Shown here one piece after another: positions 1-64,000 of a DNA stretch of 64,000 bases. Below the pieces are notes generated by a model that had not been told where the DNA came from, did not search any database, and saw only the letters and a list, made by a program, of their open reading frames with translations. How positions within the stretch are numbered: the first letter of the stretch is position 1; the number at the start of each line of letters is the position of its first letter. The DNA lies in the NCBI GenBank assembly GCA_034439895.1, contig JAWXBF010000003.1:6819-70818 (forward strand). Reading direction: 5' to 3'. The translations under genes were made by a program, and so were the position numbers. Origin of the DNA: Deltaproteobacteria bacterium. GTDB taxonomy: Bacteria > Myxococcota_A > Polyangia > Fen-1088.

Positions 1-25
1 TCATCGGTTCAATCGGGCAGCGCCA

Positions 26-505
26 TTAAGAGCGATCGATTTGCTGTTCTTTTTTCCGTTGGGCCTTCTCGACGGCTTCTTGAATCCGTTTCTCACGGGT
101 TTCAGATTTGGACGCGTCGTCGATGCGCCGGACGGTGTAGTTCTGCTGGCCGGGCGGAAGCGACTTGAAGTCTTTTAGGACTCGCTCGGATCGAAGGGCG
201 CTCATTGGGTCCTTGGGGATCGTCACGTGCGATCACCGTCTTTGATCTTCGTCTCTTTGCGGACCTTCGCACGAATGCAGCATGTAGTGCTGCCCTCCGC
301 CGGCGGGAAAGAGGCTCACCTTGAAAGGCTCTGAGCCGTTCAAGCGCGCCATAACCAGGACCGCGCTCTTCGTGCCCAAGGATTTCGTGACGCTCGCCGG
401 AACCGGAAGCGCGGAATAGTCCATGCCCGCAGCCCAGTTCTCGAGTTTTGATTGGAACGACAGTTGCTTGCCAGCTTTGGGGGATGGTTTGGGGGTCGGC
501 ATCGC
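26..505 (-). pseudogene. YdeI/OmpD-associated family gene (DUF1905-like N-domain, 233..505, plus OmdA-like C-domain, 26..226) interrupted by an in-frame TGA at 233-235
   Basis: Translation ...NGSEPFKVSLFPAGGGQHYMLH...DEDQRR-stop(TGA)-SHV-TIPKDP...YTVRRIDDASKSETREKRIQEAVE. The two domains of the YdeI architecture lie in the same frame, separated by a single stop. Confidence 0.5.
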
Positions 506-1434
506 TAGAGTTCCGTAGCACGTTTGCGCAACAGCCGTTGTTCGACAACGTTTTGGGTCAGTTGTGCGGCCTGCAACAATTCCGCGCGCGCCTCGTCCAA
601 CCGCCCAAGGCGGGCGAGGATATCGCCGCGCACAGCCGGTAGTAGGTGGAAGTTCGCAAGCGCGGGCTCTTGCGACAGCGCATCGATCATGGGCAATCCT
701 GCCTCCGGACCAAACGCCATCGAAACCGCGACAGCCCGATTCAACTCGACAATCGGAGAGGGTATTGCCTGCGCAAGTTGGCCATACAGCGTGGCAATGG
801 CCGCCCAATCGGTTTGTCCGTATGCGGTTGCGCGCGCGTGGCATGCGGCGATGGCGGCCTGTAAAACATAGGGACTCGTCGTGCCACCTCGCATTTGCGA
901 TCCGCGATCGAGGAGCGCCAGCCCGCGTCGAATCAGCAATTGGTCCCAAAGCAGTCGATTCTGTTGCGGCAACAACACCGGCTCGCCGTTTTTTTCCACG
1001 CGTGCGCCGTTTCGCGACGATTGCAATTCCATCAATGCCACAAGGCCAGTGGTGTCCGCCGAGTCCGGCATCAGCGCAAGCAAGACACGACCCATCCGAA
1101 GCGCCTCGCGACAGAGATCGATTCGCATCCAGTTTTCACCGCTGGTTGCAGCGTACCCTTCGTTGAAGACGAGGTAGATGACTTCCAATACCGAAGACAG
1201 CCGATGGGAACGTTCGTCGGCCGGAGGAATCTCGAACGGCACGGAGGCCTCGCGGAGTGTCCGTTTGGCGCGCACGATCCGTTGTGCAATCGTGGCACCG
1301 ATTCCAAGCGGGCACGGGGATTGCGTTGAAACCATTGTGATTTTAAGGATGGTTCCGAGCGCGCGAAGCGAGCCGTGCAACGCCCCCGTGTCGACCTTGA
1401 ACCGACCGATCACCCGCCCGCCATTCACCACCAA
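505..1434 (-). CDS. ECF-type RNA polymerase sigma factor, C-terminal part (region-4 HTH plus DUF6596-like extension). N-terminal sigma-2 region not found in frame, so possibly truncated or frameshifted.
   Basis: Motifs IAQRIVRAKRTL (sigma-70 region 4), LVFNEGY, SPYVLQAAIAACHA, TDWAAIATLYGQL and LNRAVAVSMAFGP typify the long ECF sigma family. A TAG stop lies immediately upstream of the first in-frame start. Confidence 0.5.
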   Translation of the reverse strand: MVVNGGRVIGRFKVDTGALHGSLRALGTILKITMVSTQSPCPLGIGATIAQRIVRAKRTLREASVPFEIPPADERSHRLSSVLEVIYLVFNEGYAATSGENWMRIDLCREALRMGRVLLALMPDSADTTGLVALMELQSSRNGARVEKNGEPVLLPQQNRLLWDQLLIRRGLALLDRGSQMRGGTTSPYVLQAAIAACHARATAYGQTDWAAIATLYGQLAQAIPSPIVELNRAVAVSMAFGPEAGLPMIDALSQEPALANFHLLPAVRGDILARLGRLDEARAELLQAAQLTQNVVEQRLLRKRATEL

Positions 1435-1738
1435 AACGGTATCCTATTTGCGGATCGATTGCCGGGCGACAATCGGGTCGCGGGCGGCAGTGGGCTTTCG
1501 AAGAGGACTCATACGACCCGGGCCGGTACGACGAGTGGGTTGAAAGCCAAGCCGAGAGAGCACGCGAAGCGTTCGGTCGCATGCCAAGAATATGGCCCCC
1601 TCCACGGCCGGGATACGATCGCGACGCGTCAGACTAAATTTTTATGACAGCTTTGTGTCCTGCAACCGAATTTTACGTTGCGTTTACGTTTTAACGACGT
1701 CTACTGACCGACTGCGACCCTAAACCTAGGATCCATCC

Positions 1739-2743
1739 ATGCGTCGCCACCACGTCCCTCATGCGTTCCAGGTCGTCCTCGTGGGGGGCATCGCCTTATT
1801 GGGCTGTCTTGGCTGTTCTGAATCGAGTTCACCCGAGGTTCAATCCGTCGACGCGGGCAGCGATGCTTCGGTGGGTGCCTTTGATCCAACCCGGCCGTGT
1901 GGGTATGACACGAGCGTTGGCGGCTTCAAATTCGCCATGAATGGTGCCGAAGGGTTCTCGGGATTCCAGGGCCGCGTCTTTTCAGGTCCGGGGGCACTCG
2001 GATTTTTTGAGACGCGCATGCAGGCCGAAGGCTGTCGCGTGCTCGTCAAGTCCAATCCGTTTTGTGCAACCCCATGTACGGGTGAGCAACAGTGTTCGGT
2101 TGATGGAAAATGTGTTGCGATTCCCCGTCAGCAAGATGTCGGCACGGTGCGGGTGGCGGGTCTCGCGACGGATCTCATGGTGAATCCCGGCATGAGCAAC
2201 TTTTACAACTATGCCGGCGACTTGCCCTTTCCGTTGGCGGCAGCGGGGACAACGTTGTCACTTTCTGTGCAAGGCGCCGGCGCAATCACAGGGTTTGCGC
2301 TCTCGGTCCGGGGGATTGCGTTACTCGAAGGGACGTCTTCTGATCCTATCCCGGCCGGTAGCACGCGCGGTCTCGATCTGGTCTGGACAGCGCCGGGTGA
2401 CATGGCGGCCGCATCCCGAATGCGCATCTTTGTCAATGTGGACAACCACGGCTCGTCGAGTGCGCGCGTCGAGTGCGATGTTTCCGATTCGGGTAAGTTC
2501 ACGGTGCCTCAATCCGTGATGGGCCGCTTGCTCGCTCTGGGTGCGACAGGGTTTCCAACCGTAACACTCATGCGCTCTTCGGCGTCTGCGACCCGGATGG
2601 AGGTGGGCTGTGTCGATTTCAGCGTCGAGTCATCGCGTACCCAGTTGCTCAACGTGGACGGTGTCCTATCCTGTCACGAGGATATGGAATGTCCCGAAGG
2701 ACAGCAGTGCGTTACCCCGGCGCAAATTTGTAAACCAAAGTAG
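1739..2743 (+). CDS. secreted Cys-rich hypothetical protein (probable lipoprotein)
   Basis: N-terminal signal peptide with a lipobox-like LLGCLGC, multiple Cys pairs, and no catalytic motif recognised. Confidence 0.45.
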   Translation: MRRHHVPHAFQVVLVGGIALLGCLGCSESSSPEVQSVDAGSDASVGAFDPTRPCGYDTSVGGFKFAMNGAEGFSGFQGRVFSGPGALGFFETRMQAEGCRVLVKSNPFCATPCTGEQQCSVDGKCVAIPRQQDVGTVRVAGLATDLMVNPGMSNFYNYAGDLPFPLAAAGTTLSLSVQGAGAITGFALSVRGIALLEGTSSDPIPAGSTRGLDLVWTAPGDMAAASRMRIFVNVDNHGSSSARVECDVSDSGKFTVPQSVMGRLLALGATGFPTVTLMRSSASATRMEVGCVDFSVESSRTQLLNVDGVLSCHEDMECPEGQQCVTPAQICKPK

Positions 2744-2767
2744 CGACTGAACCCAAAGGAAGTACCC

Positions 2768-3859
2768 GTGAATCCGAAGCAGTTCTCGAAATCAGTGATG
2801 ACGATCCGGGTGGGAGCAGTGAGTTTCTGGCTGGGTGCCGCGGCCCTTGTTGCCGGCGTTTCGTGCAAAGATTCAGGCAAAGGTGGAGGCGGCAGCGGCG
2901 GCAACACCGCTCTAGCTTCGGGCAACGGTGGGTCTGACAATCAGGCCGGCGGCGACGGCGGTCGTTCGGCGGGTGGCAGCGCTGGCGGTGATGCGGTTGG
3001 TGCAGGCGGCGCGGTTGACACGGGTGGCGCGGGTGGAACGGCAAACACCGCATCGGGTGGTGCCGGCAGTGGCGGGACGGGTGGAAAACAGACGGGCGGT
3101 ACCGGTGGAACCCCGACCGGTGGCATCCCCGGAACGGGTGGAACTGGTGGTACGGTTGCATCGGGTGATCCGAAACCAACCTTTACGTTTTTTACCGTCA
3201 GCCAGGCTGGACTGTTGACGTTTGCCACGGACAAGGTCAAGGGACTTGGAGGCGATCTCGGAGGTCTGGCGGGCGCCGACAAAATGTGCACCGAACTCGC
3301 CCGACGCGGGAGTCCCGGTGACACGAAACTGTGGAAGGCCTTTCTGAGTACGACCAAAGGTGGCGTCAACGAAGGCCCGATTCATGCCATCGATCGCATC
3401 GGCAACGGACCTTGGTTCGATTTCAACGGTCGCAAGTTGGCCAACAACAAACAGGATCTGATGCCGGCGGCGGGCGCATCGGGCGGTCGGCCGATGGGCG
3501 CGGCCCCTCAGCTTGCGGCGATGTTCACCGACGAAAACGGCGCTCCCGTCAGTGCCGACACGAACACCGTCGACAACCACGATATGCTCACGGGCTCCGA
3601 TGCGGCCGGCAAACTAAAGGGAACCTACGCGGAAACCTGCAATGACTGGACGAGCTTTGACGACAAGCTCGGTAAACCCTGGATCGGTCACGCCTGGCCG
3701 CGAACGCCAAGTAACGGTCGCAACTGGGTTTCCGATCACCAGGCCGGTGGGTGCGGCAAGGGCATTGATACCCGGAAGCAAGCCAGCAATGGGACGCCTA
3801 CCGTAGGAGCGGGTGGTGGGTACGGTGGCTTTTATTGCTTCGGCGAGGCGACGAAGTAG
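2768..3859 (+). CDS. lipoprotein with a long Gly-rich linker and a C-terminal Cys-containing domain of unknown function
   Basis: Signal peptide plus lipobox (VAGVSC), a ~110-aa GGxGG low-complexity linker, and a C-terminal domain carrying KMCTE...GCGKG...FYCFGE. Confidence 0.5.
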   Translation: MNPKQFSKSVMTIRVGAVSFWLGAAALVAGVSCKDSGKGGGGSGGNTALASGNGGSDNQAGGDGGRSAGGSAGGDAVGAGGAVDTGGAGGTANTASGGAGSGGTGGKQTGGTGGTPTGGIPGTGGTGGTVASGDPKPTFTFFTVSQAGLLTFATDKVKGLGGDLGGLAGADKMCTELARRGSPGDTKLWKAFLSTTKGGVNEGPIHAIDRIGNGPWFDFNGRKLANNKQDLMPAAGASGGRPMGAAPQLAAMFTDENGAPVSADTNTVDNHDMLTGSDAAGKLKGTYAETCNDWTSFDDKLGKPWIGHAWPRTPSNGRNWVSDHQAGGCGKGIDTRKQASNGTPTVGAGGGYGGFYCFGEATK

Positions 3860-3922
3860 GGTTCATCGAGCGCTTTTTGACGCCCATCCCACCGCGCCGT
3901 TACTTGCGGTACATTCACGCAG

Positions 3923-5227
3923 GTGTTCCGGCTGCCCGCATCCGCAAGCATCACGTGTGTGGTCGTGTTTGGCGTTGCAGCGACAGTGGATTCGGGTTGC
4001 CAGAAAAAGGTCGCAACCCCCGCTGATTCACGAACGGCGCAGAACGCGGCGGTTTCCAGGGTGTTGTCGCTGCCGTATCTAACCTCGAGGGCGATTTTGC
4101 CCGGTGATGAAAAGAAAATAGGATTGGTCTCGTCGGAGCCAACCCGTTTGTCGCGCGGGATCACGGTGCTGTGTTCAGAGCGCACCCGCGATCTGCGCTT
4201 CATCGATCTCGAAGGCAATCTTCTGCACGCAATCCAACTCCCGACGGCGAATTGTTTGTTTGGTATCGGCTACGACGACGACATCATCGCAGTCGGCCAC
4301 GATGGCCTGGCACGGCTCCGATGGGATTCCAGCGTCGTTTGGTTTAATACCGAGGCTCATTTCCACCACGACGTGACGGTGGATCACAAGGGCGACATCC
4401 ATACGCTCGATTGGAATCCACTTGAGGTTTCCCACCGTGGAACTACCACCAAGGTACTCGACATGGAGGTCGTCACGCTGGGATCGGATGGCAAGATCAA
4501 GGCACGTCTTTCCACCTTTGAGATCTTGCGTCCGCTGATTCCGGATTCGGCGCTCGATTCAACCGTTGCGTATTTCAAAGAAGGCAAAGGTGCCAAGGTC
4601 GACTGGAACAATCCAACCGATCTGTTGCACCTAAACACCGTGATCAAGGTGGACGACCCGTACGGGCCTTTGCACGCGGGCGATTTTCTGTTGAGCGCGC
4701 GCCATCTGGACGCCATTGTCGCGATTGATCCCGTTGGCAAACGAATTCGCTGGCACTACGGCAAGGGTTTTCTAGAGGGCCCACACCATCCGAGCCGGGT
4801 GGGTGACGACGGCTTGCTTATCTTTGACAACGGGCGTTTTCGTAAGCACTCGCGCGTTCTTGAGATCGACTTGGACGATACCGATTCGGATGACGATCCC
4901 GCGGATGCCGTGGAATGGTCCTACACAGGTGCGCCTGATTTTTATTCCAACTCTCGGAGCGGAGCCCAGAAGCTACCCAATGACAATCTACTCATCACCG
5001 ATTCGGAATCGGGCAGGATTTTTGAGATAACCGAAGAGGGAGACATCGTGTGGGACTACTGGAATCCCGACATCAAAAAAAGTCGGTCCGGCAAGCCTCC
5101 TGAACGGCGCATGATCTACCGGGCCTATCGATTCACACCGAACGAAATCAAATCCCCCGGATTCCTGTCGCTATTTCACAAGGGTCTCACACGCGCCGAA
5201 CGCATCGCGAACGGCGCGGTGAAATAG
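3923..5227 (+). CDS. arylsulfotransferase-like (ASST family) beta-propeller protein, secreted/lipoprotein
   Basis: N-terminal signal peptide, an HHD motif (EAHFHHDVTVDH), a later LPNDNLLITDSESGRIFEI...VWDYW repeat typical of the ASST fold, and size ~430 aa. Confidence 0.5.
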   Translation: MFRLPASASITCVVVFGVAATVDSGCQKKVATPADSRTAQNAAVSRVLSLPYLTSRAILPGDEKKIGLVSSEPTRLSRGITVLCSERTRDLRFIDLEGNLLHAIQLPTANCLFGIGYDDDIIAVGHDGLARLRWDSSVVWFNTEAHFHHDVTVDHKGDIHTLDWNPLEVSHRGTTTKVLDMEVVTLGSDGKIKARLSTFEILRPLIPDSALDSTVAYFKEGKGAKVDWNNPTDLLHLNTVIKVDDPYGPLHAGDFLLSARHLDAIVAIDPVGKRIRWHYGKGFLEGPHHPSRVGDDGLLIFDNGRFRKHSRVLEIDLDDTDSDDDPADAVEWSYTGAPDFYSNSRSGAQKLPNDNLLITDSESGRIFEITEEGDIVWDYWNPDIKKSRSGKPPERRMIYRAYRFTPNEIKSPGFLSLFHKGLTRAERIANGAVK

Positions 5228-5238
5228 GTCCTGCGTCC

Positions 5239-6336
5239 TCAGGGCAGCCTGGGTGCCTCGAAGGTTTCCTCGGAGGTCAACGACTGTACGAAGGCCATCA
5301 ACTGCGCGAGTTCCTGCTTGCTCAACTTTGCGGGTTTGAGCTTTTCATCCATGAACTTGTTCTTCTTTCCGCCGGCGACCATCAGCTTGACCGCATCTTC
5401 GAGGTTCGCGACGCTGCCGTCGTGGAAGTAGGGTCCTGACTTTGCGACCGAACGCAGGCTGGGTGTTTTGAAGGCGCCTGTGTGCTTCGGATCGTTTGAC
5501 ACCTTGAATCGTCCCACGTCAGGCTCCTTGGCATCCGAGCCGATGCCAACGTTGTGGAAATCGTGATCGGTGAAGAGCGGTGGTGCGTGGCACAACGCGC
5601 AGTGGGCTTTCTCGGTGAAGATCTTGTAACCTGCGATGACGTCTTCCGATACTGCGTTGGCTTCCGCTTTTTCGTGGCGATCCCAGGCCGAACCACCGCT
5701 GTTGAGGGTGCGTACAAAGGCAGCGATGGCAGCCGCGATGGTGTCGCCCGTGATGCCTGCTGCGCCGAAGGCATCTTCAAACCGAAGTTTGTATTCCTCG
5801 ATGGCCTGCAGTGCCGCAGCGGCTTTCCCTGGATCGCCGCTCATGTGGCCCTTCCAGGCCGCGGCGATCTGTTTTTCAAAATTCGCAGCACGACCATCCC
5901 AGTACCAGTGGGGTTGGAACCCAACGTTATAGAGGGTGGGCGAGTGGCGGGTGTTCACGGTGCCGTCGACCTTGGTCGAGAGCGCAAGTGCATCGGTCCA
6001 ACCCTTGTCGTGCTGGTGACACGTTTCGCAACTGGCCGATCCGTCGGCGGAAAGGCGTTTGTCGAAAAACAACATCTTGCCAAGCTGTACCTTCGCGGGT
6101 GAAAGCGCGCTTTCGGGTGGAATCGGCATTTCGGGCAGACCGGCCGGCATCGCGGTCAGTTCGGGAGAGGGTGGCGGCTCGGGCTTCGGCGCAGGAGCCG
6201 GTGCGGCGGGGACCGGTGGCGGCGGTGGCTCCGCTTTCTTGCAGGCCGCCACGCCTGCAACCGCGAATACAAGGGAGAGGTAAATTCTGAGAGTCCGTTT
6301 TGCCCGCATGGGCAGGGATTGTCGTTGTCCATTCAC
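5239..6336 (-). CDS. di-haem cytochrome c peroxidase (CCP/MauG family), lipoprotein
   Basis: Two CxxCH haem sites (CETCHQ, CALCHA), the conserved FKTPSLRSV and GPYFHDGS motifs, a lipoprotein signal and a Pro-rich linker. Confidence 0.85.
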   Translation of the reverse strand: MNGQRQSLPMRAKRTLRIYLSLVFAVAGVAACKKAEPPPPPVPAAPAPAPKPEPPPSPELTAMPAGLPEMPIPPESALSPAKVQLGKMLFFDKRLSADGSASCETCHQHDKGWTDALALSTKVDGTVNTRHSPTLYNVGFQPHWYWDGRAANFEKQIAAAWKGHMSGDPGKAAAALQAIEEYKLRFEDAFGAAGITGDTIAAAIAAFVRTLNSGGSAWDRHEKAEANAVSEDVIAGYKIFTEKAHCALCHAPPLFTDHDFHNVGIGSDAKEPDVGRFKVSNDPKHTGAFKTPSLRSVAKSGPYFHDGSVANLEDAVKLMVAGGKKNKFMDEKLKPAKLSKQELAQLMAFVQSLTSEETFEAPRLP

Positions 6337-6506
6337 TGCCGGTCAAGTACCAGCGCGGAACTCCTCACATAAATCCGCTTGCATGCTTCGGTGCGGCGGT
6401 CGGTTAACCCGGCTCCGGCGGAGACGCATTCGCAACACGTCAGGATCCTGTAAAAACTCGTTTCGCGACGGATCACGACCGCGGGTATGGGTGTAGATCA
6501 CCGCCC

Positions 6507-7661
6507 ATGATTCGTACGCCTTGCCCTGGATTGCCATGGTTGTTGCTCGGGATTGTCGTTGTATCGTCGATACACCCCGTCTTCGCTGCGGACGCGGTTG
6601 CCCCAAAGGCCGCGCCTCCGGACGAGCCCAAGCCGACTTTGTTGTGGCCCAAGGGTGCCCCGGGTGCGGTTGGAACCGAACCGAAAGATCAACCAAGCAT
6701 CGCTGTTTATCCGGCCCCCGCAAGCGACAAGGCCTCGGCCACTGCCGTGATCGTTTTTCCCGGTGGCGGTTATTCGATGCTGGCAGCCAATCACGAGGGT
6801 GCGCAGGTCGCCCGTTGGTTTAATGCCCAAGGTGTTACCGCCTTCGTCCTCCGGTATCGCCACGCGCCGTTTTACCAACATCCGATCCCCATCGGTGACG
6901 CGCAACGCGCGATTCGTACGGTTCGGAGCAGGGCGGCCGAGTATCACATCTCGCCGGATCGCATTGGCATCATGGGTTTTTCGGCAGGCGGACATCTTGC
7001 GGCGACGGCCTCGACGCGCTTTCTTCCGGGGAATCCGCGCGCAAGCGATCCCATTGATCGCGTGAGCAGCCGGCCAGACTTCGCTGTCTTGGCGTATCCC
7101 GTGATCTCGTTGGTGGCCCCGTTTTCGCACACGGGCTCGGCGGAGGCCTTGCTTGGCAAGGACGCCGATCCGCGTTTGTTGGATGAGCTGTCGGCCGAAA
7201 AACGTGTTACGGCCCGTACGCCGCCGACGTTTCTGTTCCATACGAGCGACGATCCGGGCGTCTCGGTTGATAACTCGATAGCGTATTACCAGGCCTTGCG
7301 CGCCTTCAAGGTCGCGGCCGAAATGCACATCTACCAAAAGGGCAAACACGGCGTCGGCCTCGCGCCCGACGATCCTGCTTTGTCGGGTTGGCCGGGTCGA
7401 CTCTCCGATTGGCTGAAGACGCGCGGAATGTTGGATCCTCCGCCGCCCTGCAAGCTTGCGCTCAAGGGCAATTCTCCTGTTGCCATCGCCTGTCGTGTTG
7501 GTGGCAAGCCTTCCGCCGGTGCAAAAATGCACGAGATGCAGGATCGGGCCAAGGCGCGCGGAGCGGATTTTTCGTGCGGCGATTGTCATAGCAAGGACAC
7601 GCTCACCGAAAACGCTGCGAAAGATTTCGAGCGTCTCGTGAAGTTGGCGAGCGGCCGATAG
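6507..7661 (+). CDS. secreted alpha/beta-hydrolase (esterase/lipase-type, GxSxG) with a C-terminal Cys-rich extension
   Basis: Signal peptide; VIVFPGGGY oxyanion-hole-like motif; nucleophile elbow GFSAGGH; later HTSDD and KGKHG (Asp/His of the triad). The C-terminal ~90 aa contain CKL...CRVGG...CGDCH. Confidence 0.75.
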   Translation: MIRTPCPGLPWLLLGIVVVSSIHPVFAADAVAPKAAPPDEPKPTLLWPKGAPGAVGTEPKDQPSIAVYPAPASDKASATAVIVFPGGGYSMLAANHEGAQVARWFNAQGVTAFVLRYRHAPFYQHPIPIGDAQRAIRTVRSRAAEYHISPDRIGIMGFSAGGHLAATASTRFLPGNPRASDPIDRVSSRPDFAVLAYPVISLVAPFSHTGSAEALLGKDADPRLLDELSAEKRVTARTPPTFLFHTSDDPGVSVDNSIAYYQALRAFKVAAEMHIYQKGKHGVGLAPDDPALSGWPGRLSDWLKTRGMLDPPPPCKLALKGNSPVAIACRVGGKPSAGAKMHEMQDRAKARGADFSCGDCHSKDTLTENAAKDFERLVKLASGR

Positions 7662-7673
7662 GGCTTGACTAAC

Positions 7674-8045
7674 TCAGTCGCATTCTCCACTTTGTTGTCC
7701 CGTGATCTGACCGCGCAGCGCCTCGACGTGTTCCAGCCAGCGTTGCCGGATGTCCTCGGGTACGTCGTGGGCGGCAAGGACGTTGCGCAATATCTGGGAT
7801 CGCCTGTCGAAGTGACCCCCCATGATCGGATGGCTTCGGTGCGCTTCTCGCATTGGCCGTCCGGTGTAGGGAAAATCAGCGCCCAGCATGCGTGCAGCGA
7901 GCTCGAACTCGCGTTGCTTGAGTGTCGTCGGGTCGATGTTGGCGAAGAAAAATCCGATCATCAGATCAGATGTGACACGGTTGATGAAATCGTCCACGAT
8001 CGCGCGCAACTTCGCCTCTCCGAGACGCAAATAAGCATCGGTCAT
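7674..8045 (-). CDS. glbN: truncated (2/2) haemoglobin
   Basis: Size is 123 aa. Motifs RLGEAKLRAIVDDF, GFFFANID, MLGADFPYTG and MREAHRSHPI match the trHb fold, including the proximal His. Confidence 0.8.
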   Translation of the reverse strand: MTDAYLRLGEAKLRAIVDDFINRVTSDLMIGFFFANIDPTTLKQREFELAARMLGADFPYTGRPMREAHRSHPIMGGHFDRRSQILRNVLAAHDVPEDIRQRWLEHVEALRGQITGQQSGECD

Positions 8046-8330
8046 GACAGCTTTCGCGTGGCGTCGTCAATCAACTTCACGCCGATCGCGTCCGTCGCAA
8101 TCTGTCTCTCTTGGTTTCGGACGGCCAGCGTCGATTGGCCCAGGCGGGTCCACTGGCGCGGTGCGTCTTGCGTGGGATTCTTCCGTGGTTTGAGAATGCG
8201 AAAACCTGGTTTCTCGTTCCCGGGTTGGGAGGTGTCCACATGGCGTAAGGGAGATTGTACCGCGGATAGAGAACTCTGGCGGGATTGCTCCTAAAGGAAG
8301 GCCTTCGGTAAGCCGAATCACAAAGACACG

Positions 8331-8771
8331 ATGGCGATTCACGCGAGCAAGAAGGATGTTCCCAGGGAATCCGCAGCCGGAAGCTCCCCGGACGACTCGA
8401 AGGGAGCCGAACCGGAGGGTTCTGACCGCCGCGAGTACAAGCGCTACGAGGTCAACGTCGACGTGAACTTCGAGAGCGCCAGTAACTTTTTCACGGGATT
8501 GACCCAGGACATCAGTCGGGGCGGACTCTTCGTGGCAACCTATGATTTGCGGGCGGTTGGCGAACAGGTCCTCGTGAAGTTTCAACTTCCGGACGAGCCC
8601 AATCCTCTTGAAATCACAGCGATCGTGCGTTGGGTTCGCGAAAACACCTCGCTGCAACGAGCCGAGACCTACGGCATTGGGTTGCAGTTCGTCGATCTTC
8701 CGGCTGAAACGGTTGCCATGATCGATCGGTTCATGACCAAGCGGGATTCCATATTCTACGACGTCGATTGA
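8331..8771 (+). CDS. PilZ-domain c-di-GMP receptor
   Basis: Canonical RxxxR (RREYKRYE) and D/NxSxxG (QDISRGGLFV) PilZ motifs. Confidence 0.8.
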   Translation: MAIHASKKDVPRESAAGSSPDDSKGAEPEGSDRREYKRYEVNVDVNFESASNFFTGLTQDISRGGLFVATYDLRAVGEQVLVKFQLPDEPNPLEITAIVRWVRENTSLQRAETYGIGLQFVDLPAETVAMIDRFMTKRDSIFYDVD

Positions 8772-8886
8772 GTTGCACGGGGGTGACGGAGATCTTGCGT
8801 TTCGTTCTGTTTGGGATGATACGGTTCGATGGCAAACTGGTAGGTGACTCGGGTTACAAGTTGGCCGTGGCCTTGAGGTTGTCGCC

Positions 8887-10521
8887 ATGATCCGTTCCGA
8901 AATGACGAAGCTTGCGCCACCGGAGGCCGCGCGCAAGCTGACTCGGCAGCGGTTTCGTGGGATCTTGATAGTGTTCATCACCGGGCTCGTACTCGGGGGG
9001 TCAACGATTGCGACTGTGCTCGTGTATCGCGTATTCGCAGAGTTCAACTCGGCCGTTGAAGCCGATCTGCGCTGGAAGGCCGTGCGCGGCGCACGTGAAG
9101 TGGCCACCGCAGCCGACGTGGCCATTGCCCTTGGCGATGTGCCTATGGTTACCGAATCCTTTGGTGACTATCGCTCGGGCGGCGACATTCGGTCGGTGGT
9201 TGCGGTCGATACAAAGGGTGTGGTGATTGCGAAGCACGGCAAGGTCCTCACCCCGATTGCCCAGTTTTTTGCTGGCAAAGAGGGCGATCTTCGCCAGGAC
9301 GAGGACGGCTTTTCCTCCTGGGTGTCGTCGCGCATTGAGGGGCAAGAAGTTGGACGTGTGGCGGTTGTGATTTCAAAAGATCGCTTGAAATCAGGCTATC
9401 GTTTGCGCCAACGCTTCCTGTTGCTTGCGGCAGCGGGTTGCGTGGCTGGGATTTTGATTAGCATCTTCTTCGTGAACGCCTACATCGCGCCTTTGCTGAA
9501 ATTCACCCTGCAAACGCTCGATTCATTGACCGAATTGAATGAAACCCTGGAACAGCGGGTCTCGGTTCGCACCGCCGAGTTGTCACGGGCAAACGGCGAT
9601 CTGGCGCACAGCCTTGAGGAACTCAACAACACTCAGGTTCAGCTTGTCGATGCCTCGCGGAGGGCCGGCATGGCGGATGTGGCCACCACCGTGTTGCACA
9701 ACGTCGGCAACGTTTTGAACAGCGTCAACGTATCTTCCGAGATGATTCACGAGGCGCTTCGGACCTCGGCGGGCGCCAATCTCGATAAAATGGCCCAGTT
9801 GCTGAAGGCTCAGGGCGCCAATGTTCACAGCTTTCTTGCAACGGATCCCCGAGGTCAAAAGGTTCCAACCTTCTTGATAGCGTTATCCGAGGCGGTGTCG
9901 AAGGAACGAAACCGCGTGATGCACGAGGTTGAATCCCTGCGCGACAATATCGATCACATCAAGAACATCATCACCCGCCAGCAAGAGCTGGCCAGAGTAC
10001 GCCACGGGGTAATCGAAATAATCCCGATTCACACCGTGCTCGACTCGGTGATCCGAATGGTGCAGCCCTCTTTTGAAAAACGCAGCATTGAGATTCTAGG
10101 GACCTATACCCAGAACCCACGCAAGGTGGCGATCGATCGGCACAAACTGTTCGAGGTTTTGATGAACCTTCTGACGAATGCGCGCCAGGCGGTTGAGGAT
10201 CAGGTCGGACCCAAGCGCGTGACGATCATCGTAGAATACGACGATGAAACCCTTCGCATCGAAGTCCAGGACAACGGTTCCGGCATCGCACCCGAGAATC
10301 TGGCGCACATTTTTGAACAGGGGTTCACGACCAAGGCCAAGGGTCACGGGTTTGGCCTGCATGGGAGCGCCTGCCACATGATCGAGATGGGTGGAAAACT
10401 TCGCGCTCGCAGCGCTGGATCGGGGCTCGGTGCCACGTTTGTGGTTGAGTTGCCACTTCCGGCGGAATCCCATGAACCGATGGGCCGAACGACGCAGGAG
10501 TTGGTCGCAATTCGAGCTTGA
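8887..10521 (+). CDS. membrane sensor histidine kinase (2 TM helices, periplasmic sensor domain, coiled coil, HisKA, HATPase)
   Basis: TM helices at about residues 25-47 and 178-200. The H-box is ATTVLHNVGNVLNSV. The N/D/G boxes are LLTNARQA, DNGSGI and GHGFGLHGSACHMIEMGG. Confidence 0.85.
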   Translation: MIRSEMTKLAPPEAARKLTRQRFRGILIVFITGLVLGGSTIATVLVYRVFAEFNSAVEADLRWKAVRGAREVATAADVAIALGDVPMVTESFGDYRSGGDIRSVVAVDTKGVVIAKHGKVLTPIAQFFAGKEGDLRQDEDGFSSWVSSRIEGQEVGRVAVVISKDRLKSGYRLRQRFLLLAAAGCVAGILISIFFVNAYIAPLLKFTLQTLDSLTELNETLEQRVSVRTAELSRANGDLAHSLEELNNTQVQLVDASRRAGMADVATTVLHNVGNVLNSVNVSSEMIHEALRTSAGANLDKMAQLLKAQGANVHSFLATDPRGQKVPTFLIALSEAVSKERNRVMHEVESLRDNIDHIKNIITRQQELARVRHGVIEIIPIHTVLDSVIRMVQPSFEKRSIEILGTYTQNPRKVAIDRHKLFEVLMNLLTNARQAVEDQVGPKRVTIIVEYDDETLRIEVQDNGSGIAPENLAHIFEQGFTTKAKGHGFGLHGSACHMIEMGGKLRARSAGSGLGATFVVELPLPAESHEPMGRTTQELVAIRA

Positions 10522-10544
10522 CCGGGCTGAAACTAACCGAGTCT

Positions 10545-11225
10545 CTAAACGGAGCCGGGTGTCCGCGCGGTTCGCGTCGGCGCTTGACCGGATGGTCCCA
10601 GCATCCGCCGGTAAAGCTGGCGGGTGACGTCTCCAATGGCGGTCGCCTGACTTTTGAGGAGGATCCGCCGTACCATGGTCTTCGTGCTGTTCTGACTGAT
10701 GCTCATCACATCGGGGATCTCTTTCAAGGCGATACCCGACGAGACGTGGCGGACAAGCTCGGTTTCCCGGGGCGACAGTTGGTGCTGTTCGCTCCATTCG
10801 CCGAGGCAACGTTCAAAATCCTGTCGAAAGGAGGGTTGTCGCATGGCCTGATCGACGAAGGCCTGCAAGTTGTCCTGGCTCCAGGGTTTCCAGAGGAACT
10901 GCGCTCCCAATCTCTGGGCGCGGCTGATGTGTTCGTGTTTGCTGTGCGCTGTCAGCACCAGCGCCGGGACCCGTATCTCTTTGCGACGAAGATTTTCCAG
11001 CACGTCGAGACCCGAACCATCCGGTAGATCCACATCGAGTAAGACCCCACAGCAGCGGTGGATGTTCGACAGGAGTGCCTCGGATTCTCCGAGTGTGGTC
11101 GCGTGCCGAACCGGCGCGTATTGCCCAAGAAAACGCGCAAGCGCCATCGATACCTGCGGATCATCTTCCAGCAGGAACCAATACGGCGATGCCGTCAAAT
11201 CGCGTTCGCTACGATCCGGTGGCAC
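10545..11225 (-). CDS. response regulator, NarL/FixJ (LuxR HTH) family
   Basis: REC motifs (LLEDD, LLDVDLPDGSG, ALVLTAH) followed by a LuxR HTH (LSPRETELVRHVSSGIALKEIPDVMSISQNSTKTMVRRILLK). Confidence 0.85.
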   Translation of the reverse strand: MPPDRSERDLTASPYWFLLEDDPQVSMALARFLGQYAPVRHATTLGESEALLSNIHRCCGVLLDVDLPDGSGLDVLENLRRKEIRVPALVLTAHSKHEHISRAQRLGAQFLWKPWSQDNLQAFVDQAMRQPSFRQDFERCLGEWSEQHQLSPRETELVRHVSSGIALKEIPDVMSISQNSTKTMVRRILLKSQATAIGDVTRQLYRRMLGPSGQAPTRTARTPGSV

Positions 11226-11295
11226 GCGTTACACTCTCACTTGAAAATTCGACCATTGATCCAGGTGGTCCCCACACTGCTGCCGTTCGGCTGAA

Positions 11296-12063
11296 GTGGC
11301 AATATATCGCGGAGTGCCTGTTTTGCCCAAAAATCTAAAATTTCCGGTCGGCGCATCGGAGGTATCCGAGGTTCTCGCGGCCGAACAAACTGCGACGGCG
11401 GCTTTCGTGGCAGGCAAGGTTTTGCACGAACTGGGCAATCCTGCGGCAGCCATCAAGAGCAACCTCAGCTTCGTTTTGGATGTCTTGCCGGGTCTGGCGG
11501 TACAACTATCGGGTCCGGATCGGGAGACCTTCGAGGAAGCCGTTGCCGCGGTACGGGAAACCGAGCAGGCCAATGACGCGCTGGTCGCACGGCTTGAACA
11601 GCTGCGGGCTGCTGACACCAACTTCGCCGCAGGTCCCACGACAGACATCGTCGTTCTGGCGCAGCGTTTCGCCGCTCCGGCGGGCGGTCCCATGTTCAAC
11701 TGCACGCTGTCCAACGCCGAGCCAGGGCTCATGATCATGGGCACTCCGGCCGTCTGGTCGGTAGTTTTCTTTCGTGTTGCCGCGATCCTGAAGGGTGGGG
11801 ACACCTTGGGTGTTGGCGTTGAACTTGAACTGGCGCGGGTCGGGTCCGAGTTGGAGCTTCGGTTTTCAAGCGCAAGCTGGTCCACGATTGCGGGTACCCC
11901 CCTTGAAGGCGTGGCCCCCTTTGTCCTCGCCCGGAAAGTCCGTCACGCGCGCATCGACGAGACGGCCCTGGACGACTTGCTGGGGCGACTCCAGGGTCGG
12001 TTGCAGAGGTCAGGATCGAGCGGCGCGTTGTTGGGGTTGACGATAACTGTTCCGTTGAAATGA
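11296..12063 (+). CDS. histidine-kinase-like protein with a HisKA-type H-box but a degenerate or absent ATPase (N/D/G) domain
   Basis: The H-box GKVLHELGNPAAAIKSNLSF is from the same family as the neighbouring HKs. The C-terminal half has no recognisable N, D or G boxes. Its stop overlaps the start of the next gene (ATGA). Confidence 0.45.
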   Translation: MAIYRGVPVLPKNLKFPVGASEVSEVLAAEQTATAAFVAGKVLHELGNPAAAIKSNLSFVLDVLPGLAVQLSGPDRETFEEAVAAVRETEQANDALVARLEQLRAADTNFAAGPTTDIVVLAQRFAAPAGGPMFNCTLSNAEPGLMIMGTPAVWSVVFFRVAAILKGGDTLGVGVELELARVGSELELRFSSASWSTIAGTPLEGVAPFVLARKVRHARIDETALDDLLGRLQGRLQRSGSSGALLGLTITVPLK

Positions 12064-13331
12064 CGCACACGACCCGACGCCAACTTTGGGGTGACGCTCC
12101 ACAACAGTTTTCTGACGCGTCTGTCGATGGGAAAGCGGGTGACCAAATGGCCAATGTGATTGGGTCGGTGTTGATAGCTGACGACGATCCGACGATTCTT
12201 CGTACACTCAAGCGGGCGTTGTCCGCGCTGGGATACGACGTGAGAACGGCAGACAATGGCAACGTGGCCGTGGAGGACACTCGCCAGTTTTCGTTCGACG
12301 CAATCATTGCCGACATCGATATGCCAGGCATGACAGGCATCGAGATGTTGAAGGCCGTTCGCGCGAGCGATCCCGATGTTCCCGTGTTGCTAATCACGGG
12401 CGATCCGGGTCTGGACACGGCCATGCGTGCCGTCCGATACGGCGCGTTTCGATACCTTCCGAAGCCCATCGAGATGGACGAGCTTGCCGAATCGCTGGCA
12501 TTTGCCGTTCAGGTTCACCGTTTGGCTCGCATCAAACGCGAGGCCCTGGCGCTGTTTGGCGAAAATGATCGTCAGGCCTCCGATCTTGCGGGACTCGAAC
12601 GCGATTTTGATTGCGCGATGTCTTCGATGTGGATGGCGTTTCAGCCGATCGTTTCGTGGCGCCAAAAGAAAATTATTGGATACGAAGCCTTGCTGCGCTC
12701 AGTTGAGCCGGCGTTGCCACATCCCGGCGCAATCCTCAGTGCTGCTGAACGACTCGATCGCATGCGTGAACTGGGCAACCGCGTGAGGGAGGCGTCTGCC
12801 GCGGAAATGACCGACCTTGCGCCCGATTTGACCGTGTTCGTGAATCTGGCGGCGCAAGATCTGGCAGACGAGTCGTTGTACTCAAATGTAGCACCCTTGT
12901 CGAAGGTGGCTTCGCGCGTGGTACTTGAAATCACCGAGCGCGTGAATCTCGATGGGATCTCGGATATCGAACGACGGATGTCCGCGTTGCGCGAGCTGGG
13001 CTTCCGCCTGGCGGTGGACGATCTCGGTGCCGGCTACGCAGGGCTCACAAGCTTCGTGAAGATTCGGCCGGATATCGTCAAGGTGGACATGAGTCTTGTG
13101 CGCAACATTCACCTGGACGCGGCCAAACGCAAGTTGGTGGGTGCTCTCATCGATCTCTCAACGAGCATGGGCATTCAAACCGTCATTGAGGGTATCGAGA
13201 ACGCCGATGAACTTGCCGTGGTGGTCGAGCTTGGCGCCGACCTGATGCAGGGCTTTCATTTCGCCGTTCCTGGCATTCCTTTCCCGACCGTTCCTCCCGC
13301 TCGTTTTGATCTGAAAAATTCCGAGAGCTGA
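12060..13331 (+). CDS. response regulator with EAL c-di-GMP phosphodiesterase domain (REC-EAL)
   Basis: REC (LIADDDP, IADIDMPGMTG, LLITG) and EAL catalytic residues (EALLR, FVNLA, EITER, DDLGAGYAG, KVD, EGIE, QGF) are all present. Confidence 0.9.
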   Translation: MTHTTRRQLWGDAPQQFSDASVDGKAGDQMANVIGSVLIADDDPTILRTLKRALSALGYDVRTADNGNVAVEDTRQFSFDAIIADIDMPGMTGIEMLKAVRASDPDVPVLLITGDPGLDTAMRAVRYGAFRYLPKPIEMDELAESLAFAVQVHRLARIKREALALFGENDRQASDLAGLERDFDCAMSSMWMAFQPIVSWRQKKIIGYEALLRSVEPALPHPGAILSAAERLDRMRELGNRVREASAAEMTDLAPDLTVFVNLAAQDLADESLYSNVAPLSKVASRVVLEITERVNLDGISDIERRMSALRELGFRLAVDDLGAGYAGLTSFVKIRPDIVKVDMSLVRNIHLDAAKRKLVGALIDLSTSMGIQTVIEGIENADELAVVVELGADLMQGFHFAVPGIPFPTVPPARFDLKNSES

Positions 13332-13335
13332 ACCC

Positions 13336-15345
13336 ATGAGAGCCAATCCTGCAGCCAAGGACCCTATGCCGAATCCCACTGCGCCGACCGGCTATCGCGT
13401 CCTCATCATTGATGACAATCCCGCAATCCACGAAGACATTCGCAAGATTCTGATTCCGTCTGCAAGGCGAGATGAATTGCTCGATCAGATGAGCGCCGAG
13501 TTATTTGGAGAGGTTGCACCAAAGGCCGATTTTTCGATGGTATTCAAAGCCGACTCGGCCTTGCAGGGCAAAGAAGGCTACGAGATGGTCAAGGCCAAGT
13601 TGGCCGCCGGCGAGCCCTACATGTTGGCGTTTGTGGACGTTCGAATGCCGCCGGGTTGGGATGGCATCGAGACCATCGAGCATCTGTGGAACGCGGATCC
13701 TTCGCTCCAGATCGTCTTGTGCACCGCGTACTCGGACCACTCCTGGAAAGAGATCTCACAACGCTTGCCACGCCTCGATGGGTGGCTGGTGCTGAAGAAG
13801 CCTTTCGATACCATCGAAGTTCTGCAGAGCGCCCACTCTCTGGCCAGCAAGTGGATGCTGGGCGAGCAACTCCGGCACGAATTTCAGGACCTTGAGGGGA
13901 TCGTTGCGGATCGCACCAAGGAACTCAAGCTCATCAATGAAAGATTGATGCACGAGATCACGGAACGCAAGGCGGCCGAGACCAATCTCAAACACCTGGC
14001 AACCCATGATGCGTTGACCGGGCTTTCCAATCGTTTGTTGTTGCGCGATCGACTGGATCTTGCCGTGGCGCGCGGGCGACGATTCAAGACTCCCACCGCC
14101 CTGATGATGTTGGACCTTGATGGCTTCAAAGAAGTCAATGACTCTCTCGGGCACGAAGCCGGCGACGCGTTGCTTAAAACAATGGCATCGAGACTCAAGA
14201 AGGCGGCCCGTGAATGTGATACGGTTTCCCGATTCGGCGGCGACGAGTTTGTCATCTTGCTCACTGATCTGGCAAACGAGGACGATACGCGCGTGGTGGC
14301 GGAAAGGGTTTTGGCCTCGGTGGCCGAGCCCGTTCCCTTTGGGGGCCAAAGCCTGTCGGTGACCACCAGCATTGGTATCGCGGTGTTCCCGCGCGACGGA
14401 GAAGATGCCGAGACCTTGCTCAAATGCGCCGACATCGCCATGTACGAAGCCAAGGCGGGTGGTCGCAATGGGTATCGTCACTACGTTGCAGGGACCGCCG
14501 TCAAGCTGACCGAACGAATGGCGCTGCGCGACGATCTAAAGCGCGCAATCGAAAACGACGAGCTGGATCTGCAATACCAGCCGCTCATTGATTTGAGAGA
14601 CGAATCCATTGTGGGCATCGAGGCCCTGTTGCGCTGGAACCACCCAATACACGGCGTCATCGATCCGATGCGCTTTCTGCCCAATGCCGAGGAATCCGGA
14701 CAAATCGGTTCGATTGGCAAATGGGTCGTTGAAAAGGCCTGTCGACAAAGCATGCTCTGGCGCCGGAAGGGCCTGCGACCGGTGCCGATGGCCGTCAATT
14801 TGACTGCCGCAGAGCTCGAGCGCGAAGACCTGGCATCGATGATAGAGGGTATATTGAAGGACACTGGGCTTGATCCCAAAGCGTTGCAGATCGAAGTCAC
14901 AGAAACCGCAGCCACCCGAAATTTGGAACTGTCGGAACGAAATCTCGTAAGCCTTTCGAATATGGGTGTTGGCATCGTCATCGACGATTTTGGTGCGGGA
15001 ACTTCTTCGTTGCGGCGCCTCAAACGATTGCCGGTGGACGCGATCAAGATCGATCGGCTGTTTATCAAGAATATCGCCGAAGATCCGCGGGATGCCGCCA
15101 TCGTTGCGGCGGTGGTGTCGCTCGCCCGATCGCTTGGCATTCGTGTGATAGCTGAAGGGATCGAGACCCGTGCTCAGCTTGAATTCCTGCGCGGGCTGAA
15201 GTGGCAGGTGCCCTCCGAGTTGCAGTGTCAGGCCGGGCAGGGGTTCCTGTTCTCGCGGCCGATCTCGGCACGTGAGATCGAGCGCATAATGGGCGAAGAC
15301 CGCGTCAGCGAATCCGATACACCCCGCATCAAGGACGAAAGGTAG
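13336..15345 (+). CDS. response regulator with GGDEF and EAL domains (REC-GGDEF-EAL)
   Basis: REC (LIIDDNP, FVDVRMPPGWDG); GGDEF with an I-site (RECD-TVSRF-GGDEF); EAL (EALLRWNHP, EVTET, DDFGAGTSSL, EGIE). Confidence 0.9.
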   Translation: MRANPAAKDPMPNPTAPTGYRVLIIDDNPAIHEDIRKILIPSARRDELLDQMSAELFGEVAPKADFSMVFKADSALQGKEGYEMVKAKLAAGEPYMLAFVDVRMPPGWDGIETIEHLWNADPSLQIVLCTAYSDHSWKEISQRLPRLDGWLVLKKPFDTIEVLQSAHSLASKWMLGEQLRHEFQDLEGIVADRTKELKLINERLMHEITERKAAETNLKHLATHDALTGLSNRLLLRDRLDLAVARGRRFKTPTALMMLDLDGFKEVNDSLGHEAGDALLKTMASRLKKAARECDTVSRFGGDEFVILLTDLANEDDTRVVAERVLASVAEPVPFGGQSLSVTTSIGIAVFPRDGEDAETLLKCADIAMYEAKAGGRNGYRHYVAGTAVKLTERMALRDDLKRAIENDELDLQYQPLIDLRDESIVGIEALLRWNHPIHGVIDPMRFLPNAEESGQIGSIGKWVVEKACRQSMLWRRKGLRPVPMAVNLTAAELEREDLASMIEGILKDTGLDPKALQIEVTETAATRNLELSERNLVSLSNMGVGIVIDDFGAGTSSLRRLKRLPVDAIKIDRLFIKNIAEDPRDAAIVAAVVSLARSLGIRVIAEGIETRAQLEFLRGLKWQVPSELQCQAGQGFLFSRPISAREIERIMGEDRVSESDTPRIKDER

Positions 15346-15355
15346 CGGGACGGTC

Positions 15356-16273
15356 GTGAAGGCGCCCGAGTCCAATACCGGCTCGTCCGTGCAAAACGGA
15401 GAACCGGATCCCACAACAGCTTTGCCACAGGGCACGGAAGCCATGTGGCGCCTGGCGTTGAATGCCCAAGCCGCAAACGGCATATTGCACAACCTCGGCA
15501 ATGTGATGACGAGTGTTAGCATTACGACCGACATGACTGTCGACCTCGTAGAAGGTTCAAGCGTGTCGAACGTTCGTCGGGTGGTTGAACTCATGCGGTC
15601 AAGGCAAGACGACTTGGCGACCTTCCTGACCATGGACGACAAAGGTCGATCCGTGTTGCCTTTCCTTGACCGGCTCGCCACCACATTGGAGGACGAGCGC
15701 CACGAATTGGCCGAAGAGCTAGGTCGGCTGCGTGAGCAACTGGGCCATGCGCGTCGAATCCTGAATCGTCACCAACAACTTTCTCATGCAAGTGGCGTGA
15801 CGGAGGTCTGCCGTCCCGGTGAGATGATTGAACAGGCGATTGAACTTGCGCTTCCGGACGGAACACGTGGAGATATGCGGGTATGGAATGATTGCGAAAC
15901 GGCAACTCGCCTCGTGGTCGATCGCCAGCTTGTGCTTCAAATCCTGGTGAACCTGTTGCGCAACGCCAAGGACGCGATTCACGTCGCAGAGGGTCGCGTC
16001 GGTCAGATTCGAATCAATGCGTTCACAACTGACACCGGCAAGATCCAATTTGAGGTCAGTGACAACGGCGCGGGAATTTCACCCGAGAATAAGCAACGCT
16101 TGTTCGCCTATCGATTTACCACGAAGAAGGGCGGCAACGGTCTTGGGCTTTATTCTAGCGGCATCGCAGCGCAGGAGCTCGGCGGTCGTCTGACCTGTAC
16201 AAGTCCACCAGGCAATGATGGGGCGACCTTTGTTCTCGAGCTGCCCGTGGTGTTGTCCGAGGGGCAACTCTAA
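15356..16273 (+). CDS. cytoplasmic histidine kinase (paralogue of the 8887 HK)
   Basis: H-box GILHNLGNVMTSVS, N box LLRNAKDA, D box DNGAGI, G box GGNGLGLYSSGIAAQELGG, and no TM segments. Confidence 0.8.
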   Translation: MKAPESNTGSSVQNGEPDPTTALPQGTEAMWRLALNAQAANGILHNLGNVMTSVSITTDMTVDLVEGSSVSNVRRVVELMRSRQDDLATFLTMDDKGRSVLPFLDRLATTLEDERHELAEELGRLREQLGHARRILNRHQQLSHASGVTEVCRPGEMIEQAIELALPDGTRGDMRVWNDCETATRLVVDRQLVLQILVNLLRNAKDAIHVAEGRVGQIRINAFTTDTGKIQFEVSDNGAGISPENKQRLFAYRFTTKKGGNGLGLYSSGIAAQELGGRLTCTSPPGNDGATFVLELPVVLSEGQL

Positions 16274-17307
16274 CGTCCGGATTGGCGGGTAACGAAGGTC
16301 CACTCGAAGGTGACCGGTTTGCCTCCCCTCGAGCCCGCCAGGCGAACGCGATAGCGTGTCATTCCACGCAGCGGTTCGTGGGTGTAGAGGAAATATTCGT
16401 CTTGCAGCAAGTCCGCTGCCACGGGATCCCCGGGGCCCACGAAGTGGTGAGCCAGATTTTGCTCGGTGCCATCAACCACGATGGAATGTTCCGTGATGGC
16501 AACGCCGGGGGCATGCAGGCTGACAGGATAGCCGCTTGGCCAGCCGCGCGGCGGTTCGGGCGGTAACGGTGATTCGTTGCCGTCAAACTCGGTCGGCACG
16601 TTGCTTTGGCCCGGTGCCGGATAGTAGATGGTCGAGCTTTTGTCGGTTGTACTGAGTCTGGAAAAATCCATCGTGTCGCAGAGGTTGACTGTGCCGTAGC
16701 CGACGGTCGCCACTTCGTGGGACAAAAGCGGTACACGATGCCAGACTGAGTTGAGCCACAGATCGACCGCCCATGCGCCGTCGCCGACATAGGCCATTAC
16801 CTCGTAGATGCCTTCTCCGTTGTACCCGGCTTTTTTGATGCGGTCGGTGAACCGCTCGCCTGTGAAGCCGGGGCATCCCGTTATCTCCCGATGGGGATTC
16901 AGCACGCATTCGGCCTTGGTTTCGTTCTGGCTGTAATAGTCGCAATGTTTCTTGGCTGCGGACGCTATTGCAGATTGATACGCAACACAGGGCAGCCCGA
17001 CGCCGGTTCGCAATGTATTCAGTCGGTCGAACGCGCGTTCCGCTTCGGTTCCAATTGTTGCGCCTGGGCCCGGACATTTGTGCGGCGCGAAGGGTAGTGC
17101 TTGGACCACCGGGTTGGGAAGTTCGCCGTCGTTGAGGCGAGATGGCATGGCGTCTGTCACCCCGGCGTCCGAGCGCGGCGTAAGCCGTCGATCCAGGATT
17201 GCCCCGTCGGTGAATGCCGGGACAATCTGGGCGATTGACGTGAAATCCGGACCGCAGGCAGATCCCAGCGCGAGGGAACAGAAGGCGACGCACGCAGACA
17301 GATGCAT
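16270..17307 (-). CDS. secreted CAP/SCP (PR-1-like) domain lipoprotein with a C-terminal extension
   Basis: Lipoprotein signal LALGSAC and the CAP motif WLNSVWHRVPLLSHEVATVGYG (HRxxLL), with a Cys-rich region. Confidence 0.5.
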   Translation of the reverse strand: MHLSACVAFCSLALGSACGPDFTSIAQIVPAFTDGAILDRRLTPRSDAGVTDAMPSRLNDGELPNPVVQALPFAPHKCPGPGATIGTEAERAFDRLNTLRTGVGLPCVAYQSAIASAAKKHCDYYSQNETKAECVLNPHREITGCPGFTGERFTDRIKKAGYNGEGIYEVMAYVGDGAWAVDLWLNSVWHRVPLLSHEVATVGYGTVNLCDTMDFSRLSTTDKSSTIYYPAPGQSNVPTEFDGNESPLPPEPPRGWPSGYPVSLHAPGVAITEHSIVVDGTEQNLAHHFVGPGDPVAADLLQDEYFLYTHEPLRGMTRYRVRLAGSRGGKPVTFEWTFVTRQSGR

Positions 17308-17310
17308 CGA

Positions 17311-18537
17311 TCAATATCGCTTGTAGAAGCGTTCCCAGGCCATCTTGTCGATGCCCGGAAGCGCGAAGAGCCGAACTTCGCTCATATTCGTTGTGTCGGA
17401 CTCGGTCAGCAAGATGCGACCGGAAACGGTGAGTGCGGGTTGCCCTTCTTCGGTGATTTCGACGCGCGACACCCCGCCTTCGGGCATGGGAGACGGGCAG
17501 GTGCAGATAAAGCCTTCTTCGGTGATGGTCGTAATTCGACAATCGACATCACCGTTCGAGCGGTGCCAACGTGCGGGGAGGTCAACCGTCTTGCGGTTTC
17601 CTTGCAGCAAGGAACTCGGGCGATTGATGCGTGCAGGCATGTGTTGCCAGGTAGGGTTCGCGCCGCCGAGGCTGTTGACGAATGACGGGATTAGCGGAAG
17701 CGTCTCCATGAGCGCGTCGGCTTCTCGATCATTTTGGATGGACGCGAGTTGGGTCAAGTCATGTGGAAGTAAGTATGGACAGTCTTCAATCAACTTGACG
17801 ATTTCGTCGGTTGCCACCATGACGTCGACGACGTTGCGATGTTCGCGTGCTGCTCCGGGCTCGTGGTGGTGGGCGATGGATTCACGCAACAGCGCCGAGA
17901 GATTCCACTTGGTTGCAACGAGTCCGCCGATCTGGACGTGGAATGAATCGACGACATCCATCCATTCCTGTGTGGTCAGATTGCCAGAGAATTTTCGCTC
18001 GATCAGTATTGTTTCTAGCCCCACGACAGCGACCAGACGGCCAATATCGTGAAGTAATCCGGCCATAAAGCCATGGTCTGCGTTTAATCGTCTGTAATAC
18101 GCCAGCGACTCTGCGATGATGGCGCTTGTCAGCGATTGACGCCAGATGGTTTGTCGCAGGATTGACAGGGGACTTGTCTGCATGACGGCATGGCCGAGCG
18201 TCGCGGCGATCGCGATTCGACATGCTTCGTCGGCTCCCAGGGTTGCGACCGCGCGCTCAACGGTGGATACCTCGACACCACTTCGTTTGAAGTGCACAGA
18301 ATTCGCAACACGCAGCATCGCGGCTGCAAGCGCCTGGTCCTTCTTGATGACGCCTGCGAGATCGGTCATTCGATACTCGCCGCTGCTCACCAATTGCCGC
18401 AGTTTCATGGCGACGGCGGGAAAGGGGGGAATGTCCAGCGTTCCCGTCTCCGCTTTTTGAGAAAGGTAGAGTCGAAGGTGATCCGCCGAGATCGGAACAG
18501 GGCTCTTGGGGGATAGCACGGTGTTCATGATGACCAC
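17311..18537 (-). CDS. HDOD-domain protein with a C-terminal, possibly PilZ-like, beta domain
   Basis: HDOD core (MLRVANSVHF...GLLHDIGRLV). The C-terminus carries R-rich and TITEEGF motifs that loosely resemble PilZ RxxxR...DxSxxG. Confidence 0.7.
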   Translation of the reverse strand: MVIMNTVLSPKSPVPISADHLRLYLSQKAETGTLDIPPFPAVAMKLRQLVSSGEYRMTDLAGVIKKDQALAAAMLRVANSVHFKRSGVEVSTVERAVATLGADEACRIAIAATLGHAVMQTSPLSILRQTIWRQSLTSAIIAESLAYYRRLNADHGFMAGLLHDIGRLVAVVGLETILIERKFSGNLTTQEWMDVVDSFHVQIGGLVATKWNLSALLRESIAHHHEPGAAREHRNVVDVMVATDEIVKLIEDCPYLLPHDLTQLASIQNDREADALMETLPLIPSFVNSLGGANPTWQHMPARINRPSSLLQGNRKTVDLPARWHRSNGDVDCRITTITEEGFICTCPSPMPEGGVSRVEITEEGQPALTVSGRILLTESDTTNMSEVRLFALPGIDKMAWERFYKRY

Positions 18538-18553
18538 AGCTCCATCGGCGGAA

Positions 18554-18871
18554 TCAGGGCACAGCCGAAGGGATCCGGCGCCGAATGTGGCGGGCAGCTT
18601 GCATCCGCTGGTTCAGCACGTGGCGCGCTCGGTCAAGGGCAGCCTGCCAGCGCGCGTCCCGGTCGTTGATCTCCGCAAGAACGGCCTGTCCTTCTCCCTC
18701 CACCGCACTGCTGTTCGCCATCACCTGTTGTAAGAGCGCGAGGCTCTCTTCGCGCGCTTCGGTCATCTGTTGCGCCAATGCAATCACGTCGCTCGGATCG
18801 GTCTCCCCATCGGGCGGCTCCGGGGTCGCTGCCAACACATCAAGCAACGCCTGCATGGCGAGCCCGTTCAT
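18554..18871 (-). CDS. small alpha-helical protein in the fliD-fliS operon, possibly a FliT-like chaperone
   Basis: Assigned by position only (immediately after fliS; 105 aa, acidic, helical). It has no diagnostic motif. Confidence 0.3.
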   Translation of the reverse strand: MNGLAMQALLDVLAATPEPPDGETDPSDVIALAQQMTEAREESLALLQQVMANSSAVEGEGQAVLAEINDRDARWQAALDRARHVLNQRMQAARHIRRRIPSAVP

Positions 18872-19242
18872 GCGGATCGTACCCTGGCTTCTGCGAAACC
18901 CGATTGAATGCCAGCGAGGATCGATTCGGCTTCAAGGATCGGTTCGATTTTCATCTTGACCGTAGCCTCGAGCAACCGTTCGCGCGCGTACTGGTAGAGG
19001 CGTGCCAGATTGTTGCAAACATCGGGTGCGGTCTTGTAATCGAGTGCACCGCGCAAGGCCCACAAAAGTTCAAGCGCGTGGGCGAGATGCGATCGCCCCG
19101 TGACTTGATCGTTGTTCTCGATGCACGTGCGTGCTTGCGAACAATCGCGCGAGAAACGAACGAAAACCTCGTCGAGTATACGCTCTGGCGTTGCTGAATC
19201 GAGAGAGACTTTTTTATAGGAACCAGCGGCACGGGCGTACAT
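18868..19242 (-). CDS. fliS: flagellar export chaperone FliS
   Basis: Size 124 aa with a FliS-like N-terminus (YARAAGSYKKVSLDSATPERIL...). It overlaps the fliD-operon neighbours. Confidence 0.8.
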   Translation of the reverse strand: MYARAAGSYKKVSLDSATPERILDEVFVRFSRDCSQARTCIENNDQVTGRSHLAHALELLWALRGALDYKTAPDVCNNLARLYQYARERLLEATVKMKIEPILEAESILAGIQSGFAEARVRSA

Positions 19243-19257
19243 GGATTCTCCTTGTTA

Positions 19258-20595
19258 TCAGAGCGAGCGAAGGTAGTTCGACTGGGCCTGCATGCGTGAG
19301 GTGATCTGTTCGAGGGCAAGAAACTGACGTTGCAACGACTCGCCTATCGAGGTTGCGCGACGCTCAACGCGAACAATCTGGTCGTCAAATCCTCGGATGG
19401 AACCGTTGATCGATTGTTGTTTGCTAACGAGGTGACCCGTTTGTTTACTCGGATCCGGATTGTATTGCGTCGAACCAACGCGCGTGAACTCGTCGACGAG
19501 TGCCACCAGGCCCGCGGCGAGTCCGTTGGCACCTGTGAATACGGCCGTGACAGCGGTGGGATCTGATTTGGCGATGGCATCAAAGACCTTCTCGTCGAGC
19601 TTTAACTTTCCGCCCGTGTCGAACTTGATGCCGAGCTGAACCGGCGAGACGTTGCCGGCCCCGTGGGAAAACTGCCGGGTGATGGCTGCGGACAACCGGC
19701 CCTGGAGCGAGCGAAAGGTTGAATCACCGAAGAAGCTGTTTTCGCCTTTTTTCGTGCCGTTGTAGGTGACCTGGCTGTTCACGATCTCGGCTGCGCCATT
19801 GTAGTCTTCGATGAGTGCCTTGAGCTTGGCCTTTTGTCCCTCAAGATCCGCCGTGACGTCGACCTTTGTTGCGGACTCTCCGACGGGTGTTTTCGCAACG
19901 GCGGTGAAGGTGACACCGGCTACAACGTCCGAAAACTCGTTGGTTGAACGCGTAATCGTGACACCGTTGAGTGTGATGCTGGCATCCACGGCGGCAGTTC
20001 GCTCAATGAGATCGAGCGTGGTTCCGCCTTCAACGAACGCAATCTGTTTGGCTGAGCCCGTCTCTTTTCCCGATATCGTAAGGTGGTAGTCGGTGCCGTC
20101 GTGCAAGACGCGGGCAATTACGCCGGTGACGTTGGTGTTGATGCGCGAAGCAATGGCATCAAGATTGTCGGCGCTTGTATAATTTACTGTCACGGGCGCA
20201 CCGGCACCTATCGTGATCTGAACGCTGCCATCGCCTGCGATACCGGCGGTATTTGATACGAAGCCCTTCGACTGGCTGGTGTGGGCCGTCGCCAGGTTGT
20301 TGACGAGCACGTCGAAACTTGCCGCGGTCGCGAGACTGGAAGCGGTGACACCGACGCGATCGGTGTTGCCGGATTTTGCGGAAAGGGCCTGGACTTCAAC
20401 GGGGGTGTCGAGTCCCTGCGCGTTGGTCTTGAGTGCCTTCAGGCGCGTGATCAGATTGCCGAGGGTCGAAAGACGCGTGTTCGCGGCGGTTTTGCGCTGG
20501 TTTAGCGTTGTAATCGGGGCCCGTTCAACCGCGATGAGCTGATCCACGATGGCCTGGGTATCAATGCCGGATGAGATGCCCGAAAACGAGATCAT
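19258..20595 (-). CDS. fliD: flagellar filament cap protein FliD (HAP2)
   Basis: N-terminus MISFSGISSGIDTQAIVDQLIAVERAPI and C-terminal heptads (ALEQITSRMQAQSNYL). Confidence 0.9.
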   Translation of the reverse strand: MISFSGISSGIDTQAIVDQLIAVERAPITTLNQRKTAANTRLSTLGNLITRLKALKTNAQGLDTPVEVQALSAKSGNTDRVGVTASSLATAASFDVLVNNLATAHTSQSKGFVSNTAGIAGDGSVQITIGAGAPVTVNYTSADNLDAIASRINTNVTGVIARVLHDGTDYHLTISGKETGSAKQIAFVEGGTTLDLIERTAAVDASITLNGVTITRSTNEFSDVVAGVTFTAVAKTPVGESATKVDVTADLEGQKAKLKALIEDYNGAAEIVNSQVTYNGTKKGENSFFGDSTFRSLQGRLSAAITRQFSHGAGNVSPVQLGIKFDTGGKLKLDEKVFDAIAKSDPTAVTAVFTGANGLAAGLVALVDEFTRVGSTQYNPDPSKQTGHLVSKQQSINGSIRGFDDQIVRVERRATSIGESLQRQFLALEQITSRMQAQSNYLRSL

Positions 20596-20638
20596 GTTTG
20601 ACCGCCTGCGCCTGGGGTTGGGGAAAGAAGGCCCGGGG

Positions 20639-20676
20639 AAAAAAAGAACGGGCGCCGGATGTGAACCCGGCGCCCG
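20639..20676 (-). terminator. Rho-independent terminator downstream of fliC
   Basis: A 10-bp perfect stem (CGGGCGCCGG / CCGGCGCCCG) with an 8-nt loop, followed on the minus strand by TTCTTTTTTT, 26 bp after the flagellin stop. Confidence 0.6.
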
Positions 20677-20701
20677 GAGGAACTCTCACGTTCGCTGCGG
20701 G

Positions 20702-21523
20702 TTAGCCGAGCAGCGACAAGGCCAGCGAAGGGAGCTGGTTGGCCTGTGCGAGGACCGAAACCGCAGCCTGTGACACGATTTGATTTCGTGTGAACTGAGC
20801 CGTTTCCTTGGCCACGTCCACATCGCGAATTCGCGAGTTGGCGGCCGACGCATTTTCGTGGGCGTTCGCGAGGTTCGAGACGGTGATGGAGAGGCGGTTT
20901 TGTGAGGCACCGATGTCGGCGCGTGTGGTCGACAGGGTCTCGATGGCCGTGTCGATGACTGCGAGGGCGCCTTGCGCGCCAGCTGCAGTACTGAAATCGG
21001 TGGCGGCGACGCCCAGGTCGGTAGCGGTTGTGGCACCGAAGGTCACCGTGACCACGTCGCCCGTCCCGCCCTGAATGCCGACCTGCATATCGATGGTCGC
21101 TCCCGCTGCCAGCATGTTGGTGCCGCTGAACTCGGTCACGTTCGCGATGCGGTCGATCTCCAGTTCGAGTGCAGCGCGTTCCGTTTCGACGTAACCGCGT
21201 TCCACGGTGCCGAGGGTGCCGTTGGCAGCTTGCATTGCGAGTTCGCGCATACGAACCAGGATTCCCGACTGTTCGTTCATCGCGCCTTCCGCGACCTGAA
21301 TCATCGAGATGCCGTCGTTCGCATTGCGTTCTGCCTGCGCCATGCTGCGGATGTCCGCCTTCAAGCCCTCGGAGATACCGAGGCCTGCAGCGTCGTCCGC
21401 CGCCTTGACGATGCGCATGCCCGATGCGAGGCGAGCGATGTTGTCGCCCAATTGTCCTTGAGCGCTGTTCAGGTGCCGCTGAGCGCTGAGGGACGCGGTG
21501 TTGGTATTCATTACGAGTGCCAT
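20702..21523 (-). CDS. fliC: flagellin
   Basis: N-terminus MALVMNTNTASLSAQRHLNSAQ; the conserved D0/D1 motifs; C-terminus NQIVSQAAVSVLAQANQLPSLALSLL. A strong SD (AAGGAG) precedes the internal ATG, which is therefore preferred over the longer ORF start. Confidence 0.9.
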   Translation of the reverse strand: MALVMNTNTASLSAQRHLNSAQGQLGDNIARLASGMRIVKAADDAAGLGISEGLKADIRSMAQAERNANDGISMIQVAEGAMNEQSGILVRMRELAMQAANGTLGTVERGYVETERAALELEIDRIANVTEFSGTNMLAAGATIDMQVGIQGGTGDVVTVTFGATTATDLGVAATDFSTAAGAQGALAVIDTAIETLSTTRADIGASQNRLSITVSNLANAHENASAANSRIRDVDVAKETAQFTRNQIVSQAAVSVLAQANQLPSLALSLLG

Positions 21524-21630
21524 TTTTTCTCCTTTTGTGATGGCGCTCTGTGCGCCCTTCAAGGAGATGGTTCGTCCAACCTCGGGAATCCTCTAGGGGG
21601 GAATTTGAGAAATTCACATTGCCCCTTGAA

Positions 21631-22503
21631 TTACCGGCCAAGTGCGATCGCAACGATGCGCTCAGCGACCGCGCGAGCGCTTTCCAACGCGGCGCTGGCT
21701 CGGGCGAAATCGGTTGCGGCGTCCACCGGATCGATTCCGATCGCCCGCTCTTGCATGCGGGCAAGTTCGACCTCGAATTCGCGGCGGGCGTTGTCAACGG
21801 CATCAAGCGCGGCCGATTGCGAACCGAGTTGGGTGCGGGTGTTTGCAACTTGATCGACGGCTGTTGATAGATCAGCCAGGTTCGCGCGAATCGCATCCCC
21901 ATCGTTGCCATTGAGTGAGGCGATGATGTTGTCGAGGGTTGTGAACACGTCAACCCCCGTGGCCGTCGTCAACGCTTCACCGGTGACGCCGAAGGTTCCG
22001 ACGTTCGCTTCGCTGGCTTCGATCTGTCGACGCGTACCATTGCCCGCATAGACGCCGTTGGCACCAAAGGGTGCAACGTTGCCCGCAGAACCTGCGAGCA
22101 GAAATTCTCCGTCGGGTCCTTGTGTGTTTGCGAGGCCCAGCATCTGAGCCCGCAAGGCTCGAACCTCCTCGGCGACTCCGGCGCGTTGGGCGGCGGTGTA
22201 GGTATCGTTGGCAGCCTGAACGGTCAGTTCTCGCACGCGGCTCAATCCCTCGCCGATACCCGAGAGTGCCCGATCAGTTTCTCCGAGCCGTTCGTTTGCA
22301 CGTGCGACGGCGTTGCCCCGTCGTTCGCTCAGGGTGTGGCGAACCTCGGCGCGCATTCCTTCAGCCCAATCCGTAACACCGTCGGACGGGCGATCCACGC
22401 GAACGCCGGTCTGGAGGGCATCGCTTGCCTCTTGCACCCGCGAGCGTTGACGAGAGGTCTGTTCCGAGGCCGTTTCGATCATTCGGGTTTCAGTAACACG
22501 CAT
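21631..22503 (-). CDS. flgL: flagellar hook-associated protein 3 FlgL
   Basis: Flagellin-like N and C termini (MRVTETRMIE...; ...RAVAERIVAIALG) and position after flgK. Confidence 0.8.
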   Translation of the reverse strand: MRVTETRMIETASEQTSRQRSRVQEASDALQTGVRVDRPSDGVTDWAEGMRAEVRHTLSERRGNAVARANERLGETDRALSGIGEGLSRVRELTVQAANDTYTAAQRAGVAEEVRALRAQMLGLANTQGPDGEFLLAGSAGNVAPFGANGVYAGNGTRRQIEASEANVGTFGVTGEALTTATGVDVFTTLDNIIASLNGNDGDAIRANLADLSTAVDQVANTRTQLGSQSAALDAVDNARREFEVELARMQERAIGIDPVDAATDFARASAALESARAVAERIVAIALGR

Positions 22504-22509
22504 GGCTTC

Positions 22510-23877
22510 TCACAGATTGGTGATGAGGAAATCGAGCATTTGGTCGACCGTGCCAATGAACCGTACGGCAGCTTCGGACGCATGTTGGTACTGAGAAAGG
22601 TTCGACGCTTCCTCGGCCAGACTTACGCCGGAGAGTCCGTCACGCAATCCAGCAAGAACCTCGGAACGGGCGAGTTCCAGCTCATGGGCACCTCGGGTGC
22701 TGGCAGCGGCCGCCCCGACGTTACCCAGCATGGTGATGGCCTGGTCGACAAACGTGCGGGTACCGTTACCCGCCACGGGCTGATCCTTCAAAGCCACGAG
22801 CTGGAGAAAGCCACTGTTATCTCCTGCGCCCGCGCCGAAAGTGGCCCCGGCCAATTTACTCGCGTCGGTGGCGATCTGCGTGTTGACGCTGAAAGCTGCA
22901 GCGGTTCCCGCCACCTGGGCCGGCTCATCAAACAAATCAAGACCCGTCGTGCCGTCTGGGGCCGCGCTGTTGCGATGAACCGCATTGATCTGCGTTGCCA
23001 TATCGAACGCGAGTTGGTCGAGTTCGGTGCTGGCCTGGGTCAAGGTTTGATCGCGGAAGGCGATCTCTCCACCGATCTTGCCTCCAGTGATACGATTGGT
23101 TACATCGTCGACATGGTTGCCATCCCGGAGCTCGATGCGCATGTCCCCTGTGGTGCTATCGGGGACGCCGACGATCTGGGCCGAACGGCCACCGTCGACC
23201 AGCATTCCCCCTCCGGGGACGACGATTCGCATTTGACCGTCGGAGTCGATTCTTGCCTGAGAGCCGATGATTTCCGCCAACCCCCGGGCGGCCTGGTCGC
23301 GTTTATCGGCGATCACCGGATCGTGATCAACCGCTAGCGCCCGGTTGGCGGCCGCCACCTGGGATGCGAGGCGTTCGGCCTCTCTGGCCATCGATTGAAT
23401 GCGCGCGTTGGTCTGAGAGCGTGAGGATGAAATGGCTCCGGCCGTAGTGGTGAAGGCGGTCGCCGTATCGTTCGCGCGCGACACCACGTCGGTGCGCAGG
23501 GCCGGATCAAGCGGAGAAGACGCGAGATCCAACAATCCTCCAAATAGGGCGGCGATGGCCTGAACCATATTACCCTGTGACGGCGCAACGCCCGCTTCGA
23601 GATTGGCAGTTGCGACCGAAAGGCTGCTGTACTGGCCGCGGCTGCTATCGGATGTGCGTTCACGCAACGAAAGCAGCTGATCATCAAATCGTTCGGGACC
23701 TTCGACGCGCACGCCACCAACGAGCGGCACGCCAAGCTCGGACTGCAAGTTGATACGTTGCCGCGAATAACCAACGGTATTGACGTTGGCGGTATTGCGG
23801 GCGGCAACAGCCACGCCAGCATTCTGCGCCACCATCGCGCCTGCACCCAGATCAAGAAGTCCCAATAGCCCAGACAT
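22510..23877 (-). CDS. flgK: flagellar hook-associated protein 1 FlgK
   Basis: N-terminus MSGLLGLLDLGAGAMVAQNAGVAVAARNTANVNTVGYSRQ and C-terminus QYQHASEAAVRFIGTVDQMLDFLI. Confidence 0.9.
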   Translation of the reverse strand: MSGLLGLLDLGAGAMVAQNAGVAVAARNTANVNTVGYSRQRINLQSELGVPLVGGVRVEGPERFDDQLLSLRERTSDSSRGQYSSLSVATANLEAGVAPSQGNMVQAIAALFGGLLDLASSPLDPALRTDVVSRANDTATAFTTTAGAISSSRSQTNARIQSMAREAERLASQVAAANRALAVDHDPVIADKRDQAARGLAEIIGSQARIDSDGQMRIVVPGGGMLVDGGRSAQIVGVPDSTTGDMRIELRDGNHVDDVTNRITGGKIGGEIAFRDQTLTQASTELDQLAFDMATQINAVHRNSAAPDGTTGLDLFDEPAQVAGTAAAFSVNTQIATDASKLAGATFGAGAGDNSGFLQLVALKDQPVAGNGTRTFVDQAITMLGNVGAAAASTRGAHELELARSEVLAGLRDGLSGVSLAEEASNLSQYQHASEAAVRFIGTVDQMLDFLITNL

Positions 23878-23891
23878 TTTGTCCTCCTTCG

Positions 23892-24311
23892 CTACAAGGC
23901 CTTGACCGTGCGCGCGGGTTGATAAGAACCCATCCGGGCACGGGCGTCATACGTTCCGGTTGGGCGGGTCATCCCGCGTACCTCGGCCATTGCGCTGACG
24001 GCATCCGCCAGCAGCAGTCGATTGGCTTCTGCGTTGGCGAGCACCCGCACTGCGGCTGCGCGAACCAGACGTCGTTTTTCCTCAAACACCGGTTCGAGGC
24101 TTTTGCGATAAGAACCGGCATCCTTGGAGAATCGAGCAAGCGTTTCACGCATTCGCTCGGACAAGAGCGCCTTTTCCGCGACCAGTGCAGGCAAGGCATC
24201 CACCTTCAAGGCAGAAACCGAAACACGTTCTTGCTCAAGCACGCTTTCGAGGGCGCGCGTGATCTCAAGCAAGGCGTCTGCGGTCTGATTGTGAAGGTCA
24301 GCGTTTTGCAC
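23892..24311 (-). CDS. flgN: flagellar chaperone FlgN-like
   Basis: Assigned by position (between flgM and flgK), size (139 aa) and helical composition. Confidence 0.5.
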   Translation of the reverse strand: MQNADLHNQTADALLEITRALESVLEQERVSVSALKVDALPALVAEKALLSERMRETLARFSKDAGSYRKSLEPVFEEKRRLVRAAAVRVLANAEANRLLLADAVSAMAEVRGMTRPTGTYDARARMGSYQPARTVKAL

Positions 24312-24313
24312 GT

Positions 24314-24607
24314 TTACTCCGGTTTGCCAAAGTGTGTGTTGCGCGCCGATTCGTCACTCAAGATGCGCTCAGCAAGTGCTGCCGTGTCGGTGTGATACCG
24401 ATTCGACTGTACTGCGACCTTCAATTCTTGAACCTTCTCTGCGCGTGCCGTCGCTACCCGATCGGAGATCGAGCTCACTTCGTCGACGGATGCGGCCACG
24501 ATGGCTCCACCGCTGTCGCCGGAGCCGGCCGGTGCCGGTACACCGCTTTCCGGTTTTTCACCCCGTGCGGGTCCGATTCGGTCGTTTGGTTGTCCCTGTA
24601 TGCGCAT
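24314..24607 (-). CDS. flgM: anti-sigma-28 factor FlgM
   Basis: A C-terminal sigma-28-binding helix (VDEVSSISDRVATARAEKVQELKVAVQSNRYHTD), 97 aa, with a good SD (AGAGGG). Confidence 0.75.
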   Translation of the reverse strand: MRIQGQPNDRIGPARGEKPESGVPAPAGSGDSGGAIVAASVDEVSSISDRVATARAEKVQELKVAVQSNRYHTDTAALAERILSDESARNTHFGKPE

Positions 24608-24629
24608 GCTTTTGCCCTCTATGTCGTGA

Positions 24630-24654
24630 GTCGGCCAGAATCTCTAGTCCTTTA
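24630..24654 (-). promoter_or_regulatory. putative sigma-28 (FliA) promoter for flgM: TAAAG-N14-GCCGAC
   Basis: On the minus strand, CTAAAGgactagagattctgGCCGACtcac. TAAA-N15-GCCGA spacing fits the sigma-28 consensus TAAA-N15-GCCGATAA, with 5/8 of the -10 matching. It lies 23 bp upstream of the flgM ATG. Confidence 0.35.
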
Positions 24655-25420
24655 GGCCTGGAATTTTCTCTTTAGGATCAATGGGTTGGCCGTCTCTTCG
24701 GACCTCGAAATGTAGGTGGGCGCCGGTCGAGCGCCCCGTTCTGCCCACACGGCCGACCTCGGTACCCGGACTGACGCGTTGTCCGATCTTCACCTCGACC
24801 TGCTGTAGGTGGGCGTACCGGGTCTCGATGCCGTTGCCGTGGTCCACCACCACCAGGTTGCCGTAGCTGCCTGCGGGACCCGCGTGTGCGACGATTCCAC
24901 GGCCAGAGCTCTGGACGGGCGTGCCCTCGCTTGCCGCGAGATCAAGTCCTGCATGGAAACGGTGCGAGCCATCGATCGGATCCACGCGCGGTCCGAAACT
25001 GGAGGTGTTTGCCACGAAGGTGTGCTGACTCGAAATCGGTGCGACGGAAAGCGACGGACGGCTCTCGGCAGGCTTTGTTGGTGTTGGTTCAAGCGGATAA
25101 AGACGGTCGATGAGGGCATCGTTGTTTTCGCCTTCGGGTTCGACCGCGGGTACCTGGCGGGTCATTTCCCGTTCGATCATTGCGGATAGGCCAGTGCCCT
25201 GCGATGCAGCCATCGAATCGGCCATTGCGCCGTCCAACATTTCCTGGAAGGTTGATTCGGCGAACCCGCCCGAAAACATGCCTTCGGGGCTGGATTTGCG
25301 GAACTCCGCAAAAATCTGGCGGAAGAAGTAGGCCTCAAACGACTTGGCCGCCGTCCGGACATCGTTGCCCTGGCCCGGCTCGGTCGTCATCGCATTTTCC
25401 AAACCAATTCCTGGAATCAA
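24644..25420 (-). CDS. flgJ: FlgJ-like rod-binding domain fused to an M23 (LytM) metallopeptidase domain
   Basis: The N-terminus AAKSFEAYFFRQIFAEFRKS is the FlgJ rod-binding motif. The C-terminus HAGLDLAA...YGNLVVVDHGNGIETRYAHL...GRTGRSTGAHLHFEV carries the M23 HxxxD / HxH motifs. Confidence 0.8.
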   Translation of the reverse strand: MIPGIGLENAMTTEPGQGNDVRTAAKSFEAYFFRQIFAEFRKSSPEGMFSGGFAESTFQEMLDGAMADSMAASQGTGLSAMIEREMTRQVPAVEPEGENNDALIDRLYPLEPTPTKPAESRPSLSVAPISSQHTFVANTSSFGPRVDPIDGSHRFHAGLDLAASEGTPVQSSGRGIVAHAGPAGSYGNLVVVDHGNGIETRYAHLQQVEVKIGQRVSPGTEVGRVGRTGRSTGAHLHFEVRRDGQPIDPKEKIPGLKD

Positions 25421-25430
25421 GACGAACTCC

Positions 25431-26564
25431 TTACATCACCTGAATTTCGGCTTGCAGGGCTCCGGCAGCCTTGAGCGCGTGTAAGATCGGAATCAAGTCG
25501 CGCGGCTTGGCCTTCAAGGCGTTGAGTGCGTTGGCCACATCGCCGACGGTCGCGGCAGCAGCGAGTGTGGTCAATTCGCCGTTGCGTTCCTGAACGTCCA
25601 CCGTGGTTTCTTGAATCCGCGCGGTATCACCCTGTGCAAGCGGACCAGGTTGTGAGACAGCCTGTCGCTCCGACACCCGCACATTCAACGTGCCAAACGC
25701 GACCGCGGCTGGAGAAAGTGTGACGGTTGCGCCGATGACGACGGTGCCCGTGCGTTCATCGATGATCACTCGGGCCGGCGCGTCCGGCTCGGCTTCAAGA
25801 CTGCTCACCTTGGCAATCAGTGCTGCCACCTTGTTTTTCCAGTCCGCCTTGATCGTAACGGAGACCGTAGCGCCATCGAGCGCAACGGCGATATCTTCGC
25901 CAGCGTCTTTGTTGATGGCATCCACGATGCGCGACGCCGTGGTAAAGCTGGGATCGCGCAGCTGGAGTTCAAGTTTTTCCACTGGCATCACCACCGGCGC
26001 GTCCTTCTCCACCGTCGCGCCCGACGGAATGCGACCGACGTTGGTGTGGTTGCGGAACGCCGCAGTACCGGTGATGCCCTCGAACGAAAATCCGCCGACC
26101 GTGATGGCACCCTGTGCAAGGGCGTAGGTTTTCATATCGGCGCCCTTCATGGGCGTGGCGATGAGTGTTCCGCCCTGGAGGCTACGCGCGGTACCCATCG
26201 AGGAAACCGTGACATCGAGTCGGGCACCGGAGCGTGAATGAGCGGGAAGTTTACCGGTAACCAGCACCATCGCCACGTTGCGTGCGCGTATGTCGTTTGG
26301 GGTAACGAAGATTCCGAGGTTCTTCATCAACTGTGCGACCGAGCTTCGGGTGGCCTGAGAGTTGATGAGATCACCGGTCCCCTGCAAACCCACTACCAGT
26401 CCATAACCAAGCAAGGGGTTTTCTCGGAAACCGCGCACGTCGATCATTTGATGCAGCCGCGCTGCGTGAGCCGGAGCGCCTATAGACATCACGGTGAGTA
26501 GCACGGTTGCGCAAACCACGCGGATGCCGGAGCGGATCGAATTGTGAATGGTTTCGTTTTTCAT
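25431..26564 (-). CDS. flgI: flagellar P-ring protein FlgI
   Basis: Signal peptide and the FlgI motifs IDVRGFRENPLLGYGLVVGL and GGTLIATPMKGADMKTYALAQGAITVGG. Confidence 0.9.
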   Translation of the reverse strand: MKNETIHNSIRSGIRVVCATVLLTVMSIGAPAHAARLHQMIDVRGFRENPLLGYGLVVGLQGTGDLINSQATRSSVAQLMKNLGIFVTPNDIRARNVAMVLVTGKLPAHSRSGARLDVTVSSMGTARSLQGGTLIATPMKGADMKTYALAQGAITVGGFSFEGITGTAAFRNHTNVGRIPSGATVEKDAPVVMPVEKLELQLRDPSFTTASRIVDAINKDAGEDIAVALDGATVSVTIKADWKNKVAALIAKVSSLEAEPDAPARVIIDERTGTVVIGATVTLSPAAVAFGTLNVRVSERQAVSQPGPLAQGDTARIQETTVDVQERNGELTTLAAAATVGDVANALNALKAKPRDLIPILHALKAAGALQAEIQVM

Positions 26565-26575
26565 GGCTTCCTCGC

Positions 26576-27262
26576 TTAGAACGGCCAGAACTTGGACAGG
26601 AATCGCGACACGATGCCGGGTCGCTGCACGTCGGTGGAATCGCCGCGGCCGGTGTATTCGATCTCTGCGTCGGCCACGCGCGATGACGAGACCGAGTTGT
26701 CGTATTGCACATCGATGGGTCGAACAACGCCGCTGACGTACAGGTGATGCTCTTCGTTCGACACCATTACGACCTTGTGTCCTTCGACAAAGAGGTCTCC
26801 GTTCCCGAGTACTTTGCGAACGCGCACCGGCAGAGTCGCACTTAACTTGCCGCTGCGCGAGGTCTTGCCGTTGCCATCAAAATCAGACTCGGAATTGGTT
26901 CCAAAAAGCTGCGATGGATCGAGATCTTGGCTGCGCAGGGCCTCCACCAGGCCAAAAGCGTGGGGAACACCGTAGTTTTGCGAACCTTTTTTGCTCAGCT
27001 GGGTCGTGGCCTGACGGGTCGCGTTCTCATTTTCATCAATACGTATGACCAACGAGTCGCCAATCTGGTTGGCTCGGTTGTTTTCAAGAAAACCCTGCTG
27101 TCCCATCGACATGAGGCTGGCGCCCCCTGGCTGCGATCGTTCTCCGACAGGATCGGGATTGTATTCGCGGCGTTTGGGTTCGTAGGGCGCAACGTGGGTA
27201 GATGCACAGGCCATGCCGCCGAGGCAAAGCAAGCAAAGCAGACCAAGCGATGTTTTGTTCAT
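26576..27262 (-). CDS. flgH: flagellar L-ring lipoprotein FlgH
   Basis: Lipobox LGGMACAS; motifs ANQIGDSLVIRIDENENA and NGDLFVEGHKVVMVSNEEHHLYVSGVVRPIDV. Confidence 0.9.
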   Translation of the reverse strand: MNKTSLGLLCLLCLGGMACASTHVAPYEPKRREYNPDPVGERSQPGGASLMSMGQQGFLENNRANQIGDSLVIRIDENENATRQATTQLSKKGSQNYGVPHAFGLVEALRSQDLDPSQLFGTNSESDFDGNGKTSRSGKLSATLPVRVRKVLGNGDLFVEGHKVVMVSNEEHHLYVSGVVRPIDVQYDNSVSSSRVADAEIEYTGRGDSTDVQRPGIVSRFLSKFWPF

Positions 27263-27759
27263 GGCGCCCCTCCAACTTGCAGGGTGTTCCCGTCGATCAA
27301 CTTGCCGGTGATGCGGGTATTCTGTCCGTCGAGTCGGACACTCGCAAAATCGCCCACACGCGCGTTGCGCTCAAGGCTGCCCGTGGTCGTGATCGAAACC
27401 GCACCGGATTTGACTACGACCCGAACCTCGGTGCCACGCTCGATCGGCGGATTGGTTTCGACAATCTCCATTCGAACCCAGCCTTTCGACAGGATCTTGT
27501 CGTCCTTGCGAATCACGACGAAGGCTGACGACTTGCCGGCGCGAATGGTACCGCGCCACTGCAGACTGAGTTCCGCGCCGCGCGGCAAATTCATCGACTG
27601 CGATGGTGATACGGATTCCAGTGATAGCCCGTCGGGAAGCCTGCTTTCTACTTCGGCGGTGATGGCGTCGATGGCGGACTGTGCATCGGAACGGTGTTTT
27701 GCCGAAACGGTCGCCGGTAAAACCAGCGCCAATGTCAGTGTAAGGATGAAGGATTTCAT
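27259..27759 (-). CDS. flgA: flagellar P-ring assembly chaperone FlgA
   Basis: Signal peptide, a C-terminal SAF-like domain (VRVVVKSGAVSITTTGSLERNARVGDFASVRLDGQNTRITGKLIDGNTLQVG) and position. Confidence 0.8.
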   Translation of the reverse strand: MKSFILTLTLALVLPATVSAKHRSDAQSAIDAITAEVESRLPDGLSLESVSPSQSMNLPRGAELSLQWRGTIRAGKSSAFVVIRKDDKILSKGWVRMEIVETNPPIERGTEVRVVVKSGAVSITTTGSLERNARVGDFASVRLDGQNTRITGKLIDGNTLQVGGAP

Positions 27760-28541
27760 TTGAGGTTCGCCGTTTGTTGAAGCATTTCATCGGCCGCACG
27801 GATGACGCGGGAGTTGATTTCGTAGGCGCGTTGGCCGGAAATGAGGTCGATCATTTCCTCGACAATCTGAACGTTGGAGGACTCGAGCTGGTTTTGCGCG
27901 AGTGTGCCGACACCCTCTTCACCCGGTGCACCGGAGACGGGGTTGCCCGACGAGGCGGTCTCGAAGTAGAGGTTACGGCCGTTGGCGGAAAGGCCCGCCG
28001 GATTTGCAAAGTTGGACAGTTCGATCTGTCCGAGTTCAACCGGGGTGTTGTTCCCCGGAAGCTTGGCAGTCACAAGACCATCCGCACCGATGATGATGCC
28101 TTCGGCGTCAGCGGGGATCTGGATGTCGGCATCGAGCGGATAACCGTCGGCGTTGACGAGCCGACCCTCTGTGTCTCGTTTGAACGAGCCGTCGCGGGTG
28201 TAGGCCAACTCGCCGGTTGGCATCGTCAGACGGAAGAACCCTGGTCCTTCGATCGCAACGTCAAGCGCATTGCCCGTTTGAACGGGTGTCCCCTGGGTGT
28301 GCATGCGCTGGGTGGCGACGGTGCGCACACCCATTCCGACCTGAACGCCCGTGGGATTGACACTGTTGGTTCCCGTTGCGCCGCCCGGGGCTCGCAGAGT
28401 TTGATACATCAGATCCTGGAATTCCGCGCGGCTTTTCTTGAATCCCGTCGTCGACACGTTGGCCATGTTGTTGGCGGTTACGTCAAGCCGGGTCTGCTGT
28501 GCTTCCATACCGGTTGCTGCTGTTGACAATGCCCTGATCAT
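27756..28541 (-). CDS. flgG: flagellar distal rod protein FlgG
   Basis: N-terminus [38 protein letters not shown] and C-terminus [32 protein letters not shown]. Confidence 0.9.
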   Translation of the reverse strand: [261 protein letters not shown]

Positions 28542-28571
28542 GATTGCTTCTCCTTTGTTCGTAAAACCAAG

Positions 28572-29297
28572 CTATTTCCCGCCACCCAGATCACGCGCAG
28601 CGCGATTGTTGATCTGGCGGTAAGTTTCGAGCATTCGGTGTTGCGCTTCGTGGATTCGTGACACCCGCACGATGTCGACCATGCCGCGGATCGCGGTAAA
28701 GTTGCTCTCCTCAAGTGAGCCCGACAAGAGCTGGTAGGTCCCTTCGCTGTCTCGCTCGGGCAATTCGACGCCGGTGAAGAGTCGGTTGGCCTCGCGCTGA
28801 ACCGTCTTCGGATCAAGCTGCACCACCGCGATGGTGCCGAAATCCTGGAATCCGTTTGAGACAATGCCGTCCGGGTTCACGCTCACGTTGGCCGTGTTGG
28901 GAGGGATCTGGATTTCGCTGCCGTCGCTGCCTCGAACCACGTGGCCGTCGAGGGTAACGAGGCGTCCATCCTCGTTCATCCGAAAGTCCCCGGCGCGGGT
29001 GTAACGGATGCCCGACGGCGTTTCAATCGCGAAGTACCCTTCGCCCGCGATGGCCAGATCGAGCGGATTGTCGGTCGCTACAATTAGTCCCTGACTGTGA
29101 TCCGTCAGCGAATCTGCCAGGCCAACGAACGACATTTCGCCCGTTTTGGTGGCGTTTTTGGCGAGCGTTTCGGCAAAGGTGATGCGCTCGGCCTTGAACC
29201 CCACCGTGTTGGTGTTGGCCAGATTGTTGGCGACCACGTCAAGGGCACGCTCTTGCGCGGCCGCACCGGACATTGCGATATAGATGCCATCGGACAT
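28572..29297 (-). CDS. flgF: flagellar proximal rod protein FlgF
   Basis: Rod-family termini (IYIAMSGAAAQERALDVVANNLANTNTVGFKAER...; ...GSLEESNFTAIRGMVDIVRVSRIHEAQHRMLE). Confidence 0.8.
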   Translation of the reverse strand: MSDGIYIAMSGAAAQERALDVVANNLANTNTVGFKAERITFAETLAKNATKTGEMSFVGLADSLTDHSQGLIVATDNPLDLAIAGEGYFAIETPSGIRYTRAGDFRMNEDGRLVTLDGHVVRGSDGSEIQIPPNTANVSVNPDGIVSNGFQDFGTIAVVQLDPKTVQREANRLFTGVELPERDSEGTYQLLSGSLEESNFTAIRGMVDIVRVSRIHEAQHRMLETYRQINNRAARDLGGGK

Positions 29298-29300
29298 GGG

Positions 29301-30014
29301 TTACTCCTCGTCCTCGGTTTTGAGTTCTGCTTTCAAACGCAGCACAGCGCGCGAGTGCAATTGCCACACGCGCGATTCGCTCACGCTCAAAACCGTTCCG
29401 ATTTCGGCGTAGCTCAGTTCCTCGACGTAGTAGAGCGCCAGGATCTGTGCGTCTCGTTCCGGAAGCCGCCTGAGCGCATCGTGGAGGCGGTCTCGCATTT
29501 GTGCACGCTCGGCGAGTGTGGAGGGCGAGTCTTGTGCGTCGTCAGATTTAAAGTTGCTCTCGAGTTCGGAGCCGAAATCGATGATGGAAACGTGGGTCAG
29601 GCTCTCGAGATCGTCCTGGTACTCCTCGACCGAAACGTTGAGGGCTTTGGCAATCTCATCGTCTTCGGGGTGTCGGCCCAGCTGTTGTTCGAGGTTGACG
29701 ATCGTTCGACCGACCTCGCGGGCCTTGGCGCGCAGGCGGCGGGGCATGATGTCACCTCGGCGCAGCTCATCCAGGACAGCGCCCCGGATGCGCTTTTCTG
29801 CAAATGCCACAAACGGTTCCTCGCGACCCTCGTCGTAGCGATCGGCGGCCTCGGCCAATCCCACCATTGCAGACGCAACGAGATCGTCCTCACTCAACCA
29901 GTCGGGCACTCGACGTGCCACGCGCAGGGCGATGCGACGGGCGACATCAACGTTCTCCGCGATCAAGCGATCCCGGCGATCATTGGCGCTGCCTGCTTTG
30001 GCGTATCCTTTCAT
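29301..30014 (-). CDS. fliA: flagellar sigma factor sigma-28 FliA
   Basis: Sigma-70 regions 2, 3 and 4 (DLVASAMVGLAEAADRYD; LSYAEIGTVLSVSESRVWQLHSRAVLRL) and position after flhG. Confidence 0.9.
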   Translation of the reverse strand: MKGYAKAGSANDRRDRLIAENVDVARRIALRVARRVPDWLSEDDLVASAMVGLAEAADRYDEGREEPFVAFAEKRIRGAVLDELRRGDIMPRRLRAKAREVGRTIVNLEQQLGRHPEDDEIAKALNVSVEEYQDDLESLTHVSIIDFGSELESNFKSDDAQDSPSTLAERAQMRDRLHDALRRLPERDAQILALYYVEELSYAEIGTVLSVSESRVWQLHSRAVLRLKAELKTEDEE

Positions 30015-30994
30015 CCGCCAACTTCCTTTTCGTTTCGGTCAAACGTACGGCGCAAGAACAAGCGCACGCCGCCTTGACGATCCTCGGGTCGCGCAAGTGC
30101 CTCGATGCGCCGTGCGACTTGCCGAATGGCCCGGCTTGCTGGCGCATCGGGATTGTAGACCAGTAAGGGAATGCCCTCTTCGTTGGACTGTGCCATTTGA
30201 GGGTCAAATGGAATCGGAGGTAGCGGCGTCAACGAGATGCCAAGGAATCGGTTCACCACCGAGGCCAGGCGATCGAAGAGTTCATCGCCATCGGAAGGGC
30301 GGCGAATCTTGTTGGGCAAGACCATGGCTCGGGTCAATCCGACGCGGTGATGCAGTGCCTTCAAGCAAGAGTAGGCATCCGCAAGCGAGAGCGATTCGGG
30401 TGTAATCACCACGATGATCTCGGAAGCCGCGGCGGCAAAATTGACGGTGTTGTCGGCGATGCCGGGCGCGGTGTCGATGACGAGCGTGTCAAAGCGATTG
30501 TCGAGGGTGTCGACTGCTGCGAACAAACGGTGCCGTGTGGCCTCGTCGATGTTGGCGAGAGGAAAGCTTCCGTTCAGAGCTGGCAATACATGAATACCGT
30601 GGGCTTCGACCAGGACATCATCGATGGGCATCCCCTCCATCACGTCGAGGAGGCTGTGTCCCGGTGCGAGGCCGAGCAGCAGGTTGAGGTCGGCCATGCC
30701 GAGATCGGCGTCGAGCGCGAGCGTGCGCGAGCCGCGTTGTGCGTAGGCGACAGCGAGATTTGCAGCGATGACGCTTTTCCCTGTGCCACCCTTGCCGCCC
30801 GAAATGGCGATCGCTCGAACGTTGGATGCAAGCGCGGGTTCGTTGCCCTCGCCGCGCAAGGTTGAAGCTTGATCTTCCTTGGGTTTGCGCGCGCGACCGA
30901 TCGGAATGATATCCGACTTGTCGCCCGCCTTGCTGGCCACTATTTTCGTGTTCCAGCGCGGCTCGATCATGGGAGCGAGGTTGAAGGCGCTCAT
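30011..30994 (-). CDS. flhG: flagellar number/placement ATPase FlhG (FleN/MinD-like)
   Basis: Deviant Walker A SGGKGGTGKS, the N-terminal DQAxxLR activator motif (EDQASTLRG) and the MinD-like fold. Confidence 0.9.
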   Translation of the reverse strand: MSAFNLAPMIEPRWNTKIVASKAGDKSDIIPIGRARKPKEDQASTLRGEGNEPALASNVRAIAISGGKGGTGKSVIAANLAVAYAQRGSRTLALDADLGMADLNLLLGLAPGHSLLDVMEGMPIDDVLVEAHGIHVLPALNGSFPLANIDEATRHRLFAAVDTLDNRFDTLVIDTAPGIADNTVNFAAAASEIIVVITPESLSLADAYSCLKALHHRVGLTRAMVLPNKIRRPSDGDELFDRLASVVNRFLGISLTPLPPIPFDPQMAQSNEEGIPLLVYNPDAPASRAIRQVARRIEALARPEDRQGGVRLFLRRTFDRNEKEVGG

Positions 30995-32040
30995 GCCGCG
31001 AGCTCCTCCTGTGAGAATCCGGTCGTGGCCATGGCAACGAGGCGCTCTTGCGAGGCCATCTCGATGTCCTCGGGAACGCGCTGTCCGGTGGTGACATAAG
31101 AAATCGGCAACTTCATGCGGGCCGGTGCTCGAACGATCTGTCCCAGATCTTCGGCCTCGTCGAGTTTGGTCATCAACAGCCGGTGAAGTCCGAGCGACTT
31201 GCAGCGCGCATACCAGGCATCCATCGAAGCGGGCGTGGTTGCCGCGGCGAGTGCGAGATGAACTTCTAGATCAGGCGTGTTGGCAAAGGCGGCTGCAAGT
31301 TGAGCAAGTGCCTTCGGATCGCGAGGGCTGCGGCCAGAGGTGTCAACGAAGATGCGATCGGCACTGTCGAGGCGATCGATCGCGTGGTCAAAGTGGGCTG
31401 CATCGCTTATCAAAACCAGCGGGACCCCGATGAGATCGGCGAAGATGCGAATTTGCTCTTCGCCGCCGACACGGTACGTATCGAGGCTGGCGATGGCAAC
31501 TTTCTTGTTCTCGACGAGTGCGGCGTGGGTCGCAAGCTTGGCGATGGTGGTGGTTTTGCCAACCCCGGTTGGGCCCACGATAACCGTGATTCGTTTCGTG
31601 GCGGGCGCGGCAATTCGGTGGGTTCGTGCAATGGTTTCAATTGACTCGCCGCCGTCTTCGGGCTGCAATCGGCTGCCGAGCGGTGCGATCGCCTGGCGAA
31701 GCGCCGCGACTTCTTCACGAAGGGCGCGGTCAACGCGATCTTCGGCGACCGTACGTAGCATCGCCCGCAATGAGCGCAGTTCGGCGCGCAGGGGAGACAG
31801 GATTCGATCGACATCGCTTTCGCCAAGGCCCTGCGTTGAATGACGTGGACTTGTGTTCAGGGGCGAGGGCGGTGACACGGGCACAGGCTCATCGATTGCC
31901 GCGGTGACTTCGATGCCGCTGCCGAGCAATCCGCGACGAACTGGTGTCGTTGACACGATCATCGCGTCTGCCCCCATTTCGGCTTTGACCTGGGCCAGTG
32001 CGTCTTTGAGTGTGGATGCCTGGAATTTACGGATTCTCAT
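30991..32040 (-). CDS. flhF: flagellar SRP-type GTPase FlhF
   Basis: G1 GPTGVGKTTTIAKLA, G3 DTSGRS, the NG-domain layout and 4-bp overlaps with neighbouring genes. Confidence 0.9.
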   Translation of the reverse strand: MRIRKFQASTLKDALAQVKAEMGADAMIVSTTPVRRGLLGSGIEVTAAIDEPVPVSPPSPLNTSPRHSTQGLGESDVDRILSPLRAELRSLRAMLRTVAEDRVDRALREEVAALRQAIAPLGSRLQPEDGGESIETIARTHRIAAPATKRITVIVGPTGVGKTTTIAKLATHAALVENKKVAIASLDTYRVGGEEQIRIFADLIGVPLVLISDAAHFDHAIDRLDSADRIFVDTSGRSPRDPKALAQLAAAFANTPDLEVHLALAAATTPASMDAWYARCKSLGLHRLLMTKLDEAEDLGQIVRAPARMKLPISYVTTGQRVPEDIEMASQERLVAMATTGFSQEELAA

Positions 32041-34145
32041 GCCTGCAGCTCCCTGTTGTTGGTGTTTCCAACCACGCCCCGTGTAACGAAGGGCAAGGTG
32101 GGATCGACTTCGCGATAACTCATGACACTCAGGCCGGGTACATGGCGCTGAGCGACGGCCGATACGGCGCGACGAACGTCAGGTGCCACGACCAGCACCG
32201 CGGGTTCGTCATTCTCAACCACGCGGCGAGCGGCTTCTTCAATCGAAGAAGTGACACGGGTAAGTGCCTGCGGATCTTGACCACGGCCGCCCTGGCGGAA
32301 TAGTTCTTCGGCGCGCGGGTCAAGTACGATGGGGCGCAACTCACCGCGCTCGTTGACGTGCATGAGGCTGATTTGGCGTCCAAGGCGCTGACGCACGAGC
32401 TCCATCAAATCGTTCGGATCCTTTGTGACGGCGGCGTTGTCAGCCAGCGTTTCGAGGATGGTACGGATGTCGCGGATCGAGATCCCTTCGGCCAGCAAGC
32501 CTCGCAAAACCTTGATGATGTCACCGAGCGGCATCAAATGCGGCACGAGTTCCTCGACAACCTTGGCATTGCGCTTGCCAGCGATGTCGAGCAACTCCTG
32601 GGTTTCGCGACGGCCAAGTAGTTCGCTGGCGTGCCGGCGGACAGACTCGGTGATATGTGTTGCGATTACTGCGGAAGGATCGACAACGGTGCAGCCCGCG
32701 GTTTCGGCACGAACGCGATCGGCGGGCAAAATCCACTTGGCGTTGAGGCCAAAGGTGGGCTCACGGACGGATTCGCCCGCGAGATTGGCCGTGGCAGAGC
32801 CCGTGGGATCGATCGCCAACAGTCGGCCTGTGCGGACTTCGCCCTGTGCCACCTTGCCGCCCGAGATGAGAATGCGGTAGGCATTGGGACGCAGGCGCAG
32901 GTTATCGCGAACATGTACGGGCGGAACGATGAAGCCAAGTTCGACTGCCATCTGCTTGCGCAGCGAGGCGATACGGCCCAGCAACTCGCCGTTGCGTTTC
33001 GAGTCGACCATCGGTAGCAGATCCAGGCCGACATCCAATGATAGTAACTCGACAGGCAAGAGCGTTTCGATTTCTGCCTTTTGTGCCTCGGGCCCCTGAA
33101 TCGCGCGATCGGCAGCCGCTGCGGCAGTGGTCGTCCTTGATTCGCTTCCACCCGCAAGCGCTTTGTTTTTGGACGAGCGATAGGCCGCGTATCCGGCGCC
33201 TGCCGAAAGTGCCGCGAATGCCAGGTGCGGCATGCCGGGAACGAGCGCCAGCACGCCGAGCACAACGCTCGAGATGGCGGCGGGTCGGGGTCGACCGAAG
33301 AGTTGGCTTGTCAACGTTGCGCCGAGTCCGCCACCACCCGAGTCGCGGGTGATGAGAATGGCAGCGCCCGTCGACACGAGGAGTGCCGGAACCTGGGTCA
33401 CAAGACCGTCACCAATCGAAAGAATCGAAAAGGTCTCGGCGGCGGTCAAAAACGACATCTTGTGTTGCAATACGCCAATGACGATGCCCGCAACGACGTT
33501 GATGCCCACGATGAGGAGACCCGCGACCGCATCGCCGCGCACAAACTTTGAGGCACCGTCCATCGCGCCGTGAAAGTCGGCTTCACGCTCAATTTCGCGG
33601 CGTCGGCTGCGGGCTTCTGCCTCGTTGATGAGACCGGCGCCCAGATCGGCATCAACGGCCATCTGCTTGCCCGGCATCGAATCGAGGGTAAATCGAGCGG
33701 CAACTTCGGAAACGCGCTCGGCACCCTTCGTGATGACCACGAAGTTCACGATGACGAGGATCAAGAAGACGACCGCGCCGATGACGAAGTTGCCGCCGAT
33801 GGCGAACTCGCCAAATGCCTTGATGACGCTGCCGGCAGCATCCGTGCCTTCTCCGCCATGTATCAAGATCACCCGGGTCGAGGCAACGTTGAGGGCAAGG
33901 CGGAACAGCGTGACGAGCAAGAGCACCGAGGGAAACGACGAGAACTCAAGTGGCCGTTCGACGTAGATGGCGACGAGGAAAACGAGAATCGAAGCACAAA
34001 GGCTTCCGGCGAGTAGCAAGTCCAGAATCATGGCTGGTAGAGGCAGGATGGCGAGCGCCATGATTCCCAGCATCGCGACCGCGCCGAGTGCATCGCCGGA
34101 AAAACGACGCGTCATAGACCCACCCACGACGGCAGCCTGGCTCAT
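32037..34145 (-). CDS. flhA: flagellar export apparatus protein FlhA
   Basis: 702 aa, 8 TM helices, and a conserved FHGAMDGASKFVRGDA cytoplasmic loop. Confidence 0.95.
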   Translation of the reverse strand: MSQAAVVGGSMTRRFSGDALGAVAMLGIMALAILPLPAMILDLLLAGSLCASILVFLVAIYVERPLEFSSFPSVLLLVTLFRLALNVASTRVILIHGGEGTDAAGSVIKAFGEFAIGGNFVIGAVVFLILVIVNFVVITKGAERVSEVAARFTLDSMPGKQMAVDADLGAGLINEAEARSRRREIEREADFHGAMDGASKFVRGDAVAGLLIVGINVVAGIVIGVLQHKMSFLTAAETFSILSIGDGLVTQVPALLVSTGAAILITRDSGGGGLGATLTSQLFGRPRPAAISSVVLGVLALVPGMPHLAFAALSAGAGYAAYRSSKNKALAGGSESRTTTAAAAADRAIQGPEAQKAEIETLLPVELLSLDVGLDLLPMVDSKRNGELLGRIASLRKQMAVELGFIVPPVHVRDNLRLRPNAYRILISGGKVAQGEVRTGRLLAIDPTGSATANLAGESVREPTFGLNAKWILPADRVRAETAGCTVVDPSAVIATHITESVRRHASELLGRRETQELLDIAGKRNAKVVEELVPHLMPLGDIIKVLRGLLAEGISIRDIRTILETLADNAAVTKDPNDLMELVRQRLGRQISLMHVNERGELRPIVLDPRAEELFRQGGRGQDPQALTRVTSSIEEAARRVVENDEPAVLVVAPDVRRAVSAVAQRHVPGLSVMSYREVDPTLPFVTRGVVGNTNNRELQA

Positions 34146-35260
34146 TGTGCACCTTCAGGGTTTAGCCGCAATGCACGGCGGTTTTCGGGGGCAGGGCGTG
34201 CGCCGCCCTGGCGCTTGCGCAGGCGATACACGTATGCGAGCACTTCGGCCACGGCGTGGAAAAGGTGCGCCGGGATCTCTTTGCCTTCGGGGACGACCTT
34301 GAACAACAGCCGGGCGAGCGGCGGTTGCGCAATGATCGGAACGCCGTTCTTGCGAGCAATCTCGCGAATCTTTTCCGCAACACGCTTGCGACCCTTGGCG
34401 ACGACGCGCGGAGCGTTGCCTTCCCTGGAATCGTAGCGCAAGGCGACGGCGTATTCGGTTGGGTTGACGAGCACCACATCCGCGGTCTTCACCGTGACGG
34501 CGAGTCGGCGACGTGCCAGCTCGCGCATGCGAACCCGACGGCGACGGCGGATCTGGGGATCGCCTTCCATCTCGCGCATTTCGCGCTTCATTTCCTCGGT
34601 CGTCATGCGCATCTGGGCGGCAACACGACGGCGGGAAAGAATGAGGTCAATGACTGCAAGCGTGGCGAGCGCTGCGCAACAGTAAAGCGCCACGCGGCCG
34701 ACGATTTCTCCGAGTCGGACGCCAATGGCACCGCTCGAAAGCGCCGGCTCATACAGAAACCGGTTGCTTTCCTGGCGCAGAGCCATCACGGCGACGGCAG
34801 CGACGAACGCAACCTTGGCAGCAGACTTCAGGGTTCGGCCACCGGCCGCTTTGAGATCAAAGATCTGCTTGATGTTGTTCGGATCGACGATGCGAGAAAG
34901 ATCGAACTCGATTTTCTTGAGAGCGGGCGGCCATCCGAGTTGCAGTGCACCGGTCGTGAGGTATCCAGCAAGCGAGCCCACACACACCGGCGCGGAGGCC
35001 CATGCGAGCGCCTCGACGGCACCCGGGAATGCTGAGTTCACCGTCAAGGTCGAGATGGCGGCAGTGTGAGAACGCACGAGGTCCGTCAGCATTTGTGCTG
35101 AAAAATCCGAGTAGGAAAGCAACGCAATCGTACCACCACTGATCGTGCCGACCATGGTGAGATCTTTTGAGAGTCCGATGTCGCCGCGTTTACGGAAGTC
35201 CTGCTCACGCTTGGGCGAGGCCTTGTGTGTGCGCCGATCGAGATCGCCTGTGCCGCTCAT
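34142..35260 (-). CDS. flhB: flagellar export switch protein FlhB (autocleavage motif variant NPTE)
   Basis: N-terminus DLDRRTHKASPKREQDFRKRGDIGLSKDL, 4 TM helices, and VVLVNPTEYAVALRY where the canonical motif is NPTHY. Confidence 0.9.
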   Translation of the reverse strand: MSGTGDLDRRTHKASPKREQDFRKRGDIGLSKDLTMVGTISGGTIALLSYSDFSAQMLTDLVRSHTAAISTLTVNSAFPGAVEALAWASAPVCVGSLAGYLTTGALQLGWPPALKKIEFDLSRIVDPNNIKQIFDLKAAGGRTLKSAAKVAFVAAVAVMALRQESNRFLYEPALSSGAIGVRLGEIVGRVALYCCAALATLAVIDLILSRRRVAAQMRMTTEEMKREMREMEGDPQIRRRRRVRMRELARRRLAVTVKTADVVLVNPTEYAVALRYDSREGNAPRVVAKGRKRVAEKIREIARKNGVPIIAQPPLARLLFKVVPEGKEIPAHLFHAVAEVLAYVYRLRKRQGGARPAPENRRALRLNPEGAQ

Positions 35261-35994
35261 GGATGCACCATGCTTTCGGGCAACATGGCCTCGGTTGACA
35301 TCACACCGATCCCCTGCAAATCACGGATAAAGGCCGGCGCCGTGGCGATCAGAACGCCAATGCCAACCATCATCACGAGCGCGAGCATCACTGAAAAAAC
35401 GTTGAGTCCCGGTGCCGCACGCGACATCAAACCCATCGCGACGTTGGCGACCATCGCGGCGATGAGAACCGGTGCCGCGAAACGAAGGGCAACCGGCAAA
35501 ATGGTTCCGGTCTGATTCACAACCGACATCATCATGTCGGGCAAAGCGGCGGCAGGAACGGGCGCGGCGGCCATCACGTGCACCGCCGCCTCGACCCCAC
35601 CGGCCATGACAAAGGCAAGTCCACCCAACACCATCACGATGCGACGTACCGGCATGGCCACTTCGCCAAGGGAAGGATCGTAGGCCGCGGCGAATCCAAG
35701 TCCGAGTTGCAATCCGATCAACTCGGCCCCGGCAGCGGCCCCGGCAACCACGATGCGTCCTGTAAATCCGGCTGCCAGGCCAACTAAAATTTCGGCGGGC
35801 AACACAAACAGAATGTCTTCGGGTGCAAGGGTAGGACGGGTTGACATCACCGCCATGGCGATGAGTGCCGCCGTGGCGACACGAACCTTTGCAGGTACCG
35901 TTCGGTCGGAAATGACGGGCGCGGCATACATGAACGCCGCACCTCGGCCAAATGTGGCCGCGAACGTTGCAACCGTGGAAGGCGACACGATCAT
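35257..35994 (-). CDS. fliR: flagellar export apparatus protein FliR
   Basis: 6 TM helices, a FliR-like hydrophobic pattern and position. Confidence 0.85.
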   Translation of the reverse strand: MIVSPSTVATFAATFGRGAAFMYAAPVISDRTVPAKVRVATAALIAMAVMSTRPTLAPEDILFVLPAEILVGLAAGFTGRIVVAGAAAGAELIGLQLGLGFAAAYDPSLGEVAMPVRRIVMVLGGLAFVMAGGVEAAVHVMAAAPVPAAALPDMMMSVVNQTGTILPVALRFAAPVLIAAMVANVAMGLMSRAAPGLNVFSVMLALVMMVGIGVLIATAPAFIRDLQGIGVMSTEAMLPESMVHP

Positions 35995-36263
35995 CGGCCT
36001 GCCTCCGCGGCAATCTGGACCAGCATGTCCATGGAGTGATCGGCAAATCCGACCAGTTGGCCAAGCAACCAGTGACCCATGAGCGCGAAGATGACACCCA
36101 CAACCGCAATCTTTGGCACGAAGGAAATCGCGTTCTCCTGCAGCTGTGTCGCGGCCTGCAATAGCGACGTGGCTACGCCCACCACCAGGGCTGCGACCAA
36201 AAACGGTGCGCTAACCAGCGCAACCGTCTCGAGCGTCTTTTGCCACATGTCGAGGAGATTCAT
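35991..36263 (-). CDS. fliQ: flagellar export apparatus protein FliQ
   Basis: 90 aa, 2 TM helices, and a FliQ-like N-terminus MNLLDMWQKTLETVALVSAPFL. Confidence 0.9.
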   Translation of the reverse strand: MNLLDMWQKTLETVALVSAPFLVAALVVGVATSLLQAATQLQENAISFVPKIAVVGVIFALMGHWLLGQLVGFADHSMDMLVQIAAEAGR

Positions 36264-37009
36264 GATGACATGGCCCCCTTGAGCAACGATGAAACGAGGA
36301 GGTGCCAGCCATCGGCAGTCACGAAAACCAGGATCTTGATGGGAAGTGATACGAATACAGGCGGCAACATCACCATGCCCAGGCTCGACAGAACGATCGC
36401 AACCGCGAGATCGATGACGAGAAATGGCAACAGAATCACGAGGCCCATCTGGAACGCCGTCCGCAACTCGGAAACCACAAAGGCGGGAATCGCGATGCGC
36501 AGTGGAACTTCGGAGGCCTGGGTGGGACGTGCCAGGTCGGTAAATTGGTAGAAGAGGGCGAGATCATCCTGACGCGTACGGGGCAACAAAAACCCTTGCA
36601 GAATCGGTGTTGCAGCTTCGAGGGCTTTTTCTTCGTCGATTAGGCCCGCAAAATAGGGTTTTGCAACCTCGCTGTGGATTCGGTTGGCGACCGGAGACAT
36701 GACGAAGAAGGTCATGAACATCGCGAGGCCAGCCATGATCTGGCTCGGGGGTGCGCCTTGCGTGCCGAGGCCACTTTTCAAGAACGAAAATACAATCGCG
36801 AAGCGGGCGAAGGTGGTGCAGGTCAAGATGATGGCAGGCGCAAGTGACGCCAGCGCCATCATCACCACCAACTGAATCACACTGGAGCCGGTCGCGGTTT
36901 TTGCAGCGTCGACCACGGTTGGCGTCCCGACAACGGGCGCGGCCCAGGCATTGCTGGAAAATAGCAATCCCGGAATGACGAGCGCGGTGAGTCGGGCGAA
37001 ACGTGTCAT
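36260..37009 (-). CDS. fliP: flagellar export apparatus protein FliP
   Basis: Signal peptide; motifs IQLVVMMALASLAPAIILTCTTFARFAIVFSFL and GLAMFMTFFVMSPV. The internal start MTRFAR overlaps the fliO stop (ATGA). Confidence 0.9.
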   Translation of the reverse strand: MTRFARLTALVIPGLLFSSNAWAAPVVGTPTVVDAAKTATGSSVIQLVVMMALASLAPAIILTCTTFARFAIVFSFLKSGLGTQGAPPSQIMAGLAMFMTFFVMSPVANRIHSEVAKPYFAGLIDEEKALEAATPILQGFLLPRTRQDDLALFYQFTDLARPTQASEVPLRIAIPAFVVSELRTAFQMGLVILLPFLVIDLAVAIVLSSLGMVMLPPVFVSLPIKILVFVTADGWHLLVSSLLKGAMSS

Positions 37010-38058
37010 ACGAAATTGCGCCTTCCGGTGATGGTGGAGGGACCACTCTCGGTGGCTTCGGCCAGCGCGCGTTCCCATTCGCGGTCTTGTTCGGCATCAC
37101 CCGAGGCATTCTCGAGATTGACGCCATCCGTGCGGCGGTTCTTGAGCTTCAGGATCCCCGATACAAGAGGGCTGGAAGGTGAAAGCATGGTCTTCTTCGG
37201 CGCAACGGGTTCGTCTGACGGTTCAACCACGGCAACCGATTCGTCGGATTCGAGTTCGGCCGGCCAGGCATCGAGCAGATTCATCCGGTTGTCAGATACG
37301 CCGATCAGAAGTTCACGTCCCTTGACCTTCAAGAGGACAATGCGGTTTTTGCCGCCGAGCGAGCGGTGGGTCACGAGATCAAGGGTCGTGAGATCCGCCC
37401 GGTTGCCCTTCTTGCGGTTCTTCATGGCGACGAACGCAGCGAGGCCAGCGACGAGCACGACCGAGAACACGACCGGTAGGTTCGAGTTTGCAGGAGGAAG
37501 GGTTTGCAGGCCGCCGCCTTTGCTTCGCACGGGCTTGCCGGGCATGGCAGCCGCGACTTCCTCGGTCGAAACCGTGGCCACCGCTGTCTCGCGACCTTGG
37601 GTCGGAGTGGGAATCTCGACGGGCGCAACCGACGCAACGGGCGCAACCGCCGCGACGGGCTTCACCGCGGCTGGCAGCCAGTTGCTCACGGTTTCCTTGC
37701 GGGGCAGCAACACGCGCAACCCGGTCTTGGTGTTTTCGATCCGGGCTGCGTTGGCGATCTTCTGAGTCGTGCGGCGGCCATGCGAAAGCGTGATGCCGAG
37801 GTAGCCATCCGTGGTCTCGATTCGACGGACGGTTGGGTCCAGGATCGGGGTGTTGCTATTCAGCTTGCCGTCAATGGCGAGTTCGAGATGGTCGCCCGAT
37901 GCTGTCAGTTTATTCTGTGTGGTACGAACGCCCGGGATCGTGATCTCGATGTGTTCTATGTCGGCGGCAAAGTTGACGGTTGGATCGGCCGCACGGGCAG
38001 CGCCCAATGAAAGTCCCTGTGCCACGACCCATGCGGCGACGGCAGTGTTACGGATCAC
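37006..38058 (-). CDS. fliO: FliO-like protein with an atypical ~200-aa N-terminal signal-peptide-bearing periplasmic extension
   Basis: Single TM (LPVVFSVVLVAGLAAFVAM) followed by the FliO core LGGKNRIVLLKVKGRELLIGVSDNRMNLLDAW. A cleavable-looking signal peptide and an Ala/Pro/Val-rich region precede the TM. Confidence 0.6.
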   Translation of the reverse strand: MIRNTAVAAWVVAQGLSLGAARAADPTVNFAADIEHIEITIPGVRTTQNKLTASGDHLELAIDGKLNSNTPILDPTVRRIETTDGYLGITLSHGRRTTQKIANAARIENTKTGLRVLLPRKETVSNWLPAAVKPVAAVAPVASVAPVEIPTPTQGRETAVATVSTEEVAAAMPGKPVRSKGGGLQTLPPANSNLPVVFSVVLVAGLAAFVAMKNRKKGNRADLTTLDLVTHRSLGGKNRIVLLKVKGRELLIGVSDNRMNLLDAWPAELESDESVAVVEPSDEPVAPKKTMLSPSSPLVSGILKLKNRRTDGVNLENASGDAEQDREWERALAEATESGPSTITGRRNFV

Positions 38059-38378
38059 GATGCCCCATCCTTGTCGTTGCGGACGATCTCGACGATGCGT
38101 GCGCCATAGCGATCCCCAATTGCAACGGCTTCGGCGCGGGCGACGAGTCGTTCGTTCACCCGCACATCCAGTTTGTCGCCGGTCAACTTGGACAGCGGAA
38201 TGATGGACCCTGGACCAAGTCGCGAACCTACTTCTTTCAGGCTCATGATGACCCGTCCCAGTTCAACCGACAACTCAACCGGAACATCGCCGAGCAAAAG
38301 ATCGAAGGACTCGACCCTCGCCGCGTTGTCGGACTGTCCCTTGGGATTCTCGCCTGGGTTTTTTCCCTCGGTGCTCAT
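38055..38378 (-). CDS. fliN: flagellar switch protein FliN (SpoA domain)
   Basis: LLGDVPVELSVELGRVIMSLKEVGSRLGPGSIIPL...VRVNERLVARAEAVAI. Confidence 0.85.
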   Translation of the reverse strand: MSTEGKNPGENPKGQSDNAARVESFDLLLGDVPVELSVELGRVIMSLKEVGSRLGPGSIIPLSKLTGDKLDVRVNERLVARAEAVAIGDRYGARIVEIVRNDKDGAS

Positions 38379-39322
38379 GATGGGCGGCCTTTCGTGTTGG
38401 TGTTTCCGATTACCTCGACGGCCATCGTGCCGCGGGAAACGAGTGCGCGTCCGTGCCCTTTGACTTTTCCGCCGACGCGGATTGGCAGTGGATCGTCCAG
38501 AAACTTGTCGAGGGGCAAAATGGTGCCCGGCTGGAGACGCGACAGAGCGTTCATCGTCATTCGGACGCGTCCTAGCTCGACGTTCACCTCGACGGGAACT
38601 CCACCAAGCGCTGCCTCGACGGCGCCGGGCGGTGCCGGCACGGAGCCCACGGGTACGGGCGGAACCACCATGGTCTCCGGCCGAGCGATCAGACCAATCG
38701 TACCACGGGTGTCGCCTTCGATGGCGATCGTGGTGCTGACCACGAGATCGCCCGGGGAAAGACTGCGGCGCCAGAGTTCGGTGCGGGCGGCATCGTCAAG
38801 CAGGTTGACGCTGCATCCCTGTTCCTCGAACCAGGCGTCCGTCAAACCGCGCGTGATGGCTTCTCCGACGCGTCCGAACAACTGACGCGCCACTTGCGAC
38901 GGGGGTCGGTCGTTCTCGGATTGTTCAAGCTGCGCACCCAACAAACAGGCCGACAAAATTTCGACCATGGGTCCCGATGCGGTCATCAAGGCCAGGTCCG
39001 ACCGCTTGTCGACCCGGAGGCAACGAACCCAGGCTTCCCCGAGGGCGTCGCGCAATCCACCGCCGTCTACAACCTCGACGTTTTGCACCGTGGCTTCCAC
39101 GTCGACCCGGCAAAGGCGGGCGATGAGCTGTGGAATTGTCTTGATCCAGCGTGCCGCAATTTTCTGGGCGTTGGGGCGGGCGCGCTCGGCGGCGCGATCG
39201 TCGGCGATGAGCGCTATCGGCTCCGCCTGGAGTTCCAGATCCTCGGCAGGGGTCGAGCGTCGACCTTTGCCCATGGCAGTCTGAATGGCCTCGAATTCTT
39301 CGGATGAGAGCTTGTCGCCCAT
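38375..39322 (-). CDS. fliM: flagellar switch protein FliM
   Basis: The N-terminal CheY-P binding motif LSSEEFEAIQ (consensus LSQxEIDALL), the middle domain and a C-terminal SpoA-like domain. Confidence 0.9.
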   Translation of the reverse strand: MGDKLSSEEFEAIQTAMGKGRRSTPAEDLELQAEPIALIADDRAAERARPNAQKIAARWIKTIPQLIARLCRVDVEATVQNVEVVDGGGLRDALGEAWVRCLRVDKRSDLALMTASGPMVEILSACLLGAQLEQSENDRPPSQVARQLFGRVGEAITRGLTDAWFEEQGCSVNLLDDAARTELWRRSLSPGDLVVSTTIAIEGDTRGTIGLIARPETMVVPPVPVGSVPAPPGAVEAALGGVPVEVNVELGRVRMTMNALSRLQPGTILPLDKFLDDPLPIRVGGKVKGHGRALVSRGTMAVEVIGNTNTKGRPS

Positions 39323-39339
39323 GACATCGACTTACCGAT

Positions 39340-39355
39340 GCAAGCGACGGGCCAG
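39340..39355 (-). promoter_or_regulatory. putative sigma-54 promoter (TGGCCC-N5-TTGCA) 18-20 bp upstream of fliM
   Basis: The minus strand reads cTGGCCCgtcgcTTGCa, one mismatch from the TGGCAC-N5-TTGCW consensus. It has the same geometry as the flgB promoter. Confidence 0.45.
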
Positions 39356-39531
39356 AAAAATATCGTGTATTTACAGTACCTTACGAAATGGCCGCCTTCT
39401 TGACGTTGCCGCCGTTGACGACCGCGCCAAAAAGGACAACGCGACGACGCGACACGCTGTTGGAAAAACGGACGCACCGGGTCGCGGGGTGTTTGCCCCG
39501 GAACCCCGTGCATCGCGATGCGTCTTGAACC

Positions 39532-40818
39532 TCAACGCTTGAGGTTTGCGATTTCCGCCAGCATCTCGTCTGCCGTGGAAATTGTCCGCGCGTTGGCCTG
39601 GAAGGCGCGCTGATAGGCGATGAGCGAGACCAGTTCGTTGCCGAGGTCCACGTTTGAGTTTTCAAGTGAACCGGCAGAGATGGCCCCACGGGTCCCTGAA
39701 GCGGCCGTGCCAACGAGCGCCTGACCGGAATCGGGCGTTTCGAGGAACAACTGGCTCCCTGCGCGAACGAGGCCCTGTTCGCTCTGGAACGACGCCAGTC
39801 CCACCCGTGCCACGGCCCGGCTCTGACCGTTCGAGAACATGCCCGTCACCGTTCCATCATCGCCGATAAGCAGGTTCGTGAGCTCACCTGACCCGTATCC
39901 GTTTTGTACGAGACCGGTGATGCTGTTGGCACCTGCGTACTGAACCGTACCACTTTGTCCAGTACCGGTGTCAGTCGTGATGGAATCACCAAAGTCGAAT
40001 GCAATGACCTGTCCCGGTGTCGCGTTCAAGAAGTCGGCGCTGGAGGCCGTCGTCGTTTCGGTGTCGAGTGCGCCGTTCGGGGTGAACGTCAACGTTCCAG
40101 CGGCGATCTCCTGTGGTACGCCGGCGGTTCCACCCGTGACCTCCGACCCGTCGACCAACGCGTGCCATTGCCACGTGCCCGCACCATTGGTGATGAAATA
40201 GACGTCGGCTCGATGCGCCTGTCCAAGCGAGTCATAGACCGTCGTGGGTGCGGACGAGTTGGATGTCGCCGAGGCATTGGCCGGATCCCAGGGCAGCGCG
40301 GGGGCGATGGATCCGGAATCGAGGTTCATCGATACCGCAAGTTCTGTCGTGGCATTGGGTGGGCTGGTTCCACCGACCTGCAGATCGCTCAGTGTCGCTG
40401 AAAGCTGACCCGATGGTTGCAGCATATACCCCTGCACACGCAGGCCTTCCCCGTTGACCACCACGCCTTCGCTGTTGAGGTTGAAACGTCCATCGCGGGT
40501 GTAGTACGAACCTTCGGCGCCATCGTGGTTTCCGTTGAGAATGAAGAAGCCATTTCCACGGATCGCCATGTCGAGGGTCGCGCCTGTTTGTTGAATTGCA
40601 CCCTGGTTGTGCAACGTATCGACACCCCCAAGTCGGACACCGGCACCCATGCGCTGACCGTTGGGTGCGTTGCCGCCCAGGACATCCTGGAAGCTGGCCC
40701 GCGATCCACGGAATCCTACCGTGGAGGCATTGGCGATGTTGTCACCGACGGTGCTGATGGCCTCGCCATGGGCTTGCAGTCCGCTTGCACCTGTTCTTAA
40801 CGACGTCCAGATTGACAT
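39532..40818 (-). CDS. flgE: flagellar hook protein FlgE
   Basis: N-terminus MSIWTSLRTGASGLQAHGEAISTVGDNIANASTVGFR and C-terminus LENSNVDLGNELVSLIAYQRAFQANARTISTADEMLAEI. Confidence 0.9.
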   Translation of the reverse strand: MSIWTSLRTGASGLQAHGEAISTVGDNIANASTVGFRGSRASFQDVLGGNAPNGQRMGAGVRLGGVDTLHNQGAIQQTGATLDMAIRGNGFFILNGNHDGAEGSYYTRDGRFNLNSEGVVVNGEGLRVQGYMLQPSGQLSATLSDLQVGGTSPPNATTELAVSMNLDSGSIAPALPWDPANASATSNSSAPTTVYDSLGQAHRADVYFITNGAGTWQWHALVDGSEVTGGTAGVPQEIAAGTLTFTPNGALDTETTTASSADFLNATPGQVIAFDFGDSITTDTGTGQSGTVQYAGANSITGLVQNGYGSGELTNLLIGDDGTVTGMFSNGQSRAVARVGLASFQSEQGLVRAGSQLFLETPDSGQALVGTAASGTRGAISAGSLENSNVDLGNELVSLIAYQRAFQANARTISTADEMLAEIANLKR

Positions 40819-40856
40819 GTTTGGTTTCCTTTCAGTGGGGCGTGAGGCGTCAGCCA

Positions 40857-41543
40857 TCACGGGGTTGGCAGTGGAATGGTTGGTTTCTCACCGTCGAGCG
40901 ACGCGATATCGGACGGTGCGATCGTGACGGAGCCCACCTGGAAGGCGGCTCCTCCTTGCTCAAATGCGACGGCCGTGATTTCGCCGTGAAGAATGACCTG
41001 GCCGGGGACCGTTGCGCCGGCCTGATCCCGGGCATCAACCGAGATGCTGTAGTTTCCAGCGACGACATCATGGCCGTTGTCATCCTTGCCATCCCAGTGA
41101 AGCGCCGTTTCGCCCGAATTCGTAGCACTCAGGTCGATGTGTCGCACGGCGACGCCGTCGGCGTTGTTGATGACGATTTCCACTTTCGATGCTGGCTTGG
41201 CCAGGTGCACGTTCAGATCGGGCACGGGGCCGTCTTCGGGGTTGTAATCGATCTGCGATGCGGCCGCCGTGACATTCCGTCCGGTCAGCCCAACGAGCGC
41301 TGCCCGAGAGGCCGTGTCCTGTCCCGCTTCAAGGCTTGCCAGTCTCGTGTTCATCTCAACCGATTGCTCAAGCGAGGTGAACTGCGCGAGCTGTGCGACG
41401 AATTCCGCCCCTTTCTGCGGATCAAGCGGATTTTGATACTGAAGCTGTGCCACCAGTAGTCGGAGGAACTCGTCCTTCGTCGACTTGGGCGGCGCTTGTG
41501 TTCGTTGCTGGGTAAGGCTATCGGGAAGATTTTCAACTCTCAT
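40857..41543 (-). CDS. flgD: flagellar hook cap protein FlgD
   Basis: KDEFLRLLVAQLQYQNPLDPQKGAEFVAQLAQFTSLEQ and a C-terminal FlgD Ig-like domain. The internal start MRVEN has an SD (AGGAT). Confidence 0.85.
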   Translation of the reverse strand: MRVENLPDSLTQQRTQAPPKSTKDEFLRLLVAQLQYQNPLDPQKGAEFVAQLAQFTSLEQSVEMNTRLASLEAGQDTASRAALVGLTGRNVTAAASQIDYNPEDGPVPDLNVHLAKPASKVEIVINNADGVAVRHIDLSATNSGETALHWDGKDDNGHDVVAGNYSISVDARDQAGATVPGQVILHGEITAVAFEQGGAAFQVGSVTIAPSDIASLDGEKPTIPLPTP

Positions 41544-41559
41544 GGTTTTATCCTCTTGC

Positions 41560-42540
41560 TCAGGCGATCGCGCGCAGATCGCGCGTTGTTTCGGGCGTTG
41601 GTTGTATCGACGAATCGTCGTCGTGCTCCGGCAGTGTCTCTGGTTGTCGCGGTTCACCCCCGTTGCCCCCCGTCTCGAAGTCGAAGGACAACGTGTCGAG
41701 GTTCAGGCCATGCTTCGCGAGTGCAGTCCCCAGTTCCTGGGCGTGCTCACGCAAATGGAGTGCGACCTCGGGTGTGGCAACCGTGGCACTGACCCGCACG
41801 TGTTGGCCTTGCGCGGCGATCGATAGGTCCACCCGACTGTCGCCGTCCCCCACCACGATGTCGGCCGTATCCTTGCCAAAGTGCGCACGACGGATGTCGT
41901 TTATCGCCTCGACGGGACGCAACGTGGCGGCTTCGGGGGAGGGCACTTGCGCAGGGGCGGCTGCCGTTGCGGGCAACGAGACATCTCTTGAATGCGTTGG
42001 GTTGTGCTCGGCAAGCGCTGCGACAATTGCCGAGCTGATGTCGCTTCCCACAACGATTGCCTTTGGCGGGGCCTCCGCGTCTTTCACCATGTCCTGCAAA
42101 ATAGGCGTCATTTCCATCAAAGGCGCAGGCTCTTTCGTTGCTCTCGCTTTGTAAGCCACCTCGGGTTCTGGTGTGGCCGCTTCGCCGAATTCGACCGGCT
42201 CCATCCACGCGGGTAGTTCCAGCGTTGGCGTCTCGTTCGGGTTGGATTCTGGCGCGGCGACCTTCGCAGGGGTTTTCGCAATGATCGGCAACGAGGCCGT
42301 CGCCTCAACGGTTGGGCGCGCGCCCGGAATCGTTTCTCCGGATGGCGAGACAGGGACAGGGACGGCGCCGTTTACGGGAGTGTTGGTTGGGTTCACGGTC
42401 ATCATTCCCGCCAGCAATGCCAGCGCGGCAGCGAAGTCATTCGGCCTGCCTTCTTCAGAGTCAGCGGGGCGCAACCCTTCGGCCTTTGAATTCTCCGATG
42501 ACAACCATCCGTTGGGACGCGACGGAAATCCGGTGTTCAT
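41560..42540 (-). CDS. fliK: flagellar hook-length control protein FliK-like (Pro/Ala-rich)
   Basis: Position between fliJ and flgD, a Pro-rich N-terminal part and a C-terminal T3S4-like segment (VALHLREHAQELGTALAKHGLNLDTLSF). Confidence 0.65.
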   Translation of the reverse strand: MNTGFPSRPNGWLSSENSKAEGLRPADSEEGRPNDFAAALALLAGMMTVNPTNTPVNGAVPVPVSPSGETIPGARPTVEATASLPIIAKTPAKVAAPESNPNETPTLELPAWMEPVEFGEAATPEPEVAYKARATKEPAPLMEMTPILQDMVKDAEAPPKAIVVGSDISSAIVAALAEHNPTHSRDVSLPATAAAPAQVPSPEAATLRPVEAINDIRRAHFGKDTADIVVGDGDSRVDLSIAAQGQHVRVSATVATPEVALHLREHAQELGTALAKHGLNLDTLSFDFETGGNGGEPRQPETLPEHDDDSSIQPTPETTRDLRAIA

Positions 42541-42980
42541 GGTTTGTTCCTGTATTGAGTCGCGACGCGATCGTCGCTTTGTTTTTGTTCAAGTTTGTTC
42601 TGGACCTCGGCGACGTGATCCCGTTCGCGGTCCAGAAGCTTCTCCGCGCGACGGAGTTCCTGTTCTTTGCCGACCAGAACTTCACGGCGTGCGGCGCTGT
42701 GCTGTTCCGATTTTCGCCGCTCTTCGTTCGCGGATACCAGTCGGTGGGTTGCGGCGCGACGGGCATATTCGAAATCGAAGAATGCATTGACGCTTTCGGC
42801 TTTGCCAAGGTTTTGGCTTGCGTCGTCGTACGATTGTTCGATCTCCGCGTGAACGTGTTCCAAATGTTCGTTGGCCTGTTGTGCTGCGATCTCGGCCGCC
42901 GTGAGCTCGCCTGCTGCGGCATCGCGCAGGCGTTTTCGGGTGCGCTCCACCCTTGTCAGCAAACGAAAGCGTGGTGTCAT
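42537..42980 (-). CDS. fliJ: flagellar export protein FliJ
   Basis: A 147-aa coiled-coil protein immediately after fliI, with FliJ-like N-terminus MTPRFRLLTRVERTRKRL. Confidence 0.7.
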   Translation of the reverse strand: MTPRFRLLTRVERTRKRLRDAAAGELTAAEIAAQQANEHLEHVHAEIEQSYDDASQNLGKAESVNAFFDFEYARRAATHRLVSANEERRKSEQHSAARREVLVGKEQELRRAEKLLDRERDHVAEVQNKLEQKQSDDRVATQYRNKP

Positions 42981-44356
42981 TTGCTTTCAACCGCCCTAGA
43001 ACGAGGTTTGGTCAACTTTGCGGACTCCGTGGCCATCAGTTGATCCGCGGTTGCAATGACTTCCTGAAGTTGATTCATGCCGGCGCCGTAGGCAGTCGAC
43101 TCTTCCGGATTCTGTCTCGCCCAGCGATCAAACGCTTCGCCCGTGGCGACCGCAGCGTCGTACACCGGGTTGTGTCCCGGAACGTAGGCGCCGAGGCTGC
43201 GCAACTCGTCGGCCTCCCGCCGGGTTGCAAGCAGTTGGCGGCCGCGGGTCATCAACTTGTGCGCTTCGTCCACGGTAACTTGTCGGGCCGCACGCGAGGC
43301 GCTCGCGAGCAAATCAATCGCAGGGAAGTGACCTCGAGCGGCGAGATCCCGAGACAAGACAATGTGACCGTCGAGCAACGAGCGCGCCGAGTCAGCGACG
43401 GGATCGGCCAGATCGTCGCCTTCGACAAGGACCGTGAAAAACCCCGTGATGGAACCACCGTTTTTGATCGGGCAGACGCGTTCCAGAAGGCGCGGCAAGG
43501 TCGCAAATACGCTCGGTGGATAGCCCTTCGTTGCGGGTGGCTCGCCCGCCGCGAGTCCGATTTCACGCAGCGCCATCGCATAGCGGGTCAGCGAATCGAG
43601 AATCAACAACACCCGCGCACCGCGATCTCGGAAGTACTCGGCGATGGCAACTGCAGAAAGCGCGCCCCGTGCGCGCTCAGCAGGCGGACGATCGGAAGTT
43701 GAAACGACGAGCACACCGCGCTCAAGCTGGAAATTGGTTAGCAGATCCTGAACCTCGCCACCGCGTTCGCCGATGAGGCCGATGACGGTTACATCGACAT
43801 CCGACTGGCGTGCGATCTGCCGCATCAAGATGGTTTTCCCGACGCCGGCACCCGCAAAGATGCCGACCCGTTGTCCTGCACCGCAGGTCAACAACGAATC
43901 GATGGCACGGACGCCGGTATCGAAGCGGTTGTGAATGGCAACGCGTTTTTCAGGCAGCGGTGCCGCCGCATCGATCGGGACAAACGCGTCGGGTCGCAAC
44001 GCTTCTTTTCCGTCGAGTGGATTTCCGAATGCATCGACGATCCGACCTAGCAACCGTTCGGATACGCCGAGGCGGGCGCCGTCTCCGCGGCTTGTGACTC
44101 GGGCTCCCGGCGCGACGTTGATGAGTCTTCCGAAGGGAATGATGAGCGCATTCGAATCCTTGAAACCAACCACTTCACCGAAGAGCGGCTCGCCCGGGCG
44201 TTCGATCTCGACCATGTCACCCACTCGACCGTTGGGTACGTGGCTTTCAACCAGCATGCCCGTGACACGCGTGACTTTCCCGTGTTGCGCCGGTGTTGCC
44301 GCCCGGGCCAGAAGCGGCGTGATGCGATCAATAAAGCCCGGATCTGCGCCCATCAT
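42977..44356 (-). CDS. fliI: flagellum-specific ATPase FliI
   Basis: Walker A GIFAGAGVGKT, Walker B LLILDSLTRYA and an F1/T3SS ATPase fold. Confidence 0.95.
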   Translation of the reverse strand: MMGADPGFIDRITPLLARAATPAQHGKVTRVTGMLVESHVPNGRVGDMVEIERPGEPLFGEVVGFKDSNALIIPFGRLINVAPGARVTSRGDGARLGVSERLLGRIVDAFGNPLDGKEALRPDAFVPIDAAAPLPEKRVAIHNRFDTGVRAIDSLLTCGAGQRVGIFAGAGVGKTILMRQIARQSDVDVTVIGLIGERGGEVQDLLTNFQLERGVLVVSTSDRPPAERARGALSAVAIAEYFRDRGARVLLILDSLTRYAMALREIGLAAGEPPATKGYPPSVFATLPRLLERVCPIKNGGSITGFFTVLVEGDDLADPVADSARSLLDGHIVLSRDLAARGHFPAIDLLASASRAARQVTVDEAHKLMTRGRQLLATRREADELRSLGAYVPGHNPVYDAAVATGEAFDRWARQNPEESTAYGAGMNQLQEVIATADQLMATESAKLTKPRSRAVESK

Positions 44357-45078
44357 GGTGTTTCGCCCCCGGCGTCATTTGCGCCACGTTCGGCGAGGTA
44401 TTCGTCCAAAAACGGCACCAGCGCGAGACGTACTTTGTCAAGACGCGCATCCACCGTGGCATCGACGATGCGTTCGATGTTCTCCAGCAGAAAGCCGCCC
44501 GAGGCGATGTGAAGGTCGCGGACAATGCGAGCCGACTGACCAATCTCGGGTGCGGCTGCCAGAATCGAGTCGGCATCCGAAGGGCAAAGGTGTAGTACCA
44601 ATGGCAACGGGCTTTCGACGCCATCGATGAGTTTCTGGACCGTCTCTGCAAGGGATCGGGAATCGATCGAGATCTCCCGTGAAACCAGCTGTCGAGCAAT
44701 GGCAATGGCCATGTCTGCAATCTCGCCTGCCCGGGGCATTCGAATTCGTTTCGTGGCAACCAACAGCCTTTCGGTGCCCTGCGCGAACTGTTCAATCGCA
44801 GCACCAATTTTTTGTTCGGCTTGGGCCATGCCTTCTTTTTCCGCCCGTGCGATCGCGACATTCATTCGGGTGGAATACTCGGGATGCTCCTCGATGGGCA
44901 AGGACAGTTGCTGGGCGAGGGCCGGTGGCAAAAATGCCTGACGAACCTCCGCTTTACCATCCGTGTTTCCGGACCACGCCGCCGCCGCACCCGCGTTGCC
45001 GACGCGCATGCGCTGGTGAAGCGGCACTTCGGTGCCATCTCCCATGCCGAAATCGGTGAACGATTCGTTTCTTCTCAA
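44353..45078 (-). CDS. fliH: flagellar export protein FliH
   Basis: Position between fliG and fliI, 241 aa, and a FliH/YscL-like C-terminal region. Confidence 0.7.
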   Translation of the reverse strand: MRRNESFTDFGMGDGTEVPLHQRMRVGNAGAAAAWSGNTDGKAEVRQAFLPPALAQQLSLPIEEHPEYSTRMNVAIARAEKEGMAQAEQKIGAAIEQFAQGTERLLVATKRIRMPRAGEIADMAIAIARQLVSREISIDSRSLAETVQKLIDGVESPLPLVLHLCPSDADSILAAAPEIGQSARIVRDLHIASGGFLLENIERIVDATVDARLDKVRLALVPFLDEYLAERGANDAGGETP

Positions 45079-46082
45079 ACGAGTTGCTCCCCGCCGCCGG
45101 TGGGCAAGGTGATTTGACCTTCAGAGGCAAGGCGCATCGCGCACTCGACAATTTCGCGTTGTGCGCGTTCGACCTCGGAAAGTCGTGTCGGCGGCAACAG
45201 TTGGAGATCTTCTCGCATTTGCTCGGCTGCCCGCGAAGAAACGGCCGACAGGAAATGGTCACGCAAATCTTCAGGAGAGGTCTTGAGCGCCAACAACATC
45301 GTATCGCTTGGAACCTCGCGCATGAGGGTCTGCAGCGCGCGGCCTGTTATCTTGCGCAGATCCTCGAAGCGGAACATGCCTTCTCTAATCTTCGGACCCA
45401 ACTGGCTGTCGGCTTCTTCGATGGCGCCGATCAAACGCTCGGAGTCTTCGGAAGGGACTTGCTTCAAAAGTTCGGCAGTGAACTCAATTCCATTGAACTC
45501 CATTTGCTTGCTGGCGTCCGTCAGACCGCCCGCAAGGGCAAGGGCCTTCACGAGGGCCTGCGATGCGAGGAGGATTTCGTCCGTCGGGACCTCGGTCAAT
45601 TGCGCAACACGTTTAAGCAGATCAACCTGAGCCTCTTGCGGCATGACAAGCAAGATCTGTCCGGCCTGCGTTCGACCGAGTTGCGACAGGATGGCAGCCG
45701 CGATCTGCGGATGCTCCTGCGCCAGTAGCTCTGCGAGGGTTGCCGTCCGTGCCGTTCGTATGACATCGATCGGAGCGAGGTTTGCGTTCGGGTTGGCATC
45801 CAGGATTTCACGTGCCCTGGCTTCGCCGAGTGCACTTGCGGCCAGACTGCGAACGTACGCACCGCCCGAGCGGGGCAGCATGGGGGAACGCATTTTCTCT
45901 GAGAATTCTGCGAAGACGCTTTCCAGAACGGTGGGCTCTACGCCGTCGAGATCCTCGACGGATTTCACGAGTTTGCGCAACTCATCGGCTTCCAGGTTTC
46001 GTAGCACCTCGCACGCAAGCGTCTCCTCAAGGGCCAGAATCACGAGCGCTGCTTTTTGTCGGTTGTTGATCGTGGCGGTCAT
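45075..46082 (-). CDS. fliG: flagellar rotor/switch protein FliG
   Basis: N-terminus QKAALVILALEE...LRNLEADELRKL and a C-terminal torque helix (EVERAQREIVECAMRLASEGQI). Confidence 0.9.
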   Translation of the reverse strand: MTATINNRQKAALVILALEETLACEVLRNLEADELRKLVKSVEDLDGVEPTVLESVFAEFSEKMRSPMLPRSGGAYVRSLAASALGEARAREILDANPNANLAPIDVIRTARTATLAELLAQEHPQIAAAILSQLGRTQAGQILLVMPQEAQVDLLKRVAQLTEVPTDEILLASQALVKALALAGGLTDASKQMEFNGIEFTAELLKQVPSEDSERLIGAIEEADSQLGPKIREGMFRFEDLRKITGRALQTLMREVPSDTMLLALKTSPEDLRDHFLSAVSSRAAEQMREDLQLLPPTRLSEVERAQREIVECAMRLASEGQITLPTGGGEQLV

Positions 46083-47890
46083 CGCTTCGCTCCTCCGGAT
46101 TCAGCAGGCTCACCGACCCACTGGGCCAGCACGCGTGCGGCCCTACCGGCGTCAGCCTTTACCGATTGCACCGCGCGATCCCGAGCGGATTGTTCGGGAA
46201 GTCCGGCGGCGGCTCGCGTGCCGCCCGACATGGCGGCCAAAACCCGAGCGGCGTCGTCCCCCGCGGGCAACGCGGCCTCAAGATCGCCCACGCGGGCTGG
46301 CAACGAATGAATCAGTTCGGCGCGCAACCCCTTGGCCATCTTGTTGCGCAACATGAACACCGAGAGCACACCGAGTACCAACAGGCCGAGGCCCGCGATG
46401 GCAAGCACCAACAGTCGAGGCGAAATCGGCAACAGATGCGAGGCCAAACCATCCTCTTCGACCGGTGTCGTGGTGGTCACGAACGGCACGCTATGGACTT
46501 CGATGCGATCGCCGCGCTCGGGATCAAGGCCAGCTGCTTCGCGGGCCAATGATTCGATTTGCGTCAGTTCTTCCTTGCTTCGCGGAATCAACTCGATCTT
46601 TGCGACCGCGGTGGCGCCGTCTTCCGCCGCTTCCTTGGGATTCTCTTTATCCTTCGCAGCGGGCGCTTCGGACGCGGGCTTGGCTGCGGCGGCCGGATCG
46701 ATAGGCCTCGGAACGCCGTCGACGAGCACCGCGACGTGGAGTCGCTTTACACGGTTTTTCGCACCGACCATTCGACTCACAACCCGGTTGACTTCAAAAT
46801 TGCGAGTCTCCGAAAGCCGAGACAAACCCTTGGTTGAGGTCGTGGTGGTGCTGGCGGGCGGTGGTGTGGTGGCCGGAGCGACAGCCGCGACGGCCGGGAC
46901 GGCGTTGGGATCGGTCGGCGCGACGGCAAGCGGTGCCTCGGGCAGCGGCGACGAATTGGGCAGATTTCCACGCGCGCCAATGAGGCCACCCGTTGAACTG
47001 CCCGCGGCACCTTCGCCCTCAACGGTTCGTTGCTCACTTCGGAGCGTAAGCTTTTGCGGATCGTAGAGCTCCTCGGTTTTCTCGATTTGAGATTGATCCA
47101 TTTCTGCGGTCACCGTGACGGCGACGTGCCCGGAGCCCACGACCGGTTCGAGAATCGAGATGATTCGTTTTTCCAGACTGCGTTCAAGATCGTGGTGCGT
47201 CGAGTTGCCGCCGCCGCCTTCGCGATCGCCCGCCGACAACACGTTCCCCGCGTCATCAATGATGGTCACGCGGTCGGGCTGCAGTCCTTCGACGCTCGAT
47301 GCGACAAGATGGACAATCCCGCTTGTTTGCGAGCGCGATAACGCTCGCCCGCGCTTGAGTTTCAGCACCACCGAGGCCGAGGGTGGCTCGTCGTCGTCCT
47401 TGTAGAGCGAGCGCTCCTGTATTGCGATGTGAACCCGTGAGCTTTCGACCACAGACAGTGTCGCAATCGTACGCTGCAATTCACCCTGTAGGGCGCGCCG
47501 GTAGTTCATTTTTTCGACGAAGCTTGTCGTTCCAAAGGTCTGTTTCTCGAAGACCTCGAAGCCGACGCCACCGCCGCTTGGCATGCCGTTGGCGGCAAGA
47601 GACAAACGCAATTTGTGAACTTGAGATTCAGGAACCAGGATGGTTCCACCACTGTTTTCAAGGCGATAGGGCACCTTTTCGGCGTCGAGTTGCGCAACAA
47701 TCGCGCCGGCATCTTCGTTGGGAAGGCCCGAAAACAGGACGGAATAGCCGTCTGATGACTCCATCGTGATAAGCCCGAGGCCAATGAAGCTTGCAGCCAA
47801 TACAGCCATCAGGATCACCCGACGCAAGGGTGGCAGGCGTTCCCAAAGTGCGCGGGTTTGTGCAGTGACGTTTCTGAGATCAGGAGCCAT
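46079..47890 (-). CDS. fliF: flagellar MS-ring protein FliF
   Basis: 603 aa with two TM helices bracketing a large periplasmic domain; motifs LSLAANGMPSGGGVGFEVF and RSEQRTVEGEG. Confidence 0.9.
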   Translation of the reverse strand: MAPDLRNVTAQTRALWERLPPLRRVILMAVLAASFIGLGLITMESSDGYSVLFSGLPNEDAGAIVAQLDAEKVPYRLENSGGTILVPESQVHKLRLSLAANGMPSGGGVGFEVFEKQTFGTTSFVEKMNYRRALQGELQRTIATLSVVESSRVHIAIQERSLYKDDDEPPSASVVLKLKRGRALSRSQTSGIVHLVASSVEGLQPDRVTIIDDAGNVLSAGDREGGGGNSTHHDLERSLEKRIISILEPVVGSGHVAVTVTAEMDQSQIEKTEELYDPQKLTLRSEQRTVEGEGAAGSSTGGLIGARGNLPNSSPLPEAPLAVAPTDPNAVPAVAAVAPATTPPPASTTTTSTKGLSRLSETRNFEVNRVVSRMVGAKNRVKRLHVAVLVDGVPRPIDPAAAAKPASEAPAAKDKENPKEAAEDGATAVAKIELIPRSKEELTQIESLAREAAGLDPERGDRIEVHSVPFVTTTTPVEEDGLASHLLPISPRLLVLAIAGLGLLVLGVLSVFMLRNKMAKGLRAELIHSLPARVGDLEAALPAGDDAARVLAAMSGGTRAAAGLPEQSARDRAVQSVKADAGRAARVLAQWVGEPAESGGAKR

Positions 47891-47919
47891 GGGGTGTTGG
47901 ACGCTTCCGGGTTACAGTC

Positions 47920-48231
47920 CTAGATCGGGGTGTTCATCAGATCGCGATAGGCTTCGAGAAGCTTGTTTTTCATGGTGACGGCGTACCGTACGGCGATTGC
48001 GGCTTTCTCGGACGCGATCATCACCTCGTGGATACCGACGCTCGGATCGCCGTTGGCGAATTTTTGCGAAAGAGACTGGGCCGTTTGTTCGGCGCCGCGT
48101 CCCTCGGACAGGGCGCCCGCGAGGGCCGAGCCGAAGTCGTCTTTCGCGGCGGATGCCGGGCTCGCCTTGCCGGCGCCTGGCGTCGCTTCGGGCCAGTCGA
48201 TTTTCATGGGACCTATGCCGTCGATTGCCAT
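47920..48231 (-). CDS. fliE: flagellar hook-basal body protein FliE
   Basis: 103 aa with FliE C-terminus HEVMIASEKAAIAVRYAVTMKNKLLEAYRDLMNTPI. Confidence 0.85.
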   Translation of the reverse strand: MAIDGIGPMKIDWPEATPGAGKASPASAAKDDFGSALAGALSEGRGAEQTAQSLSQKFANGDPSVGIHEVMIASEKAAIAVRYAVTMKNKLLEAYRDLMNTPI

Positions 48232-48233
48232 GA

Positions 48234-48653
48234 TTACCTTCCAATACTCAGTGCGCGTTCAGCCATCGTGACGGCGGTCCCGAGTGCGGTTACACCCGCT
48301 TCGTAGGCGCGGGATGCGGTGATCATGTCAACCATCTCTTCGATGAGGTTGACGTTGGGGTAGGCAACCATGCCGTCTGCATCCGCATCGGGATGTCCCG
48401 GATCGTGTTGCAGCCGCGGTTCTGCCTGATCCGTTTGTATTTCCGAAACCTCGACCTTGCGCACGTAGTCGGCGAATCCAGCGGGCAGATCGCGAACCGG
48501 GTTTGCGGATACCACCACGTCTTTGCGCCGATAGGGACCGCCTTCGGGCGTCCGTGTCGTGGCAATGTTTGCGAGATTGGACGATGCCACATTCAAACGT
48601 GTTCGTTGAACCGCCAGTCCTGATGCCGAGACATCCATCGCCAAAAAATCCAT
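48234..48653 (-). CDS. flgC: flagellar proximal rod protein FlgC
   Basis: MDFLAMDVSASGLAVQRTRLNVASSNLANIATTRTPEGGPYRRKDVV...VNLIEEMVDMITASRAYEAGVTAL. The internal ATG is chosen; the longer ORF start overlaps flgB. Confidence 0.9.
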   Translation of the reverse strand: MDFLAMDVSASGLAVQRTRLNVASSNLANIATTRTPEGGPYRRKDVVVSANPVRDLPAGFADYVRKVEVSEIQTDQAEPRLQHDPGHPDADADGMVAYPNVNLIEEMVDMITASRAYEAGVTALGTAVTMAERALSIGR

Positions 48654-48687
48654 CGTTGCACCGCCCTGTTGAGTGTTTGAACGTTTC

Positions 48688-49083
48688 CTAGCCAACTCCG
48701 TCCGAGGACGTGTATCGCAGCAACGCGAGTCGTCTGGATACGAGCTCGGAATTCGTCGCGTACCGCACGCGATTCGAATCAATCTTTGCCATCTCGTGTT
48801 CGAGACTGACCGCGTTGCCGTCCGCGCCGATTGGTCCTGAGCCATCGGCCACGACCTGACCCGTCATCGTTCCCCCCGCACTCGGCATATGTCCGTCGGC
48901 AGTCCGTGCCATCACGACCGAACCGAGCGTGTTTGGATCGCCTTCAGGAATGATCTCGAGATCGATCGGCTTGTAGTTGGGCGTATCGATGTTGGCAACG
49001 TTGGATGCCAGCACACCATGTCGTTCGCGATGAAAGGACATCGCATTCGACATTTGATCGACGCTGTTGAGTAGGGCTTTCAT
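48688..49083 (-). CDS. flgB: flagellar proximal rod protein FlgB
   Basis: VLASNVANIDTPNYKP and a C-terminal MAKIDSNRVRYATNSELVSRRLALLR. Confidence 0.85.
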   Translation of the reverse strand: MKALLNSVDQMSNAMSFHRERHGVLASNVANIDTPNYKPIDLEIIPEGDPNTLGSVVMARTADGHMPSAGGTMTGQVVADGSGPIGADGNAVSLEHEMAKIDSNRVRYATNSELVSRRLALLRYTSSDGVG

Positions 49084-49100
49084 TGCGGAAAGGTTTTAAA

Positions 49101-49115
49101 GCAAGCGCCGTGCCA
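49101..49115 (-). promoter_or_regulatory. sigma-54 promoter, exact consensus TGGCAC-N5-TTGC, 18 bp upstream of flgB
   Basis: The minus strand reads tTGGCACggcgcTTGC. An exact match like this is expected ~0.1 times by chance in the window, and it sits at the head of the first flagellar operon, next to the sigma-54 activator gene. Confidence 0.5.
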
Positions 49116-49207
49116 ACAGCGAGCTCGCAAACCATCCACAAGAAATCCAGTAGTTACGTTCCACCAGGCGGAGCCGTTGGCAAAACTGGCGGCAGTTTTG
49201 ACGTCGG

Positions 49208-50239
49208 TCAGACCGCGATCTTGCGAAGACGCTCGACGAGCGTGGTGCGGTTCAAACCCAGAAGGGCAGCCGCTTCTGTTCGGTTTCCAGCCGTTCGCTC
49301 AAGCGCGGTACGAATGAACTTTTCCTCGACCGTATCGACCGCCTTGCGGAGATTGAGGTCGTTGGCTGCCGCTTCGGTTGTATCGTTCGTCGGAAAAGCC
49401 GAGTTCACGACCGCCATCACCGCGCGAATCGGACGCGCCTTTTTCCCGGAGAAACGAATATCCGCGGCCGTCAAAACGCCGCCGCGCTTCATGACGATGC
49501 TGCGCTCAATGGTATGCGCAAGCTCACGGACGTTGCCGCGCCAGGCGTGTTCTTTCAGAACGCGTTCCGCAGAGGCATCGAGTCCGGTTACCGAGCGTTG
49601 CAACCGGGCATTGGTCTCGGTCAGAAAGCGATGCGCCATCGGTGCGATGTCGTCGGCGCGTTCGCGCAATGCCGGCAAGTCGATCTGGATCACCGTCAAA
49701 CGGTAATACAAGTCGGCACGAAAGGTTCCCTCGTCGACCATTTGTTCGAGGTCGCGATTCGTCGCTGCGATCACGCGCACGTCGATGCGGATCTCCTTGT
49801 CAGCGCCAACCGGCGTGAGCATTCCGTCCTGCAAAACGCGAAGCAATTTCGCTTGCGCCTGCAGCGGCAGTTCGCCGATCTCGTCTAGAAAGAGCGTGCC
49901 GCCATCGGCTGACGCCAGGCGTCCTTCGCGGGCGGCGATGGCGCCGGTGAAAGCACCCTTCGTGTGTCCGAAAAGTTCGGCCTCGATTAGGCTGTCTGGA
50001 ATCGCAGCACAATTCAGGGGGACGAGTGCGCGGTTGGCTCGAGGTGAAGCGCCGTGAATCATGCGCGCGACAAGCTCTTTGCCGGTGCCGGTTTCGCCGG
50101 TGACCAACACCGTGCAGTCGGTGTCCGCCACGTTGCGCGCTTCGGTCAGCGATTCCAGGATGCGGGGATCGTCGCCAATGAACTCGGGCGCGAAGGCGAT
50201 GCGCCAGGTTTCAAGGTCAGCATTTGGATCCAACTTCAT
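49208..50239 (-). CDS. sigma-54-dependent transcriptional activator (AAA+ central domain plus Fis-type HTH) lacking any N-terminal receiver or sensor domain; probable flagellar master regulator (FleQ/FlrA-like, PspF-type architecture)
   Basis: Walker A GETGTGKE, the GAFTGA sigma-54 contact motif, Walker B and arginine finger, and a C-terminal HTH (AAALLGLNRTTLVERLRK). The AAA+ domain starts at about residue 25. Confidence 0.9.
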   Translation of the reverse strand: MKLDPNADLETWRIAFAPEFIGDDPRILESLTEARNVADTDCTVLVTGETGTGKELVARMIHGASPRANRALVPLNCAAIPDSLIEAELFGHTKGAFTGAIAAREGRLASADGGTLFLDEIGELPLQAQAKLLRVLQDGMLTPVGADKEIRIDVRVIAATNRDLEQMVDEGTFRADLYYRLTVIQIDLPALRERADDIAPMAHRFLTETNARLQRSVTGLDASAERVLKEHAWRGNVRELAHTIERSIVMKRGGVLTAADIRFSGKKARPIRAVMAVVNSAFPTNDTTEAAANDLNLRKAVDTVEEKFIRTALERTAGNRTEAAALLGLNRTTLVERLRKIAV

Positions 50240-50487
50240 CGAGACAAGGACATCGTCGGGGCCGTCGACCGAGTTGAGGATTTCTTGTGAGAAAACGTGA
50301 CGAATGAGTCATTAAAACATGTCTCTAGAAAGTCTCTCGGTGAACCCAGGCTAGCTCTCCATGGGTGACGGGTTTGGGCGGGAAAGAGAATGATCACGAG
50401 CCCGTACGGCAGGCGCTTTTATCAAAAAAATACGGTAAATTCATCGAAAAATGGCGGTGTCCCGGGTCGCTCTGTTCTTGTGGAAAA

Positions 50488-50527
50488 GGTGACAACTGTC
50501 AATGTGGCGTCACCCAGAGCAGGTGAC
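50488..50527. promoter_or_regulatory. GGTGAC repeats (GGTGAC-N15-GTCACC inverted pair plus a third GGTGAC) in the AT-richer divergent intergenic region
   Basis: GGTGACaactgtcaatgtggcGTCACCcagagcagGTGACacg, in the 428-bp region between the sigma-54 activator gene and the FHA gene. Confidence 0.3.
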
Positions 50528-50667
50528 ACGCAGCAGGTAAACAACGCGATGCGCTTTGCCTAATAACCCGAACGAGGTGTCATGGTTCCCGCGCTTTTTC
50601 ACACACATCGCATCAAGCAGTTCGGCCCAACTGTCGATGTCATAATTCGAGTGCAATCCAGCGGCCC

Positions 50668-51240
50668 ATGGCGATAAACCGAGTCCCACTCCGAGAGCTG
50701 CGACCGCCCACCTCGGGGGGCGGCGCTGCGCAGTATCTCGCTGATTTCATTGAAGATATGCGCAAGGGCGAGGTTAGCTTTGCGTACCAGTACCGCTGGC
50801 CGGCCATGATTGTCACGGGCCTCACCGGCACCTTGAGCGATCTCGGCAGCAGGACCGGGACCCTCGTCACCGACGATCACAGCGCCGATGTGCGCCTCGC
50901 GAGTCTGCTCGTCGGACGGGTGTTCCTGTTGCGCAAGAACGCCAACGCCCAGCCCGGTCAAATTCGGATAGGGCGGGTTGCTGAAAACGACGTTCCCATT
51001 CCCGAGTTTTCGATATCAAAGCATCACTGTCTTTTACGACCTGCGCCAAATCGTACCACGATCGAAGACATGGGCTCGACCAACGGATCTCTCGTCAACG
51101 GAACGAAGCTGATTCCACACCAGCAGTATGCCGTCGAGGATGGCTCCGAAATCGTTCTCGGCCGTTTCGTCTTCCTCTTTTTCACCGCCCGTGGCTTCGT
51201 CGACTACGTCAAGCGTGAACTCGCCGACCTCTCGGCCTAG
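50668..51240 (+). CDS. FHA-domain protein
   Basis: A C-terminal FHA core (IRIGRVAENDVPIPEFSISKHHCLL...IEDMGSTNGSLVNGTKL...DGSEIVLG). Confidence 0.75.
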   Translation: MAINRVPLRELRPPTSGGGAAQYLADFIEDMRKGEVSFAYQYRWPAMIVTGLTGTLSDLGSRTGTLVTDDHSADVRLASLLVGRVFLLRKNANAQPGQIRIGRVAENDVPIPEFSISKHHCLLRPAPNRTTIEDMGSTNGSLVNGTKLIPHQQYAVEDGSEIVLGRFVFLFFTARGFVDYVKRELADLSA

Positions 51241-51251
51241 GAGAAGGTCGA

Positions 51252-52166
51252 ATGGCGAACGACAAGCCAGTCAGTTTGGACGATGTCCTCGCTCGGGTCG
51301 ACAACCTACCGACGATCTCCCATGTTGCAATTCGCGTTGGTGAACTTGTCAACGATCCCAAAATGGGTGCACGCGAGATCTCGAAGGTCATGACTCAGGA
51401 TCCGAGCCTGAGTGCCAAGGTGCTCAAGCTTGTCAATTCGTCCTACTATGCCATTCCGGGCGGCGTGACCGACGTGGAACGCGCGATTTCGTTTATCGGA
51501 TTCAATGCGCTCTATCAGCTGGTTTTGACCGTTTCGGTGTTTCGCGCGTTGAAGACACCGGGCGGTGCCACGTTTGATGCTCGAGGCCTTTGGCTTCACT
51601 CGTTGGCCGTGGGATCGTGTTCGGAAGCACTCGCCCGGCGGATCGGGCATCCCGATCCCAGTACATGCTTCACGGCGGGACTGCTACATGACTTCGGAAA
51701 AATCGCGCTCGCGAAAGCCGAGGGAGAGCGTTTTGCGATGGCGCTCGACAGCGCCCGTCGCGATGGTGTGCCCATGCACATTGCCGAGGCCGAGGTGGGT
51801 TTGCCACCGCACGAGCGCGTGGGCAGTCGTCTCGCCAAGCGGTGGCGTTTTCCGGCGACGCTTCTGATACCGATCGAAAACCACCACAAGAGGCACCACC
51901 AGAGCGTACGTCGCGATCTCTCCACGCCACTGCTGGGTATGCTCGACATCGTCTCGCTTGCAGACGACGTGTGTCGTTTCCACGCGATTGGCGACAGCGG
52001 TTCACCCAAGCCCGAAGCACCGGATGCGGATGCGCTGGACGCTCTCGGCATGACAACGCTGTCGCTTGATGGCATCTACACGGACTTGATGCGCGTCCTC
52101 GAGAAATCGCGTACCTTCCTCGCCCTCATCGACGAGCCTACCGCCAAGTTGGACAAGCTCGGCTAG
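51252..52166 (+). CDS. HDOD-domain protein
   Basis: AKVLKLVNSSYYAIPGGVTDVERAISFIGFNAL...CFTAGLLHDFGKIAL. Confidence 0.8.
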   Translation: MANDKPVSLDDVLARVDNLPTISHVAIRVGELVNDPKMGAREISKVMTQDPSLSAKVLKLVNSSYYAIPGGVTDVERAISFIGFNALYQLVLTVSVFRALKTPGGATFDARGLWLHSLAVGSCSEALARRIGHPDPSTCFTAGLLHDFGKIALAKAEGERFAMALDSARRDGVPMHIAEAEVGLPPHERVGSRLAKRWRFPATLLIPIENHHKRHHQSVRRDLSTPLLGMLDIVSLADDVCRFHAIGDSGSPKPEAPDADALDALGMTTLSLDGIYTDLMRVLEKSRTFLALIDEPTAKLDKLG

Positions 52167-52181
52167 CGAAGCCCGCCTTGT

Positions 52182-53642
52182 TTACTCGGGCTCGCTTGTC
52201 ATCGTTCGCGGCAAGGTCACGACAAAACACGCACCACGATTCGCATGTTTGGCGTACGAGATCGTGCCTTGATGGTCTTTCAGAATCTGCGCCGAGATCG
52301 CAAGGCCAAGACCGCAGCCAGTCCCCGCTGATTTTGAGGTGACATAGGGCTCGAAGAGGTGGTCGATGATGTCGGGAGCAACCCCGGGTCCGTCGTCGAT
52401 GACCTGGACCGATACTGTTTTTGCTGTGGTCTCCACGCTCACGTCGATGGTGCTTCCGTCTGGAGTCGCCTCCCCGGCGTTTCGTATGACGTTGACGAGA
52501 ACCTGCGTCAGCAGCGTCGCATCGCCAACGACCAGGGCTTTGGGCAACCGCGCTATCTGAATCGAGCGACGCTTGCGCGTGTGAATTCTGCAGATCGAGA
52601 CCGCCGAGGCCACCAAATCGGCAACACGACACTGCACCGGGTTTTCCTCACCGGAATGGATGTAGTTGCGCAACGAACGGTACAAGTTGACAAGGCGTTG
52701 CGAACTTTCGATTGCCCCGGCCATGCTTTCCTGCAAATCCGCGTCGCCACCACTTTCAATCGTGGGCGCAAGATCCCCAACGCAGAGTTGAACGTTCTGC
52801 ACGAGCGATGCCAGCTCGTGGGTAATGGAGGCCGTCATCGCACCCAGCGTCGCACGACGATTTAAACCGAAGAGCTGTGCGCGTGCCACTGGGTCGGCGA
52901 GCGCCAACTTGATCACGTTGGGGGCGCCGTTGTCTCCCGACCAGCGCGCCGCCCGTTGAATGAGAAACACGGTTATCGCGTGACTGGTGGCACCAAATCC
53001 ACTCGCCAGCGTTCTAACTTTGCCGTCACTTGTCATCGCCTGGTCAATCCGCCAGTCGGATCCATTTGATCCACCGCTCGGTTGCCCGAAGCCCGCGAGG
53101 GTATGGCTTTGTCCGTCCACGAGCATCGATACGGAAAGTCCGTGGACCTCTCGGATGGTGCGCGCTCGCTCAGCTAAAATTTTCGAGATCTCCACCAAGC
53201 CCTCGGCGCTCGCAAATTGATCGTCTATTCCCGCGGTATCGAGCAGGCTATCGAACGAGGCAGACATGTTGCGAATGCGCTCCCGGTGTTCCAGCGCCCT
53301 TCGCAAGGTCACATCGAGGGCATCGTGCCATGGTTTACCGATCTTGAAAGGTGCTCCGAATCCCATGGTGGCTTTGCGGGCATCTTCGTCGAGGTGACCC
53401 GTCAACATGATCCGGATCGTCTCGGGATTGCACCGACGGGCCGCGTCGAGAACCTGCACGCCGTTGATTTCCGGCATTCGCAAGTCGGCAACCACCGCGT
53501 CGTAAGGCGTTTGGCGCAAACGTTCAATCGCTTCTTTGCCGCTCGACACCGCCTCGACGTCAAAGCTCGCGGCGAGCTCATCGTGTATCGATTCCAGAAC
53601 GTCGATGTCATCGTCGACAACCAATATTCGTTCACGCGGCAT
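52182..53642 (-). CDS. hybrid response-regulator/histidine kinase (N-terminal REC, central GAF-like region, HisKA, HATPase)
   Basis: REC (ILVVDDDIDV, VVADLRMPEINGVQ, IMLTGH); H-box MTASITHELASLVQNV; N box VNVIRNAGEA; DDGPGV; GTGCGLGLAISAQILKDHQG. The start is taken at the internal M (MPRERIL), giving an 11-bp overlap with the upstream PAS-HK. Confidence 0.8.
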   Translation of the reverse strand: MPRERILVVDDDIDVLESIHDELAASFDVEAVSSGKEAIERLRQTPYDAVVADLRMPEINGVQVLDAARRCNPETIRIMLTGHLDEDARKATMGFGAPFKIGKPWHDALDVTLRRALEHRERIRNMSASFDSLLDTAGIDDQFASAEGLVEISKILAERARTIREVHGLSVSMLVDGQSHTLAGFGQPSGGSNGSDWRIDQAMTSDGKVRTLASGFGATSHAITVFLIQRAARWSGDNGAPNVIKLALADPVARAQLFGLNRRATLGAMTASITHELASLVQNVQLCVGDLAPTIESGGDADLQESMAGAIESSQRLVNLYRSLRNYIHSGEENPVQCRVADLVASAVSICRIHTRKRRSIQIARLPKALVVGDATLLTQVLVNVIRNAGEATPDGSTIDVSVETTAKTVSVQVIDDGPGVAPDIIDHLFEPYVTSKSAGTGCGLGLAISAQILKDHQGTISYAKHANRGACFVVTLPRTMTSEPE

Positions 53643-54876
53643 GACTCTCCTTGGAGGGCAGTTGGATCTCGAAGCGGGCCCCGGTTTCACTCGGACAAAA
53701 TCTCACGTCGCCACCAGACTGACGCGCGAGGCGTCTTGCGGTGACGAGGCCAAGACCACTGCCGTCGGGCCGGGTTGTCACAAACGGCTCGAACAGTGCC
53801 TTGCGACGGTCGGGCGCAACGCCTTCCCCGCTGTCCTGCAGGGCCACCGTGATGCCAGCGTCCGACGCCGTTGCCTCGATTCGCAACTGGCCACCGGTTG
53901 GCATCGCGAGAACCGCGTTGTCGATGAGGTTCCACAAAATATGCTGGAAATCAGCGGCGGATGCCCATGCCGACGTTCCGTCCGCAATGTTCGTGGCGAC
54001 CTTGATGCCGTTCAAGCGCGGCTCGAAGAGTGCAATCGCAATGTCAATCTCCTTTCGAACGGCCAGAGTTTCCGGCTCCGACGCGATGTTGCCGCTGCGG
54101 TGGGCGCGCCTGACCGCCGCAATGATGGTCTCCATCCTCGAAGCGGTATCGGACCCCCGTTTCAAAAAACGTGAAGCGCCATCTTTGAGCTCGTCCGAGC
54201 CCTTTTCGCCAATCAATCGATCCAACTGTCGGTGTGCGCTGACGAGCGCCGCAAGCGGATTGTTCAGGCTGTGGGCGATGCCCGCCGACAGTTCGCCGAT
54301 GAGCGCGCGCCGACTGGCCTGTGACAGGCGTGTGCCCATCACCCTGAGTTCGTGGTTTTTCTCGGCCAGTTCACGGTTTCGCATTTCGAGATCGGATACC
54401 GCTTTTTCCAGCTCCGAATGAGCCGAAAAAAGGGCGAGATGCTTTGAGATGAGTTCACGTTCGAGCATCTGCCGCTCGGTGATGTCGCGGGCGATGCATG
54501 CGGCCAGCGGCCCCGTGTTACTGTGTTCGATATGCGCGACGGTCAAGGCAACCGTCACGGGGTAACCATCGATTCGAGCGATGGCTATTTCGTCGTGCAA
54601 GCCCTGACGTTCAATCACCCGTGTGGCACGTTCTCCAGCATCGCAATCATCACTCGGTAGAAACAAGCTGGCCGCAGGTTGGCCCACCAAGACAGCCATT
54701 GAGCTGCCAGTCAGATCCTCCAGCCGACTGTTGGCGCTAACGATGCGCATATCGGAACGCGATACGGCGAACGCAGCTTCGGACGTATGCTCGAAGAGCA
54801 ATCCGAAGATTTTCCTGTCGATATCGCGGATCGGCGCCGATGCGTGCGTTTGCATCCAGATTCTTGCTTCGGCCAT
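53632..54876 (-). CDS. PAS-domain sensor histidine kinase (cytoplasmic)
   Basis: An N-terminal PAS region, H-box SAGIAHSLNNPLAAL, N box WNLIDNAV, DSGEGV and GSGLGLVTARRLARQSGG. Confidence 0.8.
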   Translation of the reverse strand: MAEARIWMQTHASAPIRDIDRKIFGLLFEHTSEAAFAVSRSDMRIVSANSRLEDLTGSSMAVLVGQPAASLFLPSDDCDAGERATRVIERQGLHDEIAIARIDGYPVTVALTVAHIEHSNTGPLAACIARDITERQMLERELISKHLALFSAHSELEKAVSDLEMRNRELAEKNHELRVMGTRLSQASRRALIGELSAGIAHSLNNPLAALVSAHRQLDRLIGEKGSDELKDGASRFLKRGSDTASRMETIIAAVRRAHRSGNIASEPETLAVRKEIDIAIALFEPRLNGIKVATNIADGTSAWASAADFQHILWNLIDNAVLAMPTGGQLRIEATASDAGITVALQDSGEGVAPDRRKALFEPFVTTRPDGSGLGLVTARRLARQSGGDVRFCPSETGARFEIQLPSKESHAA

Positions 54877-54970
54877 GTATGGCGTTTCTGGAGGCCCGAA
54901 ATCTAGACCGTCGCCCCGGACGGGTGACAGCCGAAAGTCCCTTCAGTAACAAGCCCGGCAAGACGATTCC

Positions 54971-56545
54971 TTGGGGACGGTGAGGCGTAGTTTAGGCGAA
55001 GGAGAACCCGAAGAGACCACACAGACCGATGGTCCGGTCCTGGAGCGTGGGCGTTTGCGTTCCGATCGGCCCCGGCTGGTGGTCATCGGGGGGATTGCAA
55101 AGGGCCGACAATTTGCCATTGCCGACGACGGTGCCACGATCGGGCGTTCCTCAGAAGCGACGGTAACGATCGAGGATCGTCGGCTGTCACGGGTGCACGC
55201 CCGCATCGTGACGACGCGGCCCGGCACCTGGATTCTCGAAGACCTCGATAGTAAAAACGGCACGATCGTCAACGGTGAAGCCGTCAAACGCAAGACGCTT
55301 TCCTATGGTGACGAGATTCGCATCGGCGACTCGGCCTTGATCTTCACGCACCATAATCCTGTCGAAGAACAGATCTTTCAGCGCGAGCGGATGGAACTTT
55401 TGGGTCGTCTGGGTGCGGGCGTTGCGCATGACTTCAACAATTTGCTCAGTGCTGCACGTGCAAGCATCGAGTTTCTTGATTCGCTTCCGCCAAACTCCCG
55501 GATCGACGAACCCGATATCCTTGAATGCCGTCGCGACGCGCTGAGCGCGCTCTCGCAAGCCACGACCCTGTCTGCGCGTTTGCTTGGGATGAGCCGGCAA
55601 CAGGCCTATGTTCTCGGTCGCGTGGATGTTGCGGATCTTTGTCGAGATGCGGTCGATCTGTTAAAGCGCACCGTCACGCGATCGATCGCGATCGATTTGC
55701 AGACAGAGCCGAATCTGTTCACGATGGGTGATCGGGGTCAGTTGCATCAAGTGATCATGAATCTGGGCGTCAATGCGCGTGACGCCATGCCGGCGGGGGG
55801 CAAGTTGACGGTTTCTTGTCGACGCGGTAGCGCGCTTGACTATCCGGTTTCCGGTCGCACCGACGGTGACGTTGTGATTCTCAGCGTTTCAGATACTGGC
55901 CAGGGTATGGACGAGGAGACCCGGGAAAATGCCTTTGATCCCTTCTTCTCGACGAAAACCGACCGCGGCGGTACGGGACTTGGCCTCGCCACCGTGCTTG
56001 AGATCGTAAAGTACCACGGCGGTTCGATTGACCTACAATCCGAGCTTGCCAAAGGAACAATGTTTCGCATCTTCCTACCGGCGCCACAAGATGTCGTCGC
56101 TACGGGTCGTGACACGTATGCCGAGTTGCCGTCCCTTGATCGGGCTCGCAGCATCAGCTCGGAATCCATGGTGCGGACGGCTCTTGTGGTGGACGACAAT
56201 CCCGTGATGCGCAGAAGCCTCGCTCGCCTCTTGAAGGCGCAGGGTTTTGAGGTGACGCTTGCCACCAACGGGCAGGAAGGTGTCGAGAGGTTCAGTGAAA
56301 GTCGTCCCGACTTCGTGCTACTCGATTTCGATCTGCCAATTCTGTCGGGTGCCAAGGTTTTTGAACGGCTGCGAACGCTCGATCCCGATATTCCAATCAT
56401 CCTCATGTCGGGTCACGCGACCGCGACGATCGAGCGCATGTCGCAGTGGTTCGGTGATCCGCCACTGTTTCTGCAAAAGCCTTATGGCGCACAGGATCTG
56501 CGCAATGCCATCAGCGAAGTTCTTACCCGAAAAGGTCGGGGATGA
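54971..56545 (+). CDS. FHA-domain / histidine kinase / receiver hybrid (FHA-HisKA-HATPase-REC)
   Basis: FHA (ATIGRSSEATVTIEDRRLSRVHARI...EDLDSKNGTIVNGE...YGDEIRIG); H-box GAGVAHDFNNLLSA; N box MNLGVNARDA; DTGQGM; GGTGLGLATVLEIVKYHGG; C-terminal REC (ALVVDDNPVM, VLLDFDLPILSG, IILMSGH). Confidence 0.85.
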   Translation: MGTVRRSLGEGEPEETTQTDGPVLERGRLRSDRPRLVVIGGIAKGRQFAIADDGATIGRSSEATVTIEDRRLSRVHARIVTTRPGTWILEDLDSKNGTIVNGEAVKRKTLSYGDEIRIGDSALIFTHHNPVEEQIFQRERMELLGRLGAGVAHDFNNLLSAARASIEFLDSLPPNSRIDEPDILECRRDALSALSQATTLSARLLGMSRQQAYVLGRVDVADLCRDAVDLLKRTVTRSIAIDLQTEPNLFTMGDRGQLHQVIMNLGVNARDAMPAGGKLTVSCRRGSALDYPVSGRTDGDVVILSVSDTGQGMDEETRENAFDPFFSTKTDRGGTGLGLATVLEIVKYHGGSIDLQSELAKGTMFRIFLPAPQDVVATGRDTYAELPSLDRARSISSESMVRTALVVDDNPVMRRSLARLLKAQGFEVTLATNGQEGVERFSESRPDFVLLDFDLPILSGAKVFERLRTLDPDIPIILMSGHATATIERMSQWFGDPPLFLQKPYGAQDLRNAISEVLTRKGRG

Positions 56546-58599
56546 CTGCACCCACTGGCAGCGGCGGAATGCAACCTGACGCCGGACCCGCAGGGCTTTT
56601 TGGCAGTCAGGTTGGGCCGTATCGAATCCGTTCGTTGCTAGGCGAAGGCGGCATGGGGGTTGTGTATCTCGCCGAGCACGAGCTGATCGGTCGAAAAGCG
56701 GCGATCAAGATGTTGGCGGCGGACGTGGCCGGCGATTCAGAGGCCGTGTCACGTTTCTTCCTGGAAGCGCGCACGGTCAATCAGATAAGGCACCCCAATA
56801 TCGTTGATGTGACGGATCTCGGACATCACGACACTCAGCCGTACATCGTGATGGAGTATCTCGAGGGCGAAACATTGGCCGATCGCCTGAAGCGGGCGGG
56901 GCCGATGGATTCAACCGTCGCATTGAAAGTCACGCGACAGGTGGCGTCTGCCCTTGGTGCGGTCCATGAGCATGGACTGGTTCATCGCGATCTCAAGCCC
57001 GCCAATATTTTCATATGCGCCCATCCGGATTACCCCGACTTCACGAAGGTTCTTGATTTCGGGATCGCGAAGCTTGTCTCGGTCCATGAAGACGTTGGCC
57101 ACAAGACCCGCGCCGGTGCGTTGTTGGGAACACCGCAATACATGTCACCCGAGCAATGTTTGGGTCAAAGGGATATTGATCCGCGCAGTGACATCTACTC
57201 GCTTGGTGTTGTTTTGTACGCCATGCTGACGGGACGGTTGCCGTTCGCCAATCGTCCGTTTGGCCAGTTGATTGTGGCGCATGTGATGGAGGTACCTGCG
57301 TCACCGCATCAAGTGAATTCGGGGGTTGCCCCCGTCTTGAGTGCACTCGTGATGAAAATGCTCGAAAAGCGACGCGAAGAACGGCCTGCGAACATGTTCG
57401 TCTTGCGTGATTCGATTGATTCCTTGCTGGGCATAGAACACGAAATTCCGGGCGTCCCTATCATGTCGCTCGGCAGCGATGGCACCGGTCCCATTGGTCT
57501 TGCGGCGGCCGCCTTTGCCGATGAAGGCCATACCGCCGAAATGCGGGCGCGGTTGCTGGCAGTCAATCTCGAAGCCACCGAGACCTCCGCAGGAAGTTTC
57601 CGAGACGAAGATTTCGATTCCGATACTTCTGGCTCGCCCGGTACACCTGAACCGACTTCGGCCGTAGTCGGTGGTGCCAGCCGTGCACTTCCCGATCACG
57701 CGACGCTTGTGGAACGGGTTGGTGACTTCATCGACGAACGTCTCGCCGTCGAAAAGATACCCTTGCCGGTGCTGTCGCGGGCATCGGCGCAATGCCTCGA
57801 ACTGATGCGCTTGCCGGGCTTTTCGTTTGCGGATCTTTCCGAGGCCATGATGCGTGAACCGAACCTCGCTCGCCGAATCGTTGCACAAGCGAATCGAGTG
57901 GTGGGTAGCGCATCCACTCAGCGCGTGGTCGGCATCGCGCAGGCGGTTCGTCGGATTGGCGCTGCCGGCCTGCAGCGGACTCTGGTCGAAATGGCAGCTC
58001 GTCCGGCGTTCTGTCCACCGAATTCTCGTTTTGCCCAGGCACTCAAGCGTCCCTGGCACCATGCAATTGCAACCGCGCTGCTGGCGGAACGCATAGGCTC
58101 AAATGCGCAACTGCCGCAGCTTCAACCCATCACGGAATCGCTCTACATCGCGGGCCTCTTGCACTCGATCGGGCGTTGCGTCCTGACGAATTTCCTCTTG
58201 ACCAGTGAACGCCGGATCGCCCGACGCTATGATCTACCCCGTTTACCCTGGGCAGCCTTGCTCGACGCTGCGGATGCCGCGTCGATTCGCGTTTCGGTTG
58301 CCGTCGCACGGGGTTGGAACTTGCCCGAGGACGTCGTGGGTATGTTGGCATCGTGTGGCCTGGTTGGAAGTCGAACCGACAATGGCGCCGCGGCTCCTGC
58401 GGCTGCGGTGGTACTCCGCCTCGCACACGGGATTGCACTTCGCGAAGGGTTCGTGCTTCGTGACGAGGACAAATCCGGTGTATCGAACGACATTCGCGCG
58501 AGCCGAATGCGTCTTGGCCTCGATGAATCCGTGATCGATCGAATGCTTTTCGATCTCCAGAATCACGTGGCTCGACTCGCACGCACGCGCGGCGAGTGA
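56542..58599 (+). CDS. Ser/Thr protein kinase (Hanks type) fused to a C-terminal HDOD domain
   Basis: Kinase motifs (GEGGMGVVYLAEH, AIKML, HRDLKPANIF, DFGIAK, TPQYMSPEQ). A long linker leads to an HDOD domain (IVAQANRVVGSAS...IAGLLHSIGRCVL). The start overlaps the stop of the previous gene (ATGA). Confidence 0.85.
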   Translation: MTAPTGSGGMQPDAGPAGLFGSQVGPYRIRSLLGEGGMGVVYLAEHELIGRKAAIKMLAADVAGDSEAVSRFFLEARTVNQIRHPNIVDVTDLGHHDTQPYIVMEYLEGETLADRLKRAGPMDSTVALKVTRQVASALGAVHEHGLVHRDLKPANIFICAHPDYPDFTKVLDFGIAKLVSVHEDVGHKTRAGALLGTPQYMSPEQCLGQRDIDPRSDIYSLGVVLYAMLTGRLPFANRPFGQLIVAHVMEVPASPHQVNSGVAPVLSALVMKMLEKRREERPANMFVLRDSIDSLLGIEHEIPGVPIMSLGSDGTGPIGLAAAAFADEGHTAEMRARLLAVNLEATETSAGSFRDEDFDSDTSGSPGTPEPTSAVVGGASRALPDHATLVERVGDFIDERLAVEKIPLPVLSRASAQCLELMRLPGFSFADLSEAMMREPNLARRIVAQANRVVGSASTQRVVGIAQAVRRIGAAGLQRTLVEMAARPAFCPPNSRFAQALKRPWHHAIATALLAERIGSNAQLPQLQPITESLYIAGLLHSIGRCVLTNFLLTSERRIARRYDLPRLPWAALLDAADAASIRVSVAVARGWNLPEDVVGMLASCGLVGSRTDNGAAAPAAAVVLRLAHGIALREGFVLRDEDKSGVSNDIRASRMRLGLDESVIDRMLFDLQNHVARLARTRGE

Positions 58600-58616
58600 G
58601 CTACCGGGGAATTGAC

Positions 58617-59117
58617 CTACTGAACGACGAACTCAGCGAAGTACAGATGGCTGATGGCCCCGCCACCAAGTGCCTTGTCAATGCGGGCAAGGATCGCTTC
58701 GCCAATCGTATTTTTGCCGCTCTCGCCGAGGGTATCGGCGACCGCCAAGCTTGACAGGTATCGCAATATGTCATCCCGGATGGCGACTTTTTTGGTTTCC
58801 AATTTGGCCTTTGCCCCGTCGTTTCGCAGCTCCAGATCAAACTTCGCCTTGAGATAGCGGGCGCGCCCCTGTTCGTTCAGGTTCACGACGAAGGGATCAA
58901 GGGTAACCATGGGCTTGATCTCGGATTCAGGCCCGGGCCCGTGGTCCTTGGGCAACGATTTCTCCACCTCGGTCACCTTGTGTGAAATCCCCATCGTCTG
59001 AACCACGATGAAAGCCGAAACTGCGATGTTTACGATGCCCAAAATCATCCCAAGTTTGGAGCCACCTGCTTTGGGGACGGCGTCTGATGGTGTTTCTGCT
59101 TTTTTTTCTTCGGACAT
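58617..59117 (-). CDS. fliL: flagellar basal-body-associated protein FliL
   Basis: A single N-terminal TM and a FliL core (TLDPFVVNLNEQGRARYLKAKFDLEL...ILRYLSS). Confidence 0.8.
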   Translation of the reverse strand: MSEEKKAETPSDAVPKAGGSKLGMILGIVNIAVSAFIVVQTMGISHKVTEVEKSLPKDHGPGPESEIKPMVTLDPFVVNLNEQGRARYLKAKFDLELRNDGAKAKLETKKVAIRDDILRYLSSLAVADTLGESGKNTIGEAILARIDKALGGGAISHLYFAEFVVQ

Positions 59118-59175
59118 GATAACCCGCTATGCAGATTGAATCGTCTGGAATTCCGCGAACTTGAGTGGAACCGTG

Positions 59176-60690
59176 CTATCCGGCTGCACTGATTGGCGCC
59201 ACAATCGGATCGGCCGCGCAAACGCGATTGCGGCCAGACTCCTTTGCCCGGTACATCGCGGCGTCGGCTGCGGCAATCAGGGCCGGAATCGAAACCGTTT
59301 GACCTGCGCCGACCGTGGCGCAACCGAAGGATGCCGTCAAGGGAATGGGCGTTCCGTCTTGCGTTTGAACGGTGAGCTGCGAAACCCGCTCTCGTACCCG
59401 TTCTGCGACGATGAGGGCGCCCGGCGTCGGCGTTTCGGGCAACACCACCACGAACTCTTCACCGCCCCAGCGGGCCGGGAGATCGCGCGGGCGGAAGTTC
59501 TTCAAGAGAAGTCCACCGATCGCTTTCAGGACCGCATCGCCGACGAGGTGTCCGTGTTTGTCGTTGACCTTTTTGAAGTGATCCACGTCCACCATGATGA
59601 TGCTCAGCGGCGTTTTGGTGATGCGCGCTTTGGTCAGCTCGTGTTCAATGAACGTCTCGAACCGATTGCGATTGGCCAACCCAGTCAAGAGATCAGTTAC
59701 CGACTTTCCCTCGGCTTTTTCAGCCCGATCGGTCAGCGAGAGCATCGTTTCGGTCATCTGGATTTCGGTCGAAACAGCAGATAGCAGGAGGGCCTCGCGG
59801 GCTTCTTCCAGGATCTCGTCGATGGTTTCTTGCGAGTCCATCGGTGCTTCGAGCAGCGTGAACAACTCGCCCATTGTGTCGTGTACCCTGGCGAGCAACT
59901 CGTCAAACTTTTCGTCCGTCAAGTTGAGAATCTTTGAGGCGAACGCCCGTGCGTGCCGTGTGGGCAACGCGCGATCAGGCGCCAGCCAGATGTCGGTGAC
60001 GTGGTTTGCGGTCGCGACGATGCGCGAGAGCGTCACCACGCTGGGCTCCGTCTTGTCGTCCGTGATCCCGAACTTGTGACTGTGGGCAATGATCATTGCG
60101 AACTGGGCAGGCAGTCTCCATTTTTCAGCGAGCCAGGCGCCCACTTCGGCGTGATCCGAGCCGAATAACTCCGTTTCCTGCGCGCTCAATTCGCCATGGT
60201 TGTGAATGGATTTCTCAAGGATCGCGCCGTACGTCGGCTCAATCGTTGCCAGGGTCAAGATGCCGATATCCTGCATCAATCCCGCCAAGAAGGCCTCTTC
60301 CAGATCGCGAACTCCGACCAGGGCAGCGAGGTGCCGCGAAACGAGCCCCGACAAAGCAGATCGTTTCCAGTACGCGCGAAACCAGGGCGTTTGAGCTGCC
60401 TTGACCGTCCGTGCAAGCGTAAATGACAGCGCCATGGCGCGCAAGGAGTTGAGCCCCAGCATCGCAACGGCGTGTGATACGGTTGTGACCTCGCGGCGAA
60501 CGCCTAGCATGGGCGAGTTGGCCATCTTGAGAACCTTGGCGGACAGGGCGGCGTCCGTCGTGATGGTGGACACCACGTCGCGAACGTTGGGTTCCGCTTT
60601 TTGGCATTGCTCGAGCACCTTCATGGTGACCGCGGGCAACGTGGGCATACTCTTGGCCTGGGTGAGTCTCGTTTGTAGTGCCGGATCCAT
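59176..60690 (-). CDS. HDOD-GGDEF protein (diguanylate cyclase with an N-terminal HDOD domain)
   Basis: HDOD (AKVLKMANSPMLGVRREVTTVSHAVAMLG...AGLMQDIG). GGDEF with an I-site (RPRD-LPARW-GGEEF) and the preceding DVDHFKKVND. Confidence 0.85.
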   Translation of the reverse strand: MDPALQTRLTQAKSMPTLPAVTMKVLEQCQKAEPNVRDVVSTITTDAALSAKVLKMANSPMLGVRREVTTVSHAVAMLGLNSLRAMALSFTLARTVKAAQTPWFRAYWKRSALSGLVSRHLAALVGVRDLEEAFLAGLMQDIGILTLATIEPTYGAILEKSIHNHGELSAQETELFGSDHAEVGAWLAEKWRLPAQFAMIIAHSHKFGITDDKTEPSVVTLSRIVATANHVTDIWLAPDRALPTRHARAFASKILNLTDEKFDELLARVHDTMGELFTLLEAPMDSQETIDEILEEAREALLLSAVSTEIQMTETMLSLTDRAEKAEGKSVTDLLTGLANRNRFETFIEHELTKARITKTPLSIIMVDVDHFKKVNDKHGHLVGDAVLKAIGGLLLKNFRPRDLPARWGGEEFVVVLPETPTPGALIVAERVRERVSQLTVQTQDGTPIPLTASFGCATVGAGQTVSIPALIAAADAAMYRAKESGRNRVCAADPIVAPISAAG

Positions 60691-60769
60691 GACGCTTCGA
60701 CGTCAGTCCATCGACAGCTCGATGTCAGTTCTTGAGCGCCCGGGAGTCCTTGACTCGTTGCATGCAACG

Positions 60770-62128
60770 TTACCCGTGATCGTGGTTTTTGCGGACATTT
60801 CCCGACGGCGGCGCCGGCGCAACGATCCCGTCATTCTTCATGCGCACGGGATCGGCCAGCGTGGCGACCGAACCTGGCGGATGCGGGTACCACCCGGCTT
60901 TGTCGGCGGCGTCTGCCCGCTCTCGCACCTTCAAGAGCGTGAACATGCCACCCATATCTATGTAGCTGAAGGGTCCCGCTCCACCCCGCATTGGCAAGCT
61001 GTTTGGTGGAATGTCCATTTCCATCTCGGCCATGTTGCCCATTCCGGTTGTGCCCATCGTCATGTACCGGGGCACCACACGGTCCATGCGAGCGTCGAGT
61101 TTCGCGGTGTTCGCCCCGAGCATCGGCGGCAACCCGTGTCCCATCTGTGTCATCACGTGATGGGTCATGTGGCAATGCATCGCCCAGTCGCCGAGTTCCT
61201 CGGGCACAAATTCGATCACGCGTGTGCTACCGGTGGGAATCAGAACGGTGGTGTCCGGATGTTGGGCCGATTCGGGAATGTATCCGCCGTCGGTCGCCGT
61301 CGTCTTGAACGACAACCCGTGCAAGTGCACCGGATGATGGTCCATCGGACTCAGGTTGCCGAATCGAATGCGAACCCGTTCGCCCCGTCCAACCACAAGC
61401 GGTGCGGTCCCCGGGAAAGACTTGCTGTTGAAGGTCAGGACGTTGAAGTCTTTCATTTCGCTCGGATTCGGACGGCGCGCCCCGACGTCGACGCGAAACT
61501 CGTGCGTCATGAGCACAAAGTCTCGATCAACCCGCGGTCCGCGCGGCCGGCGCGGATGAACGATGAGCATCCCCGTCATCCCCAGCGCGATCTGGGTCAT
61601 CTCATCGAAGTGCGGATGGTACATGTACGTTCCGGGGTGTCGCACCGTGAATTCGTACATGTAGGTTTCACCCGGTTCGATGGGCGACTGGGTCAGCCCC
61701 GCCACGCCATCCATGCCGTTGGGTAGTACGATTCCGTGCCAGTGTACCGACGTGGGTTCCGGCAAACGGTTGCTGACATAAAGGCGGAGTCTGTCGCCCT
61801 CGACCGCCTCGATCGTTGGGCCGGGCGTGCTGCCATTGTATCCCCAGCACAGAGCCCGAAGACCCGGTGCAAATTCGTGGTCGACTTCCTCGGCCACGAG
61901 GTGACCCACCTTGACGCCATTGACGACCCGCAGGGGTAGGGTAGCCCCATTGGGCGTCTGCACGGCGATCTGTCCGCCGGGCGCGACGATGGGCGCCTTC
62001 TCTGAAACGTGTGACGGTTCAAGCGGCGCCGCGGCCGCAATCGCCTTGGCCTCGGCTGGCGAAACCCGGGTGACGATGGCACCACACACGGCAGAGCCAC
62101 CCATGCCGAAAAAGTTGCGTCGATCCAT
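60770..62128 (-). CDS. TAT-exported multicopper oxidase (CopA/CueO-like)
   Basis: Twin-arginine signal RRNFFG; copper-site motifs HWHG, HPHF, HPVHLHG and HCHMTHH. The start is taken at MDRRNFF and overlaps the stop of the upstream efflux-factor gene. Confidence 0.85.
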   Translation of the reverse strand: MDRRNFFGMGGSAVCGAIVTRVSPAEAKAIAAAAPLEPSHVSEKAPIVAPGGQIAVQTPNGATLPLRVVNGVKVGHLVAEEVDHEFAPGLRALCWGYNGSTPGPTIEAVEGDRLRLYVSNRLPEPTSVHWHGIVLPNGMDGVAGLTQSPIEPGETYMYEFTVRHPGTYMYHPHFDEMTQIALGMTGMLIVHPRRPRGPRVDRDFVLMTHEFRVDVGARRPNPSEMKDFNVLTFNSKSFPGTAPLVVGRGERVRIRFGNLSPMDHHPVHLHGLSFKTTATDGGYIPESAQHPDTTVLIPTGSTRVIEFVPEELGDWAMHCHMTHHVMTQMGHGLPPMLGANTAKLDARMDRVVPRYMTMGTTGMGNMAEMEMDIPPNSLPMRGGAGPFSYIDMGGMFTLLKVRERADAADKAGWYPHPPGSVATLADPVRMKNDGIVAPAPPSGNVRKNHDHG

Positions 62129-62129
62129 C

Positions 62130-63620
62130 TCAGTGTCCTCCCCGGGATTCGCTTGCACTGTCGAGGGTCATCACGGATGTCCCTCCGCCGGGGTCAACGC
62201 GTTTGCCCGCCAAGATTGCCTCAAGTTCGGCGACTGCGCTCCAGTATTCTCGCAAGGTTTCGACCTCGGCGAGTTTGACCTCAAGGGCCTCCCGCCGGGC
62301 TTGCAGGATGTGGTAGATGCCAATCTGCATCGCGTTGTATTGCAAAAGGGTTTGCTCAGTCACGCGCTCCAGGGCCGGTACGATGATTTGCTGATAGTGG
62401 CGGGCACGCGCATGCGCCGATTCAACGCGGTTGCGCGCTTCGCGGGCGGCCGAACGCAGATCGATCGCCATGCCGTAGTACCGTTCCATCAGCGCATCAA
62501 ACTCGGCGTCGAGCGCCGCAGTTGTTCCCTGTCGTCGATTGAAAAGCGGAACTCCGACGCTGACACCCGCACCGAATGCCCAGTTGGGATCGCCCCTTCC
62601 GGTTGCATCGGCCTCGGGATTGCCCCTTAGCCCGTGGGCATCGATCGCGATGTCTGGAAGCCAGCCCTCGGTGCGAGCAACACCGGTTCGGCGCGCAAGG
62701 CTTTCGAGCCGATGTCGCGTCTCCGACAGCTCAAGGCTCGCGCGCAGCGCCCGTGTTTCAAGCTCGGCCGGTGTGTTTGATTTATCCGGGACGGCCCCAA
62801 GTTCTGTTGCTACGCGCCACTGCGCATCGGCACCGTGGGTTCCCAGCAACCGTTGCACGCGTTCGCGTTCGGTGGCGACTTCAAGCGCAAGCTGCGCCAC
62901 GATGATTCGGCCGCGCTCAAACGCGGCTTCTTGATTGGCAAGGTCGAGCGCAGGGATGTTGCCCGCGGATGCCATGGCGCGCGCCGCATCCCGAGCCGCG
63001 GCAGAGCCATCCAGTACTTGCTGCGCGATGCGGAGGCGCTGTTGAGCGGATTGCAACCGGTAAAAGCCGACGCGAACGCGATACCCAACGTCGATTACAG
63101 CCGCTGCGGCGCGAAGCCGTGCGGCTTCGACCTCGGGGCGTGCGGCATTTGAACGTCGCGGGGCAAGCAAGAAAGACGTGAGATCCAATTCCACCCGTAC
63201 CTCCATCGCGGTGTTGCGTTCGGGCAGCAGCTCAACCTCGGCAACTGGGTTCGGAAGCAAACCCGCCTGAAGCAAGTGCCCGCGTGCGATGCCAACGTCG
63301 CGTAGGGTCGCACGCAGTTCACGGTTGTTGAGCAATGCCACCCGGACGGCGCCATTGGCATCAAGCGCCTGTTGCGACACGGCATGGGCGCCCGGGACCG
63401 ACGCGGAATCGGCTTCGTTCAGGCCGTCCCAACCTTCGGTCGACTCGCCCGGCAAGGGCGGTTCTTCCGTCAACGAACGCGTCGTCCGGACCGCGGCACC
63501 TTCCGGGGAGTCAGGCGAAGCGGCCGAGTTGTCTGGAAAGTGATCGGGGACGCTCCGCGTGGCACAGCCGGATACCAGCACGACTGCAAACAAAAATTTG
63601 AAGTTCAAACGCAAATTCAT
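62130..63620 (-). CDS. outer-membrane efflux factor (TolC/CusC/CzcC family) lipoprotein
   Basis: Lipobox LVSGCA; OMF N-terminal repeat motif (VRVALLNNRELRA...ARGHLLQAGLLPNP) and a second repeat. Size ~500 aa. Confidence 0.8.
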   Translation of the reverse strand: MNLRLNFKFLFAVVLVSGCATRSVPDHFPDNSAASPDSPEGAAVRTTRSLTEEPPLPGESTEGWDGLNEADSASVPGAHAVSQQALDANGAVRVALLNNRELRATLRDVGIARGHLLQAGLLPNPVAEVELLPERNTAMEVRVELDLTSFLLAPRRSNAARPEVEAARLRAAAAVIDVGYRVRVGFYRLQSAQQRLRIAQQVLDGSAAARDAARAMASAGNIPALDLANQEAAFERGRIIVAQLALEVATERERVQRLLGTHGADAQWRVATELGAVPDKSNTPAELETRALRASLELSETRHRLESLARRTGVARTEGWLPDIAIDAHGLRGNPEADATGRGDPNWAFGAGVSVGVPLFNRRQGTTAALDAEFDALMERYYGMAIDLRSAAREARNRVESAHARARHYQQIIVPALERVTEQTLLQYNAMQIGIYHILQARREALEVKLAEVETLREYWSAVAELEAILAGKRVDPGGGTSVMTLDSASESRGGH

Positions 63621-64000
63621 GACACTCGTATTATCTAGGCCCATACGGGAAGATCGTGACAGAAAAATTCAGCAAACAGTGGATTCCGAGATCGAGCAGC
63701 TGAGTCCCGACACCTGTTCGATGAGCGAGTTGCTCGGCAGCGCCACCAACACCTGATATGAATATCGGGTGTTTCGAGTTGCAGCCGTTCTTGGCAAAAG
63801 TTGGCGGTCGGCCGGCGTGTTCGCGCTTTCGATTCTCGGCGTCCTTTGGTTCCATCATATGGTGGCTGCGCGCGAGCCGACGACAACCTGGTTGCTGTGG
63901 GATCTGCTGCGGCTGTGGTCCTGGCAAGTGGTGCTTTCAAGCGCCTGTCTTTGTGCCGGCTACCGTGTTCTGAGTTGGCTAGACGATCCTGCTCGACCGG

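Follow-up and report, generated by a model that had tools for sequence, protein, structure and literature searches.

We find that a cluster of c-di-GMP and two-component signalling genes in the stretch of DNA analysed here (64,000 nucleotides, hereafter the window) encodes a kinase-dead protein, p4, that has the predicted fold of a histidine kinase and lacks ATP-binding motifs. Apart from p4, the genes of the cluster are ordinary c-di-GMP signalling genes. The explanation that we favour, and to which as a whole we give an even chance of being right, is that the cluster serves an uncultured, flagellated Myxococcota-like bacterium as a lineage-specific module for c-di-GMP control, placed next to its late flagellar genes, and that p4 is a kinase-dead descendant of the cognate kinase of the REC-EAL and REC-GGDEF-EAL proteins encoded next to it, now serving as a phosphatase or phosphoryl shuttle.

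A c-di-GMP signalling cluster beside late flagellar genes

We confirmed the coordinates of all seven ORFs described in a first-pass annotation of the window (encoding PilZ, HK2, RR3, p4, REC-EAL, REC-GGDEF-EAL and HK7) and assigned domains to them with the Pfam and NCBIfam profile libraries (reporting limit E ≤ 0.1), in which p4 has no match. The upstream part of the cluster encodes a PilZ-domain c-di-GMP receptor of 146 residues (8331..8771, plus strand; Pfam PilZ 63.2 bits; TIGR02266 80 bits, above the cut-off of 68.7), which has both PilZ motifs, RxxxR (REYKR, residue 34) and DxSxxG (DISRGG, residue 60), and the membrane kinase HK2. RR3 (10545..11225, minus strand; 226 residues; Response_reg 52.6 bits) is a response regulator with a REC domain and a LuxR/FixJ-type HTH; its GerE match is weak (19.9 bits, below the cut-off of 23.5), its FixJ-like alignment spans residues 16–202, and its phospho-Asp lies in DVDLP at residue 64. 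Downstream of p4 are genes for REC-EAL, a predicted phosphodiesterase of 394 residues from ATG 12147 (12147..13331, plus strand; EAL 172.5 bits, REC 100.9 bits) that aligns over its full length with the solved active EAL protein 6ifq (E 1.4e-30), for REC-GGDEF-EAL (13336..15345, plus strand; 669 residues; EAL 232 bits, GGDEF 164 bits, REC 36.7 bits), and for the soluble kinase HK7.

The residues expected of active enzymes are kept in the EAL and GGDEF domains and at the I-site, as the first-pass annotation had noted, and the PilZ and REC phospho-Asp motifs are intact as well. Both EAL domains carry all seven motifs (EALLR, N, E(I/V)TE, DD(L/F)GAG, K(V/I)D, EGIE and QGF) and fit the motif pattern of active phosphodiesterases, the activity we predict for them. 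In REC-GGDEF-EAL the GGDEF motif is at residue 301 and the I-site RECD at residue 292, five residues upstream (RECDTVSRFGGDEF, residues 292–305), as predicted for an active diguanylate cyclase subject to product inhibition. The REC domain of this protein contains an insertion of ~45 residues, with the Pfam match confined to residues 71–164, and has its phospho-Asp in DVRMP at residue 101; that of REC-EAL has it in DIDMP. All three REC domains of the cluster have the acidic pair, phospho-Asp, Thr and Lys.

The RR3 gene, on the minus strand, converges with HK2 and diverges from p4, so that the cluster comprises several transcription units. The genes for REC-EAL, REC-GGDEF-EAL and HK7 are packed into one operon, with gaps of 4 nt and 10 nt, respectively. 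The start of fliS lies 2.6 kb downstream of the cluster and is followed by fliD, the flagellin gene, flgL and flgK; fliA is also present in the window (29301–30014).

Splitting of the cluster in close relatives, which the first-pass annotation had named as an outcome that would count against its proposal, was not what we found. Locus L001 (p4 75% identical) keeps the whole order RR3(−)/p4/REC-EAL/REC-GGDEF-EAL/HK7/CAP/HDOD/fliS, a lineage represented by L006 and L008 (p4 55% identical) has the order from RR3(−) to fliS spread over two contigs of one sample, and L005 (p4 71% identical) shows the RR3/p4/REC-EAL core; RR3 is syntenic with p4 in L001, L005 and L006. In L001, three extra genes surround HK2 (two before it and one CHASE2 gene after it), and PilZ and HK2 are more loosely linked to the cluster. 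The more distant locus L010 has the order RR3(−) (a relative of RR3), PilZ protein, REC-DHp-CA, REC-EAL, REC-GGDEF-EAL, the last two being orthologues that are 62% and 53% identical, respectively, to those of the window; HK7 and flagellar genes are absent from this locus. Across relatives, the REC-EAL orthologues are 97%, 94%, 88% and 61–62% identical. Thus the c-di-GMP and two-component genes form a module that lies beside flagellar genes and stays together in relatives, but calling it self-contained was too strong given the looser linkage of PilZ and HK2 and the lack of HK7 and flagellar genes at L010.

p4 has a predicted histidine kinase fold and no ATP-binding motifs

The p4 gene (11323..12063, plus strand) encodes 246 residues from a TTG that is preceded at 8 nt by a ribosome-binding site, GGAG; the ORF also opens at GTG 11296, which would give 255 residues. 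The protein has no Pfam or NCBIfam match at E ≤ 0.1, including to HisKA, HATPase_c or HPTransfase. It has been described as lacking recognizable N, D and G ATP-binding boxes, and three results agree with that description: there is no HATPase_c match, a motif scan found no N box, G1 (D.G.G) or G2 (G.G.G) pattern, and scores against a CA-domain HMM were negative even with filters off (the control kinase P0127 scored 47.6 bits). What remains of the catalytic domain is the fold and a PF...K motif. The H-box, HELGNP at residue 44, is of the ordinary HE..NP type, and VLHELGNPAAAIKSNL is invariant across the four orthologues.

An AF2 model of p4, built on an alignment of five sequences and of moderate confidence (pLDDT 68.7), consists of a DHp hairpin (helices 20–68 and 74–108) followed by an alpha/beta Bergerat-like domain. 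Almost all Foldseek matches to this model are histidine kinases or kinase-like proteins; they include ZraS (E 4e-9), FixL chimeras and CpxA as well as the ATP-less proteins DivL, RetS and ChpT (4fmt, E 3.8e-6). Judged as a class I histidine kinase, therefore, p4 has the DHp and H-box and fails on the ATP-binding CA domain.

HK2 and HK7, but not p4, fall into a large kinase family

HK2 (8887..10521, plus strand; 544 residues; HATPase_c 77 bits) is a membrane sensor histidine kinase with hydrophobic segments at residues 23–47 and 175–208, no HisKA match in a Pfam search, and a full set of motifs (H-box HNVGNV at 271, N box NLLTNA at 427, G1 DNGSG at 462 and G2 GHGFG at 486). HK7 (15356..16273, plus strand; 305 residues; HATPase_c 73.5 bits) is soluble and sensorless, with no hydrophobic segment and the corresponding motifs HNLGNV at 45, NLLRNA at 199, DNGAG at 236 and GNGLG at 260; its AF2 model has a helix (25–67), two short inserted helices (70–93), a second long helix (95–143) and then the CA domain.

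The first-pass annotation described the H-box as unusual and as common to three paralogous kinases. HK2 and HK7 are indeed paralogues (32% identity over 270 residues, E 7e-46); p4 is not one of them. Its BLASTP matches to the two kinases (E 0.005 and 0.09) cover the H-box stretch only, hhalign against the HNVGN family gives a probability of 2.4% with 27 columns aligned, and its H-box is of the HE..NP type, results that rule out p4 as an HK2/HK7 paralogue. Nor is the H-box of HK2 and HK7 unusual, since HN.GN. is carried by 116 of 120 HK7 homologues, proteins that have diverse input domains and no HisKA match, and HN(V/L)GNV kinases span Planctomycetota, Verrucomicrobiota, Myxococcota and Pseudomonas; the HELGNP of p4 belongs to a different family. 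We define the HNVGN family by VLHN(V/I/L)GNVLNS, inserted helices at the DHp turn, an EHIK..V..QQ block and an NtrB-like CA domain with FTTK and GHGFGLH, a description that fits HK2 and HK7 and does not fit p4. HK2 and HK7 are thus members of a large kinase family whose DHp combines VLHNVGNVLNS with an inserted helical pair. Because Pfam HisKA misses this family, its members are annotated only as 'ATP-binding protein'. Separately, we note that the DHp family of HK7 differs from that of p4.

The p4 DHp is conserved and related to those of Myxococcota REC-DHp-CA kinases

p4 is a rare protein, represented by four protein clusters among 5.8 billion, and it is under purifying selection that is strongest on the DHp. 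In three pairwise comparisons dN/dS is 0.08–0.10 for the DHp and 0.27–0.45 for the C-terminal pseudo-CA domain; the invariant fraction is 0.71 in DHp helix 1 and 0.69 in helix 2, and residues 201–231 of the pseudo-CA domain, a lid-equivalent segment, are conserved as well. It is very improbable that p4 is the functionless remnant of a decaying kinase gene in a cluster that works without it: the lack of the REC domain and ATP motifs of its nearest relatives, the tiny family, divergence much faster than that of REC-EAL (55–75% against 88–97% identity) and the relaxed constraint on the C-terminal domain (dN/dS up to 0.45) would fit decay, but the ORF is intact and of similar length (228–249 residues) in four lineages at dS up to about 1.9, its position and orientation are conserved, GGAG precedes TTG 11323, and the low dN/dS of the DHp is accompanied by 31 consecutive invariant residues around His44.

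A search with the p4 DHp against 1.84 billion representatives returned, besides the orthologue P0004, two REC-containing kinases and one 132-residue fragment. The p4 DHp is homologous to those of real kinases (pairwise E 7e-16 and 8e-12); against P0125 it is 43% identical, with positions H+1 to H+8 and H+11 to H+13 the same. By sequence, the p4 DHp belongs to the Myxococcota REC-DHp-CA hybrid-kinase family (P0125, P0127, P0129–P0158; H-box VLHEL(A/S/G)NP), with which it shares the motif QATxxxxxG+VLHEL(A/S/G)NPAA. These kinases, laid out like Leptospira LvrB (PDB 8vc9), differ from p4 in having an N-terminal REC domain and a full CA domain, the N, G1, F and G2 boxes included; p4 has neither domain in this form. 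At L010, an intact member of the family occupies the exact position of p4, ahead of the orthologous REC-EAL and REC-GGDEF-EAL genes; the argument for ancestry draws on this single locus, in whose assembly the REC-kinase gene is frameshifted. None of the other family members examined adjoins EAL genes.

REC-EAL probably starts downstream of a conserved non-coding motif

Translational coupling of p4 and REC-EAL through an ATGA overlap had been proposed from the REC-EAL ORF, which is open from ATG 12060 and so overlaps the end of p4 in the ATGA at 12060–12063. We consider such coupling unlikely. In relatives REC-EAL is called 115–136 nt after the p4 stop codon, with a 52-nt indel inside the interval, and in L001 the frame from the upstream ATG, as read from the alignment, closes after 13 codons. 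By comparison with relatives we place the start at ATG 12147, 87 nt past ATG 12060, and the overlap is probably an artefact of ORF calling and not a conserved gene junction.

Also against coupling, the interval contains a conserved bipartite non-coding motif (12101..12130, plus strand; ACAACAGTTT, 12 nt, GTCGATG), both boxes of which are kept in the window, L001, L005, L006 and L010, in contrast to a divergent spacer and divergent flanks. Taking the sigma-28 (FliA) promoter consensus to be TAAAGTTT-N11/12-GCCGATAA, we regard the motif as a possible candidate for a sigma-28-type promoter; it has 3 mismatches in 14 positions to AAAGTTT-N12-GCCGATA, a similarity that is not above chance in a scan of the window, and the region upstream of flagellin has no such sigma-28-like motif.

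Candidate roles for p4

Having kept the phospho-histidine helix and lost the ATP-binding motifs, p4 is probably unable to generate phosphoryl groups and instead takes them off other proteins or hands them on. The proposal that it is a phosphotransfer or phosphatase-only partner is thus a reasonable reading of a modelled kinase fold without these motifs; phosphatase activity, phosphotransfer and pure scaffolding would all be compatible with the conserved DHp.

In the explanation that we favour, p4 would descend from the cognate kinase of both the REC-EAL and the REC-GGDEF-EAL receiver, having lost its own REC domain and ATPase, and would still use its DHp and the conserved lid-equivalent segment for docking to these receivers. 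Unable to use ATP, it would act as the dedicated phosphatase of both receivers, possibly also taking phosphoryl groups back on His44. Phosphoryl input would come from HK7, and perhaps HK2; phosphodiesterase and cyclase output would be determined by how HK7 and p4 are balanced, and the PilZ protein and other receptors would read that output to control motility. Such an arrangement is reminiscent of PvrSR/RcsCB (and Roc), multi-sensor systems in which two sensors have opposite activities: in Pseudomonas aeruginosa, a NarL/LuxR-type regulator and a REC-EAL protein are under the control of kinase and phosphatase sensors, with the phosphatase RcsC opposing the kinase PvrS (PMC3842833). The Pseudomonas sensors, however, are full hybrid kinases with an ATPase, unlike the putative phosphatase p4, and the cluster in the window adds a REC-GGDEF-EAL protein and a PilZ receptor. 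PvrR is the best NCBIfam match of REC-EAL (E 3.5e-33, 114.8 bits), so far below the cut-off of 580 that REC-EAL is not a PvrR orthologue.

We hold it possible, if rather doubtful, that p4 instead acts, as a dimer, as a histidine phosphotransferase that is analogous to ChpT or Spo0B but evolved independently. His44 would then be charged by one receiver (for example a REC domain phosphorylated by HK7 or HK2) and would pass the phosphoryl group to REC-EAL, REC-GGDEF-EAL or RR3, in a His-Asp-His-Asp relay or as a phosphoryl-sharing hub. His44 and the entire H-box are invariant, and three REC proteins and two real kinases adjoin p4. At the level of the modelled monomer, moreover, AF2, Foldseek and the CA-domain HMM indicate that p4 has the architecture of ChpT (Caulobacter and Brucella; PDB 4fmt, 4qpj), also a small soluble protein (about 210–250 residues) with an active-His DHp hairpin followed by a Bergerat-like alpha/beta domain; ChpT has a kinase fold, does not autophosphorylate and binds neither ATP nor ADP (PMC3433190). 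p4 is not a member of the ChpT family, however: ChpT is missing from the results of a PDB sequence search, kinship is not detectable at the sequence level, no HPTransfase or other Pfam family matches at E ≤ 0.1, and the HE..NP H-box of p4 is that of the REC-DHp-CA family. The neighbours of p4 are c-di-GMP enzymes and not CtrA or CpdR, and the cluster has neither a CckA-type hybrid kinase nor a stand-alone Spo0F-type REC protein that would be an evident donor. A bifunctional kinase deprived of its ATPase would most simply become a phosphatase. In HisKA kinases, Asn at H+4 is reportedly tied to phosphatase activity, and this residue, dispensable for transfer, is invariant in p4. PhyP and PhyK, of the alphaproteobacterial general stress response, likewise resemble kinases and do not function as such; both are membrane proteins of the HisKA_2/HWE type, whereas p4 is soluble, has a HE..NP-type DHp and belongs to another pathway and phylum. 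PhyK nonetheless provides a precedent for transfer, as it takes phosphate from a REC protein and hands it on (PMC5964349).

We think it unlikely that p4 works like DivL, as a pseudokinase without catalysis that serves as a scaffold or sensor. With no phosphoryl chemistry at His44, it would bind a REC domain (phosphorylated or not) or use its remodelled C-terminal domain to bind a ligand, for instance c-di-GMP, and would allosterically regulate HK7, HK2 or a phosphodiesterase. The fold matches of p4 include RetS and DivL, in which the kinase core provides an input for a phosphorylated regulator (PMC4211667), segment 201–231 is conserved despite the loss of ATP motifs, and the CA domain of CckA, a fold match of the HK7 model, binds c-di-GMP (PDB 5idm). 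Yet the phospho-acceptor His, which DivL has replaced, is invariant in p4 together with E+1, N+4 and P+5, we identified no c-di-GMP-binding motif in p4, and p4 has a DHp with no relation to that of either HK2 or HK7, making heterodimers with these kinases unlikely.

Discussion

In the few pathways in which they have been investigated, ATP-less kinase-fold proteins such as ChpT, PhyP and DivL are key nodes, and known independent examples are scarce. For p4 the route of evolution can be seen: one relative has an intact REC-kinase at the equivalent position, and the lineage of the window has a helix bundle with a hollowed-out catalytic domain together with a different, sensorless kinase, HK7, at the end of the operon. 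A bolder reading, which we think improbable as a whole, is that p4 founds an independent class of ATP-less kinase-fold phospho-histidine proteins that shuttles or drains the phosphoryl groups of REC-EAL and REC-GGDEF-EAL. It would tie the opposing activities of these two proteins together in flagellated Myxococcota, its remodelled C-terminal domain might be kept as a docking or ligand-sensing surface (for c-di-GMP, for example), and the conserved sigma-28-like motif would turn on the operon together with the late flagellar genes.

The VLHNVGNVLNS kinases are a large family that is invisible to Pfam HisKA, and gene callers can split or extend genes at loci such as this one. For the bacterium itself, the module probably links flagellar expression to c-di-GMP turnover, and p4 and HK7 would offer a concrete, testable case in which kinase and phosphatase or transfer roles are split between separate proteins.

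A c-di-GMP and two-component cluster beside the flagellar genes

All seven genes of the cluster (8331-16273) are real, and each domain that had been named in the first-pass annotation was confirmed by Pfam and NCBIfam; the one protein with no match in either collection is p4, the middle kinase-like protein (11296/11323-12063, plus strand). The plus-strand genes for PilZ (8331-8771), a TIGR02266 member, and for the kinase HK2 (8887-10521), in which two hydrophobic segments flank a loop of about 125 residues, are followed by RR3 on the minus strand (10545-11225), transcribed towards HK2 and away from p4. Beyond p4, and again on the plus strand, lie REC-EAL (12060/12147-13331), REC-GGDEF-EAL (13336-15345) and the kinase HK7 (15356-16273), which is without a hydrophobic segment and has about 24 disordered residues ahead of its first helix. 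Only these last three genes, with gaps of 4 and 10 nt, look like a single operon.

Motif checks bore out the earlier residue-level claims: PilZ contains RxxxR and DxSxxG, the seven catalytic motifs are complete in both EAL domains, and the cyclase domain has GGDEF with an RxxD I-site 5 residues upstream. The acidic pair, phospho-Asp, Thr and Lys are present in all three REC domains. In the one of REC-GGDEF-EAL (13336-13850, residues 1-170), about 45 residues are inserted behind the IIDDNPAIHEDIRKIL segment, and the Pfam REC match is limited to residues 71-164; the orthologue at L010, the locus of a more distant relative, keeps both the insertion and an IHED.RKIL motif. Rfam models gave zero matches across 6000-19500 (E ≤ 0.1), so we find no c-di-GMP riboswitch in this interval, and a scan of 8000-16600 for sigma-70 promoters and intrinsic terminators gave none exceeding shuffled expectation. 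Overall, the cluster is a common type of c-di-GMP and two-component neighbourhood.

The proximity to flagellar operons also holds, since fliS lies 2.6 kb past HK7 with flagellar genes following: the downstream order is a CAP-domain protein, an HDOD protein, fliS, fliD, flagellin, flgL, flgK, flgI, flgH and rod genes, and then fliA (TIGR02479, 210.6 bits, over the cut-off), flhG, flhF and flhA. The genome that carries this full flagellar gene set (18868-34145, minus strand) has Myxococcales/Myxococcota MAGs as its nearest named relatives; cultured Myxococcota are not known to be flagellated. The HDOD protein (17311-18537, minus strand), between the cluster and fliS, ends in about 170 residues that have no Pfam match; HDOD proteins are frequently tied to c-di-GMP and motility signalling. 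At the other end, a truncated-globin (Bac_globin) gene (7674-8045, minus strand) directly precedes the PilZ gene in divergent orientation, and the two are syntenic in loci L001-L004.

p4 has a kinase fold without ATP motifs and is conserved

The AF2 model of p4 (pLDDT 68.7, pTM 0.68, from an alignment of five sequences) consists of a two-helix hairpin (residues 20-68 and 74-108) and, after it, an alpha/beta domain whose strands and helices run in a Bergerat-like order. Comparison of this model with the PDB by Foldseek gave matches that are nearly all histidine kinases or kinase-like proteins, including ZraS (E 4e-9), FixL chimeras and CpxA, the non-canonical DivL and RetS, and the ATP-less phosphotransferase ChpT (4fmt, E 3.8e-6). 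The p4 sequence, searched against the PDB, returned only noise (DARPins and lanmodulin, E ≥ 0.09).

The absence of ATPase boxes from p4, noted at the first pass, is confirmed. With all filters off, an HMM of the ATP-binding (CA) domain gives 47.6 bits for the control kinase P0127 but a negative score for every p4 orthologue, and a motif check of p4 found no N-box Asn, DxGxG or GxGxG; the helix equivalent to the N box reads VWSVVFFRVAAIL. A check for cryptic ATPase motifs likewise found none. The sole near-match, D169-T-L-G-V-G, was rejected: it has the form D-x-x-G-x-G, none of the 9 positions in its loop is invariant, and it does not occur in the orthologues. We conclude that p4 has a kinase fold without ATP motifs.

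Four lineages carry an intact p4 ORF of 228-249 aa, with identities to the window copy of 75%, 71% and 55%, and 31 consecutive residues around His44, the H-box His, are invariant among the orthologues. dN/dS is 0.08-0.10 in the His-bearing hairpin (DHp), 0.27-0.45 in the C-terminal domain and 0.04-0.06 in REC-EAL. Conservation within the C-terminal domain is focused on residues 201-231 (TPL..VAPF.LARK...RID..LDDL.GRL), and the equivalent region helps receiver docking in real kinases and in ChpT (PMC3433190). Taken together, these sequence comparisons indicate that p4 is a functional gene with its DHp under selection.

p4 occupies the place of an intact kinase

The H-box of p4, VLHELGNPAAAIKSNL, fits the ordinary H-E-x-x-N-P pattern. 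It had been grouped with those of HK2 and HK7 as one H-box common to the three kinase-type proteins; p4 instead comes from a separate family, and its likeness to HK2 and HK7 is confined to a few H-box residues. A paralogous relationship to these kinases was rejected, as BLASTP aligns the H-box alone (E 0.005 and 0.09), and hhalign profile-profile comparison gives a probability of 2.4%.

The p4 family comprises only 4 clusters in an index of 5.8 billion proteins. Scanned exhaustively, 1.84 billion representatives yielded five matches: an orthologue representative, three weaker matches that cover only the DHp (residues 25-116; two REC-containing kinases and a 132-aa fragment), and a 981-aa repeat protein that is apparently unrelated. 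Only one GTDB species-representative genome, a 'Myxococcales bacterium' MAG, contains p4, which is absent from all 80 more distant metagenome loci with REC-EAL homologues. A follow-up search placed the DHp-only relatives in a family of 377-389-aa Myxococcota REC-DHp-CA hybrid kinases with the H-box QATTTYLLGRVLHEL(A/S/G)NPAA. Across the DHp, p4 is 43% identical to P0125, the REC-DHp-CA kinase encoded at L010, and positions 1 to 8 and 11 to 13 after the His (H+1 to H+8, H+11 to H+13) are identical. Helix-1 positions set partner specificity in other kinases, and the identical stretch takes in these positions.

The order RR3 (minus strand), p4, REC-EAL is preserved in every p4-bearing lineage. 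In the 75%-identity relative (L001), the full order through REC-GGDEF-EAL, HK7, CAP, HDOD and fliS is intact on one locus, and in the 55%-identity lineage the same order is spread over two contigs from a single sample; with gene order kept in this way, we find no splitting of the cluster among p4-bearing relatives. Three additional genes are inserted around HK2 in L001, which makes the cluster plastic in its upstream half; PilZ and HK2 are its looser members. Two of the inserted genes (3241-5096 of L001; 451 and 170 aa) have no Pfam match and lie between PilZ and HK2; a third (6739-9183), between HK2 and RR3, encodes an 814-aa CHASE2 protein.

At L010 the order is an RR3 relative, a PilZ-containing protein, P0125, REC-EAL (62% identical) and REC-GGDEF-EAL (53% identical); HK7 is absent from the locus. 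P0125 has its N, G1, F and G2 boxes. From this layout, p4 occupies the place that an intact kinase of the same DHp family has in a relative, ahead of the same two c-di-GMP enzymes, and sequence and gene order together establish both its family origin and this positional equivalence. In the assembly, a frameshift near the N box (…NLLTNACEA) interrupts the P0125 gene (3097-4241 of L010), and G1, F and G2 continue in another frame, in an ORF at 3939-4241; the frameshift is due either to misassembly or to the onset of the same decay that gave rise to p4. About 10 of the 80 distant loci have some kinase no more than about 0.5 kb ahead of REC-EAL. In three other Myxococcota genomes, P0125 relatives are placed after another kinase and do not adjoin EAL genes, which argues that the L010 arrangement is lineage-restricted. 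The idea that RR3 is the detached REC of an ancestral REC-kinase is unsupported, RR3 being 22% identical to the P0125 REC domain.

HK2 and HK7 belong to a widespread HNVGN kinase family

HK2 and HK7 are paralogous, with 32% identity across 270 residues (E 7e-46). Their HN(V/L)GNV H-box, singled out in the first-pass annotation as atypical, dissolves into a family trait: the pattern HN.GN. occurs in 116 of the best 120 HK7 homologues (exactly HNVGNV in 90), embedded in a near-invariant VATxVLHNVGNVLNSVNV block. These homologues, spread over Planctomycetota, Verrucomicrobiota, Myxococcota and Pseudomonas, have PAS, HAMP, GAF, REC or no input domains, and include none with a Pfam HisKA match. The family alignment and AF2 model depict a long His-bearing helix and a hairpin turn into which two short helices are inserted, together with a second conserved block (EHIK..V..QQ) and a CA domain of NtrB-like type that carries FTTK and GHGFGLH; the fold is still that of an ordinary class I kinase. 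Position H+1 is Asn, at a place held by Asp or Glu in HisKA kinases; HisKA_2 and HWE kinases (HRVKN) likewise have no acidic residue at H+1. As a family-level trait, this Asn is an oddity of a still unmodelled kinase family and not of the locus studied here. Our literature search found no paper naming the HNVGN motif.

One Pseudomonas locus (L091, 2403-5888; GCA_018614775.1) contains a single 1161-aa ORF that joins two kinase cores in one protein (HAMP/coiled-coil, HisKA, HATPase_c, REC, HNVGN-type DHp, second HATPase_c). The HNVGN module is the C-terminal half of this ORF, which was split by the gene caller, and the public call retains the last 295 aa only.

The REC-EAL start and an upstream motif

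Translational coupling of p4 and REC-EAL through ATGA had been proposed. The overlap does exist in the sequence, but it is unlikely to be a real junction. The REC-EAL genes of relatives are called 115-136 nt past the p4 stop (394-398 aa, N-terminus MANVIG), no Shine-Dalgarno sequence precedes 12060, and the 29-codon N-terminal extension that creates the overlap (12060-12146) is unconserved. The interval between the two genes holds a 52-nt indel among relatives, and in L001 the upstream ATG frame shuts after 13 codons; because of the indel and the early stop, ATG 12147 is probably the true start. For p4, the sequence makes TTG 11323, with GGAG 8 nt upstream, the most likely start, giving a protein of 246 aa.

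Upstream of REC-EAL, a bipartite non-coding motif (12101-12130) reads ACAA(C/A)AGTTT, 12 nt, (G/A)(T/A)CGAT(G/A), and both boxes are kept in five loci (window, L001, L005, L006 and L010) while the spacer diverges. The motif resembles a sigma-28/FliA promoter, and fliA lies within the window; we treat this resemblance as a lead only. It has 3 mismatches to the 14 consensus positions, which by itself does not exceed the chance expectation for the window; a sigma-28 consensus scan of the window showed no enrichment, and no sigma-28-like motif was found upstream of the flagellin gene.

A candidate phosphatase partner for two c-di-GMP enzymes

We propose that the ancestor of p4 was the kinase cognate to the REC-EAL and REC-GGDEF-EAL receivers, and that p4 would have lost its REC domain and ATPase while retaining docking to both receivers. 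Without ATP, p4 would be able only to remove phosphate from the receivers; HK7, in the operon and sensorless, and HK2, with its periplasmic loop, may be the suppliers of that phosphate, and PilZ, perhaps with the HDOD protein, would read the c-di-GMP output. Asn at H+4 belongs to HisKA phosphatase motifs and is invariant in p4, which argues for a phosphatase role, to which we give an even chance. A phosphotransferase, in which His44 would accept phosphate and hand it on, would suit the invariance around His44 and the structural match to ChpT, and is a possible but doubtful alternative beside the H+4 Asn. Unlikelier again is a scaffold, which the conserved region at 201-231 would suit and the invariant block at His44 would not. 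A non-functional remnant, for which the missing ATP motifs might speak, is very improbable beside the selection on the DHp.

Precedents for p4 are ChpT (PMC3433190), PhyP and PhyK (PMC5964349) and DivL (PMC4211667), and the RcsC/PvrS pair with its REC-EAL protein offers a further one (PMC3842833). The finding opens no long-standing question and has modest relevance, for specialists in two-component systems; the p4 family is new and very small, its 'DHp plus dead CA' design has arisen independently, and its ancestry is unusually legible.

Follow-up and report, generated by a model that had tools for sequence, protein, structure and literature searches.

Several HDOD proteins are known regulators of motility. 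GsmR (Xanthomonas), Cj0248 (Campylobacter), SadB (Pseudomonas), PSPTO_4229, PFL_0554 and PFL_5871 all have motility phenotypes (PMC11004494, PMC11813219) and alter either flagellar synthesis or swimming (PMC11004494, PMC11813219, PMC6543031, PMC12075610). The genetic link between HDOD proteins and motility is, therefore, already published and not new here, though none of these four papers reports a cluster of HDOD genes at a flagellar locus. Overexpression of PSPTO_4229, a stand-alone HDOD protein, abolishes swimming, an effect exerted via a surface predicted to interact with proteins (PMC11813219). SadB acts as an adaptor in AmrZ proteolysis and does so with no ligand bound in the pocket of its HDOD domain, which weakens a general model of ligand sensing by the domain (PMC12075610). 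DVU0330, which retains the HD residues, has weak phosphodiesterase activity against bis-pNPP and GsmR has no c-di-GMP hydrolysis activity (PMC4114195), while a role as a pGpG hydrolase was proposed for HDOD from domain co-occurrence (PMC2952852). The view taken in a preliminary description of the DNA analysed here, that the biochemical function of HDOD is not established, is for the most part correct but overlooks the work on SadB and DVU0330.

Polar flagellates control their flagellar genes through the sigma-54 two-component systems FlrB/FlrC (FleS/FleR). Here we describe a locus with both HDOD genes and a regulatory arrangement of this kind. It lies in a 64,000-nucleotide stretch of DNA (the window) from an uncultured Myxococcota-like bacterium, the sequence of which is known solely from metagenomes.

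The flagellar gene cluster and the stand-alone HDOD protein

The window contains a complete flagellar gene cluster on the minus strand (18868..49083; Pfam). Read from 49083 to 18868, the order is flgB, flgC, fliE-K, flgD, flgE, fliM-P, fliR, flhB, flhA, flhF, flhG, fliA, flgF-L, fliC (20702-21523), fliD and fliS, fliQ having been left out of the scan. The gene for fliL (58617..59117, minus strand; Pfam FliL 77 bits) is detached from the rest of the cluster, and no motAB genes are present in the window. The sequence TGGCACGGCGCTTGCT (49100..49115, minus strand), 17 bp upstream of flgB, matches the sigma-54 promoter consensus perfectly and is the only match without mismatches in the window. Neither a sigma-54 nor a sigma-28 promoter was seen before any of the four HDOD genes.

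Searching all six-frame ORFs with a local HDOD HMM (E<=10) gave exactly four HDOD proteins: an HDOD with a PilZ-fold domain, a stand-alone HDOD, a Ser/Thr kinase-HDOD (STK-HDOD) and an HDOD-GGDEF. These are the four of the preliminary description, at the same coordinates and with the same architectures, and all score far above the gathering score for PF08668 (Pfam). No fusion of HDOD to REC or YbaK, as found in GsmR and SadB respectively, was detected by Pfam in the four. The pairwise identity among the HDOD domains is only 21-32%, implying that they are ancient paralogues rather than recent duplicates. When compared with PDB 3HC1, the di-metal ligands are retained to very different extents, with 6/6 in the stand-alone HDOD, 5/6 in HDOD-PilZ, 3/6 in HDOD-GGDEF and 2/6 in STK-HDOD.

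The stand-alone HDOD (51252..52166, plus strand; 304 aa; Pfam HDOD residues 19-213, 185 bits; HD 36 bits) aligns to 3HC1 with an E-value of 1.7e-28. 3HC1, an HDOD protein from Geobacter sulfurreducens with a di-iron site, is of the same size and fold family and is only about 27-30% identical. Its five histidine ligands and one aspartate ligand are all aligned and present in the stand-alone HDOD (H116, H146, D147, H187, H211 and H212), and these residues are essentially invariant among 113 orthologues (43-97% identity). In SadB, on the other hand, the metal ligands have been lost. The stand-alone HDOD is probably metal-dependent. Neither a function nor a flagellar context is known for 3HC1, so the match is informative about structure and not about mechanism.

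The neighbours of this gene are regulatory. Convergent with it is a REC-histidine kinase (52182..53690, minus strand; Pfam Response_reg 22-122, HATPase_c 389-496), and upstream of this in the same operon is a PAS-histidine kinase in an FlrB/FleS-like position (53632..54876, minus strand; Pfam PAS_9, HisKA, HATPase_c). Directly upstream of flgB there is a sigma-54 enhancer-binding protein lacking a receiver domain (49208..50239, minus strand; Pfam Sigma54_activat, AAA_lid_14, HTH_8), in which the GAFTGA and Walker A motifs are present. It corresponds to residues 140-474 of a 477-aa, REC-containing orthologue in the lineage L174 (58% identity), and alignment to this orthologue revealed no REC remnant upstream of the window's gene. 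The block of HDOD, REC-histidine kinase and PAS-histidine kinase recurs in L174 (HDOD 62% identical) and in a second lineage, L176 (48%), and in both it adjoins the sigma-54 activator (48% identical in L176) and flgBC-fliEFG. The PAS-histidine kinase has orthologues in the same position in both (46 and 40% identity in L174 and L176, respectively), as does the REC-histidine kinase, with a full-length counterpart in L174 (40%) and a partial match in L176. The internal arrangement of the block is kept, although in the window its orientation to the activator is reversed. No flagellar genes were found within 9 kb of the orthologues in L175 (59%) and L177 (45%). With two of the five contexts in this small sample showing no flagellar genes, the association of the cassette with flagella is frequent rather than universal. 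The 190-aa FHA-domain protein encoded 11 bp upstream of the HDOD gene (50668..51240, plus strand; Pfam FHA 99-165) is lineage-specific, with no counterpart in L174, L175, L176 or L177.

As in FlrB/FlrC, a PAS-histidine kinase adjoins a sigma-54 activator followed by sigma-54-dependent basal-body genes, and flhF, flhG and fliA are all present. The cassette differs in having the additional REC-histidine kinase and HDOD protein and in the form of its activator. Since this has no receiver domain, a simple phosphotransfer from FlrB to FlrC cannot apply as it stands. NCBIfam matches to the regulators were generic and sub-threshold (FlbD, for example, scored 308 bits against a cut-off of 750). It would seem likely that the stand-alone HDOD provides an accessory input to an FlrB/FlrC-like switch that turns on the basal-body genes. 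Most likely it would bind, and perhaps hydrolyse, a small phosphorylated ligand at the metal site, with the ligand state then being passed to the adjacent kinases.

The three HDOD fusion proteins

Conservation of the flagellar neighbourhood is confined to one of the four HDOD proteins, the stand-alone protein with its intact metal site. For the other three the flagellar neighbours, fliS and fliL, are gone once the identity of the orthologues falls to about 50%, so that neither of the adjacencies stressed in the preliminary description is conserved.

HDOD-PilZ (17311..18537, minus strand; Pfam HDOD residues 36-227, 137 bits) is likely to start at the ATG at 18528, which gives a protein of 405 aa, matching its orthologues. 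It was thought to sit at the tail of the fliD-fliS operon. It is indeed in this array, which runs fliD-fliS-unk105-HDOD/PilZ-CAP, but it is not the last gene, being followed after 3 bp by a CAP/SCP-domain protein (16270..17307, minus strand; Pfam CAP E 5e-6). The 105-aa protein that precedes it (18554..18871, minus strand) has no Pfam or NCBIfam match and occupies the position usually held by FliT. Both these neighbours have counterparts in the same position in L168, 62% identical for the 105-aa protein and 50% for the CAP/SCP protein. The fliS gene is kept beside an orthologue of HDOD-PilZ at 64% identity and is absent at 50, 47 and 42%. In the HDOD domain the first histidine of the metal site is replaced with glutamine. 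The only Pfam match of the last 106 residues is to PilZ, below threshold (E 0.023, 15.5 bits against a cut-off of 22.5). An AlphaFold model (pLDDT 89.8) searched with Foldseek against the PDB returned PilZ-domain proteins at all of ranks 1-48 (TM to query 0.49-0.76, best about 0.7), so that the label "PilZ-like" holds as a description of the fold. The domain has the six-stranded barrel and C-terminal helix of YcgR, MotI/DgrA and MapZ, with TM values of 0.67-0.76 to the YcgR, MotI and MapZ structures. Unlike in those proteins, neither the RxxxR motif nor the D/N of D/NxSxxG is conserved in the family of this domain. A class of PilZ-fold adaptors without c-di-GMP binding is also known. The domain rarely occurs apart from HDOD: of 45 cluster representatives, about 30 contain an HDOD domain. 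The fused architecture amounts to only a few dozen clusters at 50% identity.

HDOD-GGDEF (59176..60690, minus strand; Pfam HDOD 15-206, 176 bits; GGDEF 331-489, 160 bits) has an intact active-site motif, GGEEF, and an I-site, RPRD (RxxD). The HDOD domain is degenerate and the substitutions R110, Q140 and S204 are invariant in eight sequences, the window's protein and seven orthologues. As previously noted, the gene is upstream of fliL and co-oriented with it, the gap being 58 bp. The architecture itself is known, an early census having listed 28 GGDEF-only proteins with an HDOD partner (PMC2952852). What distinguishes the window's protein is its position directly upstream of fliL, which was seen in this species only; no fliL was found beside the orthologues at 50 and 46% identity.

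STK-HDOD (56542..58599, plus strand; Pkinase 27-286, 173 bits; HDOD 408-602, 73 bits) retains the motifs of a Hanks-type kinase (AAIK, HRDLKPAN, DFG and SPE) in front of a strongly degenerate HDOD domain. This domain has no close relative, the best matches being 27-36% identical, and the sole full-length relative of the protein in GTDB genomes is 35% identical, from a Sandaracinaceae MAG. Its start is overlapped by 4 bp by the stop of an FHA-histidine kinase-REC hybrid (54971..56545, plus strand; Pfam FHA 56-119, HATPase_c, Response_reg) with sub-threshold NCBIfam matches to EspA and EspC of Myxococcus. The Esp system is built from both hybrid and Ser/Thr kinases (PMC4320627), and in Myxococcus xanthus Esp, as here, an FHA-bearing hybrid histidine kinase is paired with a Hanks-type Ser/Thr kinase. 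The scores, however, fall far short of the equivalog cut-offs (168 where 1400 is required), the window's Ser/Thr kinase carries an HDOD domain, and the context is flagellar where that of Esp is developmental.

With moderate confidence, we read the locus as a composite and not as one system. An older component comprises the stand-alone HDOD, the two histidine kinases and the sigma-54 activator beside the sigma-54-dependent flgB-flgC-fliE-fliF-fliG operon, and to this conserved regulatory cassette three lineage-specific HDOD fusions have been added. From the domain content, motif states and gene order, together with its conservation, we infer that in each fusion a metal-site-degenerate HDOD would serve as a regulatory or protein-interaction module on a different output. 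One output would be an active diguanylate cyclase, whose gene appears to be co-transcribed with fliL. Another would be an active Ser/Thr kinase with translational coupling to the FHA-hybrid histidine kinase, in an Esp-like arrangement, and the third, in the late fliD-fliS operon, a PilZ-fold domain without c-di-GMP-binding motifs. Along with the canonical PilZ, EAL and GGDEF-EAL proteins on the other flank, the fusions may plausibly connect flagellar gene expression and motor function to signalling by c-di-GMP, His-Asp and phospho-Thr.

HDOD gene density and alternative explanations

The density of HDOD genes had been taken as a distinguishing property of the locus. Four in 43 kb compares with one in 79 loci (about 1.25 Mb) that were chosen by kinase similarity. 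The Poisson probability of at least four in one given 43.4-kb region is 3e-7 to 2e-3 if an 8-Mb genome is assumed to contain 10-100 such genes. The local density is, then, well above random expectation, but the enrichment is of signalling genes in general and not of HDOD alone. About 16 signalling proteins lie in two islands and only four are HDOD proteins. PilZ, EAL and GGDEF-EAL proteins are also encoded there, as are a Ser/Thr kinase, two FHA proteins and six histidine kinases. The left island (8331..15345, plus strand; Pfam) consists of a canonical PilZ protein (RREYKR/DISRGG), a histidine kinase, a REC-EAL and a REC-GGDEF-EAL hybrid with GGDEF and RxxD motifs. The three fusions all lie within c-di-GMP, two-component and Ser/Thr-phospho signalling islands.

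HDOD genes habitually cluster together in this group. Related MAGs have three or four in stretches of 9-11 kb. In L176 these adjoin flagellar genes, but in L177 (four in 9 kb, next to dnaG and rpoD) and L140 (three in 11 kb) they do not; L006 and L008 have two each. Chance or genomic habit in an HDOD-rich lineage might then account for three of the genes, or even all four, with no specific flagellar meaning. The clusters away from flagellar genes in L177, L140, L006 and L008 point in this direction, as does the loss of the fliS and fliL adjacencies, and with some 100 HDOD genes in 5-8 Mb several clusters of four in 43 kb would be expected somewhere in the genome. Even with 100 genes, however, the probability for this given region is about 2e-3. 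Three lineages, with identities as low as 48%, keep the stand-alone cassette next to flgB-fliG, and L176 independently has four HDOD genes right at the same flagellar operon, none of them orthologous to the window's three fusions. We regard this explanation as unlikely, if still a serious one.

It is rather unlikely that the HDOD proteins are catalytic HD-type hydrolases, acting as c-di-GMP or pGpG phosphodiesterases to complete turnover beside the EAL and GGDEF genes. The complete set of H...HD...H...HH ligands in the stand-alone HDOD, the weak activity of DVU0330 (PMC4114195), the earlier pGpG proposal (PMC2952852) and the presence in the window of two GGDEF proteins, two EAL proteins and one canonical PilZ are all consistent with such a role. 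It would fit one protein at most, as three of the four lack the full set; Pfam reported no HD_5 (HD-GYP) match for any of the four, and hydrolysis of c-di-GMP is not known for any HDOD, GsmR being without this activity (PMC4114195).

That the four form one brake or clutch system by binding to structural components of the flagellum (switch, stator, FliL or export chaperones) is improbable: the operon-like placement beside fliS and fliL, the PilZ fold shared with the motility regulators YcgR and MotI and the effect of PSPTO_4229 on swimming (PMC11813219) would favour it, but these placements are not conserved, the domains differ in sequence (only 21-32% identity) and pocket chemistry, motAB is missing from the window and the conserved partners of the stand-alone HDOD are kinases and a transcription activator rather than structural proteins. 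A motor-binding set of this kind was implied by the preliminary description.

The flagellar cluster and its flanking signalling islands

The window, with a G+C content of ~60%, carries a single unbroken flagellar gene cluster on the minus strand. This runs from 49083 down to 18868 in the order flgB, flgC, fliE, fliF, fliG, fliH, fliI, fliJ, fliK, flgD, flgE, fliM, fliN, fliO, fliP, fliR, flhB, flhA, flhF, flhG, fliA, flgF, flgG, flgA, flgH, flgI, flgJ, flgN, flgK, flgL, fliC, fliD and fliS; the scan covered flagellar genes other than fliQ. Neither motAB nor che genes are found within the 64 kb. Signalling genes flank the cluster on either side. The left island (8.3–18.5 kb) encodes a canonical PilZ protein, two histidine kinases, REC-EAL, REC-GGDEF-EAL, a CAP-domain protein and HDOD-PilZ. 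The right island (49.2–60.7 kb) encodes a sigma-54 activator, an FHA protein, a stand-alone HDOD, REC-HK, PAS-HK, FHA-HK-REC, STK-HDOD, FliL and HDOD-GGDEF. As the same gene order is seen on contigs of three independent metagenome assemblies, the arrangement is not an assembly artefact.

The organism is uncultured and the sequence is found on metagenome contigs only. Several lines point to a Myxococcota-like source. The kinase domain and the HDOD proteins have their best relatives in Myxococcota MAGs (Sandaracinaceae, Kofleriaceae, Haliangiales, "Myxococcales" and "Deltaproteobacteria"), and the PilZ protein falls in a Geobacter/Myxococcus paralogue family. Flagellar genes have also been reported in uncultured Myxococcota (bioRxiv 10.1101/2021.07.06.451402).

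Several features of individual genes were noted. The canonical stand-alone PilZ protein (8331–8771, plus strand) has RRxxxR and DxSxxG motifs and belongs to paralogue family TIGR02266. The flagellin gene fliC is at 20702–21523 on the minus strand (MALVMNTNTASLSAQ...LPSLALSLLG); a 453-residue ORF at 20592–21953 (minus) was rejected as spurious, with fliC lying beneath it in another frame. Between fliC and fliD is a strong terminator (20676–20649) with a 12-bp stem, ten G-C pairs and a T-run. The FlgJ-like protein (24644–25420, minus) combines a rod-binding domain with Peptidase_M23 in place of the muramidase domain. The fliO ORF (37006–38058, minus) is unusually long at 350 residues as called, with the FliO domain confined to residues 214–274, and its true start may be further downstream. 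HDOD-GGDEF is directly preceded, likewise on the minus strand, by genes for two proteins, a multicopper oxidase and one of outer-membrane efflux (60770–63644), which look unrelated to the signalling island.

Metal sites and partner domains of the HDOD proteins

The preliminary description had named four HDOD proteins around this locus together with their partner domains, and these were confirmed. HDOD-PilZ (17311–18537, minus), the stand-alone HDOD (51252–52166, plus), STK-HDOD (56542–58599, plus) and HDOD-GGDEF (59176–60690, minus) score 137, 185, 73 and 176 bits respectively against Pfam PF08668, all far above the gathering score of 22.9 bits, and a local HDOD profile run against all six frames of the window matched these four and no others. 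Pairwise identity among them is merely 21–32%. None of the four matches Pfam HD_5 (E ≤ 0.01), the HD-GYP family, their matches being to HDOD and the generic HD family only; HD_5 does occur in neighbours of the stand-alone HDOD orthologues at two of the loci fetched for comparison, L176 and L177. Unlike the SadB family, where a YbaK-like domain is fused to HDOD, none of the four has a match to an N-terminal YbaK-like domain.

The di-metal ligands were assessed by aligning the four domains to 3HC1, the di-iron HDOD protein of Geobacter sulfurreducens, in which the ligands are five histidines and one aspartate (H, HD, H, HH; PMC12075610). All six are present in the stand-alone HDOD, the only one of the four with a complete 3HC1-type site. 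HDOD-PilZ retains five, with a glutamine in place of the first histidine, HDOD-GGDEF three, with R110, Q140 and S204 at three of the histidine positions, and STK-HDOD only two, the majority having gone. The six ligands of the stand-alone HDOD are essentially invariant across 113 orthologues (43–97% identity), and R110, Q140 and S204 are equally invariant in eight HDOD-GGDEF sequences (the window protein and seven orthologues). Given this conservation on the one hand and the fixed substitutions on the other, the stand-alone HDOD probably binds metal, and the other three have old, stable, non-metal pockets.

The partner domains of two of the fusions look functional, judging from their motifs. 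HDOD-GGDEF scores 169 bits against TIGR00254 (cut-off 37.4) and has a GG(D/E)EF active site, reading GGEEF, with an RxxD I-site five residues upstream (RPRDLPARWGGEEF at residues 400–413). In STK-HDOD all the Hanks motifs are present (AAIK53, HRDLKPAN148, DFG172 and SPE202) and the Pkinase score is 173 bits.

The C-terminus of HDOD-PilZ, first described as PilZ-like, earns that name by its fold though not by its sequence score, which at 15.5 bits (E 0.023) is below the PF07238 gathering score of 22.5. Structure prediction clearly supports a PilZ fold: the AlphaFold model has six strands and one helix (pLDDT 89.8), and in a Foldseek search of the PDB ranks 1–48 were all PilZ-domain proteins, with a best TM-score to the query of ~0.7. 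The c-di-GMP-binding motifs RxxxR and (D/N)xSxxG are absent from the window protein, which reads RK...TITEEG. Amongst 27 family members R315 is found in eight and the second arginine in none, the D/N position is taken by Y, A, T or F, and all that is kept is the glycine (25 of 27) and a Thr, Ala or Ser. Because the canonical binding residues are not conserved in the family, we treat the domain as a putative PilZ-fold adaptor and not as a proven c-di-GMP receptor. A profile of the domain found 45 clusters among 1.84 billion representatives, ~30 of them HDOD fusions of roughly 390–430 residues. HDOD with a non-canonical PilZ fold and Ser/Thr kinase with HDOD are documented here as two rare fusions.

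HDOD density and gene context in related loci

The high density of HDOD genes seen initially also stood up: there are four in 43 kb, against one in ~1.25 Mb of loci that had been collected for an unrelated purpose, and by a Poisson estimate four in this particular region would be unlikely even with 100 HDOD genes per genome. Clusters are found elsewhere, however. In L176 four HDOD genes fall within 10 kb next to a flagellar operon, and those other than the stand-alone HDOD are not orthologues of the window's genes. L177 has four in 9 kb with no flagellar genes, including an HDOD-PilZ-like homologue of the 17311–18537 protein. At a third fetched locus, L140, a stretch of 11 kb contains three HDOD domains. 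In these lineages, therefore, HDOD genes generally sit together and alongside genes for REC, kinase and HD-GYP proteins, a habit not specific to the window. An operon of PAS-sensor kinase, REC-HDOD and REC-HD-GYP (HD_5) is common to L176 (2185–6976) and L177 (143–4560), which are from two distant MAGs; in both it adjoins the stand-alone HDOD orthologue, and it may represent a further conserved module with HDOD.

Two components make up the region. One is a conserved cassette of flagellar regulators, in which one HDOD probably depends on metal; the other comprises three HDOD fusions that are specific to this lineage and have degenerate sites. Both are embedded in wider islands of signalling genes of the c-di-GMP, two-component and Ser/Thr kinds. 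The clustering itself was confirmed, and its interpretation as a link between HDOD and flagellar genes is partly supported: the stand-alone HDOD lies with its cassette by flgB in L174 and L176, but the adjacencies of the fusions to fliS and fliL are lost at ~50% identity or less.

For HDOD-PilZ, a relative at 64% identity (L168) retains the array fliS, an unknown 105-residue gene, HDOD-PilZ and CAP, while homologues at 50, 47 and 42% are in unrelated contexts, one directly after a large Ser/Thr kinase gene and the others adjoining a HAD hydrolase. In the window the CAP/SCP-domain gene (16270–17307, minus) and the 105-residue gene (18554–18871, minus) flank HDOD-PilZ, positions kept in L168. 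At locus L006 (1002–5728) the homologue at 47% identity starts 8 bp after the gene for a 1174-residue Ser/Thr kinase, which, together with the STK-HDOD fusions of the window and of locus L008, hints at a recurrent link between HDOD and Ser/Thr kinases in this group.

A conserved operon of HDOD-GGDEF with fliL was rejected, since the orthologue at 50% identity has no fliL and those at 46% have a prolyl isomerase gene on one side and dnaE on the other. When metagenomes were scanned with full-length HDOD-GGDEF, matches to GGDEF alone predominated overwhelmingly; the only one that looked full-length, in L140, proved to consist of REC-GGDEF and, after it, an HDOD of its own. The sole full-length relative found for STK-HDOD, at 35% identity, is from a Sandaracinaceae MAG in the GTDB collection; its neighbours include a second HDOD gene and one for PilZ-DnaJ, and flagellar genes are absent. 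A search with its HDOD half gave only remote matches (27–36% identity) and did not recover the window protein itself, showing divergence of this half and giving no usable context. Searches with sigma-54 and sigma-28 consensus patterns and reading of the intergenic regions gave no convincing flagellar promoter before the HDOD genes, and the sigma-28 pattern matched no more frequently than in shuffles.

The stand-alone HDOD cassette and possible phospho-Thr inputs

The HDOD domain is widespread in bacterial signalling; its role in biochemical terms is unsettled, and knock-outs alter motility in several species. The initial statement that it has no established biochemical function holds for the most part, the known biochemistry being thin, but published work exists. 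Motility phenotypes have been published for GsmR, Cj0248, SadB, PSPTO_4229, PFL_0554 and PFL_5871 (PMC11004494, PMC11813219); SadB is a proteolysis adaptor for which the pocket ligand is not needed (PMC12075610); and DVU0330, which keeps the HD residues, has weak phosphodiesterase activity, while GsmR has none (PMC4114195). A 2010 study counted fusions of HDOD with GGDEF and with EAL and suggested a role in pGpG hydrolysis (PMC2952852). The association of HDOD with the flagellum is known already, and this locus is a variant of it. A non-exhaustive literature search found no description of an HDOD cluster at a flagellar locus or of the conserved cassette of HDOD, REC-HK, PAS-HK and activator.

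In L174 (62% identity) and L176 (48%) the stand-alone HDOD is convergent with the same REC-HK/PAS-HK operon, which adjoins the sigma-54 activator and then flgB, flgC, fliE, fliF and fliG. In the window the HDOD/REC-HK/PAS-HK block as a whole faces the other way with respect to the activator, and is otherwise intact. The orthologues in L175 and L177 have no flagellar genes nearby. The cassette has no equivalog-level match in NCBIfam. In the FlrB/FlrC type of system a sensor kinase and a receiver-bearing activator control sigma-54 flagellar promoters. Here kinases are present, as are an activator with GAFTGA (49208–50239, minus) adjoining flgB and a perfect sigma-54 promoter consensus just upstream of flgB (49100–49115, minus). 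However, the activator has no receiver domain, nor a remnant of one upstream, whereas its orthologues in L174 and L176 (470–477 residues) have a REC domain. A one-mismatch copy of the promoter lies just upstream of fliM (39339–39354, minus).

With its fully conserved metal site and its recurrent partnership with two HKs, a sigma-54 activator and basal-body genes, this one HDOD orthogroup is set apart. The cassette is the part most worth pursuing. Questions about its metal, its ligand and its partner kinase make it a concrete, testable entry point, more useful than a general statement of HDOD genes near flagella. The practical value is limited as the organism is uncultured.

In the window an FHA gene ends 11 bp before the stand-alone HDOD gene, and the FHA-HK-REC gene shares its last 4 bp with the beginning of STK-HDOD. 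A conserved pairing of FHA with HDOD was rejected, since no FHA counterpart is found upstream of the stand-alone HDOD in L174–L177, where that position is taken by unrelated genes for putative secreted proteins or lipoproteins, or by one for a REC protein. We infer that the window lineage may have added phospho-Thr inputs onto an ancestral His-Asp flagellar switch; this would be a flagellar regulon wired to phospho-Thr signalling in a Myxococcota-like lineage. The likeness to the Esp system of Myxococcus (PMC4320627) is architectural only, with FHA, HK and REC and a partner Ser/Thr kinase; the scores against the EspA and EspC models, 168 and 154 bits respectively, are far below the equivalog cut-offs, which are 1400 and 1200.

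A broader reading, which we consider rather unlikely as a whole, is that the stand-alone HDOD orthogroup, with its invariant di-metal site and its place convergent with REC-HK/PAS-HK and beside the activator and flgB, would be an integral, so far unrecognised part of the hierarchy of flagellar transcription in those Myxococcota-like bacteria that are flagellated. A small molecule gating expression of the basal-body genes would be sensed or hydrolysed at the metal site, and the window lineage would have rewired this from His-Asp to phospho-Thr control. Pointing to such rewiring are the activator without its receiver, the FHA gene inserted before the HDOD gene and the added operon of FHA-hybrid kinase and STK-HDOD.

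Beyond the right end of the window, at 21111–22058 of the fetched locus L001, is a third FHA-HK-REC hybrid kinase paralogue, separated by a few kb from the genes for the multicopper oxidase and outer-membrane efflux protein that come before it.

Follow-up and report, generated by a model that had tools for sequence, protein, structure and literature searches.

The window, a 64-kb stretch of DNA from an uncultured flagellated Myxococcota-like bacterium related to the myxobacteria, probably holds the core of a sigma-54-dependent flagellar regulon, which we consider the best explanation of the evidence as a whole. Two flagellar operons are each headed by a -24/-12 box abutting the first start codon, and the flgB box is preceded directly by the gene of a sigma-54 activator that has no receiver domain. 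Both features had been remarked on in a first-pass annotation, and both are confirmed on the window sequence. Myxococcota are known for gliding, not swimming; the present analysis documents complete flagellar systems in this group, together with a defined regulatory code (box plus dyad).

For comparison, we used loci from 13 lineages of Myxococcota MAGs, labeled L001 to L016. Most were obtained by looking up FlgB homologues through exact protein matches; searching metagenomes with an alignment of FlgB yielded three loci only, and a scan of genome contigs with FliG yielded one, L005, which lacks the flgB upstream region and diverges past flgE. The synteny of activator gene and flgB is kept in L001-L004, L009, and L013-L016. 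Among the ORFs of the 64-kb window scanned with Pfam, there is no rpoN.

Sigma-54 boxes at flgB and fliM

The elements of the two promoters are as follows.

49101-49115, minus strand: flgB box, sigma-54 -24/-12 promoter, TGGCACGGCGCTTGC, consensus with 0 mismatches (span 49101..49116, TGGCACGGCGCTTGCT)
48688..49083, minus strand: flgB, first gene of its operon (Pfam Flg_bb_rod), N-terminus conserved across lineages
49181..49203, minus strand: candidate enhancer (UAS) of the flgB promoter, CGTCAAAACTGCCGCCAGTTTTG, with a perfect inverted repeat of 8 bp inside it, 88 bp before the -24 T
39340-39354, minus strand: fliM box, sigma-54 -24/-12 promoter, TGGCCCGTCGCTTGC, 1 mismatch (span 39339..39354, TGGCCCGTCGCTTGCA)
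38375..39322, minus strand: fliM, first gene of the second operon (Pfam FliMN_C; N-terminal LSSEEFEAI motif)
39392..39420, minus strand: candidate enhancer, two CGTCAA motifs at 66 and 51 bp before the -24 T of fliM
39462..39517, minus strand: terminator-like hairpin plus U5 after flgE, between the flgB and fliM transcription units (RNA fold)

The first of these promoters heads the operon flgB-flgC-fliEFGHIJK-flgDE; the second heads an operon that runs fliMNOPQR-flhBAFG-fliA-flgFGAHIJ and onward, with fliA (sigma-28) and flhG encoded inside it. From the C of the flgB TTGC element (49101) to the A of the ATG (49083) the distance is 18 nt, with 17 bases between, and the C of the fliM box (39340) lies equally 18 nt from its ATG (39322). 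The exact TGGCAC-N5-TTGC previously claimed 18 bp before flgB (49101-49115) is thus present without a mismatch; the one-mismatch copy claimed before fliM with the same geometry also stands, but its end coordinate had been placed one base off (39355 instead of 39354).

Counted over the whole window, the bare motif with at most one mismatch is not significantly enriched (10 matches versus 5.9 +/- 2.3 in shuffles), and several equally scoring matches are intragenic, among them one at 29906 inside fliA. Such counts would be expected if the boxes were chance matches without promoter function, a reading that is strongly disfavored and to which we give next to no credence. A sigma-54 weight matrix run over all 128,000 window positions ranks the flgB box first and the fliM box tied third. 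The chance of an equally good box 12-20 nt from a given start is 7e-5 for flgB and 4e-4 for fliM, and a per-promoter chance of 1e-3 to 7e-5 would have to be repeated across 13 lineages and 25 instances. The position of the box is conserved, a phased dyad lies upstream, and a sigma-54 activator gene is adjacent, all of which argue against coincidence. The other near-consensus boxes (at 453, 16407, 29906, 32564, 52799, and others) are intragenic or have no correctly placed gene; these were taken as chance.

Comparison with the related genomes, where the absence of the boxes would have counted against the promoters, yields 25 promoter instances in 13 lineages, and in all of them 14-18 nt separate the -12 C from the homologous start codon. 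The instances comprise flgB at 13 loci, fliM at four, a ~170-aa secreted protein at five, and others at three; the other box-bearing genes include one for a methyltransferase and, in two of the lineages, that of the activator. At flgB, the 14-18 nt spacing persists in 13 lineages whose FlgB proteins are as little as 40% identical; the N5 spacer and flanks diverge among them, and the stretch between box and start codon is likewise conserved in length but not in sequence. The fliM box is identical in L001; in L015 the orthologous promoter is separated from the annotated ATG by 14 nt, and in L012 and L013 the distance is 15 nt, measured to in-frame start codons farther upstream, which align with the N-terminus of the window protein.

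Upstream of the boxes, the motif CGTCA[AG] (background 7e-4 per nt) recurs ~55, 65, 76, or 87 bp away in 17 of the 25 promoters, so that the positions of the CGTCAA-type dyad fall in ~11-bp steps. The candidate UAS of flgB is conserved in L001 and L002, and the -65 CGTCAA position of fliM is found in the fliM promoters of L012, L013, and L015 as well. The dyad is probably the enhancer. In the window's own lineage, this proposed dyad is degenerate in its right half, and the loose enhancer pattern CGTCAANNNNGCCG shows no window-wide enrichment (16 observed versus 11.8 expected). Two other exact copies of CGTCAANNNNGCCG, at 30433 and 37965, have no box downstream. A terminator reading of the candidate flgB enhancer, and of the palindrome after the activator stop codon, was set aside, since a U-tract is missing and the spacer folds no more stably than shuffled sequences do (z = +0.68).

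Start codons and predicted 5' ends

In the standard sigma-54 geometry, +1 lies ~12 nt after the -12 C, which gives the following prediction for flgB.

49084..49090, minus strand: predicted transcription start (~49089) and a 4-6-nt leader without Shine-Dalgarno, from sigma-54 geometry

By the same measure, leaders of 4-6 nt are predicted in the window and of 2-3 nt in the lineages with a 14-15 nt spacing. The earlier proposal that two sigma-54 promoters produce near-leaderless class II flagellar mRNAs gains support from the geometry of 25 promoters and from the phased dyad; its figure of ~6 nt is a prediction. No Shine-Dalgarno-like string was found upstream of window flgB or fliM, and such strings precede about two thirds (~20 of 30) of the internal flagellar genes.

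The prediction depends on the start codons, and gene callers disagree on starts in this clade; three misplaced start codons were found here. If initiation occurred farther downstream, the sigma-54 transcripts would have ordinary leaders of 40-50 nt, and a Met at FlgB position 15 (NAM[ST]FH) is indeed conserved in many lineages. We regard this as very improbable. In-frame TAA codons at -15 (flgB) and -12 (fliM) pin the start codons. Codons 1-14 of flgB vary synonymously among the window, L001, and L002 and evolve as coding sequence: the window and L001 differ there by three synonymous changes, all in third positions. Across lineages, the peptide MK.L(F/L)..VD is conserved at the protein level. 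Met15 is replaced by Leu in L012, L013, L014, and L016. The length of FlgB up to its NVANxDTP motif agrees with that of E. coli FlgB. A later start would also deprive FliM of its N-terminal LSSEEFEAI, part of a CheY-binding-type motif (MGDKLSSEEFEAI).

A more serious alternative, still unlikely in our judgment, accepts the boxes and the start codons but supposes that flgB and fliM are translated mostly from longer transcripts, produced by read-through out of the activator gene or from unrecognized promoters farther upstream, by internal initiation at sites that may or may not have a Shine-Dalgarno sequence, the sigma-54 transcripts being minor or conditional. In L010, L011, and L014, Shine-Dalgarno-like strings (GAGGG, AAGGA) follow the -12 element ahead of the start codon, upstream of the canonical transcription start and hence outside a transcript that begins there. 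The activator gene and flgB of the window are co-oriented and 124 bp apart, without a convincing terminator, and the bases 11-14 nt past the -12 C of the window flgB promoter are pyrimidines (TTCC), a poor initiation context. On the other hand, the geometry is held in L010 and L011, in which the gene upstream of flgB is divergent, so that read-through cannot account for expression there. Before fliM stands a strong terminator-like hairpin (-42 kcal/mol, z = -3.2, with 0 of 200 shuffles equally stable); a similar element occurs in L001, and the window copy is unlisted by a simple terminator scan. A simple scan found no sigma-70-like consensus in the flgB, fliM, or activator-FHA spacers, and the lack of Shine-Dalgarno-like strings before window flgB and fliM also speaks against this alternative. 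Finally, the constraint to 14-18 nt in 25 promoters is hard to explain if distance were unimportant.

A point against the favored near-leaderless reading is that leaderless translation in E. coli already drops when the 5' end is lengthened by a few nucleotides, so a 4-6-nt leader is not obviously efficient. Folding of the predicted 5' ends was uninformative, the ends being no more structured than shuffles (z ~0 to +1). The result has a practical side, in that gene finders that expect a Shine-Dalgarno site misplace start codons in these genomes.

A flagellar activator without a receiver

The activator gene and its surroundings comprise the following features.

49208..50239, minus strand: receiver-less sigma-54 enhancer-binding protein, 343 aa (Pfam, translation, orthologue alignment)
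50240..50667, no strand assigned: divergent spacer separating the activator gene from that of the FHA protein; GTCACC repeats conserved (50364-50527), sigma-54 box absent (alignment with L001, L002)
50668..51240, plus strand: stand-alone FHA-domain protein, 190 aa (Pfam FHA, residues 99-165), divergent neighbor and candidate trans partner
30011..30994, minus strand: flhG/fleN-type MinD-like ATPase in the fliM operon, candidate feedback anti-activator (Pfam ParA/CbiA; NCBIfam MinD-like below cut-off)

The PspF/HrpS-like architecture ascribed to the activator holds: Pfam finds only an AAA+ domain (Sigma54_activat, PF00158, residues 21-186, E = 1e-70), a lid (AAA_lid_14, 192-267), and a C-terminal Fis-type HTH (HTH_8, PF02954, 302-340, E = 1e-12), preceded by an N-terminal stretch of 20 residues only, and no REC, FleQ, GAF, or PAS domain. 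The Walker A/B motifs and the sigma-54 contact loop (GETGTGKE, LFLDEIGE, and GAFTGA, the last at residues 95-100) all occur and do not vary among orthologues. No 5' extension of the ORF is possible, as it is closed on that side. A REC remnant or frameshift is ruled out as well, since tblastn with five orthologous REC domains finds no remnant in the 430-bp spacer upstream and nothing past the linker. A 120-aa ORF on the minus strand (50599-50961), considered as a split-off receiver, has no Pfam match and overlaps the FHA gene on the opposite strand.

As judged from its sequence, the window activator is the orthologue of the NtrC/FlbD-like response regulator that lies upstream of flgB in sister lineages, minus the receiver. 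The orthologues of L009 and L013-L016 carry a receiver with an intact acidic pocket and phospho-Asp; it is absent in the window, L001, L002/L003, and L004. Alignment reveals a clean deletion in the window protein that ends at the REC/AAA+ junction, and because sister lineages retain the receiver, its loss is a derived state. The closest relatives of the activator are REC-bearing NtrC-like proteins (55-62% identity), which indicates that its AAA+/HTH-only form arose independently through receiver loss. It falls below the cut-off of every NCBIfam equivalog, including those for PspF (TIGR02974, 277.7 bits with a cut-off of 443.55; NF008622, 242 with 529) and FlbD (308 with 750).

From the missing receiver it had been concluded that control of the activator must be exerted in trans, with the neighboring kinases among the candidates. 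The necessity is not shown, since a receiver-less protein may be constitutive and governed through its own synthesis; as for the kinases, the neighboring histidine kinases would find no receiver on the activator to act on. Most likely, the window activator is constitutively competent; its control would lie in the amount made, from a non-sigma-54 promoter behind the conserved operator-like spacer, with an anti-activator possibly as an additional control. In L009 and L015, the gene of the REC-bearing orthologue has a sigma-54 box; the window activator gene has none. Candidate controllers are the expression level, feedback by FlhG, and the adjoining FHA and Ser/Thr-kinase proteins.

A variant that differs in control alone, and that we rate as possible yet clearly the less probable course, is that the activator is not autonomous and answers either to the FHA protein and a Ser/Thr kinase-HDOD protein (56542-58599), phospho-threonine replacing His-Asp signaling, or to FlhG as anti-activator. 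In the window, L001, and L002/L003, the activator gene has the FHA gene as its divergent neighbor; the receiver-less activators of the window, L001, and L004 have a Ser/Thr kinase-HDOD gene next to them or close by, which is not found at the six receiver-bearing loci; and a Thr before a conserved Trp (DLETWR) occurs in window-type proteins only. In addition, flhG lies inside the regulon, and PspF/PspA, HrpS/HrpV, and FleQ/FleN provide precedents (PMC10084136, PMC4145663). Against this variant, the independent receiver-less lineages number only two, L004 has no adjacent FHA gene, the receiver-bearing L016 has a Ser/Thr kinase nearby too, and the FHA protein, like the activator, falls below the cut-off for all named families.

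In the model we propose, the 343-aa protein would bind the CGTCAA-type dyad, which lies 65-88 bp ahead of the -24 element in both the flgB and the fliM operon. It would oligomerize and, powered by ATP hydrolysis and acting through its GAFTGA loop, convert the closed complex of sigma-54 RNA polymerase to the open one. Initiation ~12 nt past the -12 GC would put the 5' end 4-6 nt ahead of the ATG here and 2-3 nt ahead of it in most relatives; with such a start, the first cistron of each operon would lie on a (near-)leaderless mRNA without a Shine-Dalgarno site and depend on 5'-end-dependent initiation, and the downstream cistrons would use ordinary Shine-Dalgarno sites or coupling. The fliA (sigma-28) of the fliM operon would form the next tier, and flhG could provide negative feedback. 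If this is true, the first basal-body and switch genes are governed almost wholly at open-complex formation, with no 5' UTR for post-transcriptional control. A receiver-less activator should work alone, which would make in vitro start mapping with sigma-54 polymerase unusually easy. It is an even call whether the model extends to an entire clade of these uncultured, flagellated Myxococcota, such that flagellar sigma-54 transcripts begin 0-6 nt before the start codon and the activator of the window's subclade has shed its receiver, its input perhaps rewired to a Ser/Thr kinase plus FHA or to pure expression control.

Relation to known sigma-54 and leaderless systems

The receiver-less half of the finding is not novel, since such activators are already catalogued: PspF, HrpR/HrpS, and LafK are listed as type Ic activators without a signal-recognition domain (PMC3162934). 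The window activator shares their AAA+ plus HTH_8-only architecture. It is no orthologue of PspF, falling below the equivalog cut-off (278 versus 444 bits); LafK, the lateral-flagella regulator of Vibrio parahaemolyticus, heads a flagellar hierarchy as well. The general statement of the first-pass annotation, that flagellar sigma-54 regulators usually bear a REC or FleQ domain, is fair, with LafK as a catalogued exception (PMC3162934). Trans control of PspF is exerted by PspA and that of HrpS by HrpV (PMC10084136, PMC4145663), and no PspA- or HrpV-like gene was found among the window ORFs scanned.

FlbD, FleR, FlrC, and FlgR are sigma-54 activators whose genes adjoin the early and middle flagellar operons that they drive. 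The orthologous proteins in L009 and L013-L016 share their REC-AAA+-HTH layout; the window protein differs in having no receiver and hence no phosphorylation by neighboring histidine kinases. In Pseudomonas aeruginosa, FleN inhibits the FleQ ATPase through direct contact (PMC10084136), so FleN-type inhibition would need no N-terminal domain. An FlhG/FleN-type ATPase is encoded within the regulon here and, by analogy, may interact with the activator. In contrast to FleQ, the window activator has no Pfam match to the FleQ N-terminal domain, and the putative enhancer CGTCAA...CGACG is no known FleQ box.

Sigma-54 promoters are a tightly gated, enhancer-dependent class whose known transcripts have ordinary leaders; those of glnAp2, pspA, and nifH are tens of nucleotides long and contain Shine-Dalgarno sites. 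The window promoters resemble canonical ones in their TGGCAC-N5-TTGC, with the -24 GG and the -12 GC at a spacing of 10 bp, in a helically phased candidate upstream site ~100 bp from the start, and in the adjacent activator gene, but here only 14-18 nt separate the -12 GC from the start codon. In surveys, sigma-54 promoters are spread 0-200 nt upstream of start codons (PMC3162934). A literature search on sigma-54/RpoN plus leaderless, which did not extend to the 1999 promoter compilation of Barrios, found no report of sigma-54-driven leaderless transcripts. A conserved near-leaderless sigma-54 regulon thus appears to be new, and we did not find the combination of a stripped-down activator with start-abutting sigma-54 flagellar promoters described.

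Leaderless mRNAs are defined by leaders of 5 nt or less, with Myxococcus pexR as a proposed myxobacterial example (PMC12754779); Bradyrhizobium japonicum has 192 exact and 320 near-leaderless transcripts, and known leaderless transcripts are tied to sigma-70-type (-10 or extended -10) promoters (PMC4842269). With the leaderless mRNAs of Actinobacteria, Deinococcus, Caulobacter, and Bradyrhizobium, the flgB and fliM transcripts would share a start codon near the 5' end, as predicted here, and the lack of a Shine-Dalgarno site; they would differ in a leader predicted at 2-6 nt, not 0, and in a promoter of the -24/-12, enhancer-dependent type. If the model is true, sigma-54 transcription would here be coupled systematically with leaderless-type translation for the first time, and a regulon conserved at 14-18 nt would show that enhancer-dependent sigma-54 gating and the leaderless mechanism can be combined.

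The flagellar region and its activator

Pfam scans of about 60 ORFs delimit a single large flagellar region that runs from fliD (19258) to fliL (59117), with most genes on the minus strand. It holds two long transcription units, the first preceded directly by the activator gene:

49208-50239, minus: sigma-54 activator gene, directly upstream of flgB
49083 down to 39532, minus: unit 1, flgB-flgC-fliE-fliF-fliG-fliH-fliI-fliJ-fliK-flgD-flgE
after a 209-bp gap: unit 2, fliM-fliN-fliO-fliP-fliQ-(fliR)-flhB-flhA-flhF-flhG-fliA-flgF-flgG-flgA-flgH-flgI-flgJ, continuing

Past the activator gene lie a divergent FHA-protein gene, an HDOD-HD gene and two histidine-kinase-type genes, and on the same side an FHA-kinase-receiver hybrid gene and a Ser/Thr kinase fused to HDOD; the scans found no rpoN in the 64-kb window. 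The interval 19258-59117 comprises a complete flagellar set (fliD, flagellin, flgKLMN, rod/ring/hook, export apparatus, flhFG, fliA, fliL), adjoined by a c-di-GMP signalling block (PilZ, REC-EAL, REC-GGDEF-EAL, kinases; 8331-15345), and an HDOD-GGDEF gene (59176-60690) lies upstream of fliL. Many Kofleriaceae, Haliangiales and Myxococcales MAGs carry FlgB homologues; their phylum is known for gliding. The flagellin gene is equipped with a leader and a strong AAGGAGAAAAA Shine-Dalgarno (SD) site (21523-21640, minus); its upstream spacer (68-110 nt) shows no obvious consensus for sigma-28 or sigma-54.

The activator (343 aa) consists of Sigma54_activat (21-186, GAFTGA at 95-100), an AAA lid and HTH_8 (302-340); its ORF is closed at the upstream end and the 428-bp upstream spacer holds no receiver remnant, which bears out the first-pass annotation of a protein with AAA+ and HTH domains only. 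It is 100% identical to an NCBI protein from a "Deltaproteobacteria bacterium" MAG; three close relatives share 90-100% identity, the next-best matches are NtrC-like response regulators (55-62%), and relatives both close and distant are labelled Myxococcales, Kofleriaceae, Haliangiales or Myxococcota. Among related loci from Myxococcota MAGs (L001-L016) and the contig of P0147, the gene upstream of flgB encodes a REC-AAA+-HTH protein of 446-486 aa in L009, L013, L014, L015, L016 and the P0147 contig. Aligned with these orthologues, the window protein begins at the exact REC/AAA+ junction (...DLxxWR..FAP.IIG.DP...). Most orthologous receivers retain the acidic pocket and phospho-Asp; P0074, the orthologue on the P0147 contig, has lost both (VALVLGD... 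VAAVLADG) and resembles a halfway stage of receiver decay. The L004 activator (62% identity) is likewise receiver-less, with a different N-terminal tail. Judged by these alignments, the window activator is a case of derived receiver loss.

Sigma-54 boxes before flgB and fliM

The first-pass annotation had placed a TGGCAC-N5-TTGC box 18 nt before flgB and a copy of the same geometry at fliM, and both were found at that spacing:

49101-49115, minus: flgB box TGGCACGGCGCTTGC, final C 18 nt upstream of the flgB ATG
39340-39354, minus: fliM box TGGCCCGTCGCTTGC, likewise ending 18 nt upstream of the fliM ATG

As to background, the raw count of near-consensus matches in the window is not significant (10 observed vs 5.9 +/- 2.3), but rank and position are: a sigma-54 weight matrix run over all window positions ranks the flgB box best and the fliM box tied third, and the chance of a comparable box 12-20 nt from a given start codon is ~7e-5 (flgB) and ~4e-4 (fliM). 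Both start codons are secure on sequence grounds, since in-frame stops lie 15 nt (flgB) and 12 nt (fliM) upstream, flgB codons 1-14 evolve as coding sequence (synonymous changes among close relatives, peptide kept among distant ones) and FliM begins with the LSSEEFEAI motif. An out-of-frame ATG (39325-39327, minus), 5 nt upstream of the fliM ATG, coincides with the predicted transcription start; a transcript beginning at this ATG would carry it as the start of a 37-codon ORF.

Several features favour separate transcription of the two units. A likely terminator divides the operons between flgE and the fliM box: a long GC-rich hairpin with a trailing U5 (39462-39517, minus; -42 kcal/mol, z = -3.2), which a simple terminator scan missed. 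No sigma-70-type consensus occurs in the spacer before flgB or before fliM, and the upstream neighbour of flgB is divergently oriented in L010 and L011.

Look-ups of exact proteins, homologues of the activator and of FlgB, together with two collection scans yielded 16 loci. Every locus covering the flgB upstream region has a -24/-12 box before the homologous start, with FlgB identity from 98% down to 40%; the boxes are thus conserved in related genomes. The N5 spacer, flanks and box-to-start bases diverge, and only the box and its distance are kept:

-12 C to flgB start, 18 nt: window, L001, L002/L003, L004, L013
-12 C to flgB start, 15 nt: L012, L014
-12 C to flgB start, 14 nt: L007/L008, L009, L010, L011, L015, L016

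The fliM box is identical in L001, lies 14 nt before the annotated ATG in L015, and in L012 and L013 stands 15 nt before GTG or ATG codons that are in frame and match the window N-terminus in the alignment. A blind scan of all loci added boxes before a conserved gene for a ~170-aa signal-peptide protein (14-15 nt), an L016 gene for a 221-aa protein (14 nt), an L004 methyltransferase gene (17 nt) and the gene of the receiver-bearing activator itself, where the -24 element is of TGGAT type (15 nt in L009, 16 nt in L015):

L009 2436-2963; L010 822-1331; L011 760-1281; L012 8522-9022; L015 6703-7206: ~170-aa signal-peptide genes
L009 3403-3417; L015 8379-8393: TGGAT-N6-CTTGC box before the activator ATG

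In total 25 promoter instances fall within the 14-18-nt band. One L004 box lies 39 nt upstream of a gene with a clear AAGGA site, so ordinary leaders occur too. The contig of L005, with a 97%-identical FliG, departs completely from the window directly past the flgE stop codon (L005 6980-7258), where neither fliM nor the box is present, by either rearrangement or an assembly break. The ~170-aa family has no Pfam match and is absent from the window; its genes sit in sister-lineage flagellar clusters, each with its own box, and are each followed by a small Cys-rich, Asp/Pro/Ala-repeat lipoprotein-like gene. Public gene calls misplace start codons beside these promoters (L010, L012, L013): the FlgB call of L010 overruns by 33 nt (5001-5034), so that the box falls within the ORF, and FliM is probably called too short, by 9 nt in L012 (18937-18946) and 12 nt in L013 (19286-19298), where SD-like strings precede the called ATGs.

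Upstream of the boxes a CGTCA[AG] motif recurs, often as a dyad CGTC-N9-GAC(G), in 17 of the 25 promoters (background in the same DNA, 7e-4 per nt); the loose pattern is not enriched over the whole window. Its positions relative to the T of TGGC are -55/-56, -64 to -67, -76 to -80 or -86 to -88, in steps of ~11 bp:

49181-49203: candidate flgB enhancer, within a perfect 8-bp inverted repeat right behind the activator stop codon
39392-39420: candidate fliM enhancer, CGTCA[AG] motif

These candidates lie ~90-110 bp from the predicted transcription start, a distance and helical phasing expected of an activator-binding site, from which we infer binding. The TGGAT-type promoters of the activator genes lack the CGTCAA dyad, which suggests a higher-tier sigma-54 activator in the L009 and L015 lineages. 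L015 also encodes a second REC-type activator (3086-4462).

Predicted leaders

Sigma-54 transcription would be expected to start at about the 12th base after the -12 C, as in nifH- and glnAp2-type promoters. Leaders predicted on this geometry measure 4-6 nt for the window; for the lineages at 14-15 nt, where position 11 or 12 is a purine, they shrink to 2-3 nt. No SD-like string precedes window flgB or fliM, and one is present at ~20 of 30 internal flagellar genes; SD initiation is thus general in the organism, but apparently not used for these first cistrons. Folding of the predicted 5' ends revealed no unusual structure.

A purely leaderless model leaves unexplained the SD-like strings (GAGGG and AAGGA types) that three loci have downstream of the -12 element and ahead of the start codon, since a canonical sigma-54 transcript would exclude them:

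L010 5021-5033: GAGGGAAC
L011 4988-5000: GAGGGGGG
L014 7107-7120: AAGGAAAG

Sigma-54 transcripts could possibly coexist with longer, SD-bearing ones. The pyrimidine-rich +1 region of window flgB points the same way, as does the harm that a few additional 5' bases do to leaderless translation in E. coli; the starts are predicted, and no rpoN was seen in the 64-kb window. For near-leaderless flagellar mRNAs, as first proposed, speak the box geometry, recurring clade-wide in the 25 instances, and the lack of SD sites at flgB and fliM; the leader length itself is a prediction from geometry.

Control of the activator and comparison with known systems

The window activator gene has no sigma-54 box of its own. 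The activator/FHA divergent spacer contains:

50240-50667: spacer, 428 bp
50364-50369, 50488-50493, 50509-50514, 50522-50527: four GTCACC motifs (~0.4 expected), including the dyad CGTCACC-N7-GGTGACG
50302-50313: AATGACTCATTC element

All are kept in L001 and L002, and the spacer is probably the operator for whatever controls the activator gene. We favour an activator that is constitutively competent and controlled through its own synthesis, with FlhG feedback possible on top, given the location of flhG in the fliM operon. The neighbouring histidine kinases, proposed earlier as controllers, are ruled out, since the protein has no receiver for them to act on. An attractive alternative input would be the FHA protein with the Ser/Thr kinase-HDOD protein, which co-occur with the receiver-less lineages, although these number only two independent ones. 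The unusual kinase-HDOD fusion is conserved beside the flagellar cluster (window 56542-58599; L001 1612-3669; L004 7655-9667); the window encodes four HDOD proteins and two FHA proteins (50668-51240; 54971-56545, FHA-HATPase-REC).

The original observation is thus confirmed; most of its interpretation is supported and can be widened to a regulon spanning the clade. The architecture of the activator has been seen before: sensor-less sigma-54 activators (PspF, HrpR/S, LafK) are already catalogued as a class (PMC3162934), with known trans inhibitors PspA and HrpV (PMC10084136, PMC4145663), making this protein another member. It shares with that class the absence of a receiver, but reaches no NCBIfam equivalog cut-off (PspF, 278 vs 444; FlbD, 308 vs 750), and unlike its nearest NtrC-like/FlbD relatives it lacks REC. 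What appears new, as read from the promoters, is that the sigma-54 box keeps a distance of 14-18 nt from the start codon and comes with a phased dyad, a point directly open to testing. Leaderless mRNAs are usually defined by leaders of <=5 nt, and one driven by sigma-A has been proposed in myxobacteria (PMC12754779); the literature searched yielded no report of sigma-54-driven leaderless transcripts. In transcriptome studies, known leaderless mRNAs are tied to promoters of the -10 or extended -10 type (PMC4842269), whereas here the leaders are predicted from the geometry of enhancer-type -24/-12 boxes.
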